DNA from: an uncultured Phycisphaerales bacterium
Lineage (GTDB): Bacteria > Planctomycetota > Phycisphaerae > Tepidisphaerales > Tepidisphaeraceae
Length of the DNA: 64,000 nucleotides
Reading direction: 5' to 3'
NCBI GenBank assembly: GCA_963758525.1
Contig: CAVWVQ010000003.1
Span: 4,512,001 to 4,576,000, forward strand
The translations under genes were made by a program, and so were the position numbers. The notes beneath the pieces are model-generated. The model ran no database searches and was not told the origin of the DNA. It saw only the letters and a program-made list of their open reading frames with translations. Below are positions 1-64,000 of the stretch, piece after piece; the first letter of the stretch is position 1, and the number at the start of each line of letters is the position of its first letter.

Positions 1-1263
1 ACCGCGGCCCATCGCCAGGGCTTCCTCGCCGCGACTCACCCGCATCAGTTCCACCGCCAGTTGATCCATGCACGCTGCCGTTGCCGGATGGTCGCGGCCC
101 TTCCAGATGCGCTGATCCATTTCCAGCGCATCGTGGAACAGCGGAAGCGCTTCGGCGTGACGATTCAAAGCGCTGAGGCATTCCGCAGCCTGAAGCAGCC
201 CGCCTGCGGTAGCGGGATTGTCCTGGTCATGATACATACGCCGGCTCATCGCCAGTGCCTCCTGATACATCCCAAGCGCCTCCAAAGCGCGGTCCAGACT
301 TTGGAGGCAATAGGCGACGTTCTGCAGGTTCATCGCAATAAACGGATGATCCTGATTTTTGAAGATCCTCCGATGCATTTGCAAAGCCGCCTGGAGATAT
401 CGCAACGCCTCGGCGCGACGGCCCAGTGGGTGCAGGCACGCGGCGAGGTTATTCATGTTGTTGGCGACGTCCAGGTTGTCGTAGCCCTTGTGAATTCGCT
501 GGTTCATCGCGACGGCCATCTGCAACATCGGCAGCGCCTGTGCAAGCCGGCCGAGTTTCGTGAATTCGAACCCAACCGTGTTGAGGCTGTTTGCAATCGC
601 AGGATTGTCATGTGCGCCGTACAGACGGACCCTCATCTCCAGCGCAGCCATGTAATAGGGGAGCGCCTGCATGCTGCGTCCCGCTCCGTCGAGATAAATG
701 CCCAGCGTATTCTCAATAACGGCGACGTTGGGATCGTCACGATTGTTGGAGAGCCTTCGCTCGATGCTCAAGGCGGTCCGCCCGGCGACCAACGCGTCGT
801 CGCAACGACCCAGGGCAAACAGAGCTTTCGAAAGATTCATGAACATCAGGCCCATCTCCAAGCTGTCCTTGCCTTTTGACAGTCGCTGCTCCATCTCGCA
901 AGCCGCCTGCAGGTTCGGCAGCGCCTCCGGGTCGCGGCCGGCAGCATGCAGATCGCATCCGTACGTGTGCAGTGCGTTGGCCAGCACCTCCTGATCCTGA
1001 TCTTGGTACACCCGCCGATACAGCACGATCGCCGCCTTGAACGTCGGAAGCGCCAGCTCCATCCGATTGGTGGAGGCAAAAGTCAACGCTTGCCGGTAGA
1101 GGAAATTGGCGGCGGAAAGGTTCCATCGATCGCGAGCTTGCGCAGACTTCGCGTCGTCAGTCGTCGCCGCAGCCGCTTGGGAGGGAATCGTTGTGGGAAG
1201 CGTGGCGGGAGACGCTTGGGCGGGAAGTCCAAATAGAAGGAACGCAATGACTGCCCCGAGCAT
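1..1263 (-). CDS. TPR-repeat protein (kinesin-light-chain-like repeats) with signal peptide; 3' end runs off the window
   Basis: My translation of an open minus frame not in the ORF track: MLGAVIAFLLFGLPAQA..., then ~42-aa repeats such as DNPAIANSLNTVG..LGRLAQALPMLQMAVAM and DHPFIAMNLQNVAYCLQSLDRALEAL. Confidence 0.8.
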   Translation of the reverse strand, partial: MLGAVIAFLLFGLPAQASPATLPTTIPSQAAAATTDDAKSAQARDRWNLSAANFLYRQALTFASTNRMELALPTFKAAIVLYRRVYQDQDQEVLANALHTYGCDLHAAGRDPEALPNLQAACEMEQRLSKGKDSLEMGLMFMNLSKALFALGRCDDALVAGRTALSIERRLSNNRDDPNVAVIENTLGIYLDGAGRSMQALPYYMAALEMRVRLYGAHDNPAIANSLNTVGFEFTKLGRLAQALPMLQMAVAMNQRIHKGYDNLDVANNMNNLAACLHPLGRRAEALRYLQAALQMHRRIFKNQDHPFIAMNLQNVAYCLQSLDRALEALGMYQEALAMSRRMYHDQDNPATAGGLLQAAECLSALNRHAEALPLFHDALEMDQRIWKGRDHPATAACMDQLAVELMRVSRGEEALAMGRG

Positions 1264-1310
1264 GAAGCGGCGTTCTTTCCTCTGCCCCTTGTACTGGTGC
1301 CAGAGAAGAA

Positions 1311-1365
1311 GAAATGGCCAAGGCCCAATGGCCAACAAAATCCCAAGCCCCAATGACCAATGCGA
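1311..1365. repeat. 55-bp repeat, copy 1 (7-nt periodic CCAANNN)
   Basis: 52/55 identical to 4180-4234. Confidence 0.85.
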
Positions 1366-1514
1366 GACCCGCGCGCGGTCCCTCCGTCCCCTCCCCACAA
1401 CTCCCCCGCTGGGTCGAAGCACTCGCCGGCAGTGACCGATCGATGCTGATTCGGCTTGGTTGCTGAGCAGATCCATTGCGATGCTCCATGCGCAGCACGT
1501 TTCGCTTGACGTGT

Positions 1515-3249
1515 TTACTGCTGCGGATCCTGATGCGCGACTGCAATGCCGGTGAAAAAATAACCGTGATCTTTCAGCTTCTTGCTCAGGTCATCCAATG
1601 GGACCGAAACCCCCGAGCAACTGTCGGCGGTTTCGGCGCCGGGTCGCGCGATCGTTCGCCGCCGTCAAGGAAACGCGCGTGGGCACCGGCCGCGTCGACC
1701 AGCACCGCGCCGGTTGGCGGCAGTTCCGCCAGGGAACGGCTCGCGAAGAAGCTCTGCAACTGCGACTTGAGCGCATCGACGTTTTGCGGGTTGTCCAAAT
1801 CGCGGCCCGCAACCATCAGCAGAAACTCCGTCCCGGCCGGACCAGTAAGTGCGGTCGTGCGCGCCTCGCCAGGGCTGATGACATGATCGAACTGGTCGGC
1901 GCCATGCACCTGCGAGTCGGGCACGCGGAAAACCTGTCCCGCGGAACCGACCCAGAAAACCACCGCCGGCGTATCGCGCGGCACAACCCCTTCGATCTTC
2001 AGTTTCTCCCCGGTGACCAGCGGCAGATGGCCGTCAAGGCTGCTCAGCCCATCTGGCGTGATGAGTAACTGCCCGGTCGCGGGAATCGGAGCCGGCTTGG
2101 GCCACAACCACGCGGTCGCGCTCACGACCGCGACCACGGCCGCCGCCGGGATCGCGCGCCGCAGCAGTCGGCGCCGCGCCGCCGCGTGATTTACCGACTC
2201 CAGGGCCTCGGCCATCTCCCTGGCGCCGGCGAATCGATCCTGCGGCATTGCCGCCATCGCTTTAAGGGCGATCTGCTTCAATCGCGGGGAGACTTCCGCC
2301 TTCTCCAGGATGCCGCGATCAAACTGGCAACTTGCAGCACGCGCCAGCAGCTCGTCCCGCGCCGCCCCGGCAAATGGAGGTGTCCCCGTAATCAGGAAAT
2401 AAAGGACCGCGCCAAGGGCAAAGACGTCGCTGAGGCCCGTGATTGCCGTGAACTCAGATCGGGCCTGCTCGGGAGACATGTACTGGATCGTGCCGCCCAG
2501 GGGCTGGCGCTGGCCGTCGGTCCAGGCGCCGTTCAGCCGGGCCATTCCGAAGTCGATCAGCTTCGGCTCTCCGTGTTCATCGATCACGATGTTCTGCGGC
2601 TTCACATCCTGGTGCACGATGCCGAACCGATGCGCCGCTTCCAGCGCCCGCGCCACCTTTGCAGTCAAAGCGGCGATCTCCGGCGAGGTGAGACGAATGC
2701 GATCGCGGACGTACTGATCCACGCCCGCCCCCGCACGTACTCCATGACCAGAAACGGTCGGCGTTCAAAAAAGTCCAGATCGTAGATCCGCCCGATGTTT
2801 GCATGCTTCAACTGGACCAGGATGCGTCCCTCGCCGATCAAACGATCGTTCTTGGCAAAATCCCCGTCAGCCGTTGTTCGTGAAGAGAGTTTCAGCACGA
2901 CTTGCTCGTCGAGCGTGGGATGGACGGCGCGGTAGACGCTCGCCTGGCCGCCGCTGCCCAGCGCGCCGATGACGAGATATTTGCCGATCTTCTCGGGAGT
3001 CGAAGAGGGAGGCGTCGCCGCCGGTGAATCTGAAGGGACCTGCGTGATCACTGGAGTTTCGGTTGGCAGGACGTGCCCGGGCTCGGCGGGTATGAATGCT
3101 TTCTGCAGTCCCCGCACTTCCAGCCGCAGCCCGCTGATTTTGCGGATGCAGCGCCCGCATTCGAGCAGATGTGATTCCAATTCAGCCGACGGCTCGTCGC
3201 CGGTGGCGACCGCCAGCAATTCCTCTTCGCTTGGACACACCGTGATCAT
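1515..3249 (-). CDS. Ser/Thr protein kinase with N-terminal zinc-finger anti-sigma-like motif, TM helix and C-terminal DUF4384-like domain; frameshifts at ~2720 and ~1610
   Basis: ORFs 2665-3249 (ESHLLECGRC, LGSGGQASVY, VVLK) and 1586-2722 (HQDVKPQN, DFG, GTIQYMSPEQ) join; an alternative frame extends the C-terminus to TAA at 1515. Confidence 0.85.
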
Positions 3250-3264
3250 GGCAGGATCGGTTTA

Positions 3265-3425
3265 CAGCCCGTTCCAGAACCTTAAGGTATTTCGTTACCG
3301 TTTAGCCGCGCCGCGCAGCGAAGCGTCCAGCGGCACTTTCCGCGAGTTGGACGCAAGCCGTCAAATACGCGCTCTTGGACGCGCTTCGCTGCGCGGCGCG
3401 GCTAAACAGGTTCTGAAACCGCCTC
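3265..3425. mobile_element. MITE-like element with IS5-like imperfect TIRs, TTA flanks and an internal REP doublet
   Basis: Ends cagcccgttccagaacc / ggttctgaaaccgcctc (13/17); TTA on both sides; internal IR gtttagccgcgccgcgcagcgaagcg...cgcttcgctgcgcggcgcggctaaac. Confidence 0.65.
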
Positions 3426-4025
3426 TTATGCCAGCTCTTCGTCGTGCCGTGCACACAACTCGCGGATCTTCTCAAGTACGCGGTGCGCATTAGTATAGAC
3501 CGCGTTCACGCTCAAGCCTAATTCCTCGGCCACCTCCGGCCCGGAACGGCCGCGCAGCGTGCGTTGCTCGAAGCAGGCCCACGTCTTAGGTTCGAACGAT
3601 TCCTGACTTTTTTTCATCGCAAACTGCATGATTTGTTCGTGATGCAGTTGCTCCCACTCCCGGCTCAGTTCCTCGGTGACTGACGGAACAATCGGCCCGG
3701 TGAAGTTGCTCTCCTGCCCAAACGCCGGCGGCTGGTTTTGCCGCCGTCGCGCCCAATCGCGGATGGCGTTGATCGTGACTTCAAACAGCCAGGTTCGAAA
3801 GCGGCCCCGCTGACGATCCAAGTCGAACTTTGCCATCGCCGGGCGAAGCTTGTTCAGAAAGATGTCCTGCACCAGGTCCTCGGCGTCGTGCTCGCGCACA
3901 TCATGTTTGCGGACATACCGGATCAGCAGCGGGTGGTAGATCTCGTAGAACTCACCCCAGCTTTGTTTGTCGTTGGGGTCGTGGAGGCCTCGAAGCAGCG
4001 ACGATCTGGTCTGGTCGGCGTCCAT
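3426..4025 (-). CDS. ECF sigma-70 factor (planctomycete STK-associated type)
   Basis: TRSSLLRGL...WGEFYEIYHPLL, DAEDLVQDIF, RGRFRTWL, EVAEELGLSVNAVYTNAHRVL. Confidence 0.92.
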   Translation of the reverse strand: MDADQTRSSLLRGLHDPNDKQSWGEFYEIYHPLLIRYVRKHDVREHDAEDLVQDIFLNKLRPAMAKFDLDRQRGRFRTWLFEVTINAIRDWARRRQNQPPAFGQESNFTGPIVPSVTEELSREWEQLHHEQIMQFAMKKSQESFEPKTWACFEQRTLRGRSGPEVAEELGLSVNAVYTNAHRVLEKIRELCARHDEELA

Positions 4026-4120
4026 TTTCGGTGCAAGTTTATCCCGTCCTCCGGTCGGCCGTCCATCAAATTGCGATTGTCCGCAAGGCGGGGGGGCCGT
4101 GGCGCTCTCGGCGAGCGGAT

Positions 4121-4170
4121 TTCCCCCTCCCCTGGTACTCGGGGGGAGGGCTGGCGTGGGCGGTGGGGGC
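4121..4170. repeat. CCCTCCCC-GTAC-GGGGAGGG REP-like palindrome family (related copies ~5545-5682, 50900-50942, 56323-56365, 61455-61582)
   Basis: Recurring intergenic hairpin ccctcccc(c/t)gg(a)gtac(c/t)(a/g)ggggaggg with a ccc(t/c)caccc tail. Confidence 0.7.
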
Positions 4171-4179
4171 AGAGACTCA

Positions 4180-4234
4180 GAAATGTCCAAGGCCCAATGG
4201 CCAACAAAATCCCAAGCCGCAATGACCAAGGCGA
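4180..4234. repeat. 55-bp repeat, copy 2
   Basis: Matches 1311-1365 with 3 mismatches; followed by a partial inverted arm (ttgggccttggggtttgg). Confidence 0.85.
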
Positions 4235-4585
4235 ATGAACCTTGGGCCTTGGGGTTTGGTGCGTTGTTAGCCATTGAAGCCTTAAAAATTCGCCGGCTCT
4301 GTAAGGGTTGTCGTGCCCTTGCGTACCACGGATGACGAGGCGAACGAGCCGCCAACGAATCAGAGTTCCGCCCCGGCATCCCTGCCCTACGTTGGGTGGG
4401 GATGCTTTTTGCGCATGTTTCACTCACCAGATCCAACGCCAGTTCAAAAGTTTCAAAGGCTGTAAGGATTCGCCTTCTCCCCCGTACCACCGGGCGAGAA
4501 GCAAACGCTTTTCACGCTAATCGGAACGGCGAACAGTTCCAAAAAACACGGGTTACTACAACCCAGCATCGTGAAGGAGTCCATC

Positions 4586-5176
4586 ATGTTTACTTTCCTC
4601 AATTGTCGTGCGACCAAAGCCATTTCCGCCGCCGTCGTCTCTTTGAACTTCGGCCTCGGGTTGGCCAGCCCGAGCTTCGGGCATGCGGTGCAATCGGCTA
4701 ACGTCGATTTTGGTCAGCCAGGGCCGGACCAGACCGGCGAGCTGACTGCCGAGACTCTCGGCGGGATGCTCCAGAGCATGCACCTTTCTATCAACCAGGT
4801 GAATGACAACGGCCAGATCTACTATCAGGTGAATATTCCCGCGCTCAAGGGAAACCCGGCCGTCGCGTTCTTCGTGGCGGTCTCCCCCAACAAGAAGTAC
4901 GTCAACATCTGGTACACCGTGGCACAGTTGGGCCAGCAGAACTCTCCGCCTGCACCGGTGCTGCTCGCGATGCTCCAGTCCAACGACAAGACGCTGCCAT
5001 CGTATCTCGGCATCGAAGGCAACTACATCGTGCTTCGCGACAACCTCGACAACAGCGGCGTCACCGCGGCCGAGCTGATGGAGCAGTTGAAGCTGTTCTA
5101 CACCGCGATCCAGCAGACCCGGCCCATCTGCGTCGCCCCCGTCGAAACCCCCGCGCCCTCCAACCCGTTCGAATGA
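4586..5176 (+). CDS. Secreted protein with YbjN/type III chaperone-like fold
   Basis: AAGGAG RBS and signal peptide; LTAETLGGML..., VAVSPNKKYVNIW, LLAMLQSND, LRDNLDNSGVTAAEL pattern. Confidence 0.6.
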   Translation: MFTFLNCRATKAISAAVVSLNFGLGLASPSFGHAVQSANVDFGQPGPDQTGELTAETLGGMLQSMHLSINQVNDNGQIYYQVNIPALKGNPAVAFFVAVSPNKKYVNIWYTVAQLGQQNSPPAPVLLAMLQSNDKTLPSYLGIEGNYIVLRDNLDNSGVTAAELMEQLKLFYTAIQQTRPICVAPVETPAPSNPFE

Positions 5177-5215
5177 ACCTCGAACGTGATCGGCACGAGC
5201 GTGTGGTCAATCAGA

Positions 5216-5250
5216 ATCCCCGCCCGGAACATCGGGCGGGGATGTTCTTT
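5216..5250 (+). terminator. Intrinsic terminator-like hairpin
   Basis: atccccgcccg-gaacat-cgggcggggat followed by gttcttt, downstream of 4586-5176. Confidence 0.55.
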
Positions 5251-5803
5251 CTCAGTCCACCGCGTCCGGCCGGCAAGCAACGGATCACCTCAACTTCGCT
5301 CACGCCAGGTTCGCGGGCCACTCGACCGGTCAACTTCCGGCGATTGAGTTCGGGAGTCTTGCGGATCACTTCGATGGTTTCCTCTTGAGCGGCTTGCGAC
5401 GCGAACTCCAGCTTACGTTGTAACGCGCGAGGAGGCGCGTGGACGTCCCGAACGCCGAGGGTGCTTGCACCCTCGGTCTGCAAGCGAGACGGCTATTAAT
5501 AAAGGATTCGGAGGGATGGCGCACGCATCGGGATGCGGTATTCGGCGAGAGGGCGGGGGTGAGGGCGATTTCGAGCGGAAAAAGTCGCTGGGATGCTCGA
5601 AGGACGTTCACGCGGATACGAAAGAGTTTCCTACGTTCGAAATCACCCTCACCCCCTCTCCCGGAGATACCGGGAGAGGGGGTAGCGCGAAGAGACGGTC
5701 GTGCACCCCGGTGTGTTTGCCCGTTTGCAACGCTGGCGCGCGACGATAAGCTGTCGCGGACAGAAACGGTTTCGCGCTTCCCTTTGCGGCTGGAAGATCC
5801 GGT

Positions 5804-6619
5804 TTGATTGCGGAGGTCGCAGGTGTCGCCCGCTTGGATCGCCGCTTGTATCAGGCAGACCATTACATCTCCCTCCGTCAGATTCGAATGGTCTACGGGA
5901 GCCGGCGCGTCTTTGATTCGCTCTCGTGCAACTTTCCGCGCGGGAAAATCTCGGTCATTCTCGGCGGAAGCGGGCTTGGCAAGAGCACGATTCTTCGACT
6001 CATCGGCGGGCTGATTCGGCCGCAGGCGGGGGAAGTGATCGTTGACGGGCAGGATATCACCCGCCTTTCGCAGCGCGGGTTGAATGTGGTGCGTCGCAAG
6101 ATGGGAATGATGTTTCAGGAAGGCGCTCTCCTCGATTCGTATTCGGTGTTTGAAAATGTGGCGTTGCCGCTGCGCGAGCACCGGCGGCATAGCGAGCAGG
6201 ATATCGCCGGCGCGGTGCATGGCATTCTCAATGCGGTCGGCGTCGACGACGCGGATCACCTGCGGCCGCGGGAGCTTTCGGGCGGCATGCTGCGCCGGGT
6301 GGCGCTGGCGCGTGCCATCGTTGGCAAGCCGGGCGTGTTGCTCTGCGATGAGCCATTTTCAGGGTTGGATCCGCCGTCCATTCGACGGATGGAGGCGCTG
6401 CTGGTAAAGATCAACCAGCGGTTCGGAATGACGATGATCGTTGTGTCCCACGACATTCACTCGACGCTGCGGATGGCAGACCATATTTTGCTGATTCTCG
6501 AAGGCCGGGTTCTGGAAGGATCGCCGGCGGAGCTGTTGCGGACCGACGCGCCCGAGGCGCTGGAGTTTCTTCAAGAGGGGATCGAAAGCCTGCAAGGGAC
6601 AAAAATCGCTCATGGCTAA
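5804..6619 (+). CDS. mlaF: Mla/Ttg2 ABC ATPase
   Basis: GGSGLGKS, MMFQEGALLDS, LSGGMLRRVALARA, LLCDEP. Confidence 0.9.
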   Translation: MIAEVAGVARLDRRLYQADHYISLRQIRMVYGSRRVFDSLSCNFPRGKISVILGGSGLGKSTILRLIGGLIRPQAGEVIVDGQDITRLSQRGLNVVRRKMGMMFQEGALLDSYSVFENVALPLREHRRHSEQDIAGAVHGILNAVGVDDADHLRPRELSGGMLRRVALARAIVGKPGVLLCDEPFSGLDPPSIRRMEALLVKINQRFGMTMIVVSHDIHSTLRMADHILLILEGRVLEGSPAELLRTDAPEALEFLQEGIESLQGTKIAHG

Positions 6620-7388
6620 CCCTGTTTCAATGGTGGGCTTCCGGGCGGTCCGGCTCGTCGAGGAGCTGGGCGAGATGGCGGCATTTGCCGTCGATCTGGC
6701 GCGCACGGCGGTGATGCCACCGCTGCGAATCGAGGCGCTTGCGCGTGAGCTGTACAAGCTGGGCGTGCGGTCGCTGTTCATCATTTGCGTTTGCGGGCTT
6801 GCGGTGGGAATGGTTCTGGGCTTGCAGGGGCATCACACGCTGACGCGGTTCGGAGCGCAGCGGTCGCTGGGAGAGGTGGTGGGCCTGAGCCTGATCCGCG
6901 AGCTGGGGCCGGTGCTCACCGCGCTGCTGTTCGCAGGCCGGGCCGGCTCGGCGACGACCGCGGAGATTGGCACGATGGTGGCGACGGAACAATTGGATGG
7001 CTTGCGAATGTTGTCGATCGATCCGATCAGTCTGATCGTCAAGCCCAAGGCGGCGGCGATGCTGATCTCGATGCCGCTGCTGACGGCACTCTTTATCGTA
7101 TGCGGGATCTATGGAGGATATCTGGTGGGCGTGGGCACCTTCGGCGGCGATCCGGGCAGCTATATGTCGAGCCTGCGATGGGCGGTGGATTTTCGTCACG
7201 ATATTGCGTGCAGCATCGTCAAGAGCGGCATTTTTGGCCTGTTGCTCGGACTGATTGCGACGTTTCGAGGATATACCAGCGCTCCCACCGCCGAAGGCGT
7301 GAGCGCGGCAACCACGTCGAGCGTGGTCATCAGCTCGGTCACGGTTCTGCTGACCGATTACATCATTACCGCAGCCTGGGGAATTTGA
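6612..7388 (+). CDS. mlaE: Mla permease
   Basis: RELGPVLTALLFAGRAGSA..AEIGTM..TEQLDGL; GVSAATTSSVV. Confidence 0.93.
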   Translation: MANPVSMVGFRAVRLVEELGEMAAFAVDLARTAVMPPLRIEALARELYKLGVRSLFIICVCGLAVGMVLGLQGHHTLTRFGAQRSLGEVVGLSLIRELGPVLTALLFAGRAGSATTAEIGTMVATEQLDGLRMLSIDPISLIVKPKAAAMLISMPLLTALFIVCGIYGGYLVGVGTFGGDPGSYMSSLRWAVDFRHDIACSIVKSGIFGLLLGLIATFRGYTSAPTAEGVSAATTSSVVISSVTVLLTDYIITAAWGI

Positions 7389-7391
7389 ATT

Positions 7392-7898
7392 ATGGATCGT
7401 TCTCCGACGCGGGACTTTGTCATCGGTCTGTTCGTGCTTGCCGGCCTGTGCGCGATCGCGTATCTGTCGGTCAGCATCGGCGGGTTCAATTGGCGCCAGC
7501 CCAATTGGCTGAAGGTTTCTGCCGCCTTTGATGAGACGGGCGGATTAACCAAGGGCGCGCCGGTGGTGATTGGGGGAGTGCGCGTGGGGGAAGTTTCGGC
7601 AATCTCGCTGCAGGATGATTTCCGGGCGAAAGTGGAGATGGATCTGAACGCGACGCTCAAATTGCCGACCGATACTTCCGCATCGATTGTCACGGCTGGC
7701 GTGCTGGGCGACCGGTATATCGAATTGCAGCCCGGCGGCGACGAGAAGCTGCTCAAAAACGGAGATCAGATTACGTTCACGGAATCGGCGGTGCTGCTGG
7801 AGCGTCTGATCGGGCAGTTGGTGTACGGCAGGACCAAAGCTCAGCCGGCGGATAAAAGTTCCAGTTCGGCCACGACTTTGCCCGACAAGGCTCCATAA
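7392..7898 (+). CDS. mlaD: MCE-domain lipid-binding protein
   Basis: N-terminal TM; GGLTKGAPVVIGGVRVGEV; TAGVLGDRYIELQPG. Confidence 0.93.
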   Translation: MDRSPTRDFVIGLFVLAGLCAIAYLSVSIGGFNWRQPNWLKVSAAFDETGGLTKGAPVVIGGVRVGEVSAISLQDDFRAKVEMDLNATLKLPTDTSASIVTAGVLGDRYIELQPGGDEKLLKNGDQITFTESAVLLERLIGQLVYGRTKAQPADKSSSSATTLPDKAP

Positions 7899-7929
7899 AG
7901 TCCCGAGTTGGACACCAACGGGAACGACT

Positions 7930-8565
7930 ATGAACCGAATCGCGCTCACACTGGTATTGACGAGTTTGACCTTGACGTTTTGGGGCGCTCCCATGGCACG
8001 CGCCGCGGATGAGCCGGGCGCCGCGCAGACGCCGCGCGCGGTGATGGAAAAAGTGATTCACGACGCGCTGGCGATCCTGCGAGATCAATCGCTGTCTGCC
8101 GAGCAGAAGCGCACGAAGGTCCAGCAGATTGCGTACGACAACATGAATTTTGAAGTGATGGGGCGGCTGAGTCTCGGGAGATTCTATCGCGGGCTGAGCG
8201 ACGCGCAGCGGACGCAATATCAGAAGGAATACAAGCAGCTCCTGACCAACACCTACGGCCATACCACTGATGATTACACCGATGAGGACGTGAAAGTCAC
8301 CGGGGAGCAGCCCGAGTCGGACGGCGACGTGACGGTGGCGACCCATATCACCGGCACCAAAAACGGCAAGTCGGGCCAGGATGTTGCAACCGTGAATTAC
8401 CGGCTGCGCAAGCAGGACAGCCAGTGGAAAGTGATCGACTTCACCATCGATGGGGTCAGCATCGTGCAGAATTACCGCTCGCAGTTTCAGGATATCATGA
8501 CCAACGGGGGGATCGACCAACTTCTCAAGATGCTGCATGACAAGAATGCGGCCAACGGGAAATAA
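7930..8565 (+). CDS. mlaC: Periplasmic lipid shuttle (Ttg2D family)
   Basis: Signal peptide; NFEVMGRLSLG; WKVIDFTIDGVSIVQNYRSQF. Confidence 0.9.
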   Translation: MNRIALTLVLTSLTLTFWGAPMARAADEPGAAQTPRAVMEKVIHDALAILRDQSLSAEQKRTKVQQIAYDNMNFEVMGRLSLGRFYRGLSDAQRTQYQKEYKQLLTNTYGHTTDDYTDEDVKVTGEQPESDGDVTVATHITGTKNGKSGQDVATVNYRLRKQDSQWKVIDFTIDGVSIVQNYRSQFQDIMTNGGIDQLLKMLHDKNAANGK

Positions 8566-8605
8566 TTCTGATCGACACATTGGGAATCGGGCAGGAAGGT
8601 TTCGA

Positions 8606-9382
8606 ATGTTGATTCCAGCGGGTTGGCGGACAAGGGCGGTCGTACTGTTGATCCTGGCGGCAGGTCTGTCGGGCGGATGCGCCAACGGACCCAATCCCGC
8701 CGACCCGTGGGAAAAGACCAATCGAAGCATCTACAACTTGAACGAGGGGATCGACCGCGTGGCCCTCAAACCGCTGGCCGACGGATACACGAAGGTCATT
8801 CCCAAGCCGATTCGCACCGGCATCGGCAACGGCTTCGACAACCTGATTTATTTCAATGTCGTCTTTAACGACCTGCTCCAGGCGAAATGGAACCAGGGAC
8901 TTGGCGATGCCGGGCGCATGGCCGTGAACAGCACGATCGGCATCGCCGGCATTTTCGACGTCGCAACTCCCTGGTCGTTACCCGCGCACGACAATGACTT
9001 CGGCATCACCCTGCGCAAGTGGGGGGTCAAACCGGGGCCGTATCTGGTGTTGCCGTTGCTCGGCCCCTCCACCCTCACGGATGCGCCGGGGGTCGGAGTG
9101 AAGTACCTGGCGACGCCTACGACATGGCTCGATCTGCCGCTGCTGATCACCGTCCCGCTCTACGTTACCGACACGGTGGACCTGCGCTCGCGGTTCGACA
9201 CCGTCGTGCGCTTCCGAAACGATACGGCGATCGACCCATACGTCTTCACGCGCGAGGCATATCTCCAATACCGTCAGGCGAAGGTCCAGGAAGGCAAGCC
9301 TGCGACGGGACCGAGCATTTACGATGAAGACGCCGATACCGCGCCAGTTGCGACGCAACCGGCAGCGGCGCCCGACAAATAG
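8606..9382 (+). CDS. mlaA: VacJ/MlaA lipoprotein
   Basis: Lipobox LSGGC; DPWEKTNR; NSTIGIAGIFDVA; DFGITL..WGV..GPYLVLPLLGPST. Confidence 0.92.
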   Translation: MLIPAGWRTRAVVLLILAAGLSGGCANGPNPADPWEKTNRSIYNLNEGIDRVALKPLADGYTKVIPKPIRTGIGNGFDNLIYFNVVFNDLLQAKWNQGLGDAGRMAVNSTIGIAGIFDVATPWSLPAHDNDFGITLRKWGVKPGPYLVLPLLGPSTLTDAPGVGVKYLATPTTWLDLPLLITVPLYVTDTVDLRSRFDTVVRFRNDTAIDPYVFTREAYLQYRQAKVQEGKPATGPSIYDEDADTAPVATQPAAAPDK

Positions 9383-9474
9383 TCGTCGGTTAATGCAGCA
9401 GTCGGCATGTGCATCACCAGGGCGGCGGCTCGTACATGCTGTCGACCCGACTTGCCGCTTGCTATACTCCCGAC

Positions 9475-9696
9475 ATGCGGAAGATCATCATCGATCCTGA
9501 CATCTGCAACGGCCAGCCGGTCATCGAAGGTACGCGCATCACCGCCAGCACCGTGCTGGAGTTTCTTTCCGCCGGCGACAGCATCAATGACGTGCTCGCG
9601 GGCTATCCAACGCTCACGCGCGACGACGTGCTCGCATGCCTGGCCTATTCCGCGCGGTTGCTCAAGCATCATTTCGAGGTGGGAGCCGTTGCGTGA
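9475..9696 (+). CDS. DUF433 family antitoxin
   Basis: IIIDPDICNGQPVIEGTRI...YPTLTRDDVLACLAY. Confidence 0.9.
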   Translation: MRKIIIDPDICNGQPVIEGTRITASTVLEFLSAGDSINDVLAGYPTLTRDDVLACLAYSARLLKHHFEVGAVA

Positions 9697-10037
9697 AGGG
9701 CTTCCTCTTCGACGAAAACGTCCCGATACCGCTGTGTTTCGTTCCGTCCCTGCCCGTCACTCACGCCACGTCACTTGGCCCCAGTCCTTCGGACCGTGAA
9801 TTGTGGACCTATGCCGCGCAACGCGCGCTCGTGATCGTCAGCAAGGACACCGACTTCGCCGACCGCGTCATGGACTCAACTTCGCCCCCATGGGTCGTCC
9901 ATTTGCGTTTTGGCAATGTCCGAAGAGCGGCGTTCGAGACGCTTCGTGCCAACGCGTGGCCACGTGTCGAGTCGCTGCTGCCGCTGCATAAACTCATCCG
10001 GATCTTCGCCGATCGAATCGAGTCGGTTCGCGATTGA
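9693..10037 (+). CDS. DUF5615 PIN-like toxin
   Basis: GTG overlaps the DUF433 stop; FLFDENVP, SDRELWTYA, IVSKDTDF, VVHLRFGN. Confidence 0.88.
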   Translation: MKGFLFDENVPIPLCFVPSLPVTHATSLGPSPSDRELWTYAAQRALVIVSKDTDFADRVMDSTSPPWVVHLRFGNVRRAAFETLRANAWPRVESLLPLHKLIRIFADRIESVRD

Positions 10038-10058
10038 TAAGGAGACAGGAGCACACCC

Positions 10059-10831
10059 ATGAACTTCACAGGCAACACGATCCTGATCACCGGCGGCGGT
10101 TCCGGCATCGGCCGCGGACTGGCCGAGGCGTTTCAACGGGCGGGCAATCAAGTGGTGATCGCCGGGCGGCGGCGGGGGCGCTCGAAGAGGTCACCTCCGC
10201 CAACCCCGGCATGAAGGCCTTCACACTGGACATCGCAGATCCCGCAAGCATTGAAGCCGCGGGAAGACAACTGGCAAGCGACCTGCCGACGCTCAACGTC
10301 GTGATTCACAACGCCGGCATCATGCGCCCGGAGAATCTCCTGGCCCCGTCGCCCGGACTTTCCGACGCCGAGGCGATGATCGCCACCAATCTGCTGGGAC
10401 CCATGCGCCTGACCGCCGCCTTGCTTCCGCTCCTGCGAAAGCAGCCGCGCTCCACGATTATGACCGTCTCCTCCGGACTGGCGTTTCTTCCGCTGGCGAT
10501 GACACCCACGTATTGCGCGACCAAAGCCGCGATTCATTCGTGGACCTTGTCGCTCCGCTGGCAATTGAGGGAAACGACAACAGAGGTCATCGAACTGATT
10601 CCTCCTTACGTCCAGACGCATCTGATGGGCCCGCACCAGGCAGAGGATCCCCGGGCGATGCCTCTTGACGACTTTCTGAACGAGGTCATGCACATCCTCC
10701 AGACGCAGCCGGCCGTCACCGAGATTTGCGTCCAGCGCGTCATGCCTCTTCGTTTCGCAGCCGAAACTGGCAAGTTCGACGCGACGTTCCAGGGCTTGAA
10801 TCAGGCGATGCCAGCGACGAGTTCCGAATAA
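10059..10831 (+). CDS. SDR oxidoreductase (DltE-like), frameshift ~10170
   Basis: [18 protein letters not shown] in one frame; NAGIM and [10 protein letters not shown] in the next. Confidence 0.85.
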
Positions 10832-10968
10832 TGAGATTGGAATCAAAACGCCGAAAGAGCTAGAATCGAAACTCAAGATCAAATTGAGACGGTCATCGCG
10901 CGGTCAACGATTGCAGCATATCGTAAGCGTTCTGATGAGCCGGTCATTTTGCAATCGGCGGAGGAGCC

Positions 10969-11427
10969 TTGCCGCAGTTACTTTCCGTGGTGTATCTGAT
11001 CATCACCGCCGCGGTGTTTGCCCGGCTTGAAATCGAAATCGAAGGTCCGCACGGATGGGCGGCCAATCTGCCCACCTGGCGCCTCGATAACCGCTGGACG
11101 CGCCTCTTTTACGGCTCGCGCCCGCTGACCGGCTATCACCTCTGGATGCAGATCTTCGTCCTGCTGATGATTCACGTTCCGCTGGCGATTCAGCCGTCGA
11201 TCCGGTCGTGGGGGGTGGAATTGCGAGTGGCCAGCTTCTACCCCTTATTTTTTATCGCGGAAGACTTTCTGTGGTTCGTCATCAACCCGGCCTTCGGCGT
11301 CTCGCGCTTCCGCCGGGAGCACATCTGGTGGCACGCGCCGTCGTGGTGGTGGATCATGCCCCGCGACTATTGGGTCTTTGGCCTGCTCGGGCTATTCGGG
11401 TATGCGCTGTCGTGGCGTATCGGCTGA
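10969..11427 (+). CDS. Trp/His-rich hypothetical membrane protein
   Basis: GGAGGAG RBS, several TM segments; motifs EIEIEGPHGWAANLPTW, LTGYH, EDFLWF. Confidence 0.7.
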   Translation: MPQLLSVVYLIITAAVFARLEIEIEGPHGWAANLPTWRLDNRWTRLFYGSRPLTGYHLWMQIFVLLMIHVPLAIQPSIRSWGVELRVASFYPLFFIAEDFLWFVINPAFGVSRFRREHIWWHAPSWWWIMPRDYWVFGLLGLFGYALSWRIG

Positions 11428-11773
11428 ACTGAATCGCTCCGGCAAGTCGCGACCGCATGACAAATGCCGCTTGCGGCGTCATCGACGGCTCGCTCGTCCA
11501 ACCCGGATTATCTCCAACGTATTCCCTTCGCTTCTGTCTTCGCTGCTTCGCGTCTTCGCGGCTCTTTATTCTTTCTTGCCAAAATCTTCTCATCTCAGCA
11601 CATAGAGTGCAGCGTACTGGGAGTGCGGTCTCAGAGGAGCTGCCTGCCGATAAGAAACTGTTTGCCACCATTGATGCCATTTTCACTTTGCCCGCTGCGC
11701 CGATGCTGAAGCGCCCCGCTTCAGATGGACGCGGCGCGATCCGAAAGAATGAGAGGTTCTGCAGGATTGCGTC

Positions 11774-12677
11774 ATGGCATCAAAGTATTATTCATGGGGC
11801 GAAGCCCAAATCCATTACCGCCAAAGCGGCCTGGGCGATCCGATCCTGCTGGTGCACGGCTTATATCCTGGCGCCAGCAGCGAAGAATTCGACCACAACA
11901 TTCGCGCTGAGCCGGGATTTCAGGGTGTATGCCATCGATCTTCTGGGCTTTGGAATGAGCGACGCGCCGCAGATCCGGTATCGGGCGAAGTTGTATCCGC
12001 TGTTGCTGGGCGACTTCATCCGAGACGTGATCGGTGAACCCGCCGGCGTCGTCACGGCCGGAGAGAGCGGTCCGTTTCTGGCCGCACTGGCGGCGGAGGA
12101 ACCCGACCTGGTATCGAAGTTGGTGTTCATTTCGCCGCAACACTCCCGCTCGACCTTCGGCCGAGCCGGATGGCTCTGGGAAATGGGCCGCGAGCTGGTG
12201 CGTATGCTGCTATTGTTTCCTCCGCTGCACCTGCTTTTTCAGGAAGTGATGGCCGGGGAATGGGAGATCGGGGAAATGTTGCGCCGCTCGTTCCGCGAGA
12301 AGCGAGTGATTGCGCAAGGCCAGGTTGTGCGCTTGAGCGAATTGGCTCGCATGCCTGGGGTGCTCGATGCATATGCGAGCCTTCAAGTCGGCCTCTTGTC
12401 GATGCCATTTGATCCAACGCTGGCGCGGATTGCGGCGCAGACTCTCTTTATCTGCGGCACGTGCGTGGCCCCTGAGACCGCCGAAGACGTTGAATACCTT
12501 TGCCGCCTTGCGCCGAACGGCCGGTTGGAATGGGTCGAACATGCCGCCGAGTGGGTTCACTACGAAATGGCGAGCCGCGCCAATCGTCTGATCGCCAGCT
12601 TTCTGGGAAACGCGCAGGCGTGCGATGTCGGGTCCGACCAGGAAATTTCCGGTCGGTCGGTGCTTGCGGTGGCGTGA
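11774..12677 (+). CDS. Alpha/beta hydrolase-fold protein, frameshift ~11905
   Basis: GDPILLVHGLYPGASSEEF then VYAIDLLGFGMSD; C-terminal HYE. Confidence 0.8.
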
Positions 12678-12682
12678 TGAAC

Positions 12683-12825
12683 GGGTGTAACTTTTATTTG
12701 TGGCGATTGCAGATTTTGCGATCGTAGGGCGGGATTCATCCCGCCGTTTTCTCAGCCGGCCAACAAATCGGCGGGATGAATCCCGCCCTACTCGGAGCCG
12801 ATCGCCACTTTCGAGCGCCACACCC
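12683..12825 (+). mobile_element. 143-bp MITE carrying a GTAG-type REP doublet, 8-bp TSD tgatgaac
   Basis: GGGTGT...ACACCC ends; tgatgaac at 12675-12682 and 12826-12833; identical inverted copy at 49839-49981. Confidence 0.92.
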
Positions 12826-12883
12826 TGATGAACAGACGCGGTCAAACTTGCTTGTCGGGTCCGCGGCGACTAGCTATTGTTAG

Positions 12884-13087
12884 ATGATGAGTACGTTAGC
12901 TGAGATTGAAGCCGCCGCGGAGGCGCTGCCAGCGGAGCAGAAGCAGGAATTGCTCCTATTTTTAGCCGAACGACTCCGGGTATCGGGTGGCCCACGCCCC
13001 GAGCCACGGAAATTTTCCGGCGAACTCATTGCCTCCTGGATTCGCGAGGACGAAGCTGAGATGCTGCGCTTTCGCGAGGGGAAGTGA
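12884..13087 (+). CDS. Small putative antitoxin
   Basis: STLAEIEAAAEALPAEQKQELL; stop overlaps the PIN gene start. Confidence 0.75.
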   Translation: MMSTLAEIEAAAEALPAEQKQELLLFLAERLRVSGGPRPEPRKFSGELIASWIREDEAEMLRFREGK

Positions 13088-13502
13088 AGATCTTCCTGGA
13101 TACCAGCGTTTGCTTTCCGCCTGCGGTTCCGCCAGCGGCGCTTCCCGAGAACTTTTTCGCAGGGCTTCGTCAAACGGGTGGATTCTGATGGTGACACCCT
13201 ACGCGTTTGAGGAAGTACGAAGGAATCGACCTGGCCTTCCACCCTGTGCTACCGGTGAGTGGGAAGCTCTTCAGGAGCAGTTATCCCTTGTGCCCGACGT
13301 ATTCACGGTCGACCGGCCAGTAATCTTCGAGCCGGGAAAAGACCGACCGATTCTGTTCAGTGCCCTCGCCTGGGCAGACGTTCTGGTCACGCTCGATCAA
13401 GCCGATTTCGGCGGTCTGATGGACAAGCCGTTCTACGGGCTTCGTGTTGTACGCCCCGGCACTTTTCTCGAAACGGAGCGATCCGCCGGAAGATTGGCAT
13501 AA
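13084..13502 (+). CDS. PIN-domain toxin, frameshift ~13110
   Basis: MKIFLDTSV, then LSACGSASGASRELF...KDRPILFSALAWADVLVTLD. Confidence 0.8.
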
Positions 13503-13527
13503 TCGTTTCAAGATACCCCCCGACACG

Positions 13528-14079
13528 TTATTTCAACAACGCATCCACCATCAGCCGCCATCCCGGCACGGCGGGTTCGGCGTCGGCGATTTCGCCAGTG
13601 CGATAGATGACAGGAACATCTGGCCGGTCCGGCGTGTATTTGCGGATCAAGTCATGGCCCAGCAAGTCCACATCCCAGACCACGCGCGTACCTGCGGCAA
13701 AATAGTCTCGGATCTTTTCCGCGATTTCGCGCTCGGCAAGCGGACCGTAATCCCCTTCGCTTCGCACTTCAACGGCGAAGGCTGGCGCGCCGCTGAGGAA
13801 ACTCATATCGATCGTGGGTCCCGTGTACCAGGCCGCATCCGGGCTGAAAGACTGTCTGTTGGGAAGATTAACGAGGAACCCCGCATTATCAGGCAGCGCG
13901 AAGCCGCCGCCATGCTCCTCTTCGTGCCGAAGCAGGCTGGCGTAAATCTTGCCACCCGCGCGTGCCGGGCGGCCTCCGGTTGGACTCATGAGCTTCACCT
14001 TTCCGTCAACCAATTCGGCTTTGCCGTGACCCGGCACACGACGTAATTCTTCCACGCCTGCGGCTTGTTTCAATTTCAT
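13528..14079 (-). CDS. Uma2 (DUF820) family PD-(D/E)XK endonuclease-like protein
   Basis: ELVDGK..MSP; SPDAAW; AFAVEVRS; KIRDYFAAGTRVVWDVD. Confidence 0.9.
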   Translation of the reverse strand: MKLKQAAGVEELRRVPGHGKAELVDGKVKLMSPTGGRPARAGGKIYASLLRHEEEHGGGFALPDNAGFLVNLPNRQSFSPDAAWYTGPTIDMSFLSGAPAFAVEVRSEGDYGPLAEREIAEKIRDYFAAGTRVVWDVDLLGHDLIRKYTPDRPDVPVIYRTGEIADAEPAVPGWRLMVDALLK

Positions 14080-14143
14080 GGGAAACCTCAGTCACGTGGT
14101 CGATCCATACATCGTAACGCCGGCGGCAACGTCAGCGACATCT

Positions 14144-15316
14144 TTAGCGAGCAGGCAGCGGCGCGTCCTTCGAACCTCCAACTGGATACCCCCGCCATAC
14201 ATACTCCAGCGCCTCCGGCAAGATCTGTTGTTTCATGCTCCCATCGCAGTGCCCCGCGTTGCGCACGAATACGAACTGGTAATGGTATCCCTTGGCGGCC
14301 AGCGCTTTGGCCATGTTCTCGTTGGCGAGCACCCAGTCATGCATGTTGTCGCGCATGATATTCGGATTCAGTAGATCTCTGTCGCCCACTTCCATCCAGA
14401 TGCGCAGCGGCTTGGCCGGGCTGTCTGGGATCAGGTGCTCATGCAGTTCCCATGCGCCATGGGGCGCCGCCGGATTGCTTGGCCATTGCTGATTCACATA
14501 CGTGCCGGAAAAGGTGAGAACGCGGTGGTAGAGATCGGGGTGATACCAAGCCATGATCATCGCACACGAGCCGCCGGAACTGCATCCCATCGTCGCCCGG
14601 CCTTCGGGATCTTTGGTGAGCTTTACATTGCACTGGCGCTCCACGAGCGGCAGCACCTCTGTCTCGACAAACTCGGCGTATGTGCCGGACATGGTGTCAT
14701 ATTCCAGCCCGCGTTCGCTCCCCTGGGCATCTCCGCTGCCGTTGCCGATGGAGATCGCGATCATCACCGGGACGCGGTGCGCGGCGATGAGATTATCCAG
14801 AGCCGTGAAGAGATTATGGTCGGGCCCATCTGCTCCCACGATGAAAGGCGCGGTTGTGCCGGCGGCATATTGTTTGGGGACGTAGACAGCCACTTTGCGC
14901 GTATATGGCGCTGGATGGCTGCTGCTCACCAACAGCTTGTCCGGGTCGGCTGGATCAACCGTGCCAAAAGTATTCGGTTCGCGCGCGATCCCAGGATAAA
15001 TCTTGCTGTCGGCCGACTTCATGGTGAAGTTAACCACAGTCCCTTGCGGCACGCCCGCCTGCGCACTCATTTCCGGCGCGCGTGCGTGAGTCGGGCCGAT
15101 GATGAAATTTCCGTCCGCGTCCGCCGGCGGAAGAGTGCCGTCGGGCAGTTCCTTGGCCGTCACAAACCCTGGCACGTTCGGATCGCGCGTGGGCGGCGTC
15201 GGCCGCGCCCGGCGTGTGGCCGCCGGGCGAGTTTGCGGCGCATCCGCCGCAATTGCGGGGCATGTGCAAAGGAGCAGACCCACCAACAACGCAATTCTCA
15301 AAATTTTCAAATTCAT
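14144..15316 (-). CDS. Secreted esterase (enterochelin esterase-like)
   Basis: Signal peptide; VYVPKQY; ERGLEYD; GCSSGG nucleophile motif; AGHCD. Confidence 0.85.
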   Translation of the reverse strand: MNLKILRIALLVGLLLCTCPAIAADAPQTRPAATRRARPTPPTRDPNVPGFVTAKELPDGTLPPADADGNFIIGPTHARAPEMSAQAGVPQGTVVNFTMKSADSKIYPGIAREPNTFGTVDPADPDKLLVSSSHPAPYTRKVAVYVPKQYAAGTTAPFIVGADGPDHNLFTALDNLIAAHRVPVMIAISIGNGSGDAQGSERGLEYDTMSGTYAEFVETEVLPLVERQCNVKLTKDPEGRATMGCSSGGSCAMIMAWYHPDLYHRVLTFSGTYVNQQWPSNPAAPHGAWELHEHLIPDSPAKPLRIWMEVGDRDLLNPNIMRDNMHDWVLANENMAKALAAKGYHYQFVFVRNAGHCDGSMKQQILPEALEYVWRGYPVGGSKDAPLPAR

Positions 15317-15539
15317 AGGTATACAGAAAGGGGACCGTGTATCGATCGACTGATGGCTTTCGCCTTGTTCGCTTCAGCGGGCCGTCCGAATTGGCGGGCA
15401 TCATTTCTCCCGCGGGAACTTTCAAACTCGGTACGGACGCCGCGTAAACGATTATTCTTGATCGCGCGGGCGATATCAAATGTCGCGCGATCCCGGTGGT
15501 TGTGGGGCGTGCTCAATCGGATGACAACCGCGCATCCCC

Positions 15540-15630
15540 AAAGCCAACGGATTGCCATCCGTTGCGAATTTTCCGGGAGCGGAGAAACACACGGAAAGCG
15601 GGGACCGACGGATGGCAATCCGTTGGCTTT
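15540..15630. repeat. REP-like inverted doublet
   Basis: 23-bp arms aaagccaacggattgccatccgt / acggatggcaatccgttggcttt, each internally palindromic. Confidence 0.8.
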
Positions 15631-15729
15631 CAATGGAAAACCTCGACGCCGTCGAACCCCCGCGCGTTCATTTGCCGGGTCGCATATCATTCGTCCGACC
15701 ATGAGCCGAGCAGTTGGCAACGCACCAAT

Positions 15730-17598
15730 ATGATGAAGCCCGAGAACAACTTCACAGCCCTCTGGAATCTGGCCTGCGGGCATCGCCGGCGATTCTTGCT
15801 GGCGATGATCGCGATGTTCTGCGGCGTGGCGATGCTGTACGTAACCCCGCTCGTTACCCGCGCCACGATCGATGGCGTGATCACAACGCATCCAACTGCC
15901 GGCATATCCCCCGCGGCAAGCTTTCTGGCTCATCGCAAGCAGCAGTGGGGAACCGAACTGACGCTCTGGCTGGCGGCGGCCGCGGTGGCGGTTGTGACGG
16001 CTTCCGCGGCGGTCTGCATGAACCTGCAGGGCAGACTCTCCGGAATCGCGAGCGAAACAATCGCCCGGCAACTTCGCGATCGGCTCGCGGCGCATCTGCA
16101 GCAGGTGCCAATGTCCTGGCATGACAAGGTGGCGACCGGCGACATCGTGCAGCGCTGCACGAGCGATGTTGACACGGTTCGGCTGTTTTATCGCGAGCAG
16201 GTCATCGAAATCGCCCGAACCTCCTGGCGCATCGCGATCGGATTTCCGATTCTCCTGTGGCTGGATTGGAGGATGGCGCTGTGTGCGACGGCGCTGATGC
16301 CGGTGATCGTCGGGTTTGCGATCGTCTTTTTCAGGAAAGTCCATGGATCGTTCAGAAAAACGGAGGAGGCCGAGGGCGTCATGACCGCGGCGCTGCAGGA
16401 AAACCTGACTGGCGTACGGGTTGTGCGCGCCTTTGCGCGCCAGGATTTCGAGATCGAGCGGTTCACGAAGAAGAACGCGGCGTATCGCGACAGGCACTGG
16501 CATCTTTTCAAAATCCTGGCCGTGTACTGGTCGACGTCCGACCTCCTGTGCATATGTCAGTTTGCGGCGGTCGTCTTTGTCGGCGCATGGCGCGCGTCAA
16601 AAGGAACGATGACGATCGGCACGATGATCGCCTTCGTCTCCTATGCGCAGATGTTCATCTGGCCCATCAGGGAAGTGGGGAGGGTGCTGACAGAATTGGG
16701 AAAGACCCTGGTCGCGATCACGCGAATCAAGGAGGTGCTCGACGTTCCTGAGGAAACGTCCCCAGGGCATCCTATTGCCGAGCCCGCTCGGGTTCGCGGC
16801 CGGATCGAACTTTCGCACGTCAGCTTCCACTACGGCGACAAACAGGTGCTCACCGACGTTTCATTGTCCATTCCCGCTGGAAAAACATTGGCACTCATCG
16901 GCCCGTCCGGCTCTGGAAAGACTACGCTCGTGAACCTGCTGCTTCGGCTGTACGACTACGATACCGGCACCATCACGCTTGACGGCATCGAGCTCCAATC
17001 GCTCGACCGCAAGTATGTGCGAAGCCAGTTCGGGGTCGTGCTGCAGGAGCCGTTCCTCTATTCCAAAACGCTGCGGGAGAACATCAAGCTTGGGCGGCAC
17101 TGGGCGCTCGACGAGGAGATGATCCTGGCGGCGCGAACGGCGGCAATTCACGAATCGATCGAATCGTTCGATGCCAGGTACGACACGCTGATCGGCGAGC
17201 GCGGCGTCACCCTCTCGGGCGGCCAGCGGCAACGGGCGGCGATCGCACGCGCACTGCTGAAGGACGCGCCGATTGTCATTCTCGATGACGCGCTGAGCGC
17301 GGTGGACATGAACACCGAACGTTCCATCCTCAATCAACTGCGCCGCCGAAGTCGAAATACCACGACGATCATCATCGCCCACCGGCTTTCGACACTCATG
17401 CACGCCGACCGGATCGCGGTCATGGAAAAAGGACGCATCATTCAACTGGGGACGCACGATGAGCTTGTCGCGCAGGAAGGGCTCTATCGCCGGCTCTGGC
17501 AGATTCAGGGGGTTCTCGCGGAAGACCTGCGTCTGGAAATGGCGGCCGACACCAACGGCACGGCAACGGAGCCAGCAGCGATGGAGCAAGTCCAATGA
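15730..17598 (+). CDS. ABC exporter, fused permease/ATPase subunit A
   Basis: TM domain; GPSGSGKT; LSGGQRQR; LDDALSAVD. Confidence 0.93.
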   Translation: MMKPENNFTALWNLACGHRRRFLLAMIAMFCGVAMLYVTPLVTRATIDGVITTHPTAGISPAASFLAHRKQQWGTELTLWLAAAAVAVVTASAAVCMNLQGRLSGIASETIARQLRDRLAAHLQQVPMSWHDKVATGDIVQRCTSDVDTVRLFYREQVIEIARTSWRIAIGFPILLWLDWRMALCATALMPVIVGFAIVFFRKVHGSFRKTEEAEGVMTAALQENLTGVRVVRAFARQDFEIERFTKKNAAYRDRHWHLFKILAVYWSTSDLLCICQFAAVVFVGAWRASKGTMTIGTMIAFVSYAQMFIWPIREVGRVLTELGKTLVAITRIKEVLDVPEETSPGHPIAEPARVRGRIELSHVSFHYGDKQVLTDVSLSIPAGKTLALIGPSGSGKTTLVNLLLRLYDYDTGTITLDGIELQSLDRKYVRSQFGVVLQEPFLYSKTLRENIKLGRHWALDEEMILAARTAAIHESIESFDARYDTLIGERGVTLSGGQRQRAAIARALLKDAPIVILDDALSAVDMNTERSILNQLRRRSRNTTTIIIAHRLSTLMHADRIAVMEKGRIIQLGTHDELVAQEGLYRRLWQIQGVLAEDLRLEMAADTNGTATEPAAMEQVQ

Positions 17599-19457
17599 GC
17601 GCTCCCGCCATGGAAGACGATGTGTTCACGGGCAAAATGGATTTTGCCCTGTGGCGGAAGATCCTGAAGTTCGCGCTCCCGCATAAGGGGAAAATTCTTG
17701 CCGTCATGACGGCAGGAGCAGTGGTCTCCTGCTTCGATATTTGCCTGCCGTTCCTCACCGGCCGGATCGTGGACGCGGTCATGGCTCACGGCACCGCGAC
17801 CGTGCTGCGCGGCTACATGTGGGCGTATGCCCTGGTCATCGCGGGATTTTGCACCTGCATACTCAGTTTCATCGCCCTTGCGGGACGCATCACCGTCAGC
17901 ATCAGCTACGACGTTCGGCAGACCTGTTTCGATAAACTGCAGCGACTCCCGTTTGCGTATTACGATCGCAAAGCCGTCGGCTGGCTCGTGGCTCGGATGA
18001 CCAGCGACTGCTCAAATCTGTCACGCGTGATGGCGTGGTCGCTGCTCGACTTGACATGGGGATCCTGCACGCTGATCGGCATTACGCTGTTGATGTTTTC
18101 GCTGGCGTGGCGTCTGGCGCTGGTGGTGATCACGATCGGTCCGATTCTCATTGCCATCAGCAGGTACTACCAGGTTCGGCTCCTCAAGACTTCGCGGGCG
18201 CTGCGCAAGGCCAACTCGCAAACCACCGCCGCGTTCAATGAGGGCATCGTCGGCGTGAAAACCAGCAAATCGATGGTGCGCGAAGAGCGAAATGCCGAGG
18301 AATTCGCGCATCTCACGGAGACCATGTACGGCCACGCGGTGCGCAATGCGCTATATGCGTCCATGTTCTGGCCGATGATGCTCTCGGTCTGCGGGGTCGG
18401 CATCGCGCTGGCGCTGCGCTTCGGCGGCCTCGGCGTGATTCACGGACAGATGACGCTGGGCGCGCTGGCGACATTTCTGCAAATCGTTTTTTTCATCCAG
18501 TTTCCCGTGCAGGAACTCACCAACGCCATTACGCAGATTCAGGGCGCCCAGGCGTCGGCCGAGCGCGTGCAGGGCCTGCTCGACGCTGAAGTTGAAATCG
18601 AGGACTCGCCGTTGGTCATCGAGAAAATTCGCAAGCATGGCGCCAGCCCGCGCGCAAAGACCGCTGATCCGCACACTGCGATTGACGGGATGGATTCAAG
18701 AGTGCATTCCATCGAATTTCGCAATGTGGGCTTCTCCTATCGGGGGGGCCAAACGGTCTTGAGCGATTTCAATCTGCGCGTTCGGGCCGGCGAATCAATT
18801 GCCATCGTCGGCCCGACCGGGGGCGGCAAGACAACAATCGTCGGATTGGCCTGCCGATTTTATGAGCCAGCTTCAGGACAGATCCTGATCAACGGAATCG
18901 ATTACCGCGATCGTTCCTTGAAATGGCTTCAGTCGAACCTTGGCATGGTCTTGCAGCAGCCGTATCTGTTCAGCGGGACGGTGAAGGAAAACATTCGCTA
19001 CGGACGGCTCGGCGCAACCGATGAGGAAATTGTGCAGGCCGCGAAACTGACCGAAGCTCACGACTTCATCAAGCTGATGAAGGACGGCTACAACGCTGCC
19101 GTCGGCGAGGGGGGCAATCAGCTCTCAACCGGGCAAAAGCAGTTGATCGCACTCGCCCGGGCAATCATTGCCAACCCGCAGATTTTCGTCATGGACGAAG
19201 CGACCAGCTCGGTTGACACCCACACGGAACGCGCGATCCAGGCAGCAATCGATCGAATTCTGAAAAACCGAATCAGCTTCGTCATTGCCCACCGGCTTTC
19301 AACGATTAAGTCCGCCAGCCGCATCCTGGTTGTCGAGGCTGGCCGCATCATCGAAGATGGAAATCATCATTCACTGATCCGCCAGCGCGGGCATTATTGC
19401 GAGCTTTATACGAATCAGTTCACCCACGAGCGGGAGGAAGCGGTGCTTGGCGGGTAG
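17595..19457 (+). CDS. ABC exporter, fused permease/ATPase subunit B
   Basis: GPTGGGKT; LSTGQKQL; MDEATSSVD; 4-bp overlap with subunit A. Confidence 0.93.
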   Translation: MSAPAMEDDVFTGKMDFALWRKILKFALPHKGKILAVMTAGAVVSCFDICLPFLTGRIVDAVMAHGTATVLRGYMWAYALVIAGFCTCILSFIALAGRITVSISYDVRQTCFDKLQRLPFAYYDRKAVGWLVARMTSDCSNLSRVMAWSLLDLTWGSCTLIGITLLMFSLAWRLALVVITIGPILIAISRYYQVRLLKTSRALRKANSQTTAAFNEGIVGVKTSKSMVREERNAEEFAHLTETMYGHAVRNALYASMFWPMMLSVCGVGIALALRFGGLGVIHGQMTLGALATFLQIVFFIQFPVQELTNAITQIQGAQASAERVQGLLDAEVEIEDSPLVIEKIRKHGASPRAKTADPHTAIDGMDSRVHSIEFRNVGFSYRGGQTVLSDFNLRVRAGESIAIVGPTGGGKTTIVGLACRFYEPASGQILINGIDYRDRSLKWLQSNLGMVLQQPYLFSGTVKENIRYGRLGATDEEIVQAAKLTEAHDFIKLMKDGYNAAVGEGGNQLSTGQKQLIALARAIIANPQIFVMDEATSSVDTHTERAIQAAIDRILKNRISFVIAHRLSTIKSASRILVVEAGRIIEDGNHHSLIRQRGHYCELYTNQFTHEREEAVLGG

Positions 19458-19477
19458 TATACGGCGAAGGAAACCCA

Positions 19478-20323
19478 ATGAATAAATCGATTGTCGGAGG
19501 ACGTTCGGTCGCGGCGCGTGCTCCCTATGAGTCGGGAATGATCGAGGCGCTCGAGAGCCGCCGGCTGCTATCGGTGTCGCCTGTCACTCACCTCGCGCCG
19601 TCGGCGTTGGCTGCGGCGATTACCCTCAAGCCCGCAACGCCGGCGAAGATTCTTGCGGGCAGAACCGGCTTTGAAACCGTCACGATCCGTAACTCCAGCG
19701 CCGCCAGCGAAACCCAGGACATCAGCATCACGCTCGCTCCGTCGCTGGACGGGACGACCGCAGCGGGAAGCTACAGCACGCCGGGGGTTACCGAGACACT
19801 GACCATCAAGGCGCACGGCAGCGCGACGGTCAAGGTTCCATTCATCCCGCCGGCCACGCTGGCCGCCGGCAGGTACCGCACGCTGGCGTACGTGCAAGTC
19901 GGTTTCAGCACCACACTCGCCACCGCGCCCGGCGCTTACACCCTGGTTCTCCCGCCCGGCTCCACCACCACGCCGAGCCTCATCGGGCATTACGCTGGCT
20001 TGATCCTCGCCACCAGCAGCACCGGCGGCGCCCATGGCACGCACTCGGCCGGATTCGGTTGGGAAACCACCGATCAAACGGACAGCACCCTGACCGGCCT
20101 CTTCGCCGTCGGGTCGGGTCAAGCCGCCGGCGTCATGACCGGCGCGGAACTGACCACTGGCGTCATTCAGTTCACGTTCACTTCCGATGACATCACCTAC
20201 ACCATCAAGGGCAAAGTCACCCCCGACGGCTCAAGAATATCCGGCACCTTCAAGGGCGTACTGCTGAACAACATTTTCAAGAAGCTCAACGGCAACTTCA
20301 GATTGAGCCGCCAGGCTTCGTAG
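19478..20323 (+). CDS. Planctomycete extracellular protein (LEPR-XLL-like motif)
   Basis: IEALESRRLLS near the N-terminus; Thr/Gly-rich beta-strand body. Confidence 0.75.
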   Translation: MNKSIVGGRSVAARAPYESGMIEALESRRLLSVSPVTHLAPSALAAAITLKPATPAKILAGRTGFETVTIRNSSAASETQDISITLAPSLDGTTAAGSYSTPGVTETLTIKAHGSATVKVPFIPPATLAAGRYRTLAYVQVGFSTTLATAPGAYTLVLPPGSTTTPSLIGHYAGLILATSSTGGAHGTHSAGFGWETTDQTDSTLTGLFAVGSGQAAGVMTGAELTTGVIQFTFTSDDITYTIKGKVTPDGSRISGTFKGVLLNNIFKKLNGNFRLSRQAS

Positions 20324-20502
20324 AATGGGAAGGGGCGAAGCGCGCGGCCACCAGATGTTGCGGAAGACCGCTCATGCTTCCTCCCGCGTAGCCGCGACGT
20401 TGCTCGCGGTTTCCCGAGCAGGCCATCACCTGCGGCTTCTCGCTGCTTCAGGGCCGCCGCCTTCCTCCGCCTTCCTGCGCGTTCCAGCTGCCGCGTTCCA
20501 GC

Positions 20503-20530
20503 TTGACACACCTGCTCCCGCAGATAGAGT
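20503..20530 (+). promoter_or_regulatory. Sigma70-type promoter for tRNA
   Basis: TTGACA-16 nt-TAGAGT about 40 nt upstream of the tRNA. Confidence 0.55.
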
Positions 20531-20568
20531 TGTCAGCCGCTCGATTCGGCGGATCAGGCGCCGTTCTC

Positions 20569-20639
20569 GGGGCCATAGTGAAATGGGATCACGCGACCAT
20601 GGCATGGTTGAATTTGGGGTTCAAATCCCCATGGCTCCA
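20569..20639 (+). tRNA. tRNA-Ala(GGC), CCA not encoded
   Basis: Acceptor GGGGCCA/TGGCTCC with G3:U70; D arm GTGA/TCAC; anticodon arm CGACC-ATGGCAT-GGTTG; T arm TGGGG-TTCAAAT-CCCCA. Confidence 0.92.
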
Positions 20640-20659
20640 ATCCCGACGCAGTCGGGATT

Positions 20660-20777
20660 AGAGCAGTGGAGCGGTAGAACAGTAGAGCAGTAGAAAAAAC
20701 GATACAGGCCAAACGACTCGGCCATCCGGGCGGGGCTCGCTCCACTGCGGTCTACTGCTCCACTGTTCTACTGCTCT
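20660..20777. repeat. Inverted arrays of the 8-mer (a/g)ga(g/a)c(a/g)gt
   Basis: agagcagt ggagcggt agaacagt agagcagt at 20660-20691; complementary units at 20754-20777. Confidence 0.8.
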
Positions 20778-20823
20778 TCCTCGGCCCTGGGGACTCCTGT
20801 TCTTCTCCCGGCGGGCTCGGCAA

Positions 20824-21227
20824 ATGCCCTTCATGTTCGAAAACCTCCAAGTCTACCAGAAGTCCGTGGACCTCGCCGACCGCATCGCCGCCTTGACCCA
20901 GAACTTCCCCCGCGGCTACTACTTTCTCACCGATCAACTCAATCGTGCCGTTGTCTCCATCGCCACCAATCTGGCCGAGGGCAATGGTCGGTTCACCAAG
21001 GCTGATCGCCGCAATTTCTTCACCATCGCCCGCGGCTCCGTCCAGGAGTGCGTCCCTCTGCTGGAAATCTCTCGGCGGTCCTTGACGCCGATCATGACGC
21101 TCTCAAGAACAACCTCGAAGAAATTCCCAGAATGCTCTCCGGCCTCATTACCGGCTTGGACAAACGGGAGGGACCGCGAGAAGCCGGCAAGGCAAATGAA
21201 AGGAGCATTTTCAATAATCAATTGTGA
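20824..21227 (+). CDS. Four-helix-bundle protein (23S rRNA IVS-like), frameshift ~21080
   Basis: FENLQVYQKS, LTDQLNRAVVSIATNLAEGNGR, FFTIARGSVQEC; second frame LKNNLEEIPRMLSGLI. Confidence 0.85.
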
Positions 21228-21325
21228 CCCATTGCGACCCCTTTTGCATTTTTGCCTTTTGCATTTTCAGTAGTGAGCCCTTTTGCATTTTCCAGATTAA
21301 ATTCGATGCATTTCGCGTACTGCCT

Positions 21326-21415
21326 TCACAGTTGCGACCAACCGCCGTCGACGGGAAGTTCGGCACCGGTCGTGAAGGTCGCGTCGAACGCAAGGAAGAG
21401 GACGGCCTTCGCGAT
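21326..21415 (-). pseudogene. SDR C-terminal remnant
   Basis: [29 protein letters not shown] with no N-terminus. Confidence 0.7.
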
Positions 21416-21485
21416 CGCTTATGAACCATTTGGTACGATAATAGGTGCGATCGCCGCAATCTCCGCCCCTTCGGGACACCGCTTC

Positions 21486-22445
21486 TCAAGTTGCTGCGGG
21501 AGAGAAACCGACGCCAGAGACCTTGACGACGGCCTGCCACGCGGCTTCCTGGCTGGCGCGATCGTGGAGGTGTGGATGGCGCTGCGCCTCAATTGGGCCT
21601 GAGAACTTCCCTTGAGCCGAGGCGAAGAATTGCCCTGAGACGTCGGTCCCGAACTCCGACGCCTGCAGGTACCGACGGGCCGCGGTTTCCGGCGTCTGAT
21701 TCATGCCGGGAATGAGGTTCACGATTGGGATAAACACATACTTCAACAACGGGCCAGCGTTTCGCACCACCCTGGTGGCGGTCGCGCCACCGGGCGAGAC
21801 AGCGTATACGGCCATGCCGGAGGGTAAACGGCGAGCCAGCGCCGCGACCCACCAGGCGATAATGAGCTTCGCGTCGGCATACGCATTGTTGGGCACGTAC
21901 TTCACGTTCGGCCCGTTGCGAATCAGGGCTTCCACAGCGGCGGTTCGGTCACCCTGGTGGTATTTGGCGGCGAAGGCTGGCACGTCGGTGTACTTGAACA
22001 TGGGGACGCCCCCGCGGGCTGGCTCTGCGCCGGCGACAACAATTCTCGCGGTGGGGCTAAGAAGGTTGGCGCGAAGCAGCCCGACAGTCAGTTGATGATG
22101 GCCGATCAGCGGGGCCTGAGAAGCCTCGACGCCTGCGGCCGTGATCACGCGCGCCTTGGTAGGGACCAGCCCGGCATTGAGCAGCAGGAAATCGATCGGT
22201 TGACCTAGCTTGACCAGTTCGGCCAAAGCGGACTGAACGCTTGTCGGCGAACCCAGGTCCAACTCCAGCGGCGTGAAGACCTGTGTCTTTGTCTCGGCCG
22301 CAAGCTGAGAAACTGTTTTCTGGACCTGAGACAGGCTGCGGCCGGTGACGATGACCTGACGGTAGCCCTTGTTGGCGAGCAGGCTTGCTGCCGCATAACC
22401 CAGCCCGGAGGTGGTCCCGGTGACGAGAGCGATCGAATGTTCCAT
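21486..22445 (-). CDS. SDR family oxidoreductase
   Basis: LVTGTTSGLG; LLNAG; YADAK. Confidence 0.88.
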   Translation of the reverse strand: MEHSIALVTGTTSGLGYAAASLLANKGYRQVIVTGRSLSQVQKTVSQLAAETKTQVFTPLELDLGSPTSVQSALAELVKLGQPIDFLLLNAGLVPTKARVITAAGVEASQAPLIGHHQLTVGLLRANLLSPTARIVVAGAEPARGGVPMFKYTDVPAFAAKYHQGDRTAAVEALIRNGPNVKYVPNNAYADAKLIIAWWVAALARRLPSGMAVYAVSPGGATATRVVRNAGPLLKYVFIPIVNLIPGMNQTPETAARRYLQASEFGTDVSGQFFASAQGKFSGPIEAQRHPHLHDRASQEAAWQAVVKVSGVGFSPAAT

Positions 22446-22514
22446 TGGGCGTCTCCGTGGCAAAGGGTGAAGGTCGAGTCGTGAGGCCCCGCGAGGACAG
22501 AGCCAGCTTGCCGA

Positions 22515-22586
22515 TTTTGAACTATTCGGTTATATATTGGTGCGATGGCCCCAGTCAAGGAGTATTGAACTAAATGTTTCAAAATA
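22515..22586. promoter_or_regulatory. Putative TetR operators
   Basis: Two related imperfect palindromes, ttttgaactattcggttata and ttgaactaaatgtttcaa, between the divergent SDR and TetR genes. Confidence 0.4.
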
Positions 22587-23209
22587 CCGCCAGGACGCGT
22601 GGACGGCCGCGCAGCTTCGACGAGAGCGACGCTCTGAAAAAGGCGACCCAGGTATTCTGGTCGAAGGGCTACGACGGAGTGACGATTGACGATCTCGTCG
22701 CCGGGATGGGTGTGGGACGGCCGAGCCTGTATTCAGTCTTCGGCGACAAGCGGAAGTTATTCTTGCGCGTCCTCAAGGATTATGCGGAGAAGAAAGGCGC
22801 TCTCGCCGCGAAGGCGCTGCTGTCGCCGCAGACGCTTCGCGACTCGGTCACGGGCTTTCTGAGGTACGCGGTCGAAAGTGCGACCGAGAAACGGTCCGCA
22901 CGGGGCTGCCTTCTGGTGTGCGTCGCGCCGCTTGTGGACGACGCTGAGGTTCAGCGGTTCATGCAAAAAGCGGCCGCCGGTGGCGCCGCGCTGGTGGAAG
23001 GTCGTTTCCGGGCCGCAATCATCGCTGGAGAAATCCCATCGGACTTTCCCGTAGCCGTGCGCGCGATCCAGGTCACGGACTTTGCTCGTGGCCTGACCAT
23101 GCGTGCGAAGTTAGGGACGCCGCGCAAGACGCTTCTCAGGGATGCCGAAGAAGCGGCCGACTTGGTGCTCCAGCCGCGACTGAAGGCCATCGGCGAGCAG
23201 AAGCTATAG
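22574..23209 (+). CDS. TetR/AcrR family regulator
   Basis: RGRPRSFD..FWSKGYDGVTIDDL..GVGRPSLYSVFGDK. Confidence 0.93.
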   Translation: MFQNTARTRGRPRSFDESDALKKATQVFWSKGYDGVTIDDLVAGMGVGRPSLYSVFGDKRKLFLRVLKDYAEKKGALAAKALLSPQTLRDSVTGFLRYAVESATEKRSARGCLLVCVAPLVDDAEVQRFMQKAAAGGAALVEGRFRAAIIAGEIPSDFPVAVRAIQVTDFARGLTMRAKLGTPRKTLLRDAEEAADLVLQPRLKAIGEQKL

Positions 23210-23280
23210 CGAGCCCTCACATTTCTCTTTCGGGTTCATGCCGTTATAAATCCGGATCGCGCTGCAAAGGAAGCGGCACT

Positions 23281-23883
23281 ATGGATGAACCCATCCCCGG
23301 ATACGCCTTCGGCTCCGCGGGTATTCCACACGCCCGGATCACACTGGCGGAGCTGGCCGCGCTGCGACTCAGCGTCGGCTTGAGCTCTCAAGATTGCCAG
23401 GCCCTGTCACGTGCGGGAGATATCCTTGCCGGCCAGACGCATCAGATCGTGCAGCACTGGCGGGCCGGGATTATCGCGTCAATTCCTCATCTGGCGCGGC
23501 ACTCCAGATCACTCGATGATCAACCGCTGCCCGACTACCTCAAACGCAGCAACCGTCGATTCGAACAGTGGATCCTCGACACGTGCCGCCGTCCGTACGA
23601 CCAGGACTGGCTGAATTACCAGATGGAGATCGCACGCAGGCATACGCCGGCGAAGAAGAACCAGACGGACGGCGTGCAATCAACGCCGTTCGTGCCGCTC
23701 CGCGACATCATCGGCTTCGTCGCCGTGATGAACCAGACGATCAAACCGTATCTCGGCAGCACTGGCGCGTCCGCCGCAGACATCGAGCAAATGCACCAGG
23801 CCTGGTGTAAGTCCTTGCAATTGCAGATTGCGCTCTGGGCGAAACTTTACGCTGATCCGGACGCCGCGCCGGGTCAGTGGTGA
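23281..23883 (+). CDS. Protoglobin
   Basis: IPGYAFG; RFEQWILDTC; DWLNYQMEIARRH (proximal His); KKNQTD; AWCKS..LQIALW. Confidence 0.9.
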   Translation: MDEPIPGYAFGSAGIPHARITLAELAALRLSVGLSSQDCQALSRAGDILAGQTHQIVQHWRAGIIASIPHLARHSRSLDDQPLPDYLKRSNRRFEQWILDTCRRPYDQDWLNYQMEIARRHTPAKKNQTDGVQSTPFVPLRDIIGFVAVMNQTIKPYLGSTGASAADIEQMHQAWCKSLQLQIALWAKLYADPDAAPGQW

Positions 23884-23913
23884 TGGCCAATATCCAATCG
23901 GAGAACCCTTATC

Positions 23914-25314
23914 GTGAACGTTGAAAGCTACCGCAACGTGATCATCGGCAGCGGCGAAGGGGGCAAGAGCCTTGCCTGGCACTTCGCCGCACAGGGCGAG
24001 CGCACGATCGTCATTGAACGCCGCTGGGTGGGCGGGTCGTGCCCCAATACGAACTGCCTGCCGAGCAAAAATGAGATTTGGAGCGCAAAGGTGGCCGACC
24101 TGGTCCGCCACGGGGCGCAATTCGGCGTGACCATACCGCAGTTCTCGATCGACATGAAGGCGGTGGTCCAATGGAAGCGCCGCATGGTGGCCGATCTGGT
24201 TCGGATCCACCTCGAAAAATACCGAGCAACCGGAGCGGAACTGGTCATGGGCACTGCGCGCTTCGTCGGGCCGAAGACGACCGAAATCGCATTGAACCAC
24301 GGCGGTACGCGGACGGTGGCGGGCGAGCGCCTCTTTCTGAATCTGGGCACCCGGCCGGCACTCCCGGCGGTGGCCGGCCTGGCGGATGCGGGGCCGCTCA
24401 CGCACATTGAGATGCTCGAGCTGGATCATCTGCCCGAGCACCTTATCGTCGTCGGCGGCGGGTACGTGGGCCTGGAGTTCGCGCAGGCGTACCGCCGGTT
24501 TGGAAGCGACGTCACGATTGTTCAGCACGGGCCGCAACTGCTGGCAGGTCAGGATCCCGACGCGGCCGAGGCCGTTCGGCAACTGCTGGTCGACGAGGGA
24601 ATCAACGTTCTCGTCTCCACCGAAATGGCCGGCGTGACGGGCAAATGCGGTGAGAGCGTTGCCGTCACTCTGCGGACCGCCGCTGGCGAGCGGGTGGTCC
24701 GCGGCACGCACCTGATGGTGGCCACGGGCAGAATCCCCAACACAGCCGGGATCGGCCTCGAGCAACTGGGTGTCGAATTGGACGCCCGCGGATGGCTGAA
24801 AGTGAACGATCGACTCGAAACGACTGCCCCCGAGGTGTGGGGCATCGGCGAATGCGCCGGCACGCCGCAGTTCACGCACGTGTCGTACGACGACTACCGG
24901 ATCATTCGCGACAACCTCGGCGGGGGAAGCCGGACCACCGCGGATCGCGTGATCCCGTCCTGCCTATACACCGATCCGCCGCTGGCGCATATCGGCCTGA
25001 CGGAAACACAAGGCCAGCGGAGCGGTAGGCGCTTGCGGGTGGCCCGTATCCCGATGGGCGCGGTGCTTCGCAGCCGGACGTTGGACGAAACGCGCGGGTT
25101 CATGAAAGCGTTGATCGGAGATGACGACCGCATTCTCGGCTTCACGATGTTCGGCCCCGAGGCCGGCGAAGTGATGGCCGTCGTGCAGACGGCCATGCTT
25201 GCGGGGCTTGCGTACACCGCCCTGCGTGACGCGGTGCTGGCCCACCCGACCATGGCCGAGGGGCTCAACGTTCTGTTCTCCGGCGTCCGGCCGGTGGGCT
25301 CCGTGGCCCATTGA
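23914..25314 (+). CDS. Pyridine nucleotide-disulfide oxidoreductase (RclA/MerA-like, no C-terminal CC)
   Basis: IGSGEGG; GGSCPNTNCLPSK; GGGYVGLE; HPTMAEGL. Confidence 0.9.
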   Translation: MNVESYRNVIIGSGEGGKSLAWHFAAQGERTIVIERRWVGGSCPNTNCLPSKNEIWSAKVADLVRHGAQFGVTIPQFSIDMKAVVQWKRRMVADLVRIHLEKYRATGAELVMGTARFVGPKTTEIALNHGGTRTVAGERLFLNLGTRPALPAVAGLADAGPLTHIEMLELDHLPEHLIVVGGGYVGLEFAQAYRRFGSDVTIVQHGPQLLAGQDPDAAEAVRQLLVDEGINVLVSTEMAGVTGKCGESVAVTLRTAAGERVVRGTHLMVATGRIPNTAGIGLEQLGVELDARGWLKVNDRLETTAPEVWGIGECAGTPQFTHVSYDDYRIIRDNLGGGSRTTADRVIPSCLYTDPPLAHIGLTETQGQRSGRRLRVARIPMGAVLRSRTLDETRGFMKALIGDDDRILGFTMFGPEAGEVMAVVQTAMLAGLAYTALRDAVLAHPTMAEGLNVLFSGVRPVGSVAH

Positions 25315-25427
25315 AAGACGCGGGCGTGAATTGGTTCCACCTGGAACCCCATGATGCTGTTAAGCCGCCGTAAATTTGTTGCCTTCACCACCGCAACAGT
25401 ACCTCCGTTTTCCTCAAGGAGCTGATT

Positions 25428-26072
25428 ATGTCCAAGGTTCGTGTCGCAGGTTTCTCGATATCCATTGATGGCTTCGGTGCGGGACCCAACCAACGCCTCG
25501 AAGACCCGCTCGGGCAGCGCGGCCCCGAGCTTTTCCAGTGGTTCTTTCCAACCGCGTTCTTTTGCGACATGATCGGTAAGGGTGGAGGCGAGACGGGCGT
25601 GGACAATGATCACGCGGCGCGGTCGATGAGCAACTTCGGGGCTTTTATCCTCGGCCGCAACATGTTCGGGCCGGTGCGCGGGCCATGGCCGAACGAAGAA
25701 TGGAAAGGGTGGTGGGGCGAAAACCCTCCGTACCACGCGCCGACATTTATCCTCACACACTACGCCCGCGCACCGATCACGCTGCAGGGCGGAACGACGT
25801 TCTACTTCGTGACCGACGGCATCGAGTCGGCTCTCCGGCAGGCGAAAGCGGCCGCGGGCGACAAGGATGTCAAGATCGGCGGCGGCGTTGCGACGGTGCG
25901 ACAATATCTCGAAATCGACGCGATCGACGAGATGCAGTTAGCAGTTTCGCCTGTTGTTCTCGGGCGCGGCGAGAATTTATTAGCGGGCATTGATCTGGCC
26001 ACGATGGGTTTCAAGGTGATCGAACACACGCCAACGGCTCGGGCTACGCACATCCTGCTCTCCAAAGCCTGA
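25428..26072 (+). CDS. Dihydrofolate reductase/RibD C-terminal family protein
   Basis: SISIDGFGAGP; ILGRNMF; GGGVATVRQYL. Confidence 0.88.
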   Translation: MSKVRVAGFSISIDGFGAGPNQRLEDPLGQRGPELFQWFFPTAFFCDMIGKGGGETGVDNDHAARSMSNFGAFILGRNMFGPVRGPWPNEEWKGWWGENPPYHAPTFILTHYARAPITLQGGTTFYFVTDGIESALRQAKAAAGDKDVKIGGGVATVRQYLEIDAIDEMQLAVSPVVLGRGENLLAGIDLATMGFKVIEHTPTARATHILLSKA

Positions 26073-26160
26073 AGGCTGATAGCGCAACTCGTCAGTCGTT
26101 CTACCCATTTCATCGTGGTAGCCGCCCAGGTCGGCGCAGTATCGATGCAGTGAGAAATAA

Positions 26161-27582
26161 ATGAACAGGAAAAGAGCAAGGGTAAAATTACCATCGGTCT
26201 TTCTGTGTTGCGCATTGGCTATGGCAGGGTCGGCCGCTCTCGCAGATGCGCCGGTTCACTTGGTTGTCACCGTTGATCCGCAGGCGAGCAAGAGTGAGAT
26301 TTCCACCGAGGCCGAAGGACTGAGCTACGAATCTGCCGTACTCCAGCCCGACCGGGAAGGCGGCCATTACTTCAGTCCCCGCAACACCACGTTGATTCGC
26401 CTGTTCCGCACCGTCGGCGTCAAGAGCTTGCGTCTGGGGGGCGTCACCGTCGATTTGCCAAACCTCGTCATCACTCAAGCAGACATTGATGAGTTGTTCG
26501 AGTTCGCCCGGGCGGCGGATGTGAAGGTCATCTACAGCTTCCGCCTCAAAGACGGCGATATCCAGGCGATCAAGCCGTTGGCCAGGCATATCTTCGATCG
26601 TTACGCGGCGAACCTAGATTGCATCGCCTTCGGCAATGAGCCGAACGAGTTCATGGCAAACTACGCGATGTACGAAAAGGCTTGGATGCCCTTCCTTGAT
26701 GCCGTCAGCCAGGAGAATCCAGGAATGAAGTTTTGCGGCCCCAGCGCTTGGAAAGAGGATTGGGCGCGTCAGTTCGCCATCGACATCAGCGATGAACGGG
26801 CAAAGAGGATAGCCTTCGTCGCGCAGCATGTGTATGCCTTCGGCCCCCAAAAACTGGTGAAAGACAACACCTCCGCTCGAGACCGCATGTTGTCCGTCCG
26901 CGACTACGATAACTCGTACCGTCGGTTCGTTCCGACGATACTCGAACGCGGGCTGCATTACCGGATCGAAGAATCCAGCAATTACTCCAACGGGGGCCGG
27001 GAAGATGTCAGCGACACTTATGCCGCGGCGCTGTGGGCGCTGGACTATCTTTACTGGTGGTGCGCGCACGATTCCCTGGGCGTCAACTTCCACACCGGCG
27101 ACCGCCAGCACTACTCAGCGTTCAAGACCGCGGCTGACGGATATGAAATCCGCCCGCTGTCCTACGGCCTGCTCGCCTTCAGTCTAGGCGGACACGGCCG
27201 ATTCATCGCAACGAAAACCGAAATGCCTGGAGATCCTCTTCCGTCAGACCTCAGGGTATATGCGACGAAGACCGTGACAGATGATATTTTCGTTACGCTT
27301 ATCAACCGTTCTCACGGCGTTGCCGGGCGTGCAGCCCAGGTTTCAGTAGTGCTGCCCGACTCGTTTTCTAAAATGCACGCCGAAGTGTGCTACCTGGCTG
27401 CACCGAACAGTAACATTTCCGCTAAGATCGGCATCACCATTGGAGGTGCTGAAATCGGTCGCGATGGTGGTTGGAACGGCAAGTGGTCGGTCCTGGCCGC
27501 TTCGGTCGACGAGCACCAGATTCAGATCAATGTTCCGGCAGCTTCCGCGGCCATGCTGAAACTCACCAAAGCGGAGCGGTAA
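26161..27582 (+). CDS. Secreted GH79-like glycoside hydrolase
   Basis: Signal peptide; GLSYE; LRLGG; GNEPN; EESSNYSNGG..VSDTYAAALWALDY; GVNFH. Confidence 0.75.
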   Translation: MNRKRARVKLPSVFLCCALAMAGSAALADAPVHLVVTVDPQASKSEISTEAEGLSYESAVLQPDREGGHYFSPRNTTLIRLFRTVGVKSLRLGGVTVDLPNLVITQADIDELFEFARAADVKVIYSFRLKDGDIQAIKPLARHIFDRYAANLDCIAFGNEPNEFMANYAMYEKAWMPFLDAVSQENPGMKFCGPSAWKEDWARQFAIDISDERAKRIAFVAQHVYAFGPQKLVKDNTSARDRMLSVRDYDNSYRRFVPTILERGLHYRIEESSNYSNGGREDVSDTYAAALWALDYLYWWCAHDSLGVNFHTGDRQHYSAFKTAADGYEIRPLSYGLLAFSLGGHGRFIATKTEMPGDPLPSDLRVYATKTVTDDIFVTLINRSHGVAGRAAQVSVVLPDSFSKMHAEVCYLAAPNSNISAKIGITIGGAEIGRDGGWNGKWSVLAASVDEHQIQINVPAASAAMLKLTKAER

Positions 27583-27626
27583 GAAGAGAATAGCAACCAT
27601 GCGATGCCGCTTTGATGCAAATAACA

Positions 27627-29270
27627 TCATGAAGACGTGCGAGATTTTCCCCTACGGCTGGCGGCGAAGATGCTGGCAGCCACGGCGAGCAATTCGGATG
27701 CTTCAACGGGTTTTGGCAGGTGCATCTGAAAGCCGGCCATGAGGGCGCGGCGCCGATCTTCGGAGCGGGCGAACGCCGTGAGCGCGACGGCTGGCGTGTC
27801 GCCGCCTTCGGCGTCGGAGAGCTGACGGAGCTTCGAGAGAAACTCGTAACCATCTTCGCCGGGCATCCCGATGTCGCTGAGGATCATATCGGGGCGATGC
27901 TTTCTAACGGCTTCAAGACCTTCAGCGGCGCTGGCGGCGCTGGTGACAGCGGCACCGCAGGTGCTAAGCATGTGCTGGATCATCGTCCGTGCATCCGGCT
28001 CATCGTCAACAACCAGAACATGGAATCCGTCAAGATCCGGACACTTTATCGCCCCCGATGATGCAGAAGGCGCGGGCGTCAAGGGGGCTTCGTCTTGTGC
28101 GGGGTGAAGCACGGTAAGCGGCAGGGATACGGTAAACGTGGCACCTTGATTGACGCCGAGGCTGGAAGCTTTGACGGTCCCACCGTGCAATTCAACGAGT
28201 GATTTCACCAGCGCCAATCCCAACCCCAATCCCCCGTGCCGGCGTGCTTCTGACGTCTCAGCTTGCGAGAAGCGGGTGAACAAATGGGGAAGGAAGTCGG
28301 CTGATATCCCCTGGCCGGAGTCGGTGACGGTAATCTCGGTGTGAGAATTCACCCGGCGAAGGAAGACCTGAATTCGCCCGCCACGCGGAGTAAACTTGAC
28401 GGAATTGGACAGCAGGTTCCAGAGGACCTGGTGGAGGCGGTTGGGGTCGCCGGTGATCAGCCCGCCGCGCGGATCGAGCACTTTGGTGAGGCGAATGCCC
28501 TTGGCCTGGGCGGCGGGACGAAACGACTCGATGGCTTCCGATACCACGGCCGGAAGATCAACCGGCTGGACTTCCAATCGCAACTTGCCGTTCATGATCC
28601 GCGACATATCGAGAAGTTCTTCGATGAGTTGGGCCTGTGCGCGTGCGTTGCGTTCGATCGTTTCCAGCCCCTGCTGAAGGTCTTCGGGGGCCGACGCGCC
28701 GTCGGAGCGAAGAATGCTGGCCCAGCCGAGGATCGCATTGAGGGGCGTGCGCAGCTCGTGCGAGAGGGTTGCTAGAAATTCGTCCTTCACGCGTCCGATG
28801 CGTTCGGCTTCTGCCCGGGCAGCTTTCTCCCGTTCGAGCAGATCCTCACGTTCGCGAAGAACGCGCTTGATGCTGGTGATGTCGCGGGCAATTTTAGAGA
28901 CCCCGATGACGCGCCCTGAGGGGTCTTTCACGGGGGAGATGGTGACGGAGATATCCAACTGGCGTCCGTCCTTGTGGACGCGGACGGTTTCGAAGTGATC
29001 GACGCGTTGTCCGCGACGAAGCTGCTCGAGGATCTTCGGCTCCTCATCCAGGCGATCGGGGGGAAATAGAACGGTGATGGACTTCCCGATCATTTCCTCG
29101 GCTGTATAGCCGAACATCCGCTCGGCAGATGGATTCCAGCTTCGAACAATGCCTTGAAGATCCTTGCTGATGATCGCGTCGTCGGAAGACGCGATGATAG
29201 CCGAGAGTAACGCTTGCGCTTCCTCAATGGAGCCAAGCTCGGCGTCGTAAATCGGCTCATTATGATCCAT
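27627..29270 (-). CDS. PAS hybrid sensor histidine kinase/receiver
   Basis: PAS (SSDDAIISKDLQG); LSHELRTPLNAI; NLLSNSVKFT; GLGLGL; REC domain SDIGMP. Confidence 0.95.
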   Translation of the reverse strand: MDHNEPIYDAELGSIEEAQALLSAIIASSDDAIISKDLQGIVRSWNPSAERMFGYTAEEMIGKSITVLFPPDRLDEEPKILEQLRRGQRVDHFETVRVHKDGRQLDISVTISPVKDPSGRVIGVSKIARDITSIKRVLREREDLLEREKAARAEAERIGRVKDEFLATLSHELRTPLNAILGWASILRSDGASAPEDLQQGLETIERNARAQAQLIEELLDMSRIMNGKLRLEVQPVDLPAVVSEAIESFRPAAQAKGIRLTKVLDPRGGLITGDPNRLHQVLWNLLSNSVKFTPRGGRIQVFLRRVNSHTEITVTDSGQGISADFLPHLFTRFSQAETSEARRHGGLGLGLALVKSLVELHGGTVKASSLGVNQGATFTVSLPLTVLHPAQDEAPLTPAPSASSGAIKCPDLDGFHVLVVDDEPDARTMIQHMLSTCGAAVTSAASAAEGLEAVRKHRPDMILSDIGMPGEDGYEFLSKLRQLSDAEGGDTPAVALTAFARSEDRRRALMAGFQMHLPKPVEASELLAVAASIFAASRRGKSRTSS

Positions 29271-29431
29271 TGTTTTAAAAACCGGGCTTCCACGCAGCCG
29301 CCAGATGCCGTCTGAAAATAACCAGACTTGGACATTGCGCCTATGTGGAAATTGCGCTGGCCAACAGACAGTCTAATGTAAGGGGCCTGGACGGTTAATC
29401 TTACCACGGGCACCAGTCAGTTGAGCGCAAC

Positions 29432-29465
29432 AAAAACCCCGGGACCGTCCGACTAGGTCCCGGGG
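29432..29465 (-). terminator. Intrinsic terminator
   Basis: 10-bp stem ccccgggacc/ggtcccgggg with a U-tract on the minus strand, downstream of the G8 gene. Confidence 0.75.
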
Positions 29466-29489
29466 CTTTCTAGTGCTCTGTTTGAGACG

Positions 29490-32400
29490 TTAAGCCACTA
29501 CGTCCATCGCAAACACTTTGACGTTGCCGTTGTTGGGCAGCGTGATGCTTTCCACCGTCTTCAATGGATTCAAAGCGAAGCTGTATCCATACACCCGGCG
29601 CGTGCCGGTTTGCTTCGTTCCTGCAGCGGTGTCGAAGTATGGCATGCTCAGCGCGACTGATTCGCCCGAGTTGGTCGAACTCGAAGCCCAGTCGCTGATG
29701 CTTTGTGTCACGGTCTGGGTCGTGCCGTCAGTGTAGTGGATGGTAAAGACCTGGTTGCCCTGACCACCTCTGGCGGCTGTAGCGAGGATCTGCAGAGAAC
29801 TGTAATTGCCGGTGGGCAGAGTCAACGTCTGCCCGAGACCCACGACAAGATCGCTTGTGCCGGGCGAACCGATGTTGAAGACGTTGCCATTCCAGTTGAC
29901 CGAGGTGCCCAGGAGACTCGCGGAGAAGGAACTGCCGCCATAATCGAGGCTGTTGCCATTGGAAAACGTCGAACCATCGGTGGCAATCCCCGTGTTGGTA
30001 AAGGCGGAAGACAAGTTGGTCTGTACGCGAGACAGCTGCAAATCGGTGAAGGTAGCGGTGCACAATCCGTTGTTGTTGTGATTGGTCACGGACAGGCCAA
30101 CTTGGGCTGTTGTGGCCATTGTGATCGTCTGAGTCGTGCCGACCTGGACCCAATCCGTCGAGGCCGGGTTCGCAACGGTTGTGTAGTATGCGGAGAAGGC
30201 GTTACCGCTACGAACCAGCTTGAGCCAGACGGGCCCGCTCACGCCACTGATGTAGCTTTGAGAGGTGCTGCCTCCGGCGGTGCTGCGCCACTGGAAGCTC
30301 ACATTACCACCCGGGGTCTGGAGGACGTTGGCAAATGCAGCGTTCGCAGAGGTGTCATTGCGGAACATAAGTCCGGACTTGGCCCACGCCTGGCTGTTGC
30401 TGCTGCTGACGGAAGTTTCCCGGGCGGTGATGGTTTCGTCGCCGGTGACGGCCGTGGATACGAAGTGGAACTTATCGGACCCGCCCCAGATATCGCTGCC
30501 GCCGCCGACAACGGTATACGTGGAGCCGTCGAACTTGCCCGACCCTGCCTGACCCGGCGAGCCGATGTCGAGCGTGCTGCTGAACGCGCCGAGCGGGGCG
30601 TACGGGTTGGTAAGGGTTAACTGAATCGGGATGTTGGAGAAGGTGGTGCCCGCCTGGTCTTTATAAGTGACACCGGGGAGGACGATGTAGTACGAACCGT
30701 CGGTGCGCTGATTAACCGTCGCCGCCTGAAGCTGGGCGCCGGTGAAGCTCTGGCTGAATGAAGTAGGCCCGCCGGACGGATCGAAGAACGAACCGGTGAG
30801 GGTATATCCGTTCGCCTCGGCCGCAAGTGGCAGCATTAGCGTCAGCGGAGAAGAGGGTGTGAAGGCGGGTGTCACCGGATTGACGTCCGCGAACACCGGG
30901 AACGACACCAACAGTCCGTTGACCGTGCGGGTCAGCAGATTCCAACCGTTGACAAGCGTTGAGGCGGTGGTTTCGTTGACACGAGTTCCGTTCTGATCCG
31001 TGTATTGCAACAGGTAACTGCTGCCCGACACGTATTCTTTGCTGACGCGAGCAGGCGACCTGAAGGGGGATGCCGCACCAAGCAGGCCATTCGACAGCGG
31101 CATGGCGGTGGCGTTGGCCGGCGCCGCTTGGTTACCGACGGCAATGCCGTACTGCGCCATCAGCTGCGCGTTGGTCTTATCGAGCATCGTCGCGGGAATC
31201 GTTGCCAGTGCGGTGCCGGTGGCGAACGGAACATAATTCGCAGCCTGCTCTGGGAAGTAGAGTTGCTGCCCGGCATTCGGGCCGCCCGTGAAAGTAATCG
31301 CGGTGGCGAAGAAGTCTCGCTGGATGTCGTATTCAGAAACCCAACCATTGCCGTTGAAGTCGTACTGGTAATGGGTCTTCCCGTTCAGGGCCGCGGCACT
31401 GAGGGTGACAAACTGTGTAGTGCCGTCGAAGGGAATGAAGTTGTTTCCGTCGTACCCGCCGGTTTGGCCATTTTGTGCCGGTCGTGTGAAGTAGAAGTCA
31501 GTGATGTTCTCGAAGGTGCCGCCGTTCACGGCATTGAGGCCGTGACTATCCACGCCCCAGCCGGTGTTGAAACCCTCGACGGTCATGTTATCCAGCTCCA
31601 TATCGCCCGTATTGGTGTTGCCTGAAATGCCCTGGCCGGATGGGGCATTCAGATTGCCGAGGAGCGTGAGGTTCTGCAAGATGATGTTGGTGTGGGGCCC
31701 GCCAATTGCGTTGTAGGAGTACGGGGCGAAGAAGCCGTTATTCACATTCCACGCCGTCGAATTCTTGAACACATTCACGTTTTTGGTGTGATCGTAGACG
31801 GCTTCAAAACCATTGCCCGAGGCGTAGGTCGTATTGCCATCAAAATCGCGGACGCCAACTTCCCATGCCGGGACGCTGGTTGCCCCAGGAAACGCTGCCG
31901 CCGCATCGGAATCAAAATTTGCCGCGGCAATGTCGATCTCACTCTGGTGGTCGAACTGCATGCCGTTGAGCGGGTAGTAGACGAATCCCGCTTCGGGCAT
32001 TCCGATGGCGATGTTGTTGGTGACGGTGGTGTTGGTGCCTTGGAACCAGAACCCTTCGCCTTCGTGCCCGAAATCGAGGTTCCCGCGGCGACCGTTCATA
32101 TTCCCCAGGCCTGTTCCGTCGCCGGTGCCGCGGATCGCCAGATTGCCGTTGTACGTGCCGATTTCATCACCCCGTTCGGCGACGAACGCGGTGCCGTAGA
32201 CGTTGTAGGCGGTGTTGTCTTCGAAATCGACGTAGCTTCCGTGATTGTCGTAGCCCCAGCCGGGGCTGCCGACGACGCTGCATCCGGTAACGGTTGATTC
32301 GCCGTTGGCGGCGTTGGTACCGACGAGGTGGAAATGCACCGAGTACCTGGCACGCGGGTTGGTGCCGGTGCCGGGCACCAGTTGACCGTTGGCGTCCAGC

Positions 32401-33425
32401 ACGGGGTCGTTGATCGGCTTGCTCTTGTCGGTGCGACCCAGGTTATCGAAGGCAATGTAATTGATATTAACCGTCGGCATGTCCATAAACATGACGTGCC
32501 CGCGCCGATCGACGGCGGTATTTTCCGAGTTGAACACCACATTGCGCGTGGTGTCGGTGAGATATACATTCAAGCTCGGGTTTGGCGCGAGATGATTATA
32601 TTTGAGCGCGCTGACCTTCACATCTGAGAGCCCATTGCCAAGGGGAGTGATTCCAAGGACGGTGAGCTGCTCATCCTGATTTGCGGCGGCGGTGGTGCCG
32701 CCAAGAACCAGGCTGTCTCCGACGTTCCAACCGGTGGGAGTCGGAATCACCAGATCGGTACTGCCAGCCGTCGCGGGTTGCGAAAGGGCCGCATATGGCG
32801 TCACGGTCGAGCCATACATTGTGGTAAAGCCCATGGCCAGGAGCCCCCGGCTCAGCCACTCCGGGTCCCAGGTCCGATCGGTTGCTCCGGTATCAATGAA
32901 GGTTATCTTGGCGGTGACGTTGGGGGCGATCGGATTTGCCGCGGTGCCAATGGTCAGAATCGCGCCATCGTCTGTCCAGAGGGTTTCGACATTGAGTGCG
33001 GTGTTGACGTTCGTCGCAAATTGCAGAGCGCCGTAGACATGAACCCACTTGAGTCGCGCCGATTCGACGCCGTCGACCGTTTCGGTCAATCCTTCGGGGA
33101 TCAAGACCTGGGCACCATCTCCCGGCACCACTCCGTTTTGCCAGGTGCTGGGATCGGACCAGTTGCCGCTCTTAACCGCTACACTCGTGGCCGCCGAATC
33201 CGGCATCATGGGATCCAGGTATTGGCACATGTAGCAAGTGGAAGTGACGGTCTGCCCGTTATAAGGATTCACCCACGTGCGGATGACCGGCCCGCTGCTC
33301 ATCAACAAGCGGGGTTCCAGCGATTCGATGGCCCATCTAACTGCCGACCGTACTCGTCTGCCTTTGCCCTTCGTGAATTTGGAAGAAGAATGATTCCGCT
33401 GCGGATTCCGCGCGAGTTCCAGCAT
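29490..33425 (-). CDS. Large extracellular protein: LEPR-XLL motif, G8 domain, right-handed beta helix, ConA/DUF1349-like domain and C-terminal beta-sandwich
   Basis: ESLEPRLLMS; SGNWSDPSTW..GVVP; RGHVMFM; RYSVHFH; GSPGWG..NH; GGGSDIWG.SDKFHF..WAKSGLMFR. Confidence 0.85.
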   Translation of the reverse strand: MLELARNPQRNHSSSKFTKGKGRRVRSAVRWAIESLEPRLLMSSGPVIRTWVNPYNGQTVTSTCYMCQYLDPMMPDSAATSVAVKSGNWSDPSTWQNGVVPGDGAQVLIPEGLTETVDGVESARLKWVHVYGALQFATNVNTALNVETLWTDDGAILTIGTAANPIAPNVTAKITFIDTGATDRTWDPEWLSRGLLAMGFTTMYGSTVTPYAALSQPATAGSTDLVIPTPTGWNVGDSLVLGGTTAAANQDEQLTVLGITPLGNGLSDVKVSALKYNHLAPNPSLNVYLTDTTRNVVFNSENTAVDRRGHVMFMDMPTVNINYIAFDNLGRTDKSKPINDPVLDANGQLVPGTGTNPRARYSVHFHLVGTNAANGESTVTGCSVVGSPGWGYDNHGSYVDFEDNTAYNVYGTAFVAERGDEIGTYNGNLAIRGTGDGTGLGNMNGRRGNLDFGHEGEGFWFQGTNTTVTNNIAIGMPEAGFVYYPLNGMQFDHQSEIDIAAANFDSDAAAAFPGATSVPAWEVGVRDFDGNTTYASGNGFEAVYDHTKNVNVFKNSTAWNVNNGFFAPYSYNAIGGPHTNIILQNLTLLGNLNAPSGQGISGNTNTGDMELDNMTVEGFNTGWGVDSHGLNAVNGGTFENITDFYFTRPAQNGQTGGYDGNNFIPFDGTTQFVTLSAAALNGKTHYQYDFNGNGWVSEYDIQRDFFATAITFTGGPNAGQQLYFPEQAANYVPFATGTALATIPATMLDKTNAQLMAQYGIAVGNQAAPANATAMPLSNGLLGAASPFRSPARVSKEYVSGSSYLLQYTDQNGTRVNETTASTLVNGWNLLTRTVNGLLVSFPVFADVNPVTPAFTPSSPLTLMLPLAAEANGYTLTGSFFDPSGGPTSFSQSFTGAQLQAATVNQRTDGSYYIVLPGVTYKDQAGTTFSNIPIQLTLTNPYAPLGAFSSTLDIGSPGQAGSGKFDGSTYTVVGGGSDIWGGSDKFHFVSTAVTGDETITARETSVSSSNSQAWAKSGLMFRNDTSANAAFANVLQTPGGNVSFQWRSTAGGSTSQSYISGVSGPVWLKLVRSGNAFSAYYTTVANPASTDWVQVGTTQTITMATTAQVGLSVTNHNNNGLCTATFTDLQLSRVQTNLSSAFTNTGIATDGSTFSNGNSLDYGGSSFSASLLGTSVNWNGNVFNIGSPGTSDLVVGLGQTLTLPTGNYSSLQILATAARGGQGNQVFTIHYTDGTTQTVTQSISDWASSSTNSGESVALSMPYFDTAAGTKQTGTRRVYGYSFALNPLKTVESITLPNNGNVKVFAMDVVA

Positions 33426-33895
33426 TGAATAGTTCCTTCCTGGTACGAGGACCGCATGGGAAGCGATCCGAGACGTAACACTCCGCCGGGAGTGAAGGCA
33501 TCACCGTCGACTGTGCGTCGCGGTGTATGCCGCGGCGCTGCGCACAAGCGCAAGCGCGAGATCCAAATACGCTCAGAGCCGACTACAAGCCGGCTGACGA
33601 GCGAAAGCTACTCACCAAAAAGTTTCGGCAGCTATAGGTTCAGCCGCCGTGATCAAGTTCTTAGCACTGGCCGGTACGGGCAAAGACGCCGACGCAAAAA
33701 CGTAAGGATAGAGCGTGCGACAACAAGCGCCGTGGAGAGTCGTTCCGCCCGGAACCGCTGTAGCCACCGTCAGGCAAATCGAATCCATCCAATCTGCTGC
33801 GAGCACTGCTGGCTGCGAATCCTCCATTGCCGCCTACAGTCGAAATTGTAGCATCCGTAACGAATGCAACAATTGCACTAATGTCACCCAGGGCT

Positions 33896-34105
33896 GGCCG
33901 TCTATACTTCCGGGAAATCACCGCCGAGAAGCTTGTTGCCGCGAAGAAAAAGGAGCTATGGCAAAGCGAACGCACGGCACGTACCGAGGCAGAGCCAATT
34001 AGCGTATGAAAAATGAGTTTCTGGCGCGCGCTTCGCCACGCACGGCGGAGACCACTGAATGCCGTTCTCGGTTGGTCGCAGATTTTGGAGCGTGGAGAGA
34101 TCCAG
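33896..34105 (+). pseudogene. Histidine kinase remnant
   Basis: Broken frames ERTARTEAE../MKNEFLA../RRPLNAVLGWSQIL resemble the H-box region of 27627-29270. Confidence 0.65.
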
Positions 34106-34189
34106 ACTGTCGAGGGAGGCTGCAGGTTGAGCCACGCTGTAACCGCAGGCTCCAGGTTGGCACGCATCAGCGCTGCGAGGGCATTGGTG

Positions 34190-34753
34190 TTACCTTCGCG
34201 GCTCATATCGCATGGCTACTGCCCCCGACCTGAACTCCAGGCGGCTCACGAGCCTCAAATCAACAGGCTTCGAGAGCCCGGCGAACAACGTCGGCCCGTG
34301 GCCTGCCAGCCTGGGGTGCACCACGAACTCGTAATCATCGATCAATCCCAGTTCCGCCAATGCCAGTGGGAGCGTCACGCCTCCCACGAACAGTCCCTTG
34401 CCTGCCCCTGCTCCCCGCTTGAGCTGCTCGACCGACTTGGCCAAATCTCCGCGCACCAGCTCCGCGTTCCAATCAACCCGCTCCAGCGTGTTTGACACAA
34501 CGTATTTCTTTGCCGCGTCGATCGTGCGGGCGAAGGGTTCCATCCACTCGGCCATCCATTGCGGCCGCAGCCCATTTGCCGGCCACCGCCACGCGGCCCG
34601 CATCATTTCGTAAGTGACCCGGCCAAAGAGAAGGGCATCCGCCTGGGCGAGTTTCTCGGCCCAGAAACGATGCAGTTCTTCGTCCGTGGAACCTGCACGA
34701 TGATCGACGCAGCCGTCCAACGTGACGTTGATGCAATAGCGAAGCGGTCGCAT
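34190..34753 (-). CDS. Dihydrofolate reductase/RibD C-terminal family protein
   Basis: INVTLDGCVDH; LLFGRVTYEMM; GLIDDYEFVVHPRLAGHG. Confidence 0.9.
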   Translation of the reverse strand: MRPLRYCINVTLDGCVDHRAGSTDEELHRFWAEKLAQADALLFGRVTYEMMRAAWRWPANGLRPQWMAEWMEPFARTIDAAKKYVVSNTLERVDWNAELVRGDLAKSVEQLKRGAGAGKGLFVGGVTLPLALAELGLIDDYEFVVHPRLAGHGPTLFAGLSKPVDLRLVSRLEFRSGAVAMRYEPRR

Positions 34754-35247
34754 TACACAAGAGTACCGCCAATGAGCTAGACGCGCAAAGGTCCGCCCAT
34801 TACTGGCCAGCTCCGAGCAATTCCTCCCATCAACTTGGCAGGCAAAAGAGAACCAGGTGACGGCGCGAGTTAGAACGTCGCGGACGATCACGGTCATCAT
34901 TGCGGATTACTCCGTCGTTGCAGGAAAATTCGACGGGTGGCACTGATCAGACTGCCGGATGCATAGAAAGATGTCCGGGGCTCTTCGTTGTCGAGATTCA
35001 CTCGTGTTGTTCAAATACTGCATCATCTCGACGCCTCGACCCCGGCCCGATGCCGCGGCGCAGCGAGCGCGGTACTTTCACCACGGGCTGCTAGGCACCG
35101 AAAAATTTTAATTCCTCTGGAGTTTGCAGCTTGACCAAATCGTTTGGGTTGTGTGACTCTTGTAGTTGAGACGAACATAGGATCTGTTTTCGCATCGCGA
35201 TAGCCGACTGTTCGTAGTAGATCTGCGCAACCCAATGAGCTTTTACA

Positions 35248-36853
35248 ATGCAACCCCCGATAAAGCCTGTGCTGATCATCGGTGCAGGCCCGACTGGCAT
35301 GACTGCCGCCTTGGAATTGAGCCGTTTTGGCATCCCGGTTCGTCTGATCGAGAAAACAGCCGAGCCTGCCACGACCAGCCGGGCGGTTGGTGTCCAAGCC
35401 CGAACGCTCGAATTGTTTCAGCAGCGCGGGATCGCCGATGAACTGCTGCGCGCTGGTAATCCGAGCCGATGGGCCAGCATCTACGGCGGCGGCAAGCGGG
35501 TTTTCCGCCTCGATTTCGCGCACATCGACAGCAAATACAAATACCTGTTTTTCATTTCGCAGGCTGAGACTGAGAAGGCACTCCGAAACCACCTGGCCAA
35601 GCAGCGAGTCTCGACCGAGTGGAGTGTGGAAATGGTCGGCCTGGCCCAGTCCGAACCGCACGACGGTTCGACTCCTGGCAGCGTCACGGCTACGCTGCGG
35701 CACGGCGACGGTAGCCTGGAATTGGTCGAAGCTGCGTACCTGATCGATGCTGGGGGCGCTCACAGCACGTCGCGCCAAACGATGGGAATACCGTTCGGCG
35801 GGCATGCACTCCCCGACGCGTATGCCTTGGGTGATCTGCACGTAGACGGCGAATTGCCTGCGTCTGACTTCCATATCTTTTCTTCCGAGCACGGATTCAT
35901 GGGGATGTTTCCGCTTGGCGGCGGGCGGTTCAGAATCATTGCCAGCAATCCAATCAGCAAGCCGGCGAAGGGCACTGAACCTTCGATAGAGGAGTTGCAG
36001 AAGATCTACGATCAGCGCCTCCTACATACCAGCGAGGTTTCACGACCTGACGTGGAGTTCGTGGTTTCACATCAACAGCCGGATGGTTGAACGAATGCGG
36101 GTCGGTCAAACCTTCCTGGCGGGCGACGCGGCCCACATTCACAGCCCAGCCGGAGCGCAGGGAATGAACACCGGGATTCAGGACGCGGTCAACCTCGGTT
36201 GGAAGCTGGCCTTGGTTCTTCGCGGTCGTGCTCCCAATGCCCTGCTCGACACCTACGAGCTAGACCGCTTGCCCGCGATCCGCAACGTTCTGAGCAAAAC
36301 GGAAAAGCTGACCGATGCAATCGGGGCGGAAAATGCAGTCTTTCGCACCATCTTCGACCACGTGGCGCCGCTGATTGTCGGAACTGAGTTCGTTCAGGCC
36401 AGCAGCACCACCCGCATGAGTCAAATAGGACTCAACTACCGGGAGAGCCCATTGAGTCGCGCGCTGGGCCACCATGGCGATGTCCACAGCGGCGACCGAG
36501 TCCCACTGGAGCTGCCAGTCGTGTGCAACGGCACAACCACCAAAGTGGTCGACCTGCTGGACCCGTCCGTCTTTTCGCTGCTGATCACGAACGCGGGACG
36601 CGACGACGCAACCGCCTCTAAACAGCTGACGACCAGCCTCGGTCCGTGGAGCGACGTGATCCAAAACCACCCCATCGAGCCGCCCGCAGGAGATGACGGG
36701 AAGCATTTTACAGCCGCTTTCGGTAGTCGCCCGAGCTTCTTACTGGTGCGACCCGACGGCTACGCGGGATACATCGGGCCAGCGTCGGATTTGCCGCCGC
36801 TCATGAGCTACCTAAACCATTGGCTGAGTTCCGCTGGAGGGAAGCATGCCTGA
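35248..36853 (+). CDS. FAD-dependent monooxygenase, frameshift ~36020
   Basis: IIGAGPTG; LAGDAAHIHSPAGAQGMNTGIQDAVNLGWKL; LVRPDGY. Confidence 0.88.
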
Positions 36854-37418
36854 CCCAACTCATGTGGACGCGGCCGAGGTGCAGTTACTGCTGGCCGACT
36901 TACAGGTTGAGATTGTCGCCCGCAGTAAAACGACCGACCCTCGATCCTTGGCTGCATCCGCGGGAGTCTGGGCGCAATTGGCCGGTGCGTTCGGCCTGCC
37001 GATCACGGTGAGCACGGTGCCCGACGCCGATAAGGCGCCGCAATTGATCCCCGAACTGGCCCACCTGTCGGAAAGCCAGCACATTCGCGCCTCGGCCTCG
37101 CCATTTCTCGATGAGCCGACGCGCACGACAATGGCCGCCCACGGGCGACGAACGTTGGTCATAGCCGGGTGCATGACCGAGGTCGTCGTCCTGCACGCGG
37201 CTGCTAATGCACGCCGCGAAGGTTACCGGGTTCTAATTCCGGTCGACGCTTGCGGCGGCCTCAGCGACCGCACCGAGCGGGCAGCCCTGCGGCAGATTGA
37301 GTCCGTTGGCGGCGAGGTAAGCTCCACTGTTACACTCGCGACAGCGATGGCGCCCGATTTCACGACCGATCTGGGAAAGAGAATGTTCGGTATCATACAG
37401 AAGATTCGGCTGGCGTGA
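36846..37418 (+). CDS. Isochorismatase/YcaC-like hydrolase
   Basis: LLLADLQ; LVIAGCMTEVVV; PVDACGG. Confidence 0.8.
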   Translation: MPDPTHVDAAEVQLLLADLQVEIVARSKTTDPRSLAASAGVWAQLAGAFGLPITVSTVPDADKAPQLIPELAHLSESQHIRASASPFLDEPTRTTMAAHGRRTLVIAGCMTEVVVLHAAANARREGYRVLIPVDACGGLSDRTERAALRQIESVGGEVSSTVTLATAMAPDFTTDLGKRMFGIIQKIRLA

Positions 37419-37521
37419 TCCGCTCTGGACGGCCAAGCGATCAGCGGCGAGACGGCTTCGGGGCGACGACCGGGCGAACAAATTAGCGTCCTGGCACGGG
37501 CGGATTGCCTTCAGCCAATCC

Positions 37522-37641
37522 GGACCCTACCGGTCGGCGTTTGATGCACTAGGTATTGCCGCCGATCGCTGCCTGTTTGTGGCTGGTTCGGCGTGTGACC
37601 TGTTTGGAACGGCGAAGGTAGGCATGCCAACTTTTTGGTAA
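37522..37641 (+). pseudogene. HAD hydrolase C-terminal remnant
   Basis: PYRSAFDALGIAADRCLFVAGSACDLFGTAKVGMPTFW*. Confidence 0.6.
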
Positions 37642-37795
37642 TGATAGAAAAGGCTCGACCTTACCCGATCACGCGCCATCCCCAATCGCCCAGGAACGCA
37701 CGCTATCGGCTCTACCAGGTTGGTGCGGCATCAGATGACATCTCCCCGGCTTCATCAGTTGTCACCCTCACCGGCTAGCAACAAGATGTACTGCT

Positions 37796-38545
37796 ATGGC
37801 GACCTCCGCGCCTGTGGTCAAGATCGGCCTCTGCGGTTTCACAATCGCGGTGGGCGAGTACGTGCGGCGGTTTCCGGTGGTCGAGGTGCAGCAGACGTTC
37901 TATCAGCCGCCGGCTGAGGCGGTGATGCGGCGGTGGCGAGATGCCGTGCCGGCGGACTTCGAGTTCACGATCAAAGCGTGGCAACTCGTCACCCACGCCG
38001 CCGTCAGCCCGACGTACCGCCGGCTCCGGCGGACGCTCGATGAGGACGAGCGGGCGGGGGCCGGGGCCTTTCGCCCTACGGCGATCGTCGACGAGGGGTG
38101 GCGGGTCACCGCAGCCTGCGCGGCGATTCTGAAGGCGTCGGCGGTTCTGTTCCAGTGCCCCGCGAGCTTCCGGCCGACAGACGAAAACGTCGCCCACTTC
38201 GACGCGTTCTTTCGGCGGGTCGACCGCCCGCCGGGGGTACGGCTGCTCTGGGAGCCGAGGGGGCCGTGGCCGCGGGACCTTGTGGCGTCAGTTTGTGCGG
38301 CCCACCGACTCACCCACGTCGTCGACCCATTCGTGAACGAGACGGTGACGGCCGGCGGCTTTGCGTATTATCGCCTGCACGGCATCACCGGCAGCCGCCA
38401 TGTCTTCACCGACGACGAACTGCTCCGGTTGCGCGGAGTGTTGCCGCCGTCCGGCGAGACCTATGTCATGTTCAACAATATCCCCCGGGCCAATGACGCC
38501 CGCCGCTTTGGCCGACTCTTGCGCTCTGGCCCTGACGACGGATGA
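37796..38545 (+). CDS. DUF72 family protein
   Basis: IGLCGF; VEVQQTFY; FTIKAWQLVTH; LFQCPASF; YYRLHG; YVMFNN. Confidence 0.9.
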   Translation: MATSAPVVKIGLCGFTIAVGEYVRRFPVVEVQQTFYQPPAEAVMRRWRDAVPADFEFTIKAWQLVTHAAVSPTYRRLRRTLDEDERAGAGAFRPTAIVDEGWRVTAACAAILKASAVLFQCPASFRPTDENVAHFDAFFRRVDRPPGVRLLWEPRGPWPRDLVASVCAAHRLTHVVDPFVNETVTAGGFAYYRLHGITGSRHVFTDDELLRLRGVLPPSGETYVMFNNIPRANDARRFGRLLRSGPDDG

Positions 38546-38664
38546 ATAATTCAGGAAATATGGTTTTGCATTATGGCCCGGGTCTCAGCGGCCCAACCTT
38601 TGCACGCGCCGAGTGGGCGGGGGCCACGTCGATGTGGTCCAACCCTCAACGTGATGGAACGATC

Positions 38665-39842
38665 ATGGGAGAACAACACGTAATTCACGCGGCGATGCAG
38701 GGTATCGGGTCCGTCTTAATGCTTTGCCTGCTGGCCGACATCTTCCTCACTGTGCTTTACGCACGGATGGGGACCACTTTGCTGAGCGGCTACGTGGGGC
38801 GAACGGTCTGGCGCATCTTTCGATTAGTCGCGATGCAGTTTCCCAGGCACCGCGGCACGATTCTTTCGTTCTGCGGGCCGGCGATGCTGCTGATCCTGGT
38901 CGGCTTCTGGGCGATCGGCCTTACGGTGGGGGCGGCATTGATCTTTTACCCGCGCTGGGAACGGGGATTCAATCCGGCAGCAGCCAGCCGATCCCGCGCG
39001 ACTTCATCACCGCGGTGTATGCCGCAGCCAACAGTTTGTCGATTGTCGGCGCTGGCGGTTATTCCCCAACGACCAGCGCCTTGAAGTTGATCTACATGTT
39101 CAACTCGCTCGTGGGCCTCTGCGGCGTCTCACTGACGCTCACCTATCTCATGCAGGTCTATAGCGCGCTTCGCTCGCGCAATGCCGCAGCTTTGCAGGCG
39201 TACCTGTCGACTGGCGAAACGGGCGACGTGGCGCAGTTTATCGCCGGGCTCGGACCCAATGGCGACTTCAACAACGCGACCAGCCGCCTGTCGAACATGG
39301 CCGGCGGCATCGCCGACGTGAAAGAAACGCATCACTTTTATGAGATGCTGATCTATTTTCGGTTTCCAGAACCTTATTACGCGGTCACATCGCTGGCCGG
39401 TATCGGGCTGGACACCGTATCCCTCATCAAATCGGCGCTCGATGACGAGCGGTTCGCCACACTGAAGCAATCCGCCGCCGTGCAGGATCTGTGGCATGCA
39501 TCGCAGCGGCTTCTGGGTGTGTGTGCGGATGGTCTTCTGCCCGGAGGGAGCTCACTGAAAGACGCGCCTTCCTCGCCCGATGCTGCAACACGCGAACGAT
39601 GGCGCCGCCGCTATCGCGCGGCCGTCCGGCGCCTCAAAGATGCCGGAATCCCGACCTTCGCTGACGAGGAGAGAGGTTTTGGTATTTACACAGCCCTGCG
39701 CAGTCAATGGGAGCCGGACGCGAACCGACTGGCGCAGGCGATGCTATACGACCCGGCAGAATTGGATCCGGCTGGAACTCGGCCGCAAGACGCAACCGAC
39801 GGGCGGTCGGATTTTCGTGCGCGGCTTCACTCCGTCGGCTGA
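38665..39842 (+). CDS. Potassium-channel-like (Ion_trans_2) membrane protein, frameshift ~38955
   Basis: DIFLTVL; TM helices; pore-like AVYAAANSLSIVGAGGYSP; LTLTYLMQVYSAL; HHFYEMLIYFR. Confidence 0.7.
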
Positions 39843-39969
39843 TTGCGTGAACGGGAATCGGCTTGAAGGTGTGTCTCGCAAGAGTCTGTGCAAGCGCTTG
39901 CCCGCACTCGCTGGCGGTTTTTTCGCCGCTGGGTGACGGAACTGATGATCGCCGGTTATTCTGCTTCCG

Positions 39970-40816
39970 ATGCCGACATTCGCTTCTGTGATCCCCGACC
40001 CCCAGCTTCAACCCCATCCATCGGCCAGCAGTGGCAAGCTTCGCCTGATGCTGCTGCCGGGGCTGGATGGGGCGGGGCTGGCGTTTGGGCCTCTGCTTAA
40101 GCTTCTTCCTTCATCCATCCAGCCGACCGTTGTGACCTACCCGCGGGACCAGGTCATGGGCTATCAGGAGCTTTTTCCGATGGTGATGGGGATGTTGCCG
40201 AGCGAGCCGTTCGTTCTGCTGGGTGAGTCTTTCTCCAGTCCGTTGTCAATCACGGTCGCGGCGGCCCGACCGCCCGGACTGCGCGGACTGATCCTCAGTT
40301 CGGCCTTTGCGCAATCCGCTCTGGCTGGCGCAGGATTGGCTGGCGTACCTGGCGCACCCGCTGATTTTTCGGCTTTACAATCCGTACGTCCGCCTCAAGG
40401 TGTGGCGCCGCGGCGGCGGACCGTCAGGGGCCGCACGGCTCGCGGCGATTCGCGGCCTGAGGCCCGAGGTCGTTGCCAACCGGGCGCGATCGGCGCTGCG
40501 CGTGAACGTGATGCAGCAGCTATCGAGCTGTCCGGTTCCGGTTCTGTATATCAGGGGAGATCGCGACCGCCTGGTGCACCGGCGGAATCTCGCGGAGATG
40601 GAAAAGTGCCTGCCGTCAATGCGCGTGGCAAGGTTCGACGGCCGGCACTGCGTGCTGCGCAGCCAGCCTGCTCTGGCGGCAGCTGCGATCGTCGATTTCA
40701 TCGCCGATTGCGACCGGCGCAATGCGGGCGACCATCCGGCGGCCCGCGACAGCAAGAACCACCTCGATCGTGATCCCGCGGTGAACCTGGAGAACGCCGC
40801 GGAGAGCGCTCGCTGA
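39970..40816 (+). CDS. Alpha/beta hydrolase, frameshift ~40308
   Basis: LLPGLDGAG; LLGESFS; VLYIRGDRDRLV; GRHCVL. Confidence 0.8.
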
Positions 40817-40845
40817 GCGCGGCGCTCGGCCGGATGTGCAGGCCT

Positions 40846-41472
40846 TCAGACTTGAGGCTCGGGCGACGATTCAATCGGCATCACGCCGTGATCGAAACGT
40901 TCACCGCGAAGCAGGCGCATGGGCGAGTTGTGATACAGCTTGATGTCGTGGAAAGGGTCGGTCAGGATCTTGGTTGCCCATATCAAGCCCGTTCGGAGGT
41001 CCTGGGCAATCCATAATTGAACCACCCTGAAAAGGACGGCGGCAGCGCCGAGAAACAACCAGATACAGCCAATGCGGCGCACCACGTCGACCCAGTTCGC
41101 TGAAGGTTTGAAGAGGCCGAACAGGGTGGGGCTGAATACCAAGGGCAACGGGGAGCAGATCCAGATGCCCATCAATATCCATTTGCGAAACAGGTTGTAG
41201 CCCGTTTTCACTTCCTCCTTATACGCCTGGGTCACCTGGTTGGCGGTGTCATAGCCCTTGGGCTCAAAGAAGAAGTGGCCGGACTGGCGGCTGGCCATGG
41301 CAAGTGTCCAGGCAATGAAACTCGCGATCCCCGGATCGAACGGAAACAACAGGTAACAACAGACAAATGTCGTGGCGCTGAAAAAGTGCAGGCTCTGGTT
41401 AACCAGGCTGTGGTGGTATAGACGGTGGTCATCCCAGCGCTGCTGATGAAGTGTTTCACGAAAAGTAGCCAT
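40846..41472 (-). CDS. His-rich hypothetical membrane protein (Mpo1/DUF962-like motifs)
   Basis: DDHRLYHHSLVNQSLH; RQSGHFFFEPKGYD; 4-5 TM segments. Confidence 0.7.
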   Translation of the reverse strand: MATFRETLHQQRWDDHRLYHHSLVNQSLHFFSATTFVCCYLLFPFDPGIASFIAWTLAMASRQSGHFFFEPKGYDTANQVTQAYKEEVKTGYNLFRKWILMGIWICSPLPLVFSPTLFGLFKPSANWVDVVRRIGCIWLFLGAAAVLFRVVQLWIAQDLRTGLIWATKILTDPFHDIKLYHNSPMRLLRGERFDHGVMPIESSPEPQV

Positions 41473-41535
41473 ATCCTTTGTCCCTTTCGTTGTGTTGGCG
41501 ATTGCCGAACATCCTTGCGGTTTGAATGACACCTT

Positions 41536-42210
41536 TTACGTGCAGCCTGCGAGCGAGGTCACGCTCGCGGCGGTCGCGCCGATCTTCGCAAACCGGATCA
41601 GCGAAAAATGCCCCAGTGGCGGCAGCGGCGTGTGCTCGATCAGTTTGACGCTCGAATTGCCGGCGGCCCAGATCATGTAGCGAGAGAACGGAAACTCCGT
41701 GCGCCATCCAAGCTTGGTTGTGACCGGCATCAAAGTTTTCTCGATCCCCGCCCGCATGCCGCGGTCGGCGCCGATGCGGGTGGTGATGACGACTTCGCCG
41801 CCGGGTCGCACGACACGCGCAAGCTCGCTGAGCGCTACCTCAGGGTTCGGGCACGCGGTCACGACATACTGTGCGACCGCGACATCAAAACTGTTGTCGG
41901 CAAATCGCAGGTCCTCCGCATCGCCGATCTCCAGGGATTCGACGTTTTCGAGCCTGAGTTTTTTGACCCGTCTGCGCGCGACGTCGAGCATTCGCTCTGA
42001 GATGTCCACTCCCACGATGCTTGTCGTCGCAGCATATCCCGGCAGCGAAAGGCCCGTGCCGACACCGACTTCAAGGATACGCCCGCCGATCCGTTCGGCG
42101 ACGTCAACCGCTGCCGCTCGACCGCGTCGGAAAATTCGGCCGAACACGAAGTCGTAGATCGGCGCCAACCTTCCGTACGCGTTGGCGACTCCGGTGGTAT
42201 TCATCTCCAT
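41536..42210 (-). CDS. pmtA: Phosphatidylethanolamine N-methyltransferase (Rhodobacter PmtA-type)
   Basis: AYGRLAPIYDFVFG; ILEVGVGTGLSL; LGWRTEF. Confidence 0.75.
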   Translation of the reverse strand: MEMNTTGVANAYGRLAPIYDFVFGRIFRRGRAAAVDVAERIGGRILEVGVGTGLSLPGYAATTSIVGVDISERMLDVARRRVKKLRLENVESLEIGDAEDLRFADNSFDVAVAQYVVTACPNPEVALSELARVVRPGGEVVITTRIGADRGMRAGIEKTLMPVTTKLGWRTEFPFSRYMIWAAGNSSVKLIEHTPLPPLGHFSLIRFAKIGATAASVTSLAGCT

Positions 42211-42500
42211 TGTGAGTTGGATCTCCTGAATGAACCTGCGGGAGTACGGGTTCGTGCGAATGTCATGGCTGCCCTGCGGCCGCTGTACGATTCCTGAAAG
42301 CGCTCGTTGCGCAAGGTCATTGGGAGCACCCATTGCGAGCGTGCTCCAACTTATACAGCAACTTCCGCAACAAAATGGGTTGCGCGGAAGGGGTTCGCGG
42401 AGAATTAACGTGCCCCTTGCAAGATCTGAACGGCTCGGCTGCCGAATGGAGATTCGCTGGTGGGCAGCGGTGTGCGATTGCGATCATTTGCACGTGAGAC

Positions 42501-43466
42501 TTACGTGCGCGGCAATCGCATGATCGCTTCTCCGGCCTTGATCGGTCGCCCTTCGCGTACATTCTCCGTCAGGTTGAATCCATCCGGCGTGAAAAGGATG
42601 ATGGTCGAGCCGTGCTCAAACCAGCCCATCTCTTGTCCTTTGACCAACCTGCCGTTGCAGGGAATGTGGTGCGTCCCGCGGCGCGTTGCGGAGCCGCGCC
42701 GTTCGCCGAGAGCTGTTTGACGCTTGCCATCGGCTTTGGCGAGGGTCCGTAAGTGCCGCACGGTGTCGCACAGGTGCAACCGGATGCTGGCGACGAGTAT
42801 CGCCGCCACGGGCACCAGCAATATCGGCTGGCGCGATGGTTCCAGGCTGCAGTGGATCACGGCCCGTTCGTTCTTGCAAAACAACTTTTCCACGCGCTTA
42901 AGTGCGATGGGGTTGACGTTCCAGGTGTCGCCGGACATGTAGGTGACCTTGTCCACGGACAGATCGGCCGGCGCATGGAAGCGGTGATACATGCTCGATG
43001 TCAGCCGCATGGTGATGAAGCGGCCGTGCCGAAACTCGTCGGTGTTCGCCGCGTCGCCGCACAGATCCGCCAGTGTGTAGGGAAAACCTTTGATCTGATA
43101 AACCCGGTCGCCTTCGATGCGGCCGCATGCCCCGACGATCGCATCACACGGCGAGACGAGAATGTCGGGTCGGGGGTCGGAGGGTCGCGCTCCAGGCTTG
43201 AGCGCTCGCGTAAAGCACTCGTGCAGCGAGCGAAAGTTCAGGGTTGCCGCATCCGACAGATCGAGGTCGGTGAACATTTTCCAGGCGGCGATCGAAGTCC
43301 GGCACACGAATGGATTCTCGATTCTGCTGATGCGGCCGACCAATTGAGTCGTCAACCGTCGCGGCAGCCGATTGGTCAGCAGGAAATTGATATCTTCCCG
43401 GGCGACCAGCGTCACCACGCGGGAGCGCACCCATGCTTTGGATTGGGAGAAGAATTTGCGTGTCAC
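42501..43466 (-). CDS. psd: Phosphatidylserine decarboxylase-like proenzyme
   Basis: FTRALKPGARP; VSPCDA; YHRFHAP; KNER; KGQEMGWFEHGSTII (G-S cleavage site). Confidence 0.85.
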   Translation of the reverse strand: MTRKFFSQSKAWVRSRVVTLVAREDINFLLTNRLPRRLTTQLVGRISRIENPFVCRTSIAAWKMFTDLDLSDAATLNFRSLHECFTRALKPGARPSDPRPDILVSPCDAIVGACGRIEGDRVYQIKGFPYTLADLCGDAANTDEFRHGRFITMRLTSSMYHRFHAPADLSVDKVTYMSGDTWNVNPIALKRVEKLFCKNERAVIHCSLEPSRQPILLVPVAAILVASIRLHLCDTVRHLRTLAKADGKRQTALGERRGSATRRGTHHIPCNGRLVKGQEMGWFEHGSTIILFTPDGFNLTENVREGRPIKAGEAIMRLPRT

Positions 43467-43586
43467 TCAATGCTCTCGCGCGATCGCACGTTGCCAGAGG
43501 TCACTTTCAGCCGCTGCCCGCCCGGCAGCCAGGTTGCCACACATGGGCGTACTCGCTCGCGTTTTATCCGGGCATAAGTCAAGAAC

Positions 43587-45245
43587 ATGATCAACCAATA
43601 TTTCACCGTATGGATCTGTGCCGCCGTGCTTGTGACGCTGGGACTGATGCGCGGGTGGCGTCGACTTCAACTCTCTGGCGCGAAGCATCCTGGACTTGTC
43701 GGGCATCCCCGCATGGGACGGCGACTCGCCCGCGCGCTGCCATTTTACGACTTCGATACCGACCGCTTCTTCCGGGTCGATGATCCTCCGGCCCAGATTG
43801 CCCAGCGCCGGCAAGCCGGGTTCGAGTGTCTCGCGACGCTATACCAAACTCGTTTTACCAAGACGGCCGCGCTGACGAAAGAAGTCCGTACGGGACTCTC
43901 AGACCTGCAGTTCACAGCTGCTTACCGCGTGCCTTTTCAATTCAGCCGTGTCGTTCGCGAACGTCTCCCGGTCGGCGCGTTTGCGGAATCGACCTCCGGC
44001 GTGACCGTGACCGATCTGGATGGGAATGTCTTCTATGACGTGAGCGGGTCCTATGGCGTCAACCTTTTCGGGCAGGATTTTTACAAGAGCTGCATTAATG
44101 AAGGCGTCAGGACGGCGGGCCAACTCGGCCCCGTGCTCGGACTTTACCACCCCGTCGTCGCCGACAACGTCGCCAGATTGCGAACGATTTCGGGATTGGA
44201 CGAAATAAGCTTTCACATGTCGGGGACGGAAGCGGTGATGCAGGCGGTGCAACTGGCCCGTTACCATACCGGCCGATCGCACGTGGTCCGATTCGCAGGC
44301 GCCTATCACGGCTGGTGGGGGGACGTGCAGCCGGGGATCGGCAACCCCGTCCCGGCCGACCGCACCTACACCCTTGCCGACATGTCGGACAGAAGTTTGC
44401 GGATCATCGCCAATCGTCGCGACATCGCATGCGTCCTGGTGAATCCGCTCCAGGCGCTGCACCCCAACTCCGCCGCTGTCTCCGATGGCTCTCTGGTGGA
44501 TAGCGGCCGCCGGGCGGCGTTTGACCGTGGCGCTTACACCGTCTGGCTCCAACGACTGGCCGGCGCATGCCGTGAAGCCGGTGTGCCCCTCATCATGGAT
44601 GAAGTGTTCCTCGGCTTTCGCCTGGCGGCCGGTGGCGCCAGTGCGTACTTCGGCGTCTATCCGGACCTGGTGACCTATGGAAAGTCGCTGGGAGGCGGCC
44701 TGCCGGTCGGCGTGCTGTGCGGGCGCGCCGAACTGATGAAGCGCTTCCGTACCGACCGGCCCGCCGATGTGTGTTTCGCCAGGGGCACGTTCAACGCCCA
44801 TCCATATGTGATGGGCGCGATGAACGCTTTTTTGCGGGCGATCGACACGCCGGACATCCGCGCGCTCTACAGCGACCTTGATGCGAAGTGGAACGCTCGC
44901 GCCGCCGCCCTCAACGACCGGCTCGCCGCCGAACGCTTGCCGCCGCGCGTCGCGAACCTCTCCACCATCTGGACGGTCCTCTATGAACTGCCGTCCCGTT
45001 ATAACTGGATGTTCCAGTACTACCTGCGGGCAGAAGGATTGGCGCTGAGTTGGGTCGGCACCGGCAGGATGATTTTCAGCCTCAATTACTCCGACGCAGA
45101 GTTCCAGGCCGTCGCCGATCGTTTCGTCTCCGCCGCCAGGAAGATGCAGGCCGATGGGTGGTGGTGGGCGCCCAACGGACAAACCAACAAGGGAATCCGG
45201 CGGAAAATTCTATTGGAGACGTTGCGGAAGCGATTCGGCAGCTAA
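43587..45245 (+). CDS. Class III PLP aminotransferase (GSA 2,1-aminomutase-like) with N-terminal membrane anchor and extension
   Basis: DLDGN; SGTEAVMQA; AYHGW; DEVFLGFR; TYGKSLGGGLPVG; GTFNAHP. Confidence 0.88.
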   Translation: MINQYFTVWICAAVLVTLGLMRGWRRLQLSGAKHPGLVGHPRMGRRLARALPFYDFDTDRFFRVDDPPAQIAQRRQAGFECLATLYQTRFTKTAALTKEVRTGLSDLQFTAAYRVPFQFSRVVRERLPVGAFAESTSGVTVTDLDGNVFYDVSGSYGVNLFGQDFYKSCINEGVRTAGQLGPVLGLYHPVVADNVARLRTISGLDEISFHMSGTEAVMQAVQLARYHTGRSHVVRFAGAYHGWWGDVQPGIGNPVPADRTYTLADMSDRSLRIIANRRDIACVLVNPLQALHPNSAAVSDGSLVDSGRRAAFDRGAYTVWLQRLAGACREAGVPLIMDEVFLGFRLAAGGASAYFGVYPDLVTYGKSLGGGLPVGVLCGRAELMKRFRTDRPADVCFARGTFNAHPYVMGAMNAFLRAIDTPDIRALYSDLDAKWNARAAALNDRLAAERLPPRVANLSTIWTVLYELPSRYNWMFQYYLRAEGLALSWVGTGRMIFSLNYSDAEFQAVADRFVSAARKMQADGWWWAPNGQTNKGIRRKILLETLRKRFGS

Positions 45246-46283
45246 ATGCAGTTCCCTGTCGTGATGAACCGTCCCGCGAGGCAAACGACGAATCGGTGCC
45301 ATTGATTCGATGACAGTTTTTGCGCATTTTTCCCACGTGCAGGTCCGCGCGTATTCGAGGCAAGCCTGGCTGTCGAGGTTTAGTGCCGCAAGGCACGCGG
45401 CCTGCAGATCGTTGTCGAGAACACCGGTTACATTCTGTTGTACGACATCAATCGGGCCGGTCACCGGATACGCCGCCACGGGAACGCCGCAGGCGTTGGC
45501 TTCGAGCATGGTGATGCCGAAGGTATCGGTGCGGCTGGGGAACACAAACACGTCGGCGGCGGAATAGAGGCGTGCCAGGTCCTGGCCGTACTGATATCCC
45601 GTCCAATGGACCTGCGGGTACTGGCGCTGCAATGCGGCTCGTGCCAGACCGTCCCCGACCACGACTTTGCTGCCGGGCAGCTTTATAGCCAAAAATGCCT
45701 CGATGTTTTTTTCCGGCGCGATACGACTGGCGGTAAGGAAGATCGGTCGCGGCAAAGACAATCCGGTCTTACCGTGCGGCTTGAACACCTGCATATCAGC
45801 CCCGCGACTCCAGATGACGGTGTTGTCAAAGCCATGTGACTGTAGTTCCGTTGCCACCGAGCGTGTGGGGACCAGGGTTCGGGTGGCGGCTCGATGGAAC
45901 CACTTCAAAAGCTTCCAAGTCAGCGCCGCGGGAACGCCATAATAAATGCTGAGGTAGCGGGGGTACTGCGTATGGTAGGAGGTGGTAAAGGGCAGCCTGC
46001 GTTTGGAGCAATAAGCGCGACACGCAAGTCCCAGCGGTCCTTCCGTAGCGACGTGGATTGCCTTCGGTTGGAAAGCATCCAACAGCGATGCCACTTTCGC
46101 CCGAGGGAGCACGGCGAGACGAATTTCCGGGTATTTGGGGGCGGCGACGGTACAAAACAGCCCGGGGTGGATGACCAGAACATCGTAACCCAGCCGCTCC
46201 AGTTGACGAACGACCTCGGTCCAAGTCCGCACCACGCCGTTCACCTGGGGCATCCATGCATCGGTGACAAGAGCGAACTTCAT
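45210..46283 (-). CDS. GT4 glycosyltransferase
   Basis: VTDAWMPQVNGVVRT; HVATEGPLG; FPSRTDTFGITMLEANACG. Confidence 0.92.
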   Translation of the reverse strand: MKFALVTDAWMPQVNGVVRTWTEVVRQLERLGYDVLVIHPGLFCTVAAPKYPEIRLAVLPRAKVASLLDAFQPKAIHVATEGPLGLACRAYCSKRRLPFTTSYHTQYPRYLSIYYGVPAALTWKLLKWFHRAATRTLVPTRSVATELQSHGFDNTVIWSRGADMQVFKPHGKTGLSLPRPIFLTASRIAPEKNIEAFLAIKLPGSKVVVGDGLARAALQRQYPQVHWTGYQYGQDLARLYSAADVFVFPSRTDTFGITMLEANACGVPVAAYPVTGPIDVVQQNVTGVLDNDLQAACLAALNLDSQACLEYARTCTWEKCAKTVIESMAPIRRLPRGTVHHDRELHLAAESLPQRLQ

Positions 46284-46463
46284 CGACCTCCTGCAGCCAT
46301 CGCTAATTGTGGAAAGCAAAGCGTCCGCACGTGGGCGTACTCGCGCACGTGCATCTAGGTCGGTATCATTAAACGACAATTCAAAGGATTTTGATCAGGA
46401 TAGATGAAGGTTCCATAAAACGCGCGTTTTTTTTGAAACTGGAGAATAACGTAGTGCCGCCGC

Positions 46464-46605
46464 TCAACGCCCGGTCATTTGCTCCCAATTTCTCGGGATA
46501 CCGATTCCCCTGCACGGTGATTTCTGCGGCGGCGGCGTCGATGTCGCGCAGGTCGTCGGACGAGAGTTTCACCGATAAGGCTCCCAGGTTCTCGTCGAGG
46601 CGGTG
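46464..46605 (-). pseudogene. Aldo/keto reductase C-terminal remnant
   Basis: HRLDENLGALSVKLSSDDLRDIDAAAAEITVQGNRYPEKL. Confidence 0.75.
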
Positions 46606-46723
46606 CGGAAGTCTTATCAAATTAAAACGCAATTATAGGATGCATCGGTCTCGCGACGGAGAGCGAAATTGATAGCATTCTCGCGACTCGCCGCGATCGC
46701 AGCCAAGAAAGCAGGGACATGAA

Positions 46724-48145
46724 TTGGAAGAAATATCTGTAGCCTCCGCTGGCGGGGTTTCGCCGGCAATCAAGCGGGCGACACTGTTGCCGCTGGTCGC
46801 GATTACTTATTGCATGGTCGCCGGCGGCCCATACGGCTTGGAAGATTTGATCAGTTCGGCGGGGTATCGCAATGCGGTGCTGCTGCTGTTGATCACGCCG
46901 CTGCTGTGGTCCTTTCCGGTGACGTTGATGGTCAGCGAACTGTCGACCGCGATGCCGGAAGACGGCGGCTACTACGTCTGGGTGCGGCGGGCGATGGGGC
47001 CGTTCTGGGGATTTCAGGAAGCGTGGCTTTCGCTTGCCGCCAGCGTTTTTGACATGGCGATCTACCCGACGCTGTTTATCAGCTATCTGGCCCGACTCTG
47101 GCCGGCGGCGGGTGGCGGAACTCTGTCGACATGGATCGGAATTGGTCTGATTGCCGTGTGTGTCGCAATCAACCTGGCGGGAATTCGACTGGTCGGCGCC
47201 GGTTCGCTTGCGATGACCCTGGCGCTGCTGCTGCCGTTCGCGGTGGTGGTCGTGCTGGCGTTGTGCTGTCATCCGCAGGCGGCGGCGGTATCGAACGCGA
47301 CCCCCGCGCCCCCCATGCAGATGAATTGGATCGGCGGCATCCTGGTGGTGATGTGGAATTACATGGGCTGGGACAACGCCTCGACGATCGCAGGGGAGGT
47401 GGATCGCCCCCAGCGAACCTACCCGCTGGCGATGCTGCTGTCGGTGCTTCTGGTGGCGGCGACGTATGTCATCCCCGTGGCGGCGGCCGCGCGGACCGGA
47501 ATCGCGCCGCAGAGTTGGGACACCGGGTCATGGGTGGACGTGGGAAGAACCGTCGGCGCCGGCATCGGCCCGCGGTTGGGCGAGGGTTTGGCGGTTGCGC
47601 TGACGGCGGGCGGGATGATCTCCGCGTTCTCGATGTTCAACGCGCTGATCCTCTCGTATTCGCGCGTGCCCATCGCGATGGCGGCGGACGGTTTTCTGCC
47701 GAAGGTGCTGGGCCTCCGAAGCCGTCGCACCGGCGTTCCCTGGGTGGCGATCCTCGTGTGTGCGGTCGGCTGGGGAATGTGCATGAAACTCGGGTTCGAG
47801 AAGCTGCTGCTGCTCGACACCTTGCTCTATGGGCTGAGCCTTATCCTCGAGTTTGCCGCGCTGATTGCTCTCCGCTTGCGCGAGCCGCGCTTGCCTCGTC
47901 CGTATAAAGTTCCAGGCGGTCTGCTGGGTTGTATCCTCATCAGCCTCGGCCCGATTCCAATCATGTGCGTCGCGTTCTACCAATCCCTCTCCGACGAGGG
48001 GGCACACAAGGGACTGATCGTCTCGGCTGTCACCGTGGTCGCGGGCGTCGTCCTCTATTTCGTCGCGGTCTGGATTAACCCGCGATTGCGAAAGCGGCCT
48101 GAATCACTGGTGCTGACCGAAGCATCAATTTCCGGCACATCGTGA
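46724..48145 (+). CDS. APC family amino acid/polyamine permease
   Basis: VAGGPYGLE; ELSTAMPEDGGYYVWV; WNYMGWDNASTIAGEV; ~12 TM segments. Confidence 0.9.
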   Translation: MEEISVASAGGVSPAIKRATLLPLVAITYCMVAGGPYGLEDLISSAGYRNAVLLLLITPLLWSFPVTLMVSELSTAMPEDGGYYVWVRRAMGPFWGFQEAWLSLAASVFDMAIYPTLFISYLARLWPAAGGGTLSTWIGIGLIAVCVAINLAGIRLVGAGSLAMTLALLLPFAVVVVLALCCHPQAAAVSNATPAPPMQMNWIGGILVVMWNYMGWDNASTIAGEVDRPQRTYPLAMLLSVLLVAATYVIPVAAAARTGIAPQSWDTGSWVDVGRTVGAGIGPRLGEGLAVALTAGGMISAFSMFNALILSYSRVPIAMAADGFLPKVLGLRSRRTGVPWVAILVCAVGWGMCMKLGFEKLLLLDTLLYGLSLILEFAALIALRLREPRLPRPYKVPGGLLGCILISLGPIPIMCVAFYQSLSDEGAHKGLIVSAVTVVAGVVLYFVAVWINPRLRKRPESLVLTEASISGTS

Positions 48146-48148
48146 GCA

Positions 48149-48544
48149 TCACGGCAGGTATTGCTCGTCGGAAACCTTCTCCATCCACTCCACGACTTTG
48201 CCGTCGAGCTTCTCCGCGACGGCGATGTGGGTCATCGCCGTGGTTGGCGCGGCCCCGTGCCAGTGCTTCTCGTTTGGCGCAAACCAGACGATATCGCCCG
48301 GCCGGATCTCTTCGAGCGGGCCGCCTTCGCGCTGTGCGCGGCCGCACCCGGCCGTTACGATCAAGGTCTGCCCGAGCGGGTGCGTGTGCCACGCCGTGCG
48401 CGCGCCTGGCTCGAAGGTCACGATCGCGCCGCTGACCCGTGCCGCGTCGCTTCCCTGAAACGGCGAATCGATCCGAACCGCGCCAGTGAACCAATCTGCC
48501 GGCCCCTTTGCCGACGGCTGAGAGCCATTTCGTTTGATTTCCAT
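48149..48544 (-). CDS. Cupin domain protein
   Basis: [41 protein letters not shown]. Confidence 0.92.
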
Positions 48545-48621
48545 TTGTTTTCTCCTTGAAGGTTCCGCGGATAATACGACGCGTGGACCGGCTCAATTGA
48601 GCCGGCACGCGCGGCAATCGC

Positions 48622-48720
48622 ATGCACAAGGTAACGATCTACACTGACGGCGCCTGCTCGCACAATACGGACGGTGAATTCGCCGCAGTTCTCATTGATC
48701 CGAAGAAAGCGCGCACCCGT
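48622..48720 (+). pseudogene. RNase HI N-terminal fragment, copy 1
   Basis: MHKVTIYTDGACSHN..GEFAAVLI. Confidence 0.7.
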
Positions 48721-48728
48721 GAAGAGGT

Positions 48729-48825
48729 AACACGAATCTGCACGAATCGGGCACGACTCCTCACGAATAAACGCGGACGAATTCTGCTTCGTGAAGACTT
48801 GTGCGAATTCGTGCCGATTCGTGTT
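48729..48825. repeat. CACGAAT tandem/inverted repeat
   Basis: aacacgaatctgcacgaatcgggcacga ... ttgtgcgaattcgtgccgattcgtgtt. Confidence 0.75.
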
Positions 48826-48908
48826 CTGCATTTGTCGGTCACCTCGAACCGGGCGTGGTCTCGCTTGCTATTGCCCATGTTGATTATGTTGATTATATAA
48901 TTAACCGC

Positions 48909-49177
48909 ATGGCTCCACGTTCCGGTGGAATGAGTGGAACACGGACCACATCGCGGCGCACGGCGTGAGCCTGGAGGAAGCAGAGTTCGTGGTAAAGCAT
49001 CCGGCAAGCGGGTTCCCGCGGCGCCAGGGTGATGGCAAGTACCGGGTCTGGGGCCAGAGCGAAGACGGGCGTTATGTGCAGGTCATTTACATCTTCTCTC
49101 CGCCGGGAGTTACTTACGCGATCCACGCCCGTGAACTGGAAGATGATGAAAAGCGGCGGCTTCGCCGAAGGAGTTGA
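48909..49177 (+). CDS. BrnT-like toxin, frameshift near codon 3
   Basis: FRWNEWNTDHIAAHGVSLEEAEFV...GRYVQVIY...IHAREL. Confidence 0.8.
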
Positions 49178-49180
49178 ACC

Positions 49181-49498
49181 ATGGCCAAGCGCACAGCACA
49201 GAAACCGTACGATCAAATGAACGCACAGGAACTGACGACGGCGACAGCCGAGTATGATCGTCCTTGGAGAGGGCGCGGCTTGCCGGGCAAGCCGTTGACC
49301 GCGGCGGACCGCGCCAAGCATCGCCGGGCCGGGCTTGGCGGGCGACCCCGCATCGGCCAGGGCGCGAAGATCGTTCCCGTCAGCATCGAACGCGGCTTGC
49401 TCAAAAAAGTGGATGAATTCGCCAGGCGACACAAGCTGAAGCGGTCACAGATGGTGGTTGAGGGTCTTCGCCTGGTAATGCAGCGGCGGGCGGGCTGA
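49181..49498 (+). CDS. Antitoxin with C-terminal ribbon-helix-helix
   Basis: GRPRIGQGAKIVPVSIERGLLKKVDEFARRHKLKRSQMV. Confidence 0.8.
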   Translation: MAKRTAQKPYDQMNAQELTTATAEYDRPWRGRGLPGKPLTAADRAKHRRAGLGGRPRIGQGAKIVPVSIERGLLKKVDEFARRHKLKRSQMVVEGLRLVMQRRAG

Positions 49499-49552
49499 AA
49501 CGCGGCATCTTTTTTTCGCCTACTGGCCTCCGTTAAACTTTTGTCGCCCTCT

Positions 49553-49662
49553 CTGCTCCACAATCCCGGCGGGGACGGCGCGTTCGCCGCAGTTTTCATT
49601 CATCCGAAGAAAGCGATGTGCATTTCGGGCTACATCCCGGCTCCAACGATCAACAACCAGAC
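49553..49662 (+). pseudogene. RNase HI fragment, copy 2
   Basis: HNPGGDGAFAAVFIHPKKAMCISGYIPAPTINNQ; DNA similar to 48654-48711. Confidence 0.7.
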
Positions 49663-49791
49663 GGGTGTCGGTCTCTCGACATTCTGCATTGCACCGCGGC
49701 GAAGATGCTGGCCTCGCCGGAATTCTTCACAAGCGATGCCCGGCAAAGAAAGCTCGCTGCGGCGATGGGGCTAAACGCTGTCGTATTCTAA
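49663..49791 (+). pseudogene. VapC/PIN C-terminal remnant
   Basis: RSLDILHCTAAKMLASPEFFTSDARQRKLAAAMGL. Confidence 0.7.
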
Positions 49792-49838
49792 CCGATAAAG
49801 TCGAAGTCATTGCCCGACTTCACAAAGGCAATGCCCGC

Positions 49839-49981
49839 GGGTGTGGCGCTCGAAAGTGGCGATCGGCTCCGAGTAGGGCGGGATTCATCCCGCCGATTTG
49901 TTGGCCGGCTGAGAAAACGGCGGGATGAATCCCGCCCTACGATCGCAAAATCTGCAATCGCCACAAATAAAAGTTACACCC
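49839..49981 (-). mobile_element. 143-bp MITE with REP doublet, 8-bp TSD atgcccgc
   Basis: Exact reverse complement of 12683-12825; atgcccgc at 49831-49838 and 49982-49989. Confidence 0.92.
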
Positions 49982-50153
49982 ATGCCCGCACCGGCCGGTG
50001 CATACCAGTCCTGTCGATTACGACTCCGTTTTGAATGCGCAGGCGCTCCAGAAAAGCTCCTGCGTTTTTTGGCACATCTCGCGGTAGGATGACCCAGCGT
50101 GTAACGCCGGCGCACCATCTCCGGCATGCCGAGAAAACATATGGAGGAAGCCC

Positions 50154-50864
50154 GTGCTCAAATCGCGAATCGCGCTGATCGCAGTAACCCTCGTCCCGCT
50201 CGCATCGTTGTCGCCTGCGGCCGATGAGAAGCCCAGTACCGCGCCGGTCATTGAGCCGTCGCAGAGAGCCCCGGAGATCACGCCAGCCGGCGACGATGAC
50301 GCGAAGCAGTTCTTCAACGGCAAGGATCTCACGGGATTCTGGGGGGAGTTGTCTCTCTGGCACGTCGAGAACGGTGAACTGGTTGGCAAGACTGAAAAGG
50401 GGATTCGCCGAAACGAATTTCTGAAGACGACCCATTCCTACGGCGACTTTCGGCTCATCGTGAAGATGAAGCTTGTGCCGGACGGCGCTAATAGCGGCAT
50501 TCAATTTCATTCGATCCAGTTTCATGGCAACGAGATGTCAGGCCCGCAGGCCGATGCTGGAGCGAGGTATTGGGGGAGCCTCTACGGCGAAAACTTTCAT
50601 AACAAAACGCTCTGCCCCAACCAGGCTGGTGAAGCGGTTTCGGTGAACAAGGACGACTGGAATCTCTACGAGATCGTCGCGGTCGGCACGAAAGTCCGCA
50701 CCGCCCTGAACGGGCGCCTTTGCGTGGACATCGATCTTCCCGACATGCCGGCAACCGGCATGTTCGGCCTGCAAATTCATGCCGGCGGTCCGACGGAAGT
50801 TCGTTTCAAGGACTTCGAGGTGGAGTTGAATCCGAAATTCGAGCTGAAGACGCTGAAGCAGTGA
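50154..50864 (+). CDS. DUF1080 (3-keto-disaccharide hydrolase-like) secreted protein
   Basis: FFNGKDLTGF; ANSGIQF; DWNLYEI; GLQIHAGGPTEVRFKD. Confidence 0.9.
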   Translation: MLKSRIALIAVTLVPLASLSPAADEKPSTAPVIEPSQRAPEITPAGDDDAKQFFNGKDLTGFWGELSLWHVENGELVGKTEKGIRRNEFLKTTHSYGDFRLIVKMKLVPDGANSGIQFHSIQFHGNEMSGPQADAGARYWGSLYGENFHNKTLCPNQAGEAVSVNKDDWNLYEIVAVGTKVRTALNGRLCVDIDLPDMPATGMFGLQIHAGGPTEVRFKDFEVELNPKFELKTLKQ

Positions 50865-51002
50865 GGAGAGCCGTATTAGAGTCGTTTGCGCACAACGCTG
50901 CCCCCCGCCCCAACCCTCCCCCGGAGTACCAGGGGAGGGGGAAAGAAGCGAACTCCCGCCCGCGTACTGCTCCGAAAAGCGCTGGCGCGGAAGAAATTTT
51001 TG

Positions 51003-51067
51003 GAGGGTGGGTGTACTCGCCCACCATTTCGTCCGAGACAAGAGGTTGGCGGGTACACCAACCCTGC
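51003..51067. repeat. Degenerate REP doublet
   Basis: agggtgggtgtactcgcccacc ... ggttggcgggtacaccaaccct. Confidence 0.6.
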
Positions 51068-51112
51068 ATGTTTACCCTCTCTGGGCGGACCCCACTGTCA
51101 TGAAAGCGCGGA

Positions 51113-52357
51113 TCACTTCATCACCAAGGTGATCTGCTGATGCAGCGCCGGAATAGTCGCGATGAACGCGATCGCGATGCCGCTGGACTTATCGTAGATG
51201 TATTGCGTTGATGGGTTTTGCGGACCGGCAGATTCGGTAAGCGCCACCACGTCGCGGCCGCGCGGGCTCTTGCCGACGAAACTGATGGTTTCGACGTATT
51301 TCGTCTCTGGATCGCGATCGATTTCCTGGCCCTGCTGAAGTTTGTCCAGTTCCGTCGGATCAATGAAGGGCGGCATCAGCTCGTTGGGAGCGGCCACGCG
51401 CTCGAACGCGGAGGTGAGCGGGGGAGCACTGGGGCCGAGGTTGTATTCTCCGATCGTTACCTTCAACGGCACGATATCCGGCGAGCGATCGTGCGGGACG
51501 AGCTCCGCCACCATCGGGATCGTCGTCGTCACGCCGCCCATGGAGATGACGCGTGCGCCCTGATAATTCAGCCGGTCGGCATCAGCCGCGCGAGGCAGAT
51601 GCGCATCCGCCCATGGCACATGCGTCTGGCGGAGCGAGACGAAAGTAGACTGGGTGAGAATCGTGTCGTTGTTCCCCTGTTCGATAATTTGGCCGTCGCG
51701 GACGATGTGGCCGCCGCCCAGTGACGCGGTGGATGAGTGCAGCAGCAGGCCCGTTTCCAGATCGTAGATTGAATAATTCCAGCTCGTGGGCGATCGCACG
51801 GAGAAGGCAATCGCGTGATATGTTTTATGGCCGACTTGATAATCCTGGTGGTATATGGCGGCGGTGTCATTCACCGCATCCCGCTGGATGTTCAGGATTC
51901 CCGGGTCGATCCACGTGTCGCCTCCGCGGCCTGGCGGGACAATTTCGCCGGTGACGATTGGGGCGAGAAAAAGCGCATTGGGAGCCGGCCGCGTGTAGGC
52001 GTGCTCGTCCAGCACCACGGCGTTATCGCGCACGGCGGCGACGTCGAGCTTGAGGAACGTGTAGGCAGAGATTCCGCTCTGCGGGATTTCGTCAAAGCGC
52101 CGCCCGCTGCGGCGGTGCACGAAGCATCCATTCTGGTCGCGCACGAGTTCGTCGAACCCGCCGCGGATCAGCGCGGAGCATTGATAATAAGTGAGGCGGA
52201 TCCCCGGCTTGAGCCAGCCGGGCTTATGCGCCTTATCGAAGCCCGTCAGCGCTTTGCTCACGTCTTCTGCCGGCGGGTTCTCAGCGCGGACGGCGGCGAC
52301 GGATCCCATTACAACGGCCAGAGTGAATCTCAACACCGGCAATGTTCGGAGACTCAT
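51113..52357 (-). CDS. Secreted hypothetical protein (in frame with the upstream kinase in this assembly)
   Basis: GGAG then ATG at 52357; signal peptide MSLRTLPVLRFTLAVVMGSVAAVRA. Confidence 0.65.
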   Translation of the reverse strand: MSLRTLPVLRFTLAVVMGSVAAVRAENPPAEDVSKALTGFDKAHKPGWLKPGIRLTYYQCSALIRGGFDELVRDQNGCFVHRRSGRRFDEIPQSGISAYTFLKLDVAAVRDNAVVLDEHAYTRPAPNALFLAPIVTGEIVPPGRGGDTWIDPGILNIQRDAVNDTAAIYHQDYQVGHKTYHAIAFSVRSPTSWNYSIYDLETGLLLHSSTASLGGGHIVRDGQIIEQGNNDTILTQSTFVSLRQTHVPWADAHLPRAADADRLNYQGARVISMGGVTTTIPMVAELVPHDRSPDIVPLKVTIGEYNLGPSAPPLTSAFERVAAPNELMPPFIDPTELDKLQQGQEIDRDPETKYVETISFVGKSPRGRDVVALTESAGPQNPSTQYIYDKSSGIAIAFIATIPALHQQITLVMK

Positions 52358-54675
52358 CGGATGACTCCCAAAAGAGGGACGGGGCGCTGATTGCGGCGGC
52401 GCATCGTTGCGAATTTGACAGAGCGCGCGAAACCCATAAATCGGCAGATCGGGGTTCTGATCCGTCTTTCCGTTGCGGTAGGCAGAGGCGCATTGCTCGG
52501 CCGGGCTGTTCCAGCATCCGCCGCGGGCAACATGTGTCGCGCCGTCAGAGGCGCCGGTGGGATCGATCATCGCTTTTTTCAGATCGAAATCCGGAGAGTA
52601 AAAATCTGAGCACCATTCCCAGACGCTGCCTTGCATGTCATACAGGCCCCACGCGTTGGGCTCATATCCGCCACGAGGTTCCAGCGGGCGTTGTTGGAGT
52701 CTGGGATGCGGCCCAGGCGCCGAACCCGGCGGCGGCCGCTCCGGGGGCTGATCGTTTTGGCGATTAGGACGGATCATCGCCAGGTTCAATTTCTTCCCGA
52801 AGTTTGCCTGCCCCGCTTTAAGCGTGTCCCCATAGGCAAAGCGCGTCGTCGTGCCCGCGCGGCACGCGTACTCCCATTCGGCCTCGGTTGGCAGTCGATA
52901 GACTCGCCCGGCGCGCTTTTCCTCAGGCAGTTCGCTGAGCCGCTGACAGAAATCGTTCGCGTCGTCCCAAGTCACTCCGGCGACCGGAAGTTCGCCGTGG
53001 GTCGCGCGATCCGCGGCCTCAGCGCCCATGACGGCCTTGAATTCCCTCTGCGAAACTTCGTAAACGCCCATGTAAAACGGCTGGGTCAGCGTCACCTTGT
53101 GGCGCGGCGCATCCGGCAACGCATCATCGCCCATTGTGAAAGTTCCCGGTGAGATCAGACGAAGCTTCATCGAAACTGAATTGGTGATGTTGCGCTCCAT
53201 CTGCGGGTCGTTCCGCCAGGGGCTCCGCGGCGCCGGCGGAATTGCCGGCGGCAAGCTTTCAACGGGAGGCGCGGACGCGGGAACAACTGGCGGCGGCGAA
53301 GCAGCCGGGGAATCGGGCGGGGGCGACGGGACGCGAGCGACGATCGGAGCGGGAGGAGCCGTATTCGCGATGTGCGCGTCCCCCTGTGCGGGTTGGGATG
53401 CGGCGCTTGCCGGAGCGGAAACAGCTGGATTCGGCACGGGGGCAACGGCGGGGGCTCCAGACGACGGAGCTTGGGCAGCATCGCTCGTTGGCGCCGTATC
53501 ACTGGTGTCTGGAGGCTGCAGCGTTGATGCGTTTGGCTCTCGGACCGGCGATCGCGTGAACTGATAGGTAAGCAGGGCGACGATGGCAAGCACAACTGCG
53601 CCGCCCGCGACGATGAGCCATTTCAACCAGGGCGGGTTGCCGCTGTTCACCGGAAACATTGGCGGCGGGATGACCTCATTTTCCGCCGACGGCATGATTC
53701 CTTCGAGCATCGAAAGCGCAGATGCGGGCTCGGGATTGGTGATCGTCATCCCGCTGAGGACGGCACGAATGTCGGCGAGAAAGTCGCGCGCGGATTGATA
53801 GCGGTCTGCGGGATTCTTTGCCAATGCACGGGTCAATATCGCGACGCAGTCGTCGGGAACGTCCGATGCCATGGCGCGGGGATCGGGAATCGGCGCCGAG
53901 CAATGCGCGAACATCACCTGCATGCTGCTGGCCGCCTCGAAAGGGGGCCGCGTGGTCAGCATGGAATAGTAAGTGCATCCGAGCGAATAGAGATCGCTGC
54001 GGGAATCGACCTTGTCGCCCCGGCATTGCTCGGGCGACATGAACGCGGGCGTGCCGATGATTGCGCCCGGCTGTGTCTGGGCGACCGCCCGGGACTGTCA
54101 ATTTTCGCCAGTCCGAAATCCGCGATCTTCACGTGCCCGTCGGCCGTCAGCAGCAGATTGGCCGGCTTGATGTCGCGATGGATCAGGCCAATATCGTGCG
54201 CCGCCATCAGCGCCTTGCACGCCTCGCCCACCAGGCGGGTCGCGGCGCGCCAGCCGGGAGAGCCTTTCTTCGTCAGGTAATTTTGAACGCTTCCGCCGGT
54301 CACGCGCTCCATGACGATGGCGTATCCTCCGTCGTCGATCTCAACGACTTCGTAAATCGTGACGACGTGCGGATGGTTGAGTGCGCCCGCCGCTCGCGCC
54401 TCGCCGAGGAAGCGGTTGAGCGTCGGCCGATCGCGCACCAATTCAGCGGGTAGAATCTTGATGGCAACGTCGCGCTTGATCAACGCGTCTTTCGCCGCGT
54501 AAACCGAACCCATTCCTCCGTGGCCAAGAATCCCGGCAACGCGGTACTTGCCGATCATCGCCCCCAGCTTCAGTGCGCGCTCCGCCTGCGGGGCTGGCGC
54601 CGGACCTTTGGAAGGATCAGAAAAATCTGCCGTAACCGCTGGGGCGGAGGATGGCGGCTTCGAAGGAGGAGGCAT
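52358..54675 (-). CDS. Ser/Thr kinase + TM + Pro-rich linker + FGE-sulfatase (SUMF1) domain; frameshift ~54080, 3' boundary uncertain
   Basis: LGHGGMGSVY, HRDIKPANLL, DFGLAK; MSPEQ; RLPTEAEWEYACRAG, NAWGLYDMQGSVWEW, RGGCW, GFR. Confidence 0.85.
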
Positions 54676-54868
54676 AACGACGTCTCGGAAGGAGGCGCAA
54701 GAAGCGAGGCAGTCTTACAACTGTCGGATTTACGCGTCAAGCGGCGAGTCCGCCCGATCCCGGCCAGCGCCGGCCGGCGTGTGTCACACTTTCGGCGGCG
54801 CTCCCGAACGCTTCGCTACGCGTCGCGGCTAACCCGCGGAGGGAGATTCTGTCCGGGTGCGCTGGGCA

Positions 54869-55429
54869 TCACGTGCTGCCTACGTTTCCCGTATCAACTT
54901 TGATGACGCCCGCCTGTCGCTTCACCGCGATCACGCGCTGCTCGAGCGTTTTGAAAAGGGCCTGGCTGTTGGGGATGCTGGGGATGACCAGCATCGGCGT
55001 GGTGGGGTGTTTGGAAAGGACGGTGATGGTGCCTACGCCCAGGAGCCGCGACCAGAGGGATTGGTGAAAGCGGAGATCCTCGACGTGCCAGAGTTCGAGG
55101 GTGTCGATGTTGCGCGAGAGCAGGCCGCGTTCGAAATCGATCCGGTAGTTGGTGATTCGGAAGCGATACCGTTTGGCTTGCAGCCAGGGGATGCACAGGA
55201 GCAGCAAGCCAATGATGATCATCGCGAAGTTGAAGGAAAACGCCAGCCATTCGCCGTGCTCGTAGCGAATGGCGATGGGGATGGCGATGAGCACGATGCC
55301 GGCCACGAGCCAGAGAAAACCTTTGACCAGCTCGCCTCGCAGAAGTGGGGAGCCTTCGAAGTAGACTTCTTCGGCGTCGCCGGCGGGACGGTGGGGACGG
55401 TCGTCAGCGGGAGGTGTGATCTGCGTCAT
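54869..55429 (-). CDS. Bacterial PH-domain (bPH_2) membrane protein
   Basis: 2 TM; YRFRITNYRI..ERGLLSR..DTLEL..QSLWSRLLGVGTI. Confidence 0.85.
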   Translation of the reverse strand: MTQITPPADDRPHRPAGDAEEVYFEGSPLLRGELVKGFLWLVAGIVLIAIPIAIRYEHGEWLAFSFNFAMIIIGLLLLCIPWLQAKRYRFRITNYRIDFERGLLSRNIDTLELWHVEDLRFHQSLWSRLLGVGTITVLSKHPTTPMLVIPSIPNSQALFKTLEQRVIAVKRQAGVIKVDTGNVGST

Positions 55430-55845
55430 TGCGTCTCCGGGGAATTGGAAAGGTCGAGCAGGTGCTTCCACATCTTTTCGGGGACGGGAACAACGCTGAG
55501 CCGGCTGATGCGGAGCAGGTCCCAGCCGGCGAATATTTTGTCGGCGCGGATTTCGTCAAGATGCACGGCCCGATCGAGCTTGCGCTTCGGCTTGAGATCG
55601 ACAACAACGAGCTTGTCGTCCTCCTCCCTCGGATCGGGATAGGGATCGCTGACGATCTGCGCAAGGCCGATGGCGGCGCGTTCCCCGCCGGTGTGGTAGA
55701 TGACCGCGTCGTCGCCTTTTTTCATCGAACGGATGTGCTTCAGGGCAGCGTTGTTGGCAACGCCATCCCACGCGGTGCGTTTGTCGCGGGCCAGATCGCT
55801 CCACGCGTAGCATTCCGGCTCGGTCTTGAGCAGCCAGTGCGCCAT
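55426..55845 (-). CDS. EVE domain protein
   Basis: WLLKTEPECYAW; WDGVAN; MKKGD..IYHTG; RISRLSVVPV. Confidence 0.92.
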   Translation of the reverse strand: MAHWLLKTEPECYAWSDLARDKRTAWDGVANNAALKHIRSMKKGDDAVIYHTGGERAAIGLAQIVSDPYPDPREEDDKLVVVDLKPKRKLDRAVHLDEIRADKIFAGWDLLRISRLSVVPVPEKMWKHLLDLSNSPETQ

Positions 55846-56240
55846 CACGCTCCTGCAATGCCGCTGAGCTTTGGTCCGGCTGCCGGGGCAGCGGCAGGCG
55901 TTTCGGAGAGCGGGCGCTGGATCGTCTGGGTGATTTTGCGGAGCAGATCGACGAACTCCACCTGGGCCATGTTGAGGGCTTTGATCTTGATGTGGGAGAC
56001 GATCTTGTTCTGCAGCGCCTCGATGGTGTGCTGCTGCGCATCAGTCGGCGCGATGCCGGCCTGGCGCTGGCGGGTGATCGTGTCCACCTGGCGATCGAGC
56101 TCGCCGAGCAGGCGCGTTGCTTCGGCGTCGTCCTCCACCGATTTGCGCGCCTGCTTGTAGCGGATGATCGCCGGGTGCTGGAGAAGAAGCTCGCCGATTT
56201 TGGCGGCTTCATCGAGAATCTGCTGTGTATCTACGGGCAT
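55845..56240 (-). CDS. YlbF/YheA family protein
   Basis: ILDEAAKIGELL..HPAIIRYKQA..VEDDAEA; helical; no Cys. Confidence 0.75.
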   Translation of the reverse strand: MPVDTQQILDEAAKIGELLLQHPAIIRYKQARKSVEDDAEATRLLGELDRQVDTITRQRQAGIAPTDAQQHTIEALQNKIVSHIKIKALNMAQVEFVDLLRKITQTIQRPLSETPAAAPAAGPKLSGIAGA

Positions 56241-56433
56241 GGGTTTCCTTGTTTGAAGCCGCTACTATATTGCAACTGGAGATCGCGGCAAGCGGAAGGT
56301 GCATCACTGTCGTTTCGCGCTGGCCCCTCTCCCGCTGCTCCGGGAAAGGGCAGAGGGGCGGGGGTGCCGCGCAGAGACGTCATGCACTCGCCAGCGAAGC
56401 AATCCCGCGCAAGTCATTGCGCCACCCGATGAA

Positions 56434-57449
56434 ATGGACCGATATCATCGACAGGTTCTGCTCCCTCAAATCGGCGCGGCTGCGCAGGCCGCGTTGGCAC
56501 GCTCGCGTGCGGTGCTCGTTGGCTGCGGCGCGCTGGGGTGCGCACTGGCCGACCAGCTCGTTCGAGCGGGCATCGGGCATCTGCGCATCGTCGACCGTGA
56601 TGTTGTCGAAATGACAAACCTGCAGCGTCAGGTTTTGTTTGATGAGTCGGATGCCGCGCGCGCTCTGCCGAAAGCGGTGGTGGCGGCAACCCGATTGGCG
56701 CAGTCAACAGCGAAGTGACGATCGAGCCAATGGTCGCGGATCTGCACGCGGCCAACGCGGAGGAAATCACCAGCAGCGACCTGATCCTCGACGGCACCGA
56801 CAGCGCCGAAACGCGCTATCTGCTCAATGACGTCGCGGTGAAACGCGGTTTACCGTGGGTGTACGGCGCTTGCGTGGGAGTGGAAGGCCGGATGATGGTC
56901 GTGCGACCCGGGAAGACACCCTGCCTGAGATGCCTGTTTCCGACCCCGCCGGCGCCGGGAACCTTGCTGACTTGCGACACCGCGGGAATCCTGGGGCCGG
57001 TTGCGGCGATGGTCGCATCGGCGCAGGCAATCGCGGCGATTCAGCTTCTCATCGGCGCGGATGCTCCCAATCAGCTCGTGACAATCGACGGATGGCGCGG
57101 CCGCTGGCACGCGACGCCGTTGGATGGACCGCGCGCGGGATGCCCGGCATGCGGACAGCGAAACTTCGCGTTTCTCGCGGACCGGGCGCGGCCGCCGGTG
57201 GCGCTGTGCGGGCGCAATGCGGTGCAGGTGCAGCCGGCCAGCGGCGCTGCCGCATTTGATTTAGATGCAGTCGCGGAAAAATTGCGACGCGTCGGCGCCG
57301 TGGAGCACACGCCGTATCTGCTGCGTTGCGGACTGGAAGGTTCATCCGACATTCGTCTGACGCTGTTTACCGACGGACGCATGATCGTCCATGGGACGAC
57401 GGATCTGGAGCGTGCGCGGTCGGTCTATGCGCGGTACGTCGGCGTTTGA
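56434..57449 (+). CDS. ThiF/MoeB family adenylyltransferase, frameshift ~56710
   Basis: RYHRQ; VGCGALG; VDRDVVEMTNLQRQ; PCLRC; TCDTAG; CPAC. Confidence 0.88.
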
Positions 57450-57503
57450 TCCAGCGCCATTTGAAAATCTCCGCTGCCTTCACTAGGGTTTGTGGGAATT
57501 ATC

Positions 57504-58460
57504 GTGATTGAGCTCTCCGAACAGGCTGTTTCGCGGTCGAAGAGCGTGTTGCAGCTTATCGGCAACACGCCCTTGCTTTCGTTTCGGCGCATTAGCGAAA
57601 CCGTGGCTCCTGTCGAGGTGTATGCGAAAGCTGAATGGTATAACCCCGGCGGGAGCATCAAAGACCGCGCCGCCCTGAGCATGATTCTCGACGGCGAGCG
57701 CCGCGGGTTGCTGACGAAGGACAAAACCATCGTCGACGCAACCAGCGGAAACACCGGCATCGCCTACGCGATGATCGCCGCCGAGCGCGGCTACCACGTG
57801 AAGCTCGCGCTGCCAAAAAACGCCAGCCCGGAGCGCAAGCAGTGCCTGCTCGCATACGGCGCGGAGCTGATGCTCACGGATCCCACGGGCGGGACGGATG
57901 GGGCGCAGCGATTTGTCAAATCGATCGTCGAAGCCAACCCCGATCGTTACTTTTATCCCGACCAATACAACAACGACGCCAACTGGAAGGCGCACTACGA
58001 GACGACGGCGATGGAGATCTGGCGCCAGACGGAGGGGCGCATCACGCACTTCGTCACCGGCTTGGGGACCAGCGGCACGTTCATGGGTGTCACGCGAAGA
58101 CTCAAGGAGCTGAATCCCTCAATTACTTGCATCAGCATGCAACCCGACGGGCCGCTGCACGGCCTCGAAGGGCTCAAGCATATGCCGACGGCTTTGGTTC
58201 CGGGGATTTATCATCCGGAGGTTGCCGACGAGCAGATCACGGTGGCGACGGAAGACGCGCAGCAGATGGTGCTCCGCCTGGCGCGCGAAGCGGGATTGCT
58301 CGTTGGCGTCTCCTCCGGCGCGAACCTGTTCGCTGCGATGACCGTCGCCGCAAAATTGAAGCAAGGCGTGATCGTCACTATTTTCTGCGACTCGGCGGCG
58401 AAATATATGTCGGAAAGCTTCTGGACCGACGCCCAGGCCGAAGCGGAGAACTGGCCATGA
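57504..58460 (+). CDS. cysM: Cysteine synthase B-like
   Basis: IGNTPL; NPGGSIKDRAA; ATSGNTG; GLGTSGT; LEGLKH. Confidence 0.85.
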   Translation: MIELSEQAVSRSKSVLQLIGNTPLLSFRRISETVAPVEVYAKAEWYNPGGSIKDRAALSMILDGERRGLLTKDKTIVDATSGNTGIAYAMIAAERGYHVKLALPKNASPERKQCLLAYGAELMLTDPTGGTDGAQRFVKSIVEANPDRYFYPDQYNNDANWKAHYETTAMEIWRQTEGRITHFVTGLGTSGTFMGVTRRLKELNPSITCISMQPDGPLHGLEGLKHMPTALVPGIYHPEVADEQITVATEDAQQMVLRLAREAGLLVGVSSGANLFAAMTVAAKLKQGVIVTIFCDSAAKYMSESFWTDAQAEAENWP

Positions 58461-58888
58461 AGGCGTTGGTGCTGTCCGAGAAGATTGCCCGGCAGATTGA
58501 GGCCGAAGGTTCGGCGGCGTTTCCCAACGAATGCTGCGGGATGCTGATCGGCAGCGAGTCGGAGGCGTGCCGCGTTGTCGAACGGATTGAGCCGGCGGAT
58601 AACGCGTTCGCGTCCGATGAGCAGTACCATCGCTTCTCGATTCATCCGCTCCAGCAGCTTAAGGCCGAGCGCCGGGCGTCGAATGAAGGAAAGGTCCTGA
58701 TCGGCTTTTATCACAGCCATCCGGATCACCCGGCCCGCCCCAGCGAGTATGATCGCGAGCATGCGTGGGAGACGTTCAGTTACGTGATTGTGGAAATTCG
58801 GTCCGGCCGGCCGGGCGAAATGACGAGTTGGGTGCTCGCCGCGGAAACGCGGACATTCGGTCAGCAGAAGATTGTCGTGGAAGCCTGA
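58457..58888 (+). CDS. M67/JAMM metallopeptidase (Mec-like)
   Basis: [24 protein letters not shown]; 4-bp overlap with cysM. Confidence 0.9.
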
Positions 58889-58943
58889 TGGCGGAACACG
58901 AGGAGACTGGACAAACAATTTCGGAAAACAGCGAGGTGTTCTC

Positions 58944-59912
58944 ATGCCGCTTAAACCACATGGCCGAATCTTTAACGACATCACCGAAACCATCGGCGGC
59001 ACGCCGCTGGTGCGTATCAATCGATTGATCCCAAAGGATCACGCGACCGTGCTCGTCAAATGCGAGTTTTTCAACCCGCTGAGCAGCGTGAAAGACCGCA
59101 TCGGAGTGGCCATGATCGAGGCCGCCGAGCGCGACCACAAAATCACGCACGAAACGGTGATCGTCGAGCCGACCAGCGGCAACACCGGCATCGCGCTGGC
59201 GTTTGTCTGCGCGGCCAAGGGATACAAGCTGATCCTGACCATGCCCGAATCCATGAGCATCGAGCGTCGGCGTCTGCTGGCGGCGTTGGGGGCGCAGGTC
59301 GTGCTGACTCCCGCGGCCGAGGGAATGCGCGGCGCGATCAACAGGGCCACCGACATTCTCAAGGAACACAAGAACAGCTTTATGCCGCAGCAATTTGAGA
59401 ATCCCGCGAATCCGGAAATTCATCGCAAGACCACTGCCGAGGAAATCTGGGCCGACACCAATGGACAGGTGGACATTCTCGTTGCCGGTGTCGGCACCGG
59501 CGGAACGATCACCGGCGTGGCGGAAGTGATCAAGCCGCGCAAACCCAGCTTCAAGGCGATCGCGGTTGAACCGCTGGCATCGCCGGTGATCACGCAGACG
59601 ATGAATCATGAACCGGTGAAGCCTGGGAAGCATAAGGTGCAGGGGATCGGCGCGGGGTTCGTGCCGGAGAATCTGCACACGGCGATCGTTGACGAAGTCA
59701 TCAAGATCACCGACGAGGAGGCTTTTGCCTGGGCCCGCCGGCTGGCGAAAGAAGAGGGAATCTTCGGCGGCATCAGCAGCGGCGGCAATATCGCCGCCGC
59801 CGCGAAGGTCGCCGCCCGTCCCGAAAACAAGGGGAAGATGATTGTCACCGTGATGTGCAGCTTTGGCGAGCGTTATCTCAGCACACCGTTGTTCGATGAG
59901 GAAGCGCCATAA
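58944..59912 (+). CDS. cysK: Cysteine synthase A
   Basis: [50 protein letters not shown]. Confidence 0.93.
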
Positions 59913-59928
59913 GCGCATCCAGCACCGT

Positions 59929-60282
59929 TCATGCCGTTCGTCGAACCGCACCCTCCTTCATTATCCGCAGCAGACCGTGGGCGACCATCTCCGATCGCTT
60001 GAGCTTGTGCTGCCTGGCGAACGCATCCGCTTTTTCCAAGAGGCCTCGCTCGATGCTCACTGTGAGGATTTTCGCACCGCGTCCGATCTTCGGGCGGCCG
60101 CGCAGACGTTTTTGGATCTTGTCCCATCGTTTGCGCTGCGCTGGCGTCAGGGGCTTGCCTGGCAGGCCGTCGGCATCCAAAGGCAGCGGTTTGTCAAATC
60201 GTGCGACTTCGGCCTCCTTCTCCGCATCAGACAGGGAGAGAAATCGTTCAACAGGGTCGAGCTTGAGTTTCCTTTTTTTCAT
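59929..60282 (-). CDS. Antitoxin with C-terminal RHH (paralog of 49181-49498)
   Basis: GLPGKPLT; GRPKIGRGAKILTVSIERGLLEKADAFARQHKLKRSEMV. Confidence 0.8.
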   Translation of the reverse strand: MKKRKLKLDPVERFLSLSDAEKEAEVARFDKPLPLDADGLPGKPLTPAQRKRWDKIQKRLRGRPKIGRGAKILTVSIERGLLEKADAFARQHKLKRSEMVAHGLLRIMKEGAVRRTA

Positions 60283-60293
60283 GGTGTGCGCCT

Positions 60294-60546
60294 TTATCTG
60301 CGTCGCCGCGTGGTGAGCGGCATTGCATGAATGATAAATAATCTGTTATCGGAACTGACGACGTATGTATATCACGCGGACAAATCGATCTCCCTGGCCG
60401 CGCCCTTCAACTAGCCATTTATCGTCGCCCATATCGCGCGGATATGGTCGCGACGCGTTCCGCACGACCGTTTGCGCCTCTACCACCGACACGCCGTGTC
60501 GCGTCGCATGGTCGAGATTCCATCGGTTCCATCTGAATTGCTTCAC
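60294..60546 (-). pseudogene. BrnT-like toxin disrupted by a 4-bp duplication
   Basis: FRWNRWNLDHATRHGVS; ATAC-ATAC at ~60363-60370 shifts the frame away from VVSSDNRLFIIHAMPLTTRRRR*. Confidence 0.75.
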
Positions 60547-60740
60547 GCGATTATATTATGTAACTTAATGGGGGAAAATGCAACAGCTTGTTCCGGACGA
60601 AGGCGGCGGCTCGGCCGTGTCACAATCTCGCCCTCGATTTATTCAATCGAAGGCTTCCCGCCTCGCGCTTCCCGCCCCGCGCTCTTTCCCAATTGTCGCG
60701 GCTCCGATATGTTCTCTCCCGAACTCAACAAAAAGGAACC

Positions 60741-61367
60741 ATGTCCACGCAGATCAAGTCCACGAATATCACCTGGCACGAAGGGTCCGTGACCCGCGCC
60801 GAGCGCGAGCAACTGCTGAATCAGAAGGGCGTCACCGTCTGGATGACAGGTCTCTCGGCCAGCGGCAAGTCGACCATCGCAGTCATCGTCGAGCAGATGC
60901 TCCTGCACAAGAACAAGCACGCGTATCGACTGGATGGCGACAACATTCGTCACGGCCTGAACAAGAACCTCGGGTTCAGCGCCGAGGATCGTGCCGAGAA
61001 CATCCGCCGGATCGGGGAAGTCGCCAGACTGTTCACCGATGCCGGCGTCATCGCGATTACCAGCTTCATCAGTCCCTACAAGAAGGACCGCGACGCGGTC
61101 CGCGCGAGCATGAAACCCGGCGAGTTTGTCGAGGTGTACATCAACGTCACCGTTGAAGGTGCCGAGAAGCGCGATCCCAAGGGGCTGTATAAAAAGGCTC
61201 GCGCAGCGGTGGCCGCCGGGAAAGGCATGGGATTCACCGGGATCGACGATCCGTACGAAGCGCCCGACAAGCCCGAGATCACGATCGACACCGAAAGCCT
61301 GGCTGCGGAGGATGCGGCAGCGCGCATCGTCGCTTATCTCGAAACCGGTGGATATTTGAAGGCGTAA
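60741..61367 (+). CDS. cysC: Adenylyl-sulfate kinase
   Basis: WMTGLSASGKST; LDGDNIRHGL; RDPKGLYKKAR; FTGIDDPYEAP. Confidence 0.95.
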   Translation: MSTQIKSTNITWHEGSVTRAEREQLLNQKGVTVWMTGLSASGKSTIAVIVEQMLLHKNKHAYRLDGDNIRHGLNKNLGFSAEDRAENIRRIGEVARLFTDAGVIAITSFISPYKKDRDAVRASMKPGEFVEVYINVTVEGAEKRDPKGLYKKARAAVAAGKGMGFTGIDDPYEAPDKPEITIDTESLAAEDAAARIVAYLETGGYLKA

Positions 61368-61652
61368 TCGTGGCACGCGCGGCGCCGGCGTCCCACGCGT
61401 CCCGCCGGTTTCAGTGACGCGGGAGTTGAGAAGAGCCCGGAATTGCTTTCCTGCCTCCTCCCCTCGTACCCGGGGGGAGGAATGAGGTGGGGGGCGGGAA
61501 GTGAGAAATCGCTACGGTAAGCGGCCCGCGGCCCCGAGCAACCCCCACCCCGACCCTCCCCCGGATTACCAGGAAGGGGGGAATACTCGCAGCACTCAAA
61601 GTTACACGCTCCCGGGAAAACGGGCACGCTGGCCCGTTGTTAGCCGGCAGAT

Positions 61653-62648
61653 TCAGGCGACCTTGGTTACCTCGTCGATGCGCGCCAATTCGTCGGCGCT
61701 GAACGAGAGATTCTTCAGCGCCGCCACGTTCTCCTCGATCTGCTTCGTGCTCGACGCGCCGATGAGCGCGCTCGTAATGCCAGGGAGGCGAAGGATCCAG
61801 GCGACAGCCATCTGCGCCAGCGTCTGGCCGCGCACGGCGGCGGTGTCATTGAGTGTGGTGAGGATGCGCTTTCGCTCCTGAACCGAGTGCTCCTTCACCC
61901 ATTTGCTCGGCCAGATCGTGGCGGCGCGGTTTCCCTCGGGAATCTCGCCGCTGAGGAACTTGTTGGTCAGCAATCCTGAAGCCAGCGGGCAGAACGCGAT
62001 CACCCCGGTTCCCGCGGCGGTGGTCTGGGCCAGCAAATCCCATTCGATCGTCCGACCCAGCAAGTTGTAGTAGGGCTGATGGATCGTGATTGGCGCCCAG
62101 TCGTGCCGCTCGACAACGCTCACTGCTTCGAGGAACTGCTCCCCATTGTAACTGCTGACCCCGGCGTAGAGTGCCTTGCCTTGCCGGACCAGCGTTTCCA
62201 AAGCGCCCATTGATTCCTCCACCGGCGTATTCGGATCGGGACGGTGATGATAGAAAATGTCGAAGTAGTCGAGGCCCATCCGCTGGAGGGACTGATCGCA
62301 ACTCGCAATCAGATATTTTCGCGAGCCCCATTCGCCGTAGGGGCCAGGCCACATGCGATAGCCGGCTTTGCTTGAAATAATCAGTTCATCGCGCGGCATC
62401 TCCTTGATGACCTTGCCGCAGACGGACTCCGCGTTGCCAGGCGGAGTGCCGTAATTGTTCGCAAAGTCGAAGTGAGTGATGCCAAGATCGAACGCGCGGA
62501 ACATGCACTCCCGCGCAACCTCGGCTTCCTTGTATCCGCCGTAAGTTTGCCATGCGCCCAGCGAAACCGCTGGAAGCATGAGGCCGCTCCTGCCGCATCT
62601 GCGGTAGAGCATCGTGTCGTATCGAGATGCGGAAAACGCCTGCTTCAT
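61653..62648 (-). CDS. Aldo/keto reductase (YghZ/L-glyceraldehyde-3-phosphate reductase-like)
   Basis: YRRCGRSGLMLPAVSLG; HFDFANNYG; GSRKYLIASCDQSL. Confidence 0.9.
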   Translation of the reverse strand: MKQAFSASRYDTMLYRRCGRSGLMLPAVSLGAWQTYGGYKEAEVARECMFRAFDLGITHFDFANNYGTPPGNAESVCGKVIKEMPRDELIISSKAGYRMWPGPYGEWGSRKYLIASCDQSLQRMGLDYFDIFYHHRPDPNTPVEESMGALETLVRQGKALYAGVSSYNGEQFLEAVSVVERHDWAPITIHQPYYNLLGRTIEWDLLAQTTAAGTGVIAFCPLASGLLTNKFLSGEIPEGNRAATIWPSKWVKEHSVQERKRILTTLNDTAAVRGQTLAQMAVAWILRLPGITSALIGASSTKQIEENVAALKNLSFSADELARIDEVTKVA

Positions 62649-62745
62649 TGCACTGCTCCCATTGAGAATCCGAAGCTTTTGGAGCAGAACAATGACCAGT
62701 AGTCAAATGCCACGCACTGTTCCGACACGCCCCGACTGGGCGGAG

Positions 62746-62946
62746 TCACGGAGGCGGCATCTCAGTCATGCTGGGATCGACCGGTGCCTGTCCCTTTTGA
62801 TTCACGCTCGTGGCGTCTCGAGCCGAACGATATCCCTTCTTTCCTTTCTCGCCACGGCCCGAACCAGCACCGAGCTTGGTGCCACGCTCTTCTGCCTTGC
62901 CGACCCCCGCCACATGCGTCCCGGCCGGAGGATTGCTCTTCTTCAT
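62746..62946 (-). CDS. Small basic hypothetical protein
   Basis: AAGGAG RBS; RSARDATSVN..PVDPSM..MPP. Confidence 0.6.
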   Translation of the reverse strand: MKKSNPPAGTHVAGVGKAEERGTKLGAGSGRGEKGKKGYRSARDATSVNQKGQAPVDPSMTEMPPP

Positions 62947-63158
62947 GACGCGCTCCTTGTTTAAAATGTGCAGAGTTCGGCGAGGGCGCTACAAATGGCG
63001 AGCCAGATCGCGGTTCCCGACCCCCACCTTGTTTTCCCCGCGGTAGGGACGGGCGGACGCAGAAAACAGCTGCCGCATTTTACGTACACCCCGACACCCT
63101 GTCAGTAATGTCGCGTCCGCAGTTGGACATGCCGACAATGGTGAGGTGGCCCGAGTTA

Positions 63159-63270
63159 GAGCCGTTTTCAGGTCGATGTGGCGTTGTCGTGGCGGCTTCC
63201 CGCCTGCCTAAGGGAGCAGGCTGGAAGCCCGCACCACAAAGGGGGTGCCGCTCCAACCTGAAAACCGCTG
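63159..63270. mobile_element. MITE-like element, IS5-like TIRs, TA flanks, internal REP doublet
   Basis: gagccgttttcaggt / acctgaaaaccgctg (13/15); TTA left and TAA right; internal ggcttcccgcctgc...gcaggctggaagcc. Confidence 0.65.
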
Positions 63271-63284
63271 TAAGAGATCGCTCG

Positions 63285-64000
63285 CTAGCCCGACGCAGAA
63301 CTGCCGCGATGCACCGGCTGGCGAATCCGCGCAGTCGCTTCGCTGACAAACTCCTCGAACGCCAGGCGCGCTTCGCTGTCGTGCATCTGCCGTGGCGGAT
63401 GCTTCATCGTCCAGGCCGAGACGGGTTCGATCGGCCCGGCCATTCCGGCGTCGCGCCGAGCTTGCAGCTTCGGATCGCATCCACAACGACGCCGGCGCTG
63501 TTGGGCGAATCCTCGACGCTCAGGCGCATCTCAAGGTGCATCGGGACTCCGCCAAATCCGGTTCCTTCGATGCGGAGGAAGCAGACCTTGTTGTCCTTTT
63601 GAAACGGGATGTAGTCGCTGGGACCGATGTGAATGCGCTGCGCGTCCAGCGGGACATCGAGCTGGCTCTGCACCGCTTCGGTTTTGCTCAGCTTCTTGCT
63701 GGCTAGCCGATCGCGGCTGAGCATGTTGAGGAAGTCGGTGTTGCCGCCCGTGTTGAGCTGATAGGTCGAATCGATTCGCATGCCGCGTTCGTCGAAGAGG
63801 CGCGCCAATGTCCGATGTGTGATCGTCGCGCCGACCTGCGATTTGACGTCATCCCCCACGCACGGAATGCCGCGCTCGGCGAACTTGCGTGCCCAACGCG
63901 GATCGGAAACGATAAATACGGGGACGCAGTTGACCAGGCTGACGCCGGCCTCGAGGCAGGCATTCGCGTAATGCGCCGCCGCCCGCTCGGAACCGACGGG
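63285..64000 (-). CDS. ino1: Inositol-3-phosphate synthase (5' end outside window; frameshift ~63455)
   Basis: [50 protein letters not shown]. Confidence 0.92.

Follow-up and report, generated by a model that had tools for sequence, protein, structure and literature searches.

A GTAG-type REP doublet carried between ISKra4-like ends in a Phycisphaerales genome, mostly upstream of predicted promoters and at a set spacing from them

In the genome of an uncultured Phycisphaerales bacterium, a GTAG-type REP doublet is carried between two ends of about 26 bp that belong to an ISKra4-like insertion sequence (IS; Mutator type, p-MULT 4), and the whole is a MITE in which the REP is cargo and not itself the mobile unit. 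We consider it likely, with a probability of roughly 85%, that this composite has been copied by the transposase of the parent IS to sites upstream of predicted promoters, with about 27 bp between the element and the -35 box. The evidence comes from the anatomy of the element, its copy number and target site duplications (TSDs), the match of its ends to one transposase clade, insertion polymorphism, a promoter-like signal found on one side only, and unrelated REP-like cargo that recurs between the same ends. The window, a stretch of 64,000 nucleotides, holds two copies with the following features.

12675..12682, + strand: left TSD of copy 1, tgatgaac, 8 bp
12683..12825, + strand: MITE copy 1, 143 bp
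12683..12708, + strand: IRR-derived end of copy 1, matching the parent IS right end at 23-24/26 nt
12724..12791, no strand: REP doublet of copy 1, GTAG type, inverted, 68 bp
12800..12825, + strand: IRL-derived end of copy 1, matching the parent IS left end at 19-20/26 nt; predicted-promoter side
12826..12833, + strand: right TSD of copy 1, tgatgaac, 8 bp
12852..12880, + strand: predicted sigma70-like promoter at copy 1, weak (-35-like at +27 from the IRL tip, 17-nt spacer, -10-like at +50)
12884..13502, + strand: 67-codon ORF with no family match, then a PIN_3-like gene, frameshift-split in the assembly; target locus, outside the element
49785..49790, - strand: -10-like hexamer at copy 2, +49 from the IRL tip; -35 weak
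49831..49838, + strand: IRL-side TSD of copy 2, atgcccgc, 8 bp
49839..49981, - strand: MITE copy 2, identical to copy 1
49839-49864: IRL-derived end of copy 2
49873..49940, no strand: REP doublet of copy 2
49956-49981: IRR-derived end of copy 2
49982..49989, + strand: IRR-side TSD of copy 2, atgcccgc, 8 bp

The two copies (12683-12825 and 49839-49981, 143 nt each) are exact reverse complements. The earlier note had described identical inverted copies with different 8-bp TSDs and bipartite ends, and this description was confirmed: the ends consist of GGGTGT, 11 unpaired nt and then GTGGCGAT (fold, z -7.5). The element is short and non-coding and has imperfect terminal inverted repeats, and each of its REP units is a hairpin that resembles a terminator and has a T-rich tail, with one such unit on each strand. 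An Rfam search of the element returned only sub-threshold matches to microRNA hairpins. The first three bases of the left TSD of copy 1 are the stop codon of an ORF with an Abhydrolase_6 match (11457-12677). PIN-type neighbours had been proposed for both copies. The proposal held in part: the gene following copy 1 is PIN_3-like according to ESM Atlas, with no match in Pfam or NCBIfam, and near copy 2 there are a BrnT-like ORF with an E value of 2.8e-4, under the cut-off, and a 40-codon fragment that is PIN-like by eye only. Promoter targeting, a feature that the earlier note had not recognized, best explains this neighbourhood, and the nearness of toxin-antitoxin genes is probably a by-product of it. 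It had also been suggested that the inverted copies might flip the 37-kb interval between them. Each of the two copies still has its own pair of TSDs, and a search for exchanged flanks gave none (the 5 TSD-less copies share no flank with another copy); therefore, the assembly gives no sign of such an inversion.

Counting copies and TSDs across the genome, as the earlier note had proposed, revealed 69 full copies at no more than 2 edits, 45 of them identical, with 26 differences over 9867 nt in total. An exact TSD flanks 53/69 copies (8 bp in 40, 9 bp in 13), and 64/69 have one with at most 2 mismatches. When 4162 end pairs were scanned de novo, 53 elements with TSDs emerged where 0.12 were expected by chance. 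Sixty-seven of the 69 copies are intergenic, compared with about 20% of random positions. In addition, two contigs from two public runs of one study, both of low depth and with one junction seen per site, show the element unaltered beside flanking sequence that occurs once in this genome and has no insertion there. These two occupied-versus-empty sites indicate that the element moved recently, in agreement with the earlier proposal of a recently mobile doublet in a DDE-type shell. One of the two sites falls inside a short ORF. The whole element was absent from the 40 relatives searched, 2 of which gave partial matches.

The source of the ends was found in Tepidisphaeraceae/Phycisphaerales records, which contain complete ISs of about 1.43 kb with matching asymmetric ends and 8-9-bp TSDs. 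The MITE agrees with these parents at 23-24/26 nt in the IRR and 19-20/26 nt in the IRL (4/5 copies compared), and its interior has no match in the parent IS. The transposases sampled from elements with such ends, 11 in number, group together in a single clade with support of 100/100. The second ORF of the parent, taken alone, matches NF033572 (ISKra4) with 185 bits and an E value of 2.5e-54, under the NCBIfam cut-off of 205, and this is clearly the best family; NF033529 scores only 52.5 bits. In all three parents translated, two ORFs overlap at an A7G run that leads from frame 1 to frame 0, and joining by a -1 frameshift is a trait of the ISMich2 group. The inverted repeats lie within 18-39 bp and end in C, and the direct repeats are 8-9 bp, as in p-MULT 4. 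Candidate residues for the DDE triad and DxxH motif expected of an ISKra4-family or p-MULT 4 transposase were picked by eye in the parent translation. Thus, the DDE-type shell proposed earlier around the REP doublet is supported, with ends that match an ISKra4-like Mutator IS, while the examples named for it were not borne out: the shell does not resemble IS1595, and a genome-wide search with PF00872 (IS256) gave no match. The proposed search for an autonomous IS with matching ends succeeded in relatives and gave none in this assembly.

The core of the element has the traits of GTAG REPs and REPINs, namely a GTAG tag with a short palindrome, an inverted doublet, an extragenic location and multiple copies. 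The REP unit has 404 matches in the genome, 266 of them outside the young copies, and it also occurs in 68 shell-less doublets with 65 different spacers and no TSD. We also surveyed what else such ends enclose in relatives and metagenomes. The search, which covered elements of up to 300 bp, yielded 39 MITE sequences in 18 clusters, and 17/18 clusters carry a REP-like repeat by motif, where REP-likeness is a visual judgement and lineages that are related do not count as independent cases. At least 7 unrelated REP-like cargo types were found, including that of this element (at least 6 others); five cargo motifs outnumber the IS end in their hosts or occur away from it. Both strands of this element carry terminator-like tails, against 0/68 of the free doublets. 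Even one such tail was found in only 1/18 other lineages (shuffles 28/270), and a shared terminator or insulator role was rejected as the general reason for the cargo.

These data bear on the strongest competing explanation, according to which the element is the same but the REP is a neutral passenger: mobile REP doublets land in IS shells just as they do elsewhere in intergenic DNA, deletion trims the rest, and the hairpin has no role in transposition. We rate its chances as not far short of even. The cargo types are unrelated and track whatever repeat abounds in each host, a 101-nt copy with a TSD is a collapsed single-hairpin derivative, and a common repeat lies within 120 nt of 8/69 target sites. 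Moreover, cargo folding is no better than z -2.4 in 7/18 clusters, and in one of these lineages at least 7 copies have TSDs; weakly folding cargo thus also spreads, and a strong hairpin is not strictly needed. However, no empty shell or clear transposase-remnant MITE was found among the 18 clusters within the 300-bp search, and only 87/3000 random intergenic 100-nt windows contain one of the seven repeat motifs tested, an incomplete list.

The cognate transposase itself is absent from the 90.9%-complete assembly, where the best matches are 20-24% identical, and a lone end-like match at C3:4336050 was discarded, as it has no IS behind it. The genome does contain three resident ISKra4-like elements, all distant, and they include a 1498-bp IS in two copies and a 1466-bp IS. 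That one of these drove the burst in trans with no involvement of a cognate transposase seems to us quite unlikely. Both resident types have GGGTGT at the tip, as the MITE does, together with TSDs of 8-9 bp and a -35-like box at around +27/+28, and the 1498-bp IS has been active recently, as its copies are 99.93% identical. However, the resident ends match those of the MITE at only 13-17/26 nt, the inner end motif follows the transposase clade, and the IRR adjoins the promoter in both 1498-bp copies, whereas the MITE and the parent use the IRL. As a source of the ends, the resident elements were rejected on end identity and tree position. In addition, one run that contains the element also holds pieces of a cognate-clade gene, 82-88% identical, which are not assignable to this organism.

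To describe the insertion sites, a promoter score was devised for this analysis, with a window set after inspection of the profile and then applied to independent sets. By this score, a sigma70-like -35 box lies 26-29 bp beyond the IRL tip in 50/69 copies and on the IRR side in 2/69; the controls gave 118/3000 for random intergenic positions and 1-8/69 for other offsets. In the same window, the cognate ISs gave 17/27 for the IRL versus 6/55 for the IRR, and the other MITEs 21/36 versus 2/36. With an 8-bp TSD on the IRL side, 18-19 bp separate the TSD from the start of the -35 box, and both polymorphic sites fit the rule. Thus, most copies stand upstream of predicted promoters at a near-constant spacing, and the parent IS shares this polarity. 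A strict promoter scanner made no call at either copy in the window. Tandem footprints were weak at the target sites (6/69 versus 99/3000). Random insertion followed by purifying selection that clears harmful genic insertions might be invoked for the intergenic, promoter-linked pattern, and the polymorphic site inside a short ORF would suit it; we regard this as highly improbable, since selection hardly yields a one-sided window of 3-4 bp and REP doublets that sit free in this intergenic DNA do not show the pattern (3/68).

A GTAG doublet at the core and 23 Y1_Tnp matches in the genome might suggest a REPIN that an HUH (RAYT) enzyme mobilises as a whole, but this idea has a negligible probability given 53 sites with differing TSDs of 8-9 bp, ends derived from an IS, free doublets with no TSD and no Y1_Tnp match with a free REP unit within 4.6 kb (0/23), and the same holds for an assembly artefact, as the identical element occurs in independent assemblies. 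The exact REP unit was found in one other genome among 400, as two doublets with no RAYT-like ORF between them by eye; a RAYT gene tied to the REP of the element was sought and found in neither genome.

In the mechanism we favour, the REP doublet and its native flanks would have been captured between the inner edges of two IS ends. A cognate transposase, perhaps unassembled, recently lost or present in sister cells, would then have moved the MITE in trans, presumably by copy-out/paste-in via a circle, by analogy with IS256 and TnGBS in extracts of PMC3942029. Targeting may act through the bound RNA polymerase holoenzyme, as proposed for TnGBS in the same extracts, and the left end would lead on insertion, coming to lie about 27 bp from the -35 box of a predicted sigma70 promoter, on its upstream side. 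Selection for palindromic cargo would follow, because a hairpin or cruciform would help ends less than 100 bp apart to pair; we hold this last step only tentatively, at less than even odds.

According to parts of Guerillot et al. (2014, PMC3942029), p-MULT 4 comprises the ISKra4, ISMich2 and ISAzba1 groups. The parent IS resembles the elements described there in its Mutator-type DDE transposase (best HMM NF033572), inverted repeats within 18-39 bp ending in C, 8-9-bp direct repeats, insertion upstream of sigma-A/70 promoters and a -1 frameshift as in ISMich2. In these parts, promoter targeting within p-MULT 4 is found only in the ISKra4 group, which has near-symmetric inverted repeats and inserts in both orientations, 13-17 bp from the repeat junction, whereas here a frameshifted IS with asymmetric ends places its IRL at the promoter, with the -35 box 26-29 bp from the junction. 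The word MITE is absent from the main text of that paper. TnGBS and ISLre2 (p-MULT 3), found mainly in Firmicutes, are described as facing the promoter with the IRr at 15-17 bp, in contrast to the IRL and the different family here. Like the REPINs and GTAG REPs in the portions of Bertels and Rainey (2011, PMC3116915) and Di Nocera et al. (2013, PMC3733652) that describe them, the doublet is an inverted pair of GTAG-tagged palindromes, extragenic, multi-copy and able to form a long hairpin; unlike them, it lies within DDE-type ends with TSDs and is linked to no RAYT. A section of Delihas (2011, PMC3184786) states that REPs do not bear the signatures of MITEs; the relation it describes is the opposite one, in which ISs insert into REPs. 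The BrickBuilt MITE of Porphyromonas gingivalis, in extracts of PMC4596501, is likewise a bacterial MITE with a repeat interior that is always intergenic, but it carries a single tandem minisatellite and is known from a single species, while here several unrelated host palindromes occupy one IS shell. No REP inside IS ends was found in the literature searched, which lay outside subscription journals, ISfinder and supplements. The Pack-MULEs of plants are non-autonomous Mutator elements with captured host DNA that prefer 5' gene regions; their cargo consists of gene fragments in much larger elements, in contrast to the palindromic repeat of 50-150 bp here.

REPs and MITEs have been treated as separate classes with different enzymes. 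One IS shell with at least seven unrelated REP-like repeats points to a second, RAYT-independent route by which REP doublets spread, and it makes the role of a palindromic MITE interior testable. The 69 sites form a sharp, one-sided target map at 26-29 bp from the -35 box, and targeting by a frameshifted p-MULT 4 element is new relative to the portions of PMC3942029 on such elements. The element thereby offers a compact system for the study of transposase-RNA polymerase targeting, a possible 52-bp gene-avoiding delivery shell, and a natural map of predicted promoters for an uncultured lineage of Planctomycetota. A broader generalization, which we think rather unlikely, is that a Tepidisphaerales lineage of Mutator-type ISs repeatedly captures the REP-like palindrome of its host, the hairpin being needed to join close ends, and that REP families thereby switch transposition chemistry. 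If this were true, HUH-type or immobile host repeats would become DDE-driven and would be inserted at a constant spacing upstream of sigma70 promoters, which would constitute a general route for REP families and a bacterial counterpart of Pack-MULEs.

The element combines IS ends with a foreign palindromic interior, and its copies display target-site duplications (TSDs) of Mutator size, oriented promoter-linked sites and polymorphism. Sequence comparison and folding revealed that the two copies in the window, their 8-bp flanking duplications and their bipartite ends were exactly as the earlier note had claimed, and the 68-bp REP doublet proposed as the core of both was borne out.

Window 12683-12825, forward strand: copy 1 of the 143-bp element
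Window 49839-49981, reverse strand: copy 2
Window 13084-13502: PIN-like gene, frameshift near its start
Window 48909-49177: BrnT-like gene, frameshift near its start
Window 48622-48900: RNase H-like fragment (E 0.0012), partly duplicated at 49573-49615
Window 1295-1365/4164-4234, 4120-4163, 50901-50944, 61542-61583, 15540-15630 and 3300-3407: REP-like repeats or palindromes of other types

The two frameshifts reflect either decay or assembly error. The possible inversion between the two copies was not found in the assembly of the host genome, G000 (6.47 Mb in six contigs, C1-C6; 90.9% complete), because the flanks are unswapped. The toxin-antitoxin neighbours held up in part: copy 1 is followed by a PIN_3-like gene and copy 2 has a BrnT-like ORF nearby, but the link is likely incidental, since the spacing between copy 1 and the promoter predicted for the small PIN_3-like operon is the standard one.

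The genome-wide count of copies and TSDs called for in the earlier note was made using a fuzzy search tolerating 4 edits, which yielded 69 full-length copies, of which 45 are identical, 22 carry a single change and 2 carry two. An exact TSD flanked 53 of the 69 (8 bp in 40, 9 bp in 13), and 64 showed a TSD with at most two mismatches; no conserved target sequence was found at the TSDs of the 69 sites. When 4162 end pairs were scanned de novo, with 0.12 TSDs expected by chance, 49 of the 69 copies were recovered, together with a collapsed derivative of 101 nt and three copies of ISs. Because 25 older, diverged matches also remain (81-95% identity, 4 with a TSD within one mismatch), the recent burst sits on an older family. 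In the 64 TSD pairs, 2.3% of positions differ, versus 0.26% for element bodies against the consensus, placing TSD-pair divergence about fourfold above the equal-ageing prediction; the excess could stem from gene conversion, from selection acting on the body, or from error-prone gap filling or polishing of the assembly.

Recent movement of the element shows in public contigs, for which three runs of one study were examined. Two of the three carry the unchanged element, each joined to a flank outside the 69 known sites. Stretches of adjacent unique DNA, 151-263 nt long and with 0-2 differences, are likewise present in both of these runs. In G000 each flank is single-copy and the site is empty. 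The proposed check for empty sites therefore produced two, occupied in run contigs of low depth with one junction per site, so that no TSD is visible at them.

The four ISKra4-like genes of G000 belong to resident ISs of 1498 bp (two copies), 1466 bp and 1437 bp. Each is flanked by 8-9-bp TSDs, and agreement between the ends of these ISs and the MITE ends reaches only 7-17 of 26 nt. When 60 relatives were searched by pattern, the asymmetric end type of the MITE itself turned up in other genera, in one case immediately 3' of a transposase fragment; when this fragment was used as the query, the best 80 of 241 loci included complete ISs of 1430-1432 bp with 8-9-bp TSDs. The autonomous IS with matching ends that the earlier note proposed to search for thus exists in relatives and not in the G000 assembly, where no cognate transposase gene was found (best match 20-24% identity). 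In one public run, sequence pieces share 82-88% identity with a cognate gene; their depth is 2-5, and they are not assignable to this organism. The left end of the MITE matches the right end of the parent IS (IRR) at 23-24 of 26 nt, and its right end matches the parental left end (IRL) at 19-20 of 26 in four of five copies compared and at 13 in the fifth, which has a 2-nt deletion; the similarity is confined to the ends and breaks off at each inner edge. The parent possesses two ORFs overlapping at an A7G run with a -1 shift, the second scoring 185 bits against NF033572, below the cut-off of 205. A tree of 35 proteins, drawn with several mis-parsed tip labels and flagged for long branches joining at its root, placed the 11 proteins with MITE-type ends in one clade (100/100) far from the residents. 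These comparisons indicate that the MITE shell derives from an ISKra4-like IS.

C5:72113-73610 and C3:3320260-3321757 (loci L026, L027, L054): resident 1498-bp IS
C3:1464719-1466184 (L025): resident 1466-bp IS

In the 1498-bp IS, a hairpin is directly followed by T5C5 at the +1 frame junction, the arrangement that the available text of PMC5009743 gives for stem-loop-dependent transcriptional slippage in a Roseiflexus IS630 element; here it occurs in a Mutator-type IS. The 1466-bp IS has a T4C5 junction and, relative to the 1498-bp IS, lacks three codons just after the putative catalytic DG; it may be inactive.

Target sites were placed on a gene map from our own crude caller (5729 genes, 81% coding). 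The rebuilt sites were intergenic in 67 of 69 cases, versus approximately 20% of 3000 random positions, and the next gene was oriented away from the element at 58 of 69 sites beyond IRL and at 33 of 69 beyond IRR. Flank profiles revealed, on the IRL side only, TTG at +27/+28 (28/69) and TA...T at +49 to +51 (40/69), counted from the end tip. With the -35 placed at +26..+29, 50/69 IRL flanks reached a weighted consensus score of 12 or more, versus 2/69 IRR flanks and 118/3000 random intergenic positions; nine other 4-nt windows for the -35 gave 1-8/69. Both window and threshold were chosen after the profile had been seen, and therefore independent sets matter: the same signal was present at 17/27 IRL versus 6/55 IRR ends of cognate ISs, and at 21/36 MITEs of other genomes versus 2/36 on the other side. 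Both run-derived insertion sites also fit, as against 3 of 68 free REP doublets. At neither window copy did a strict promoter scanner call a promoter. Among the resident ISs, a promoter signal at a comparable distance lies beyond IRR in both 1498-bp copies and in the 1437-bp IS. In the available text of Guerillot et al. (2014, PMC3942029), promoters are targeted at a distance of 13-17 bp, with IRr setting the orientation in p-MULT 3 and no fixed orientation in the ISKra4 group; the MITE and its parent differ from these groups in side, distance and frameshift, although the gap in distance is only about 2-3 bp if the published figure excludes the duplication.

C3:2149724-2151250, C3:3356228-3357754 and C3:4237641-4239167 (L361-L363): 1527-bp ISNCY-family IS (NF033594, 381 bits), 16-18-bp TSDs

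In all three copies of this IS, the TTG of a -35-like hexamer directly follows the duplication, and two of the copies share their promoter with a MITE copy 27-28 bp away. It is a second, unrelated promoter-targeting IS.

The core of the MITE is a host repeat in its own right. The 22-nt REP unit has 404 matches in G000 at up to 4 mismatches, 266 of them outside the young copies. Among 89 doublets outside those copies, 21 have shell-like flanks; the other 68 have 65 different spacers, and an 8-9-bp duplication was found around none of the 68. The exact unit occurs in one of 400 other genomes of the phylum, as two free doublets. None of the 23 Y1_Tnp matches of G000 is flanked by free copies of the MITE's REP; the cargo therefore has REPIN anatomy, with no RAYT partner found among these 23. 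One Y1_Tnp match lies 674 bp from a MITE copy, and a RAYT-like Y1_Tnp gene (C3:4371390-4371707) carries on both sides a different GTAG palindrome, with 18 matches in G000.

Of 141 genomes of the family, 20 contain the IRR pattern, as do 88 metagenome stretches. A cargo census covered 80 of these stretches and the genome loci outside G000, with the partner end sought within 300 bp. The matches listed were sorted into 60 IS ends, 39 MITEs of distinct sequence, 15 duplicates, and 22 ends that were truncated or could not be classed, and the 39 sequences formed 18 clusters of 94-196 bp. In these listed clusters, no convincing transposase remnant was found (0/18; a single 14-residue match at 50%), folding reached a z of -3.5 or better in 11 and not in 7, and 17 of 18 contained, by eye, a REP-like repeat of six unrelated motif types. 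The REP of the present element is a seventh type, and an eighth occurs in an element of the related genome G002. Clusters with a common motif may share an ancestor, and therefore independent captures number at least as many as the unrelated types, not 17. On a rough null with an incomplete motif list, 87 of 3000 random intergenic 100-nt windows of G000 contain one of seven tested motifs.

Cargo abundance in related genomes: exact motif counts versus IRR-end counts in the same host
CCCTCACCC-type: G135, 134 vs 18; G015, 50 vs 7
GACAAGAATG-type: G155, 132 vs 15
GTCATGCTGAG-type: G111, 404 vs 6
CACGGGTT-type: G085, 137 vs 1
CACAGCC-type: G005, 6 vs 3 (44 and 47 motifs in two sister genomes)
G050-type: weak, 5/14 matches away from listed ends

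Three loci of one metagenome (L248, L263, L288) are MITEs with IRR-type ends on both sides and TSDs still present. In G000, older copies stand in tandem arrays, one young copy directly adjoins an old one, and a lone IRL-like end is followed by a CCCTCACCC-type repeat, which suggests a decayed second MITE family.

C1:251285; C3:3572261-3572970; C3:3640852-3641430; C3:4692663-4692920: lone IRL-like end and older-copy arrays
C3:52517-60748: segment duplicated at 99.87% by contig C6 (8.2 kb), which probably reflects strain variation or redundant assembly

Taken singly, MITEs, REPINs and promoter-targeting p-MULT ISs are already known. Among the open-literature records listed, none showed REP doublets inside IS ends, and the comparison drew on the available text of PMC3733652, PMC3184786, PMC10969869, PMC3116915, PMC5009743, PMC3942029 and PMC4596501; ISfinder or the IS tables of PMC3942029 could hold this IS.

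By analogy with IS256 and TnGBS (PMC3942029), the cognate transposase would bind the inner motif of the ends and cut at the tip, and the resulting circle would insert beside a promoter-bound polymerase. The cargo may have been captured through REP insertion into the IS and subsequent trimming, or through a template switch while a gap was being repaired. Inside the shells, each doublet is bordered by 4-30 nt of non-homologous sequence, which fits capture of native DNA without deciding it. A terminator role as the general reason for palindromic cargo was rejected, as it fits this element but only 1 of the 18 other clusters. Passive carriage of the palindrome is about as likely as a role as a hinge, the candidate that we favour.
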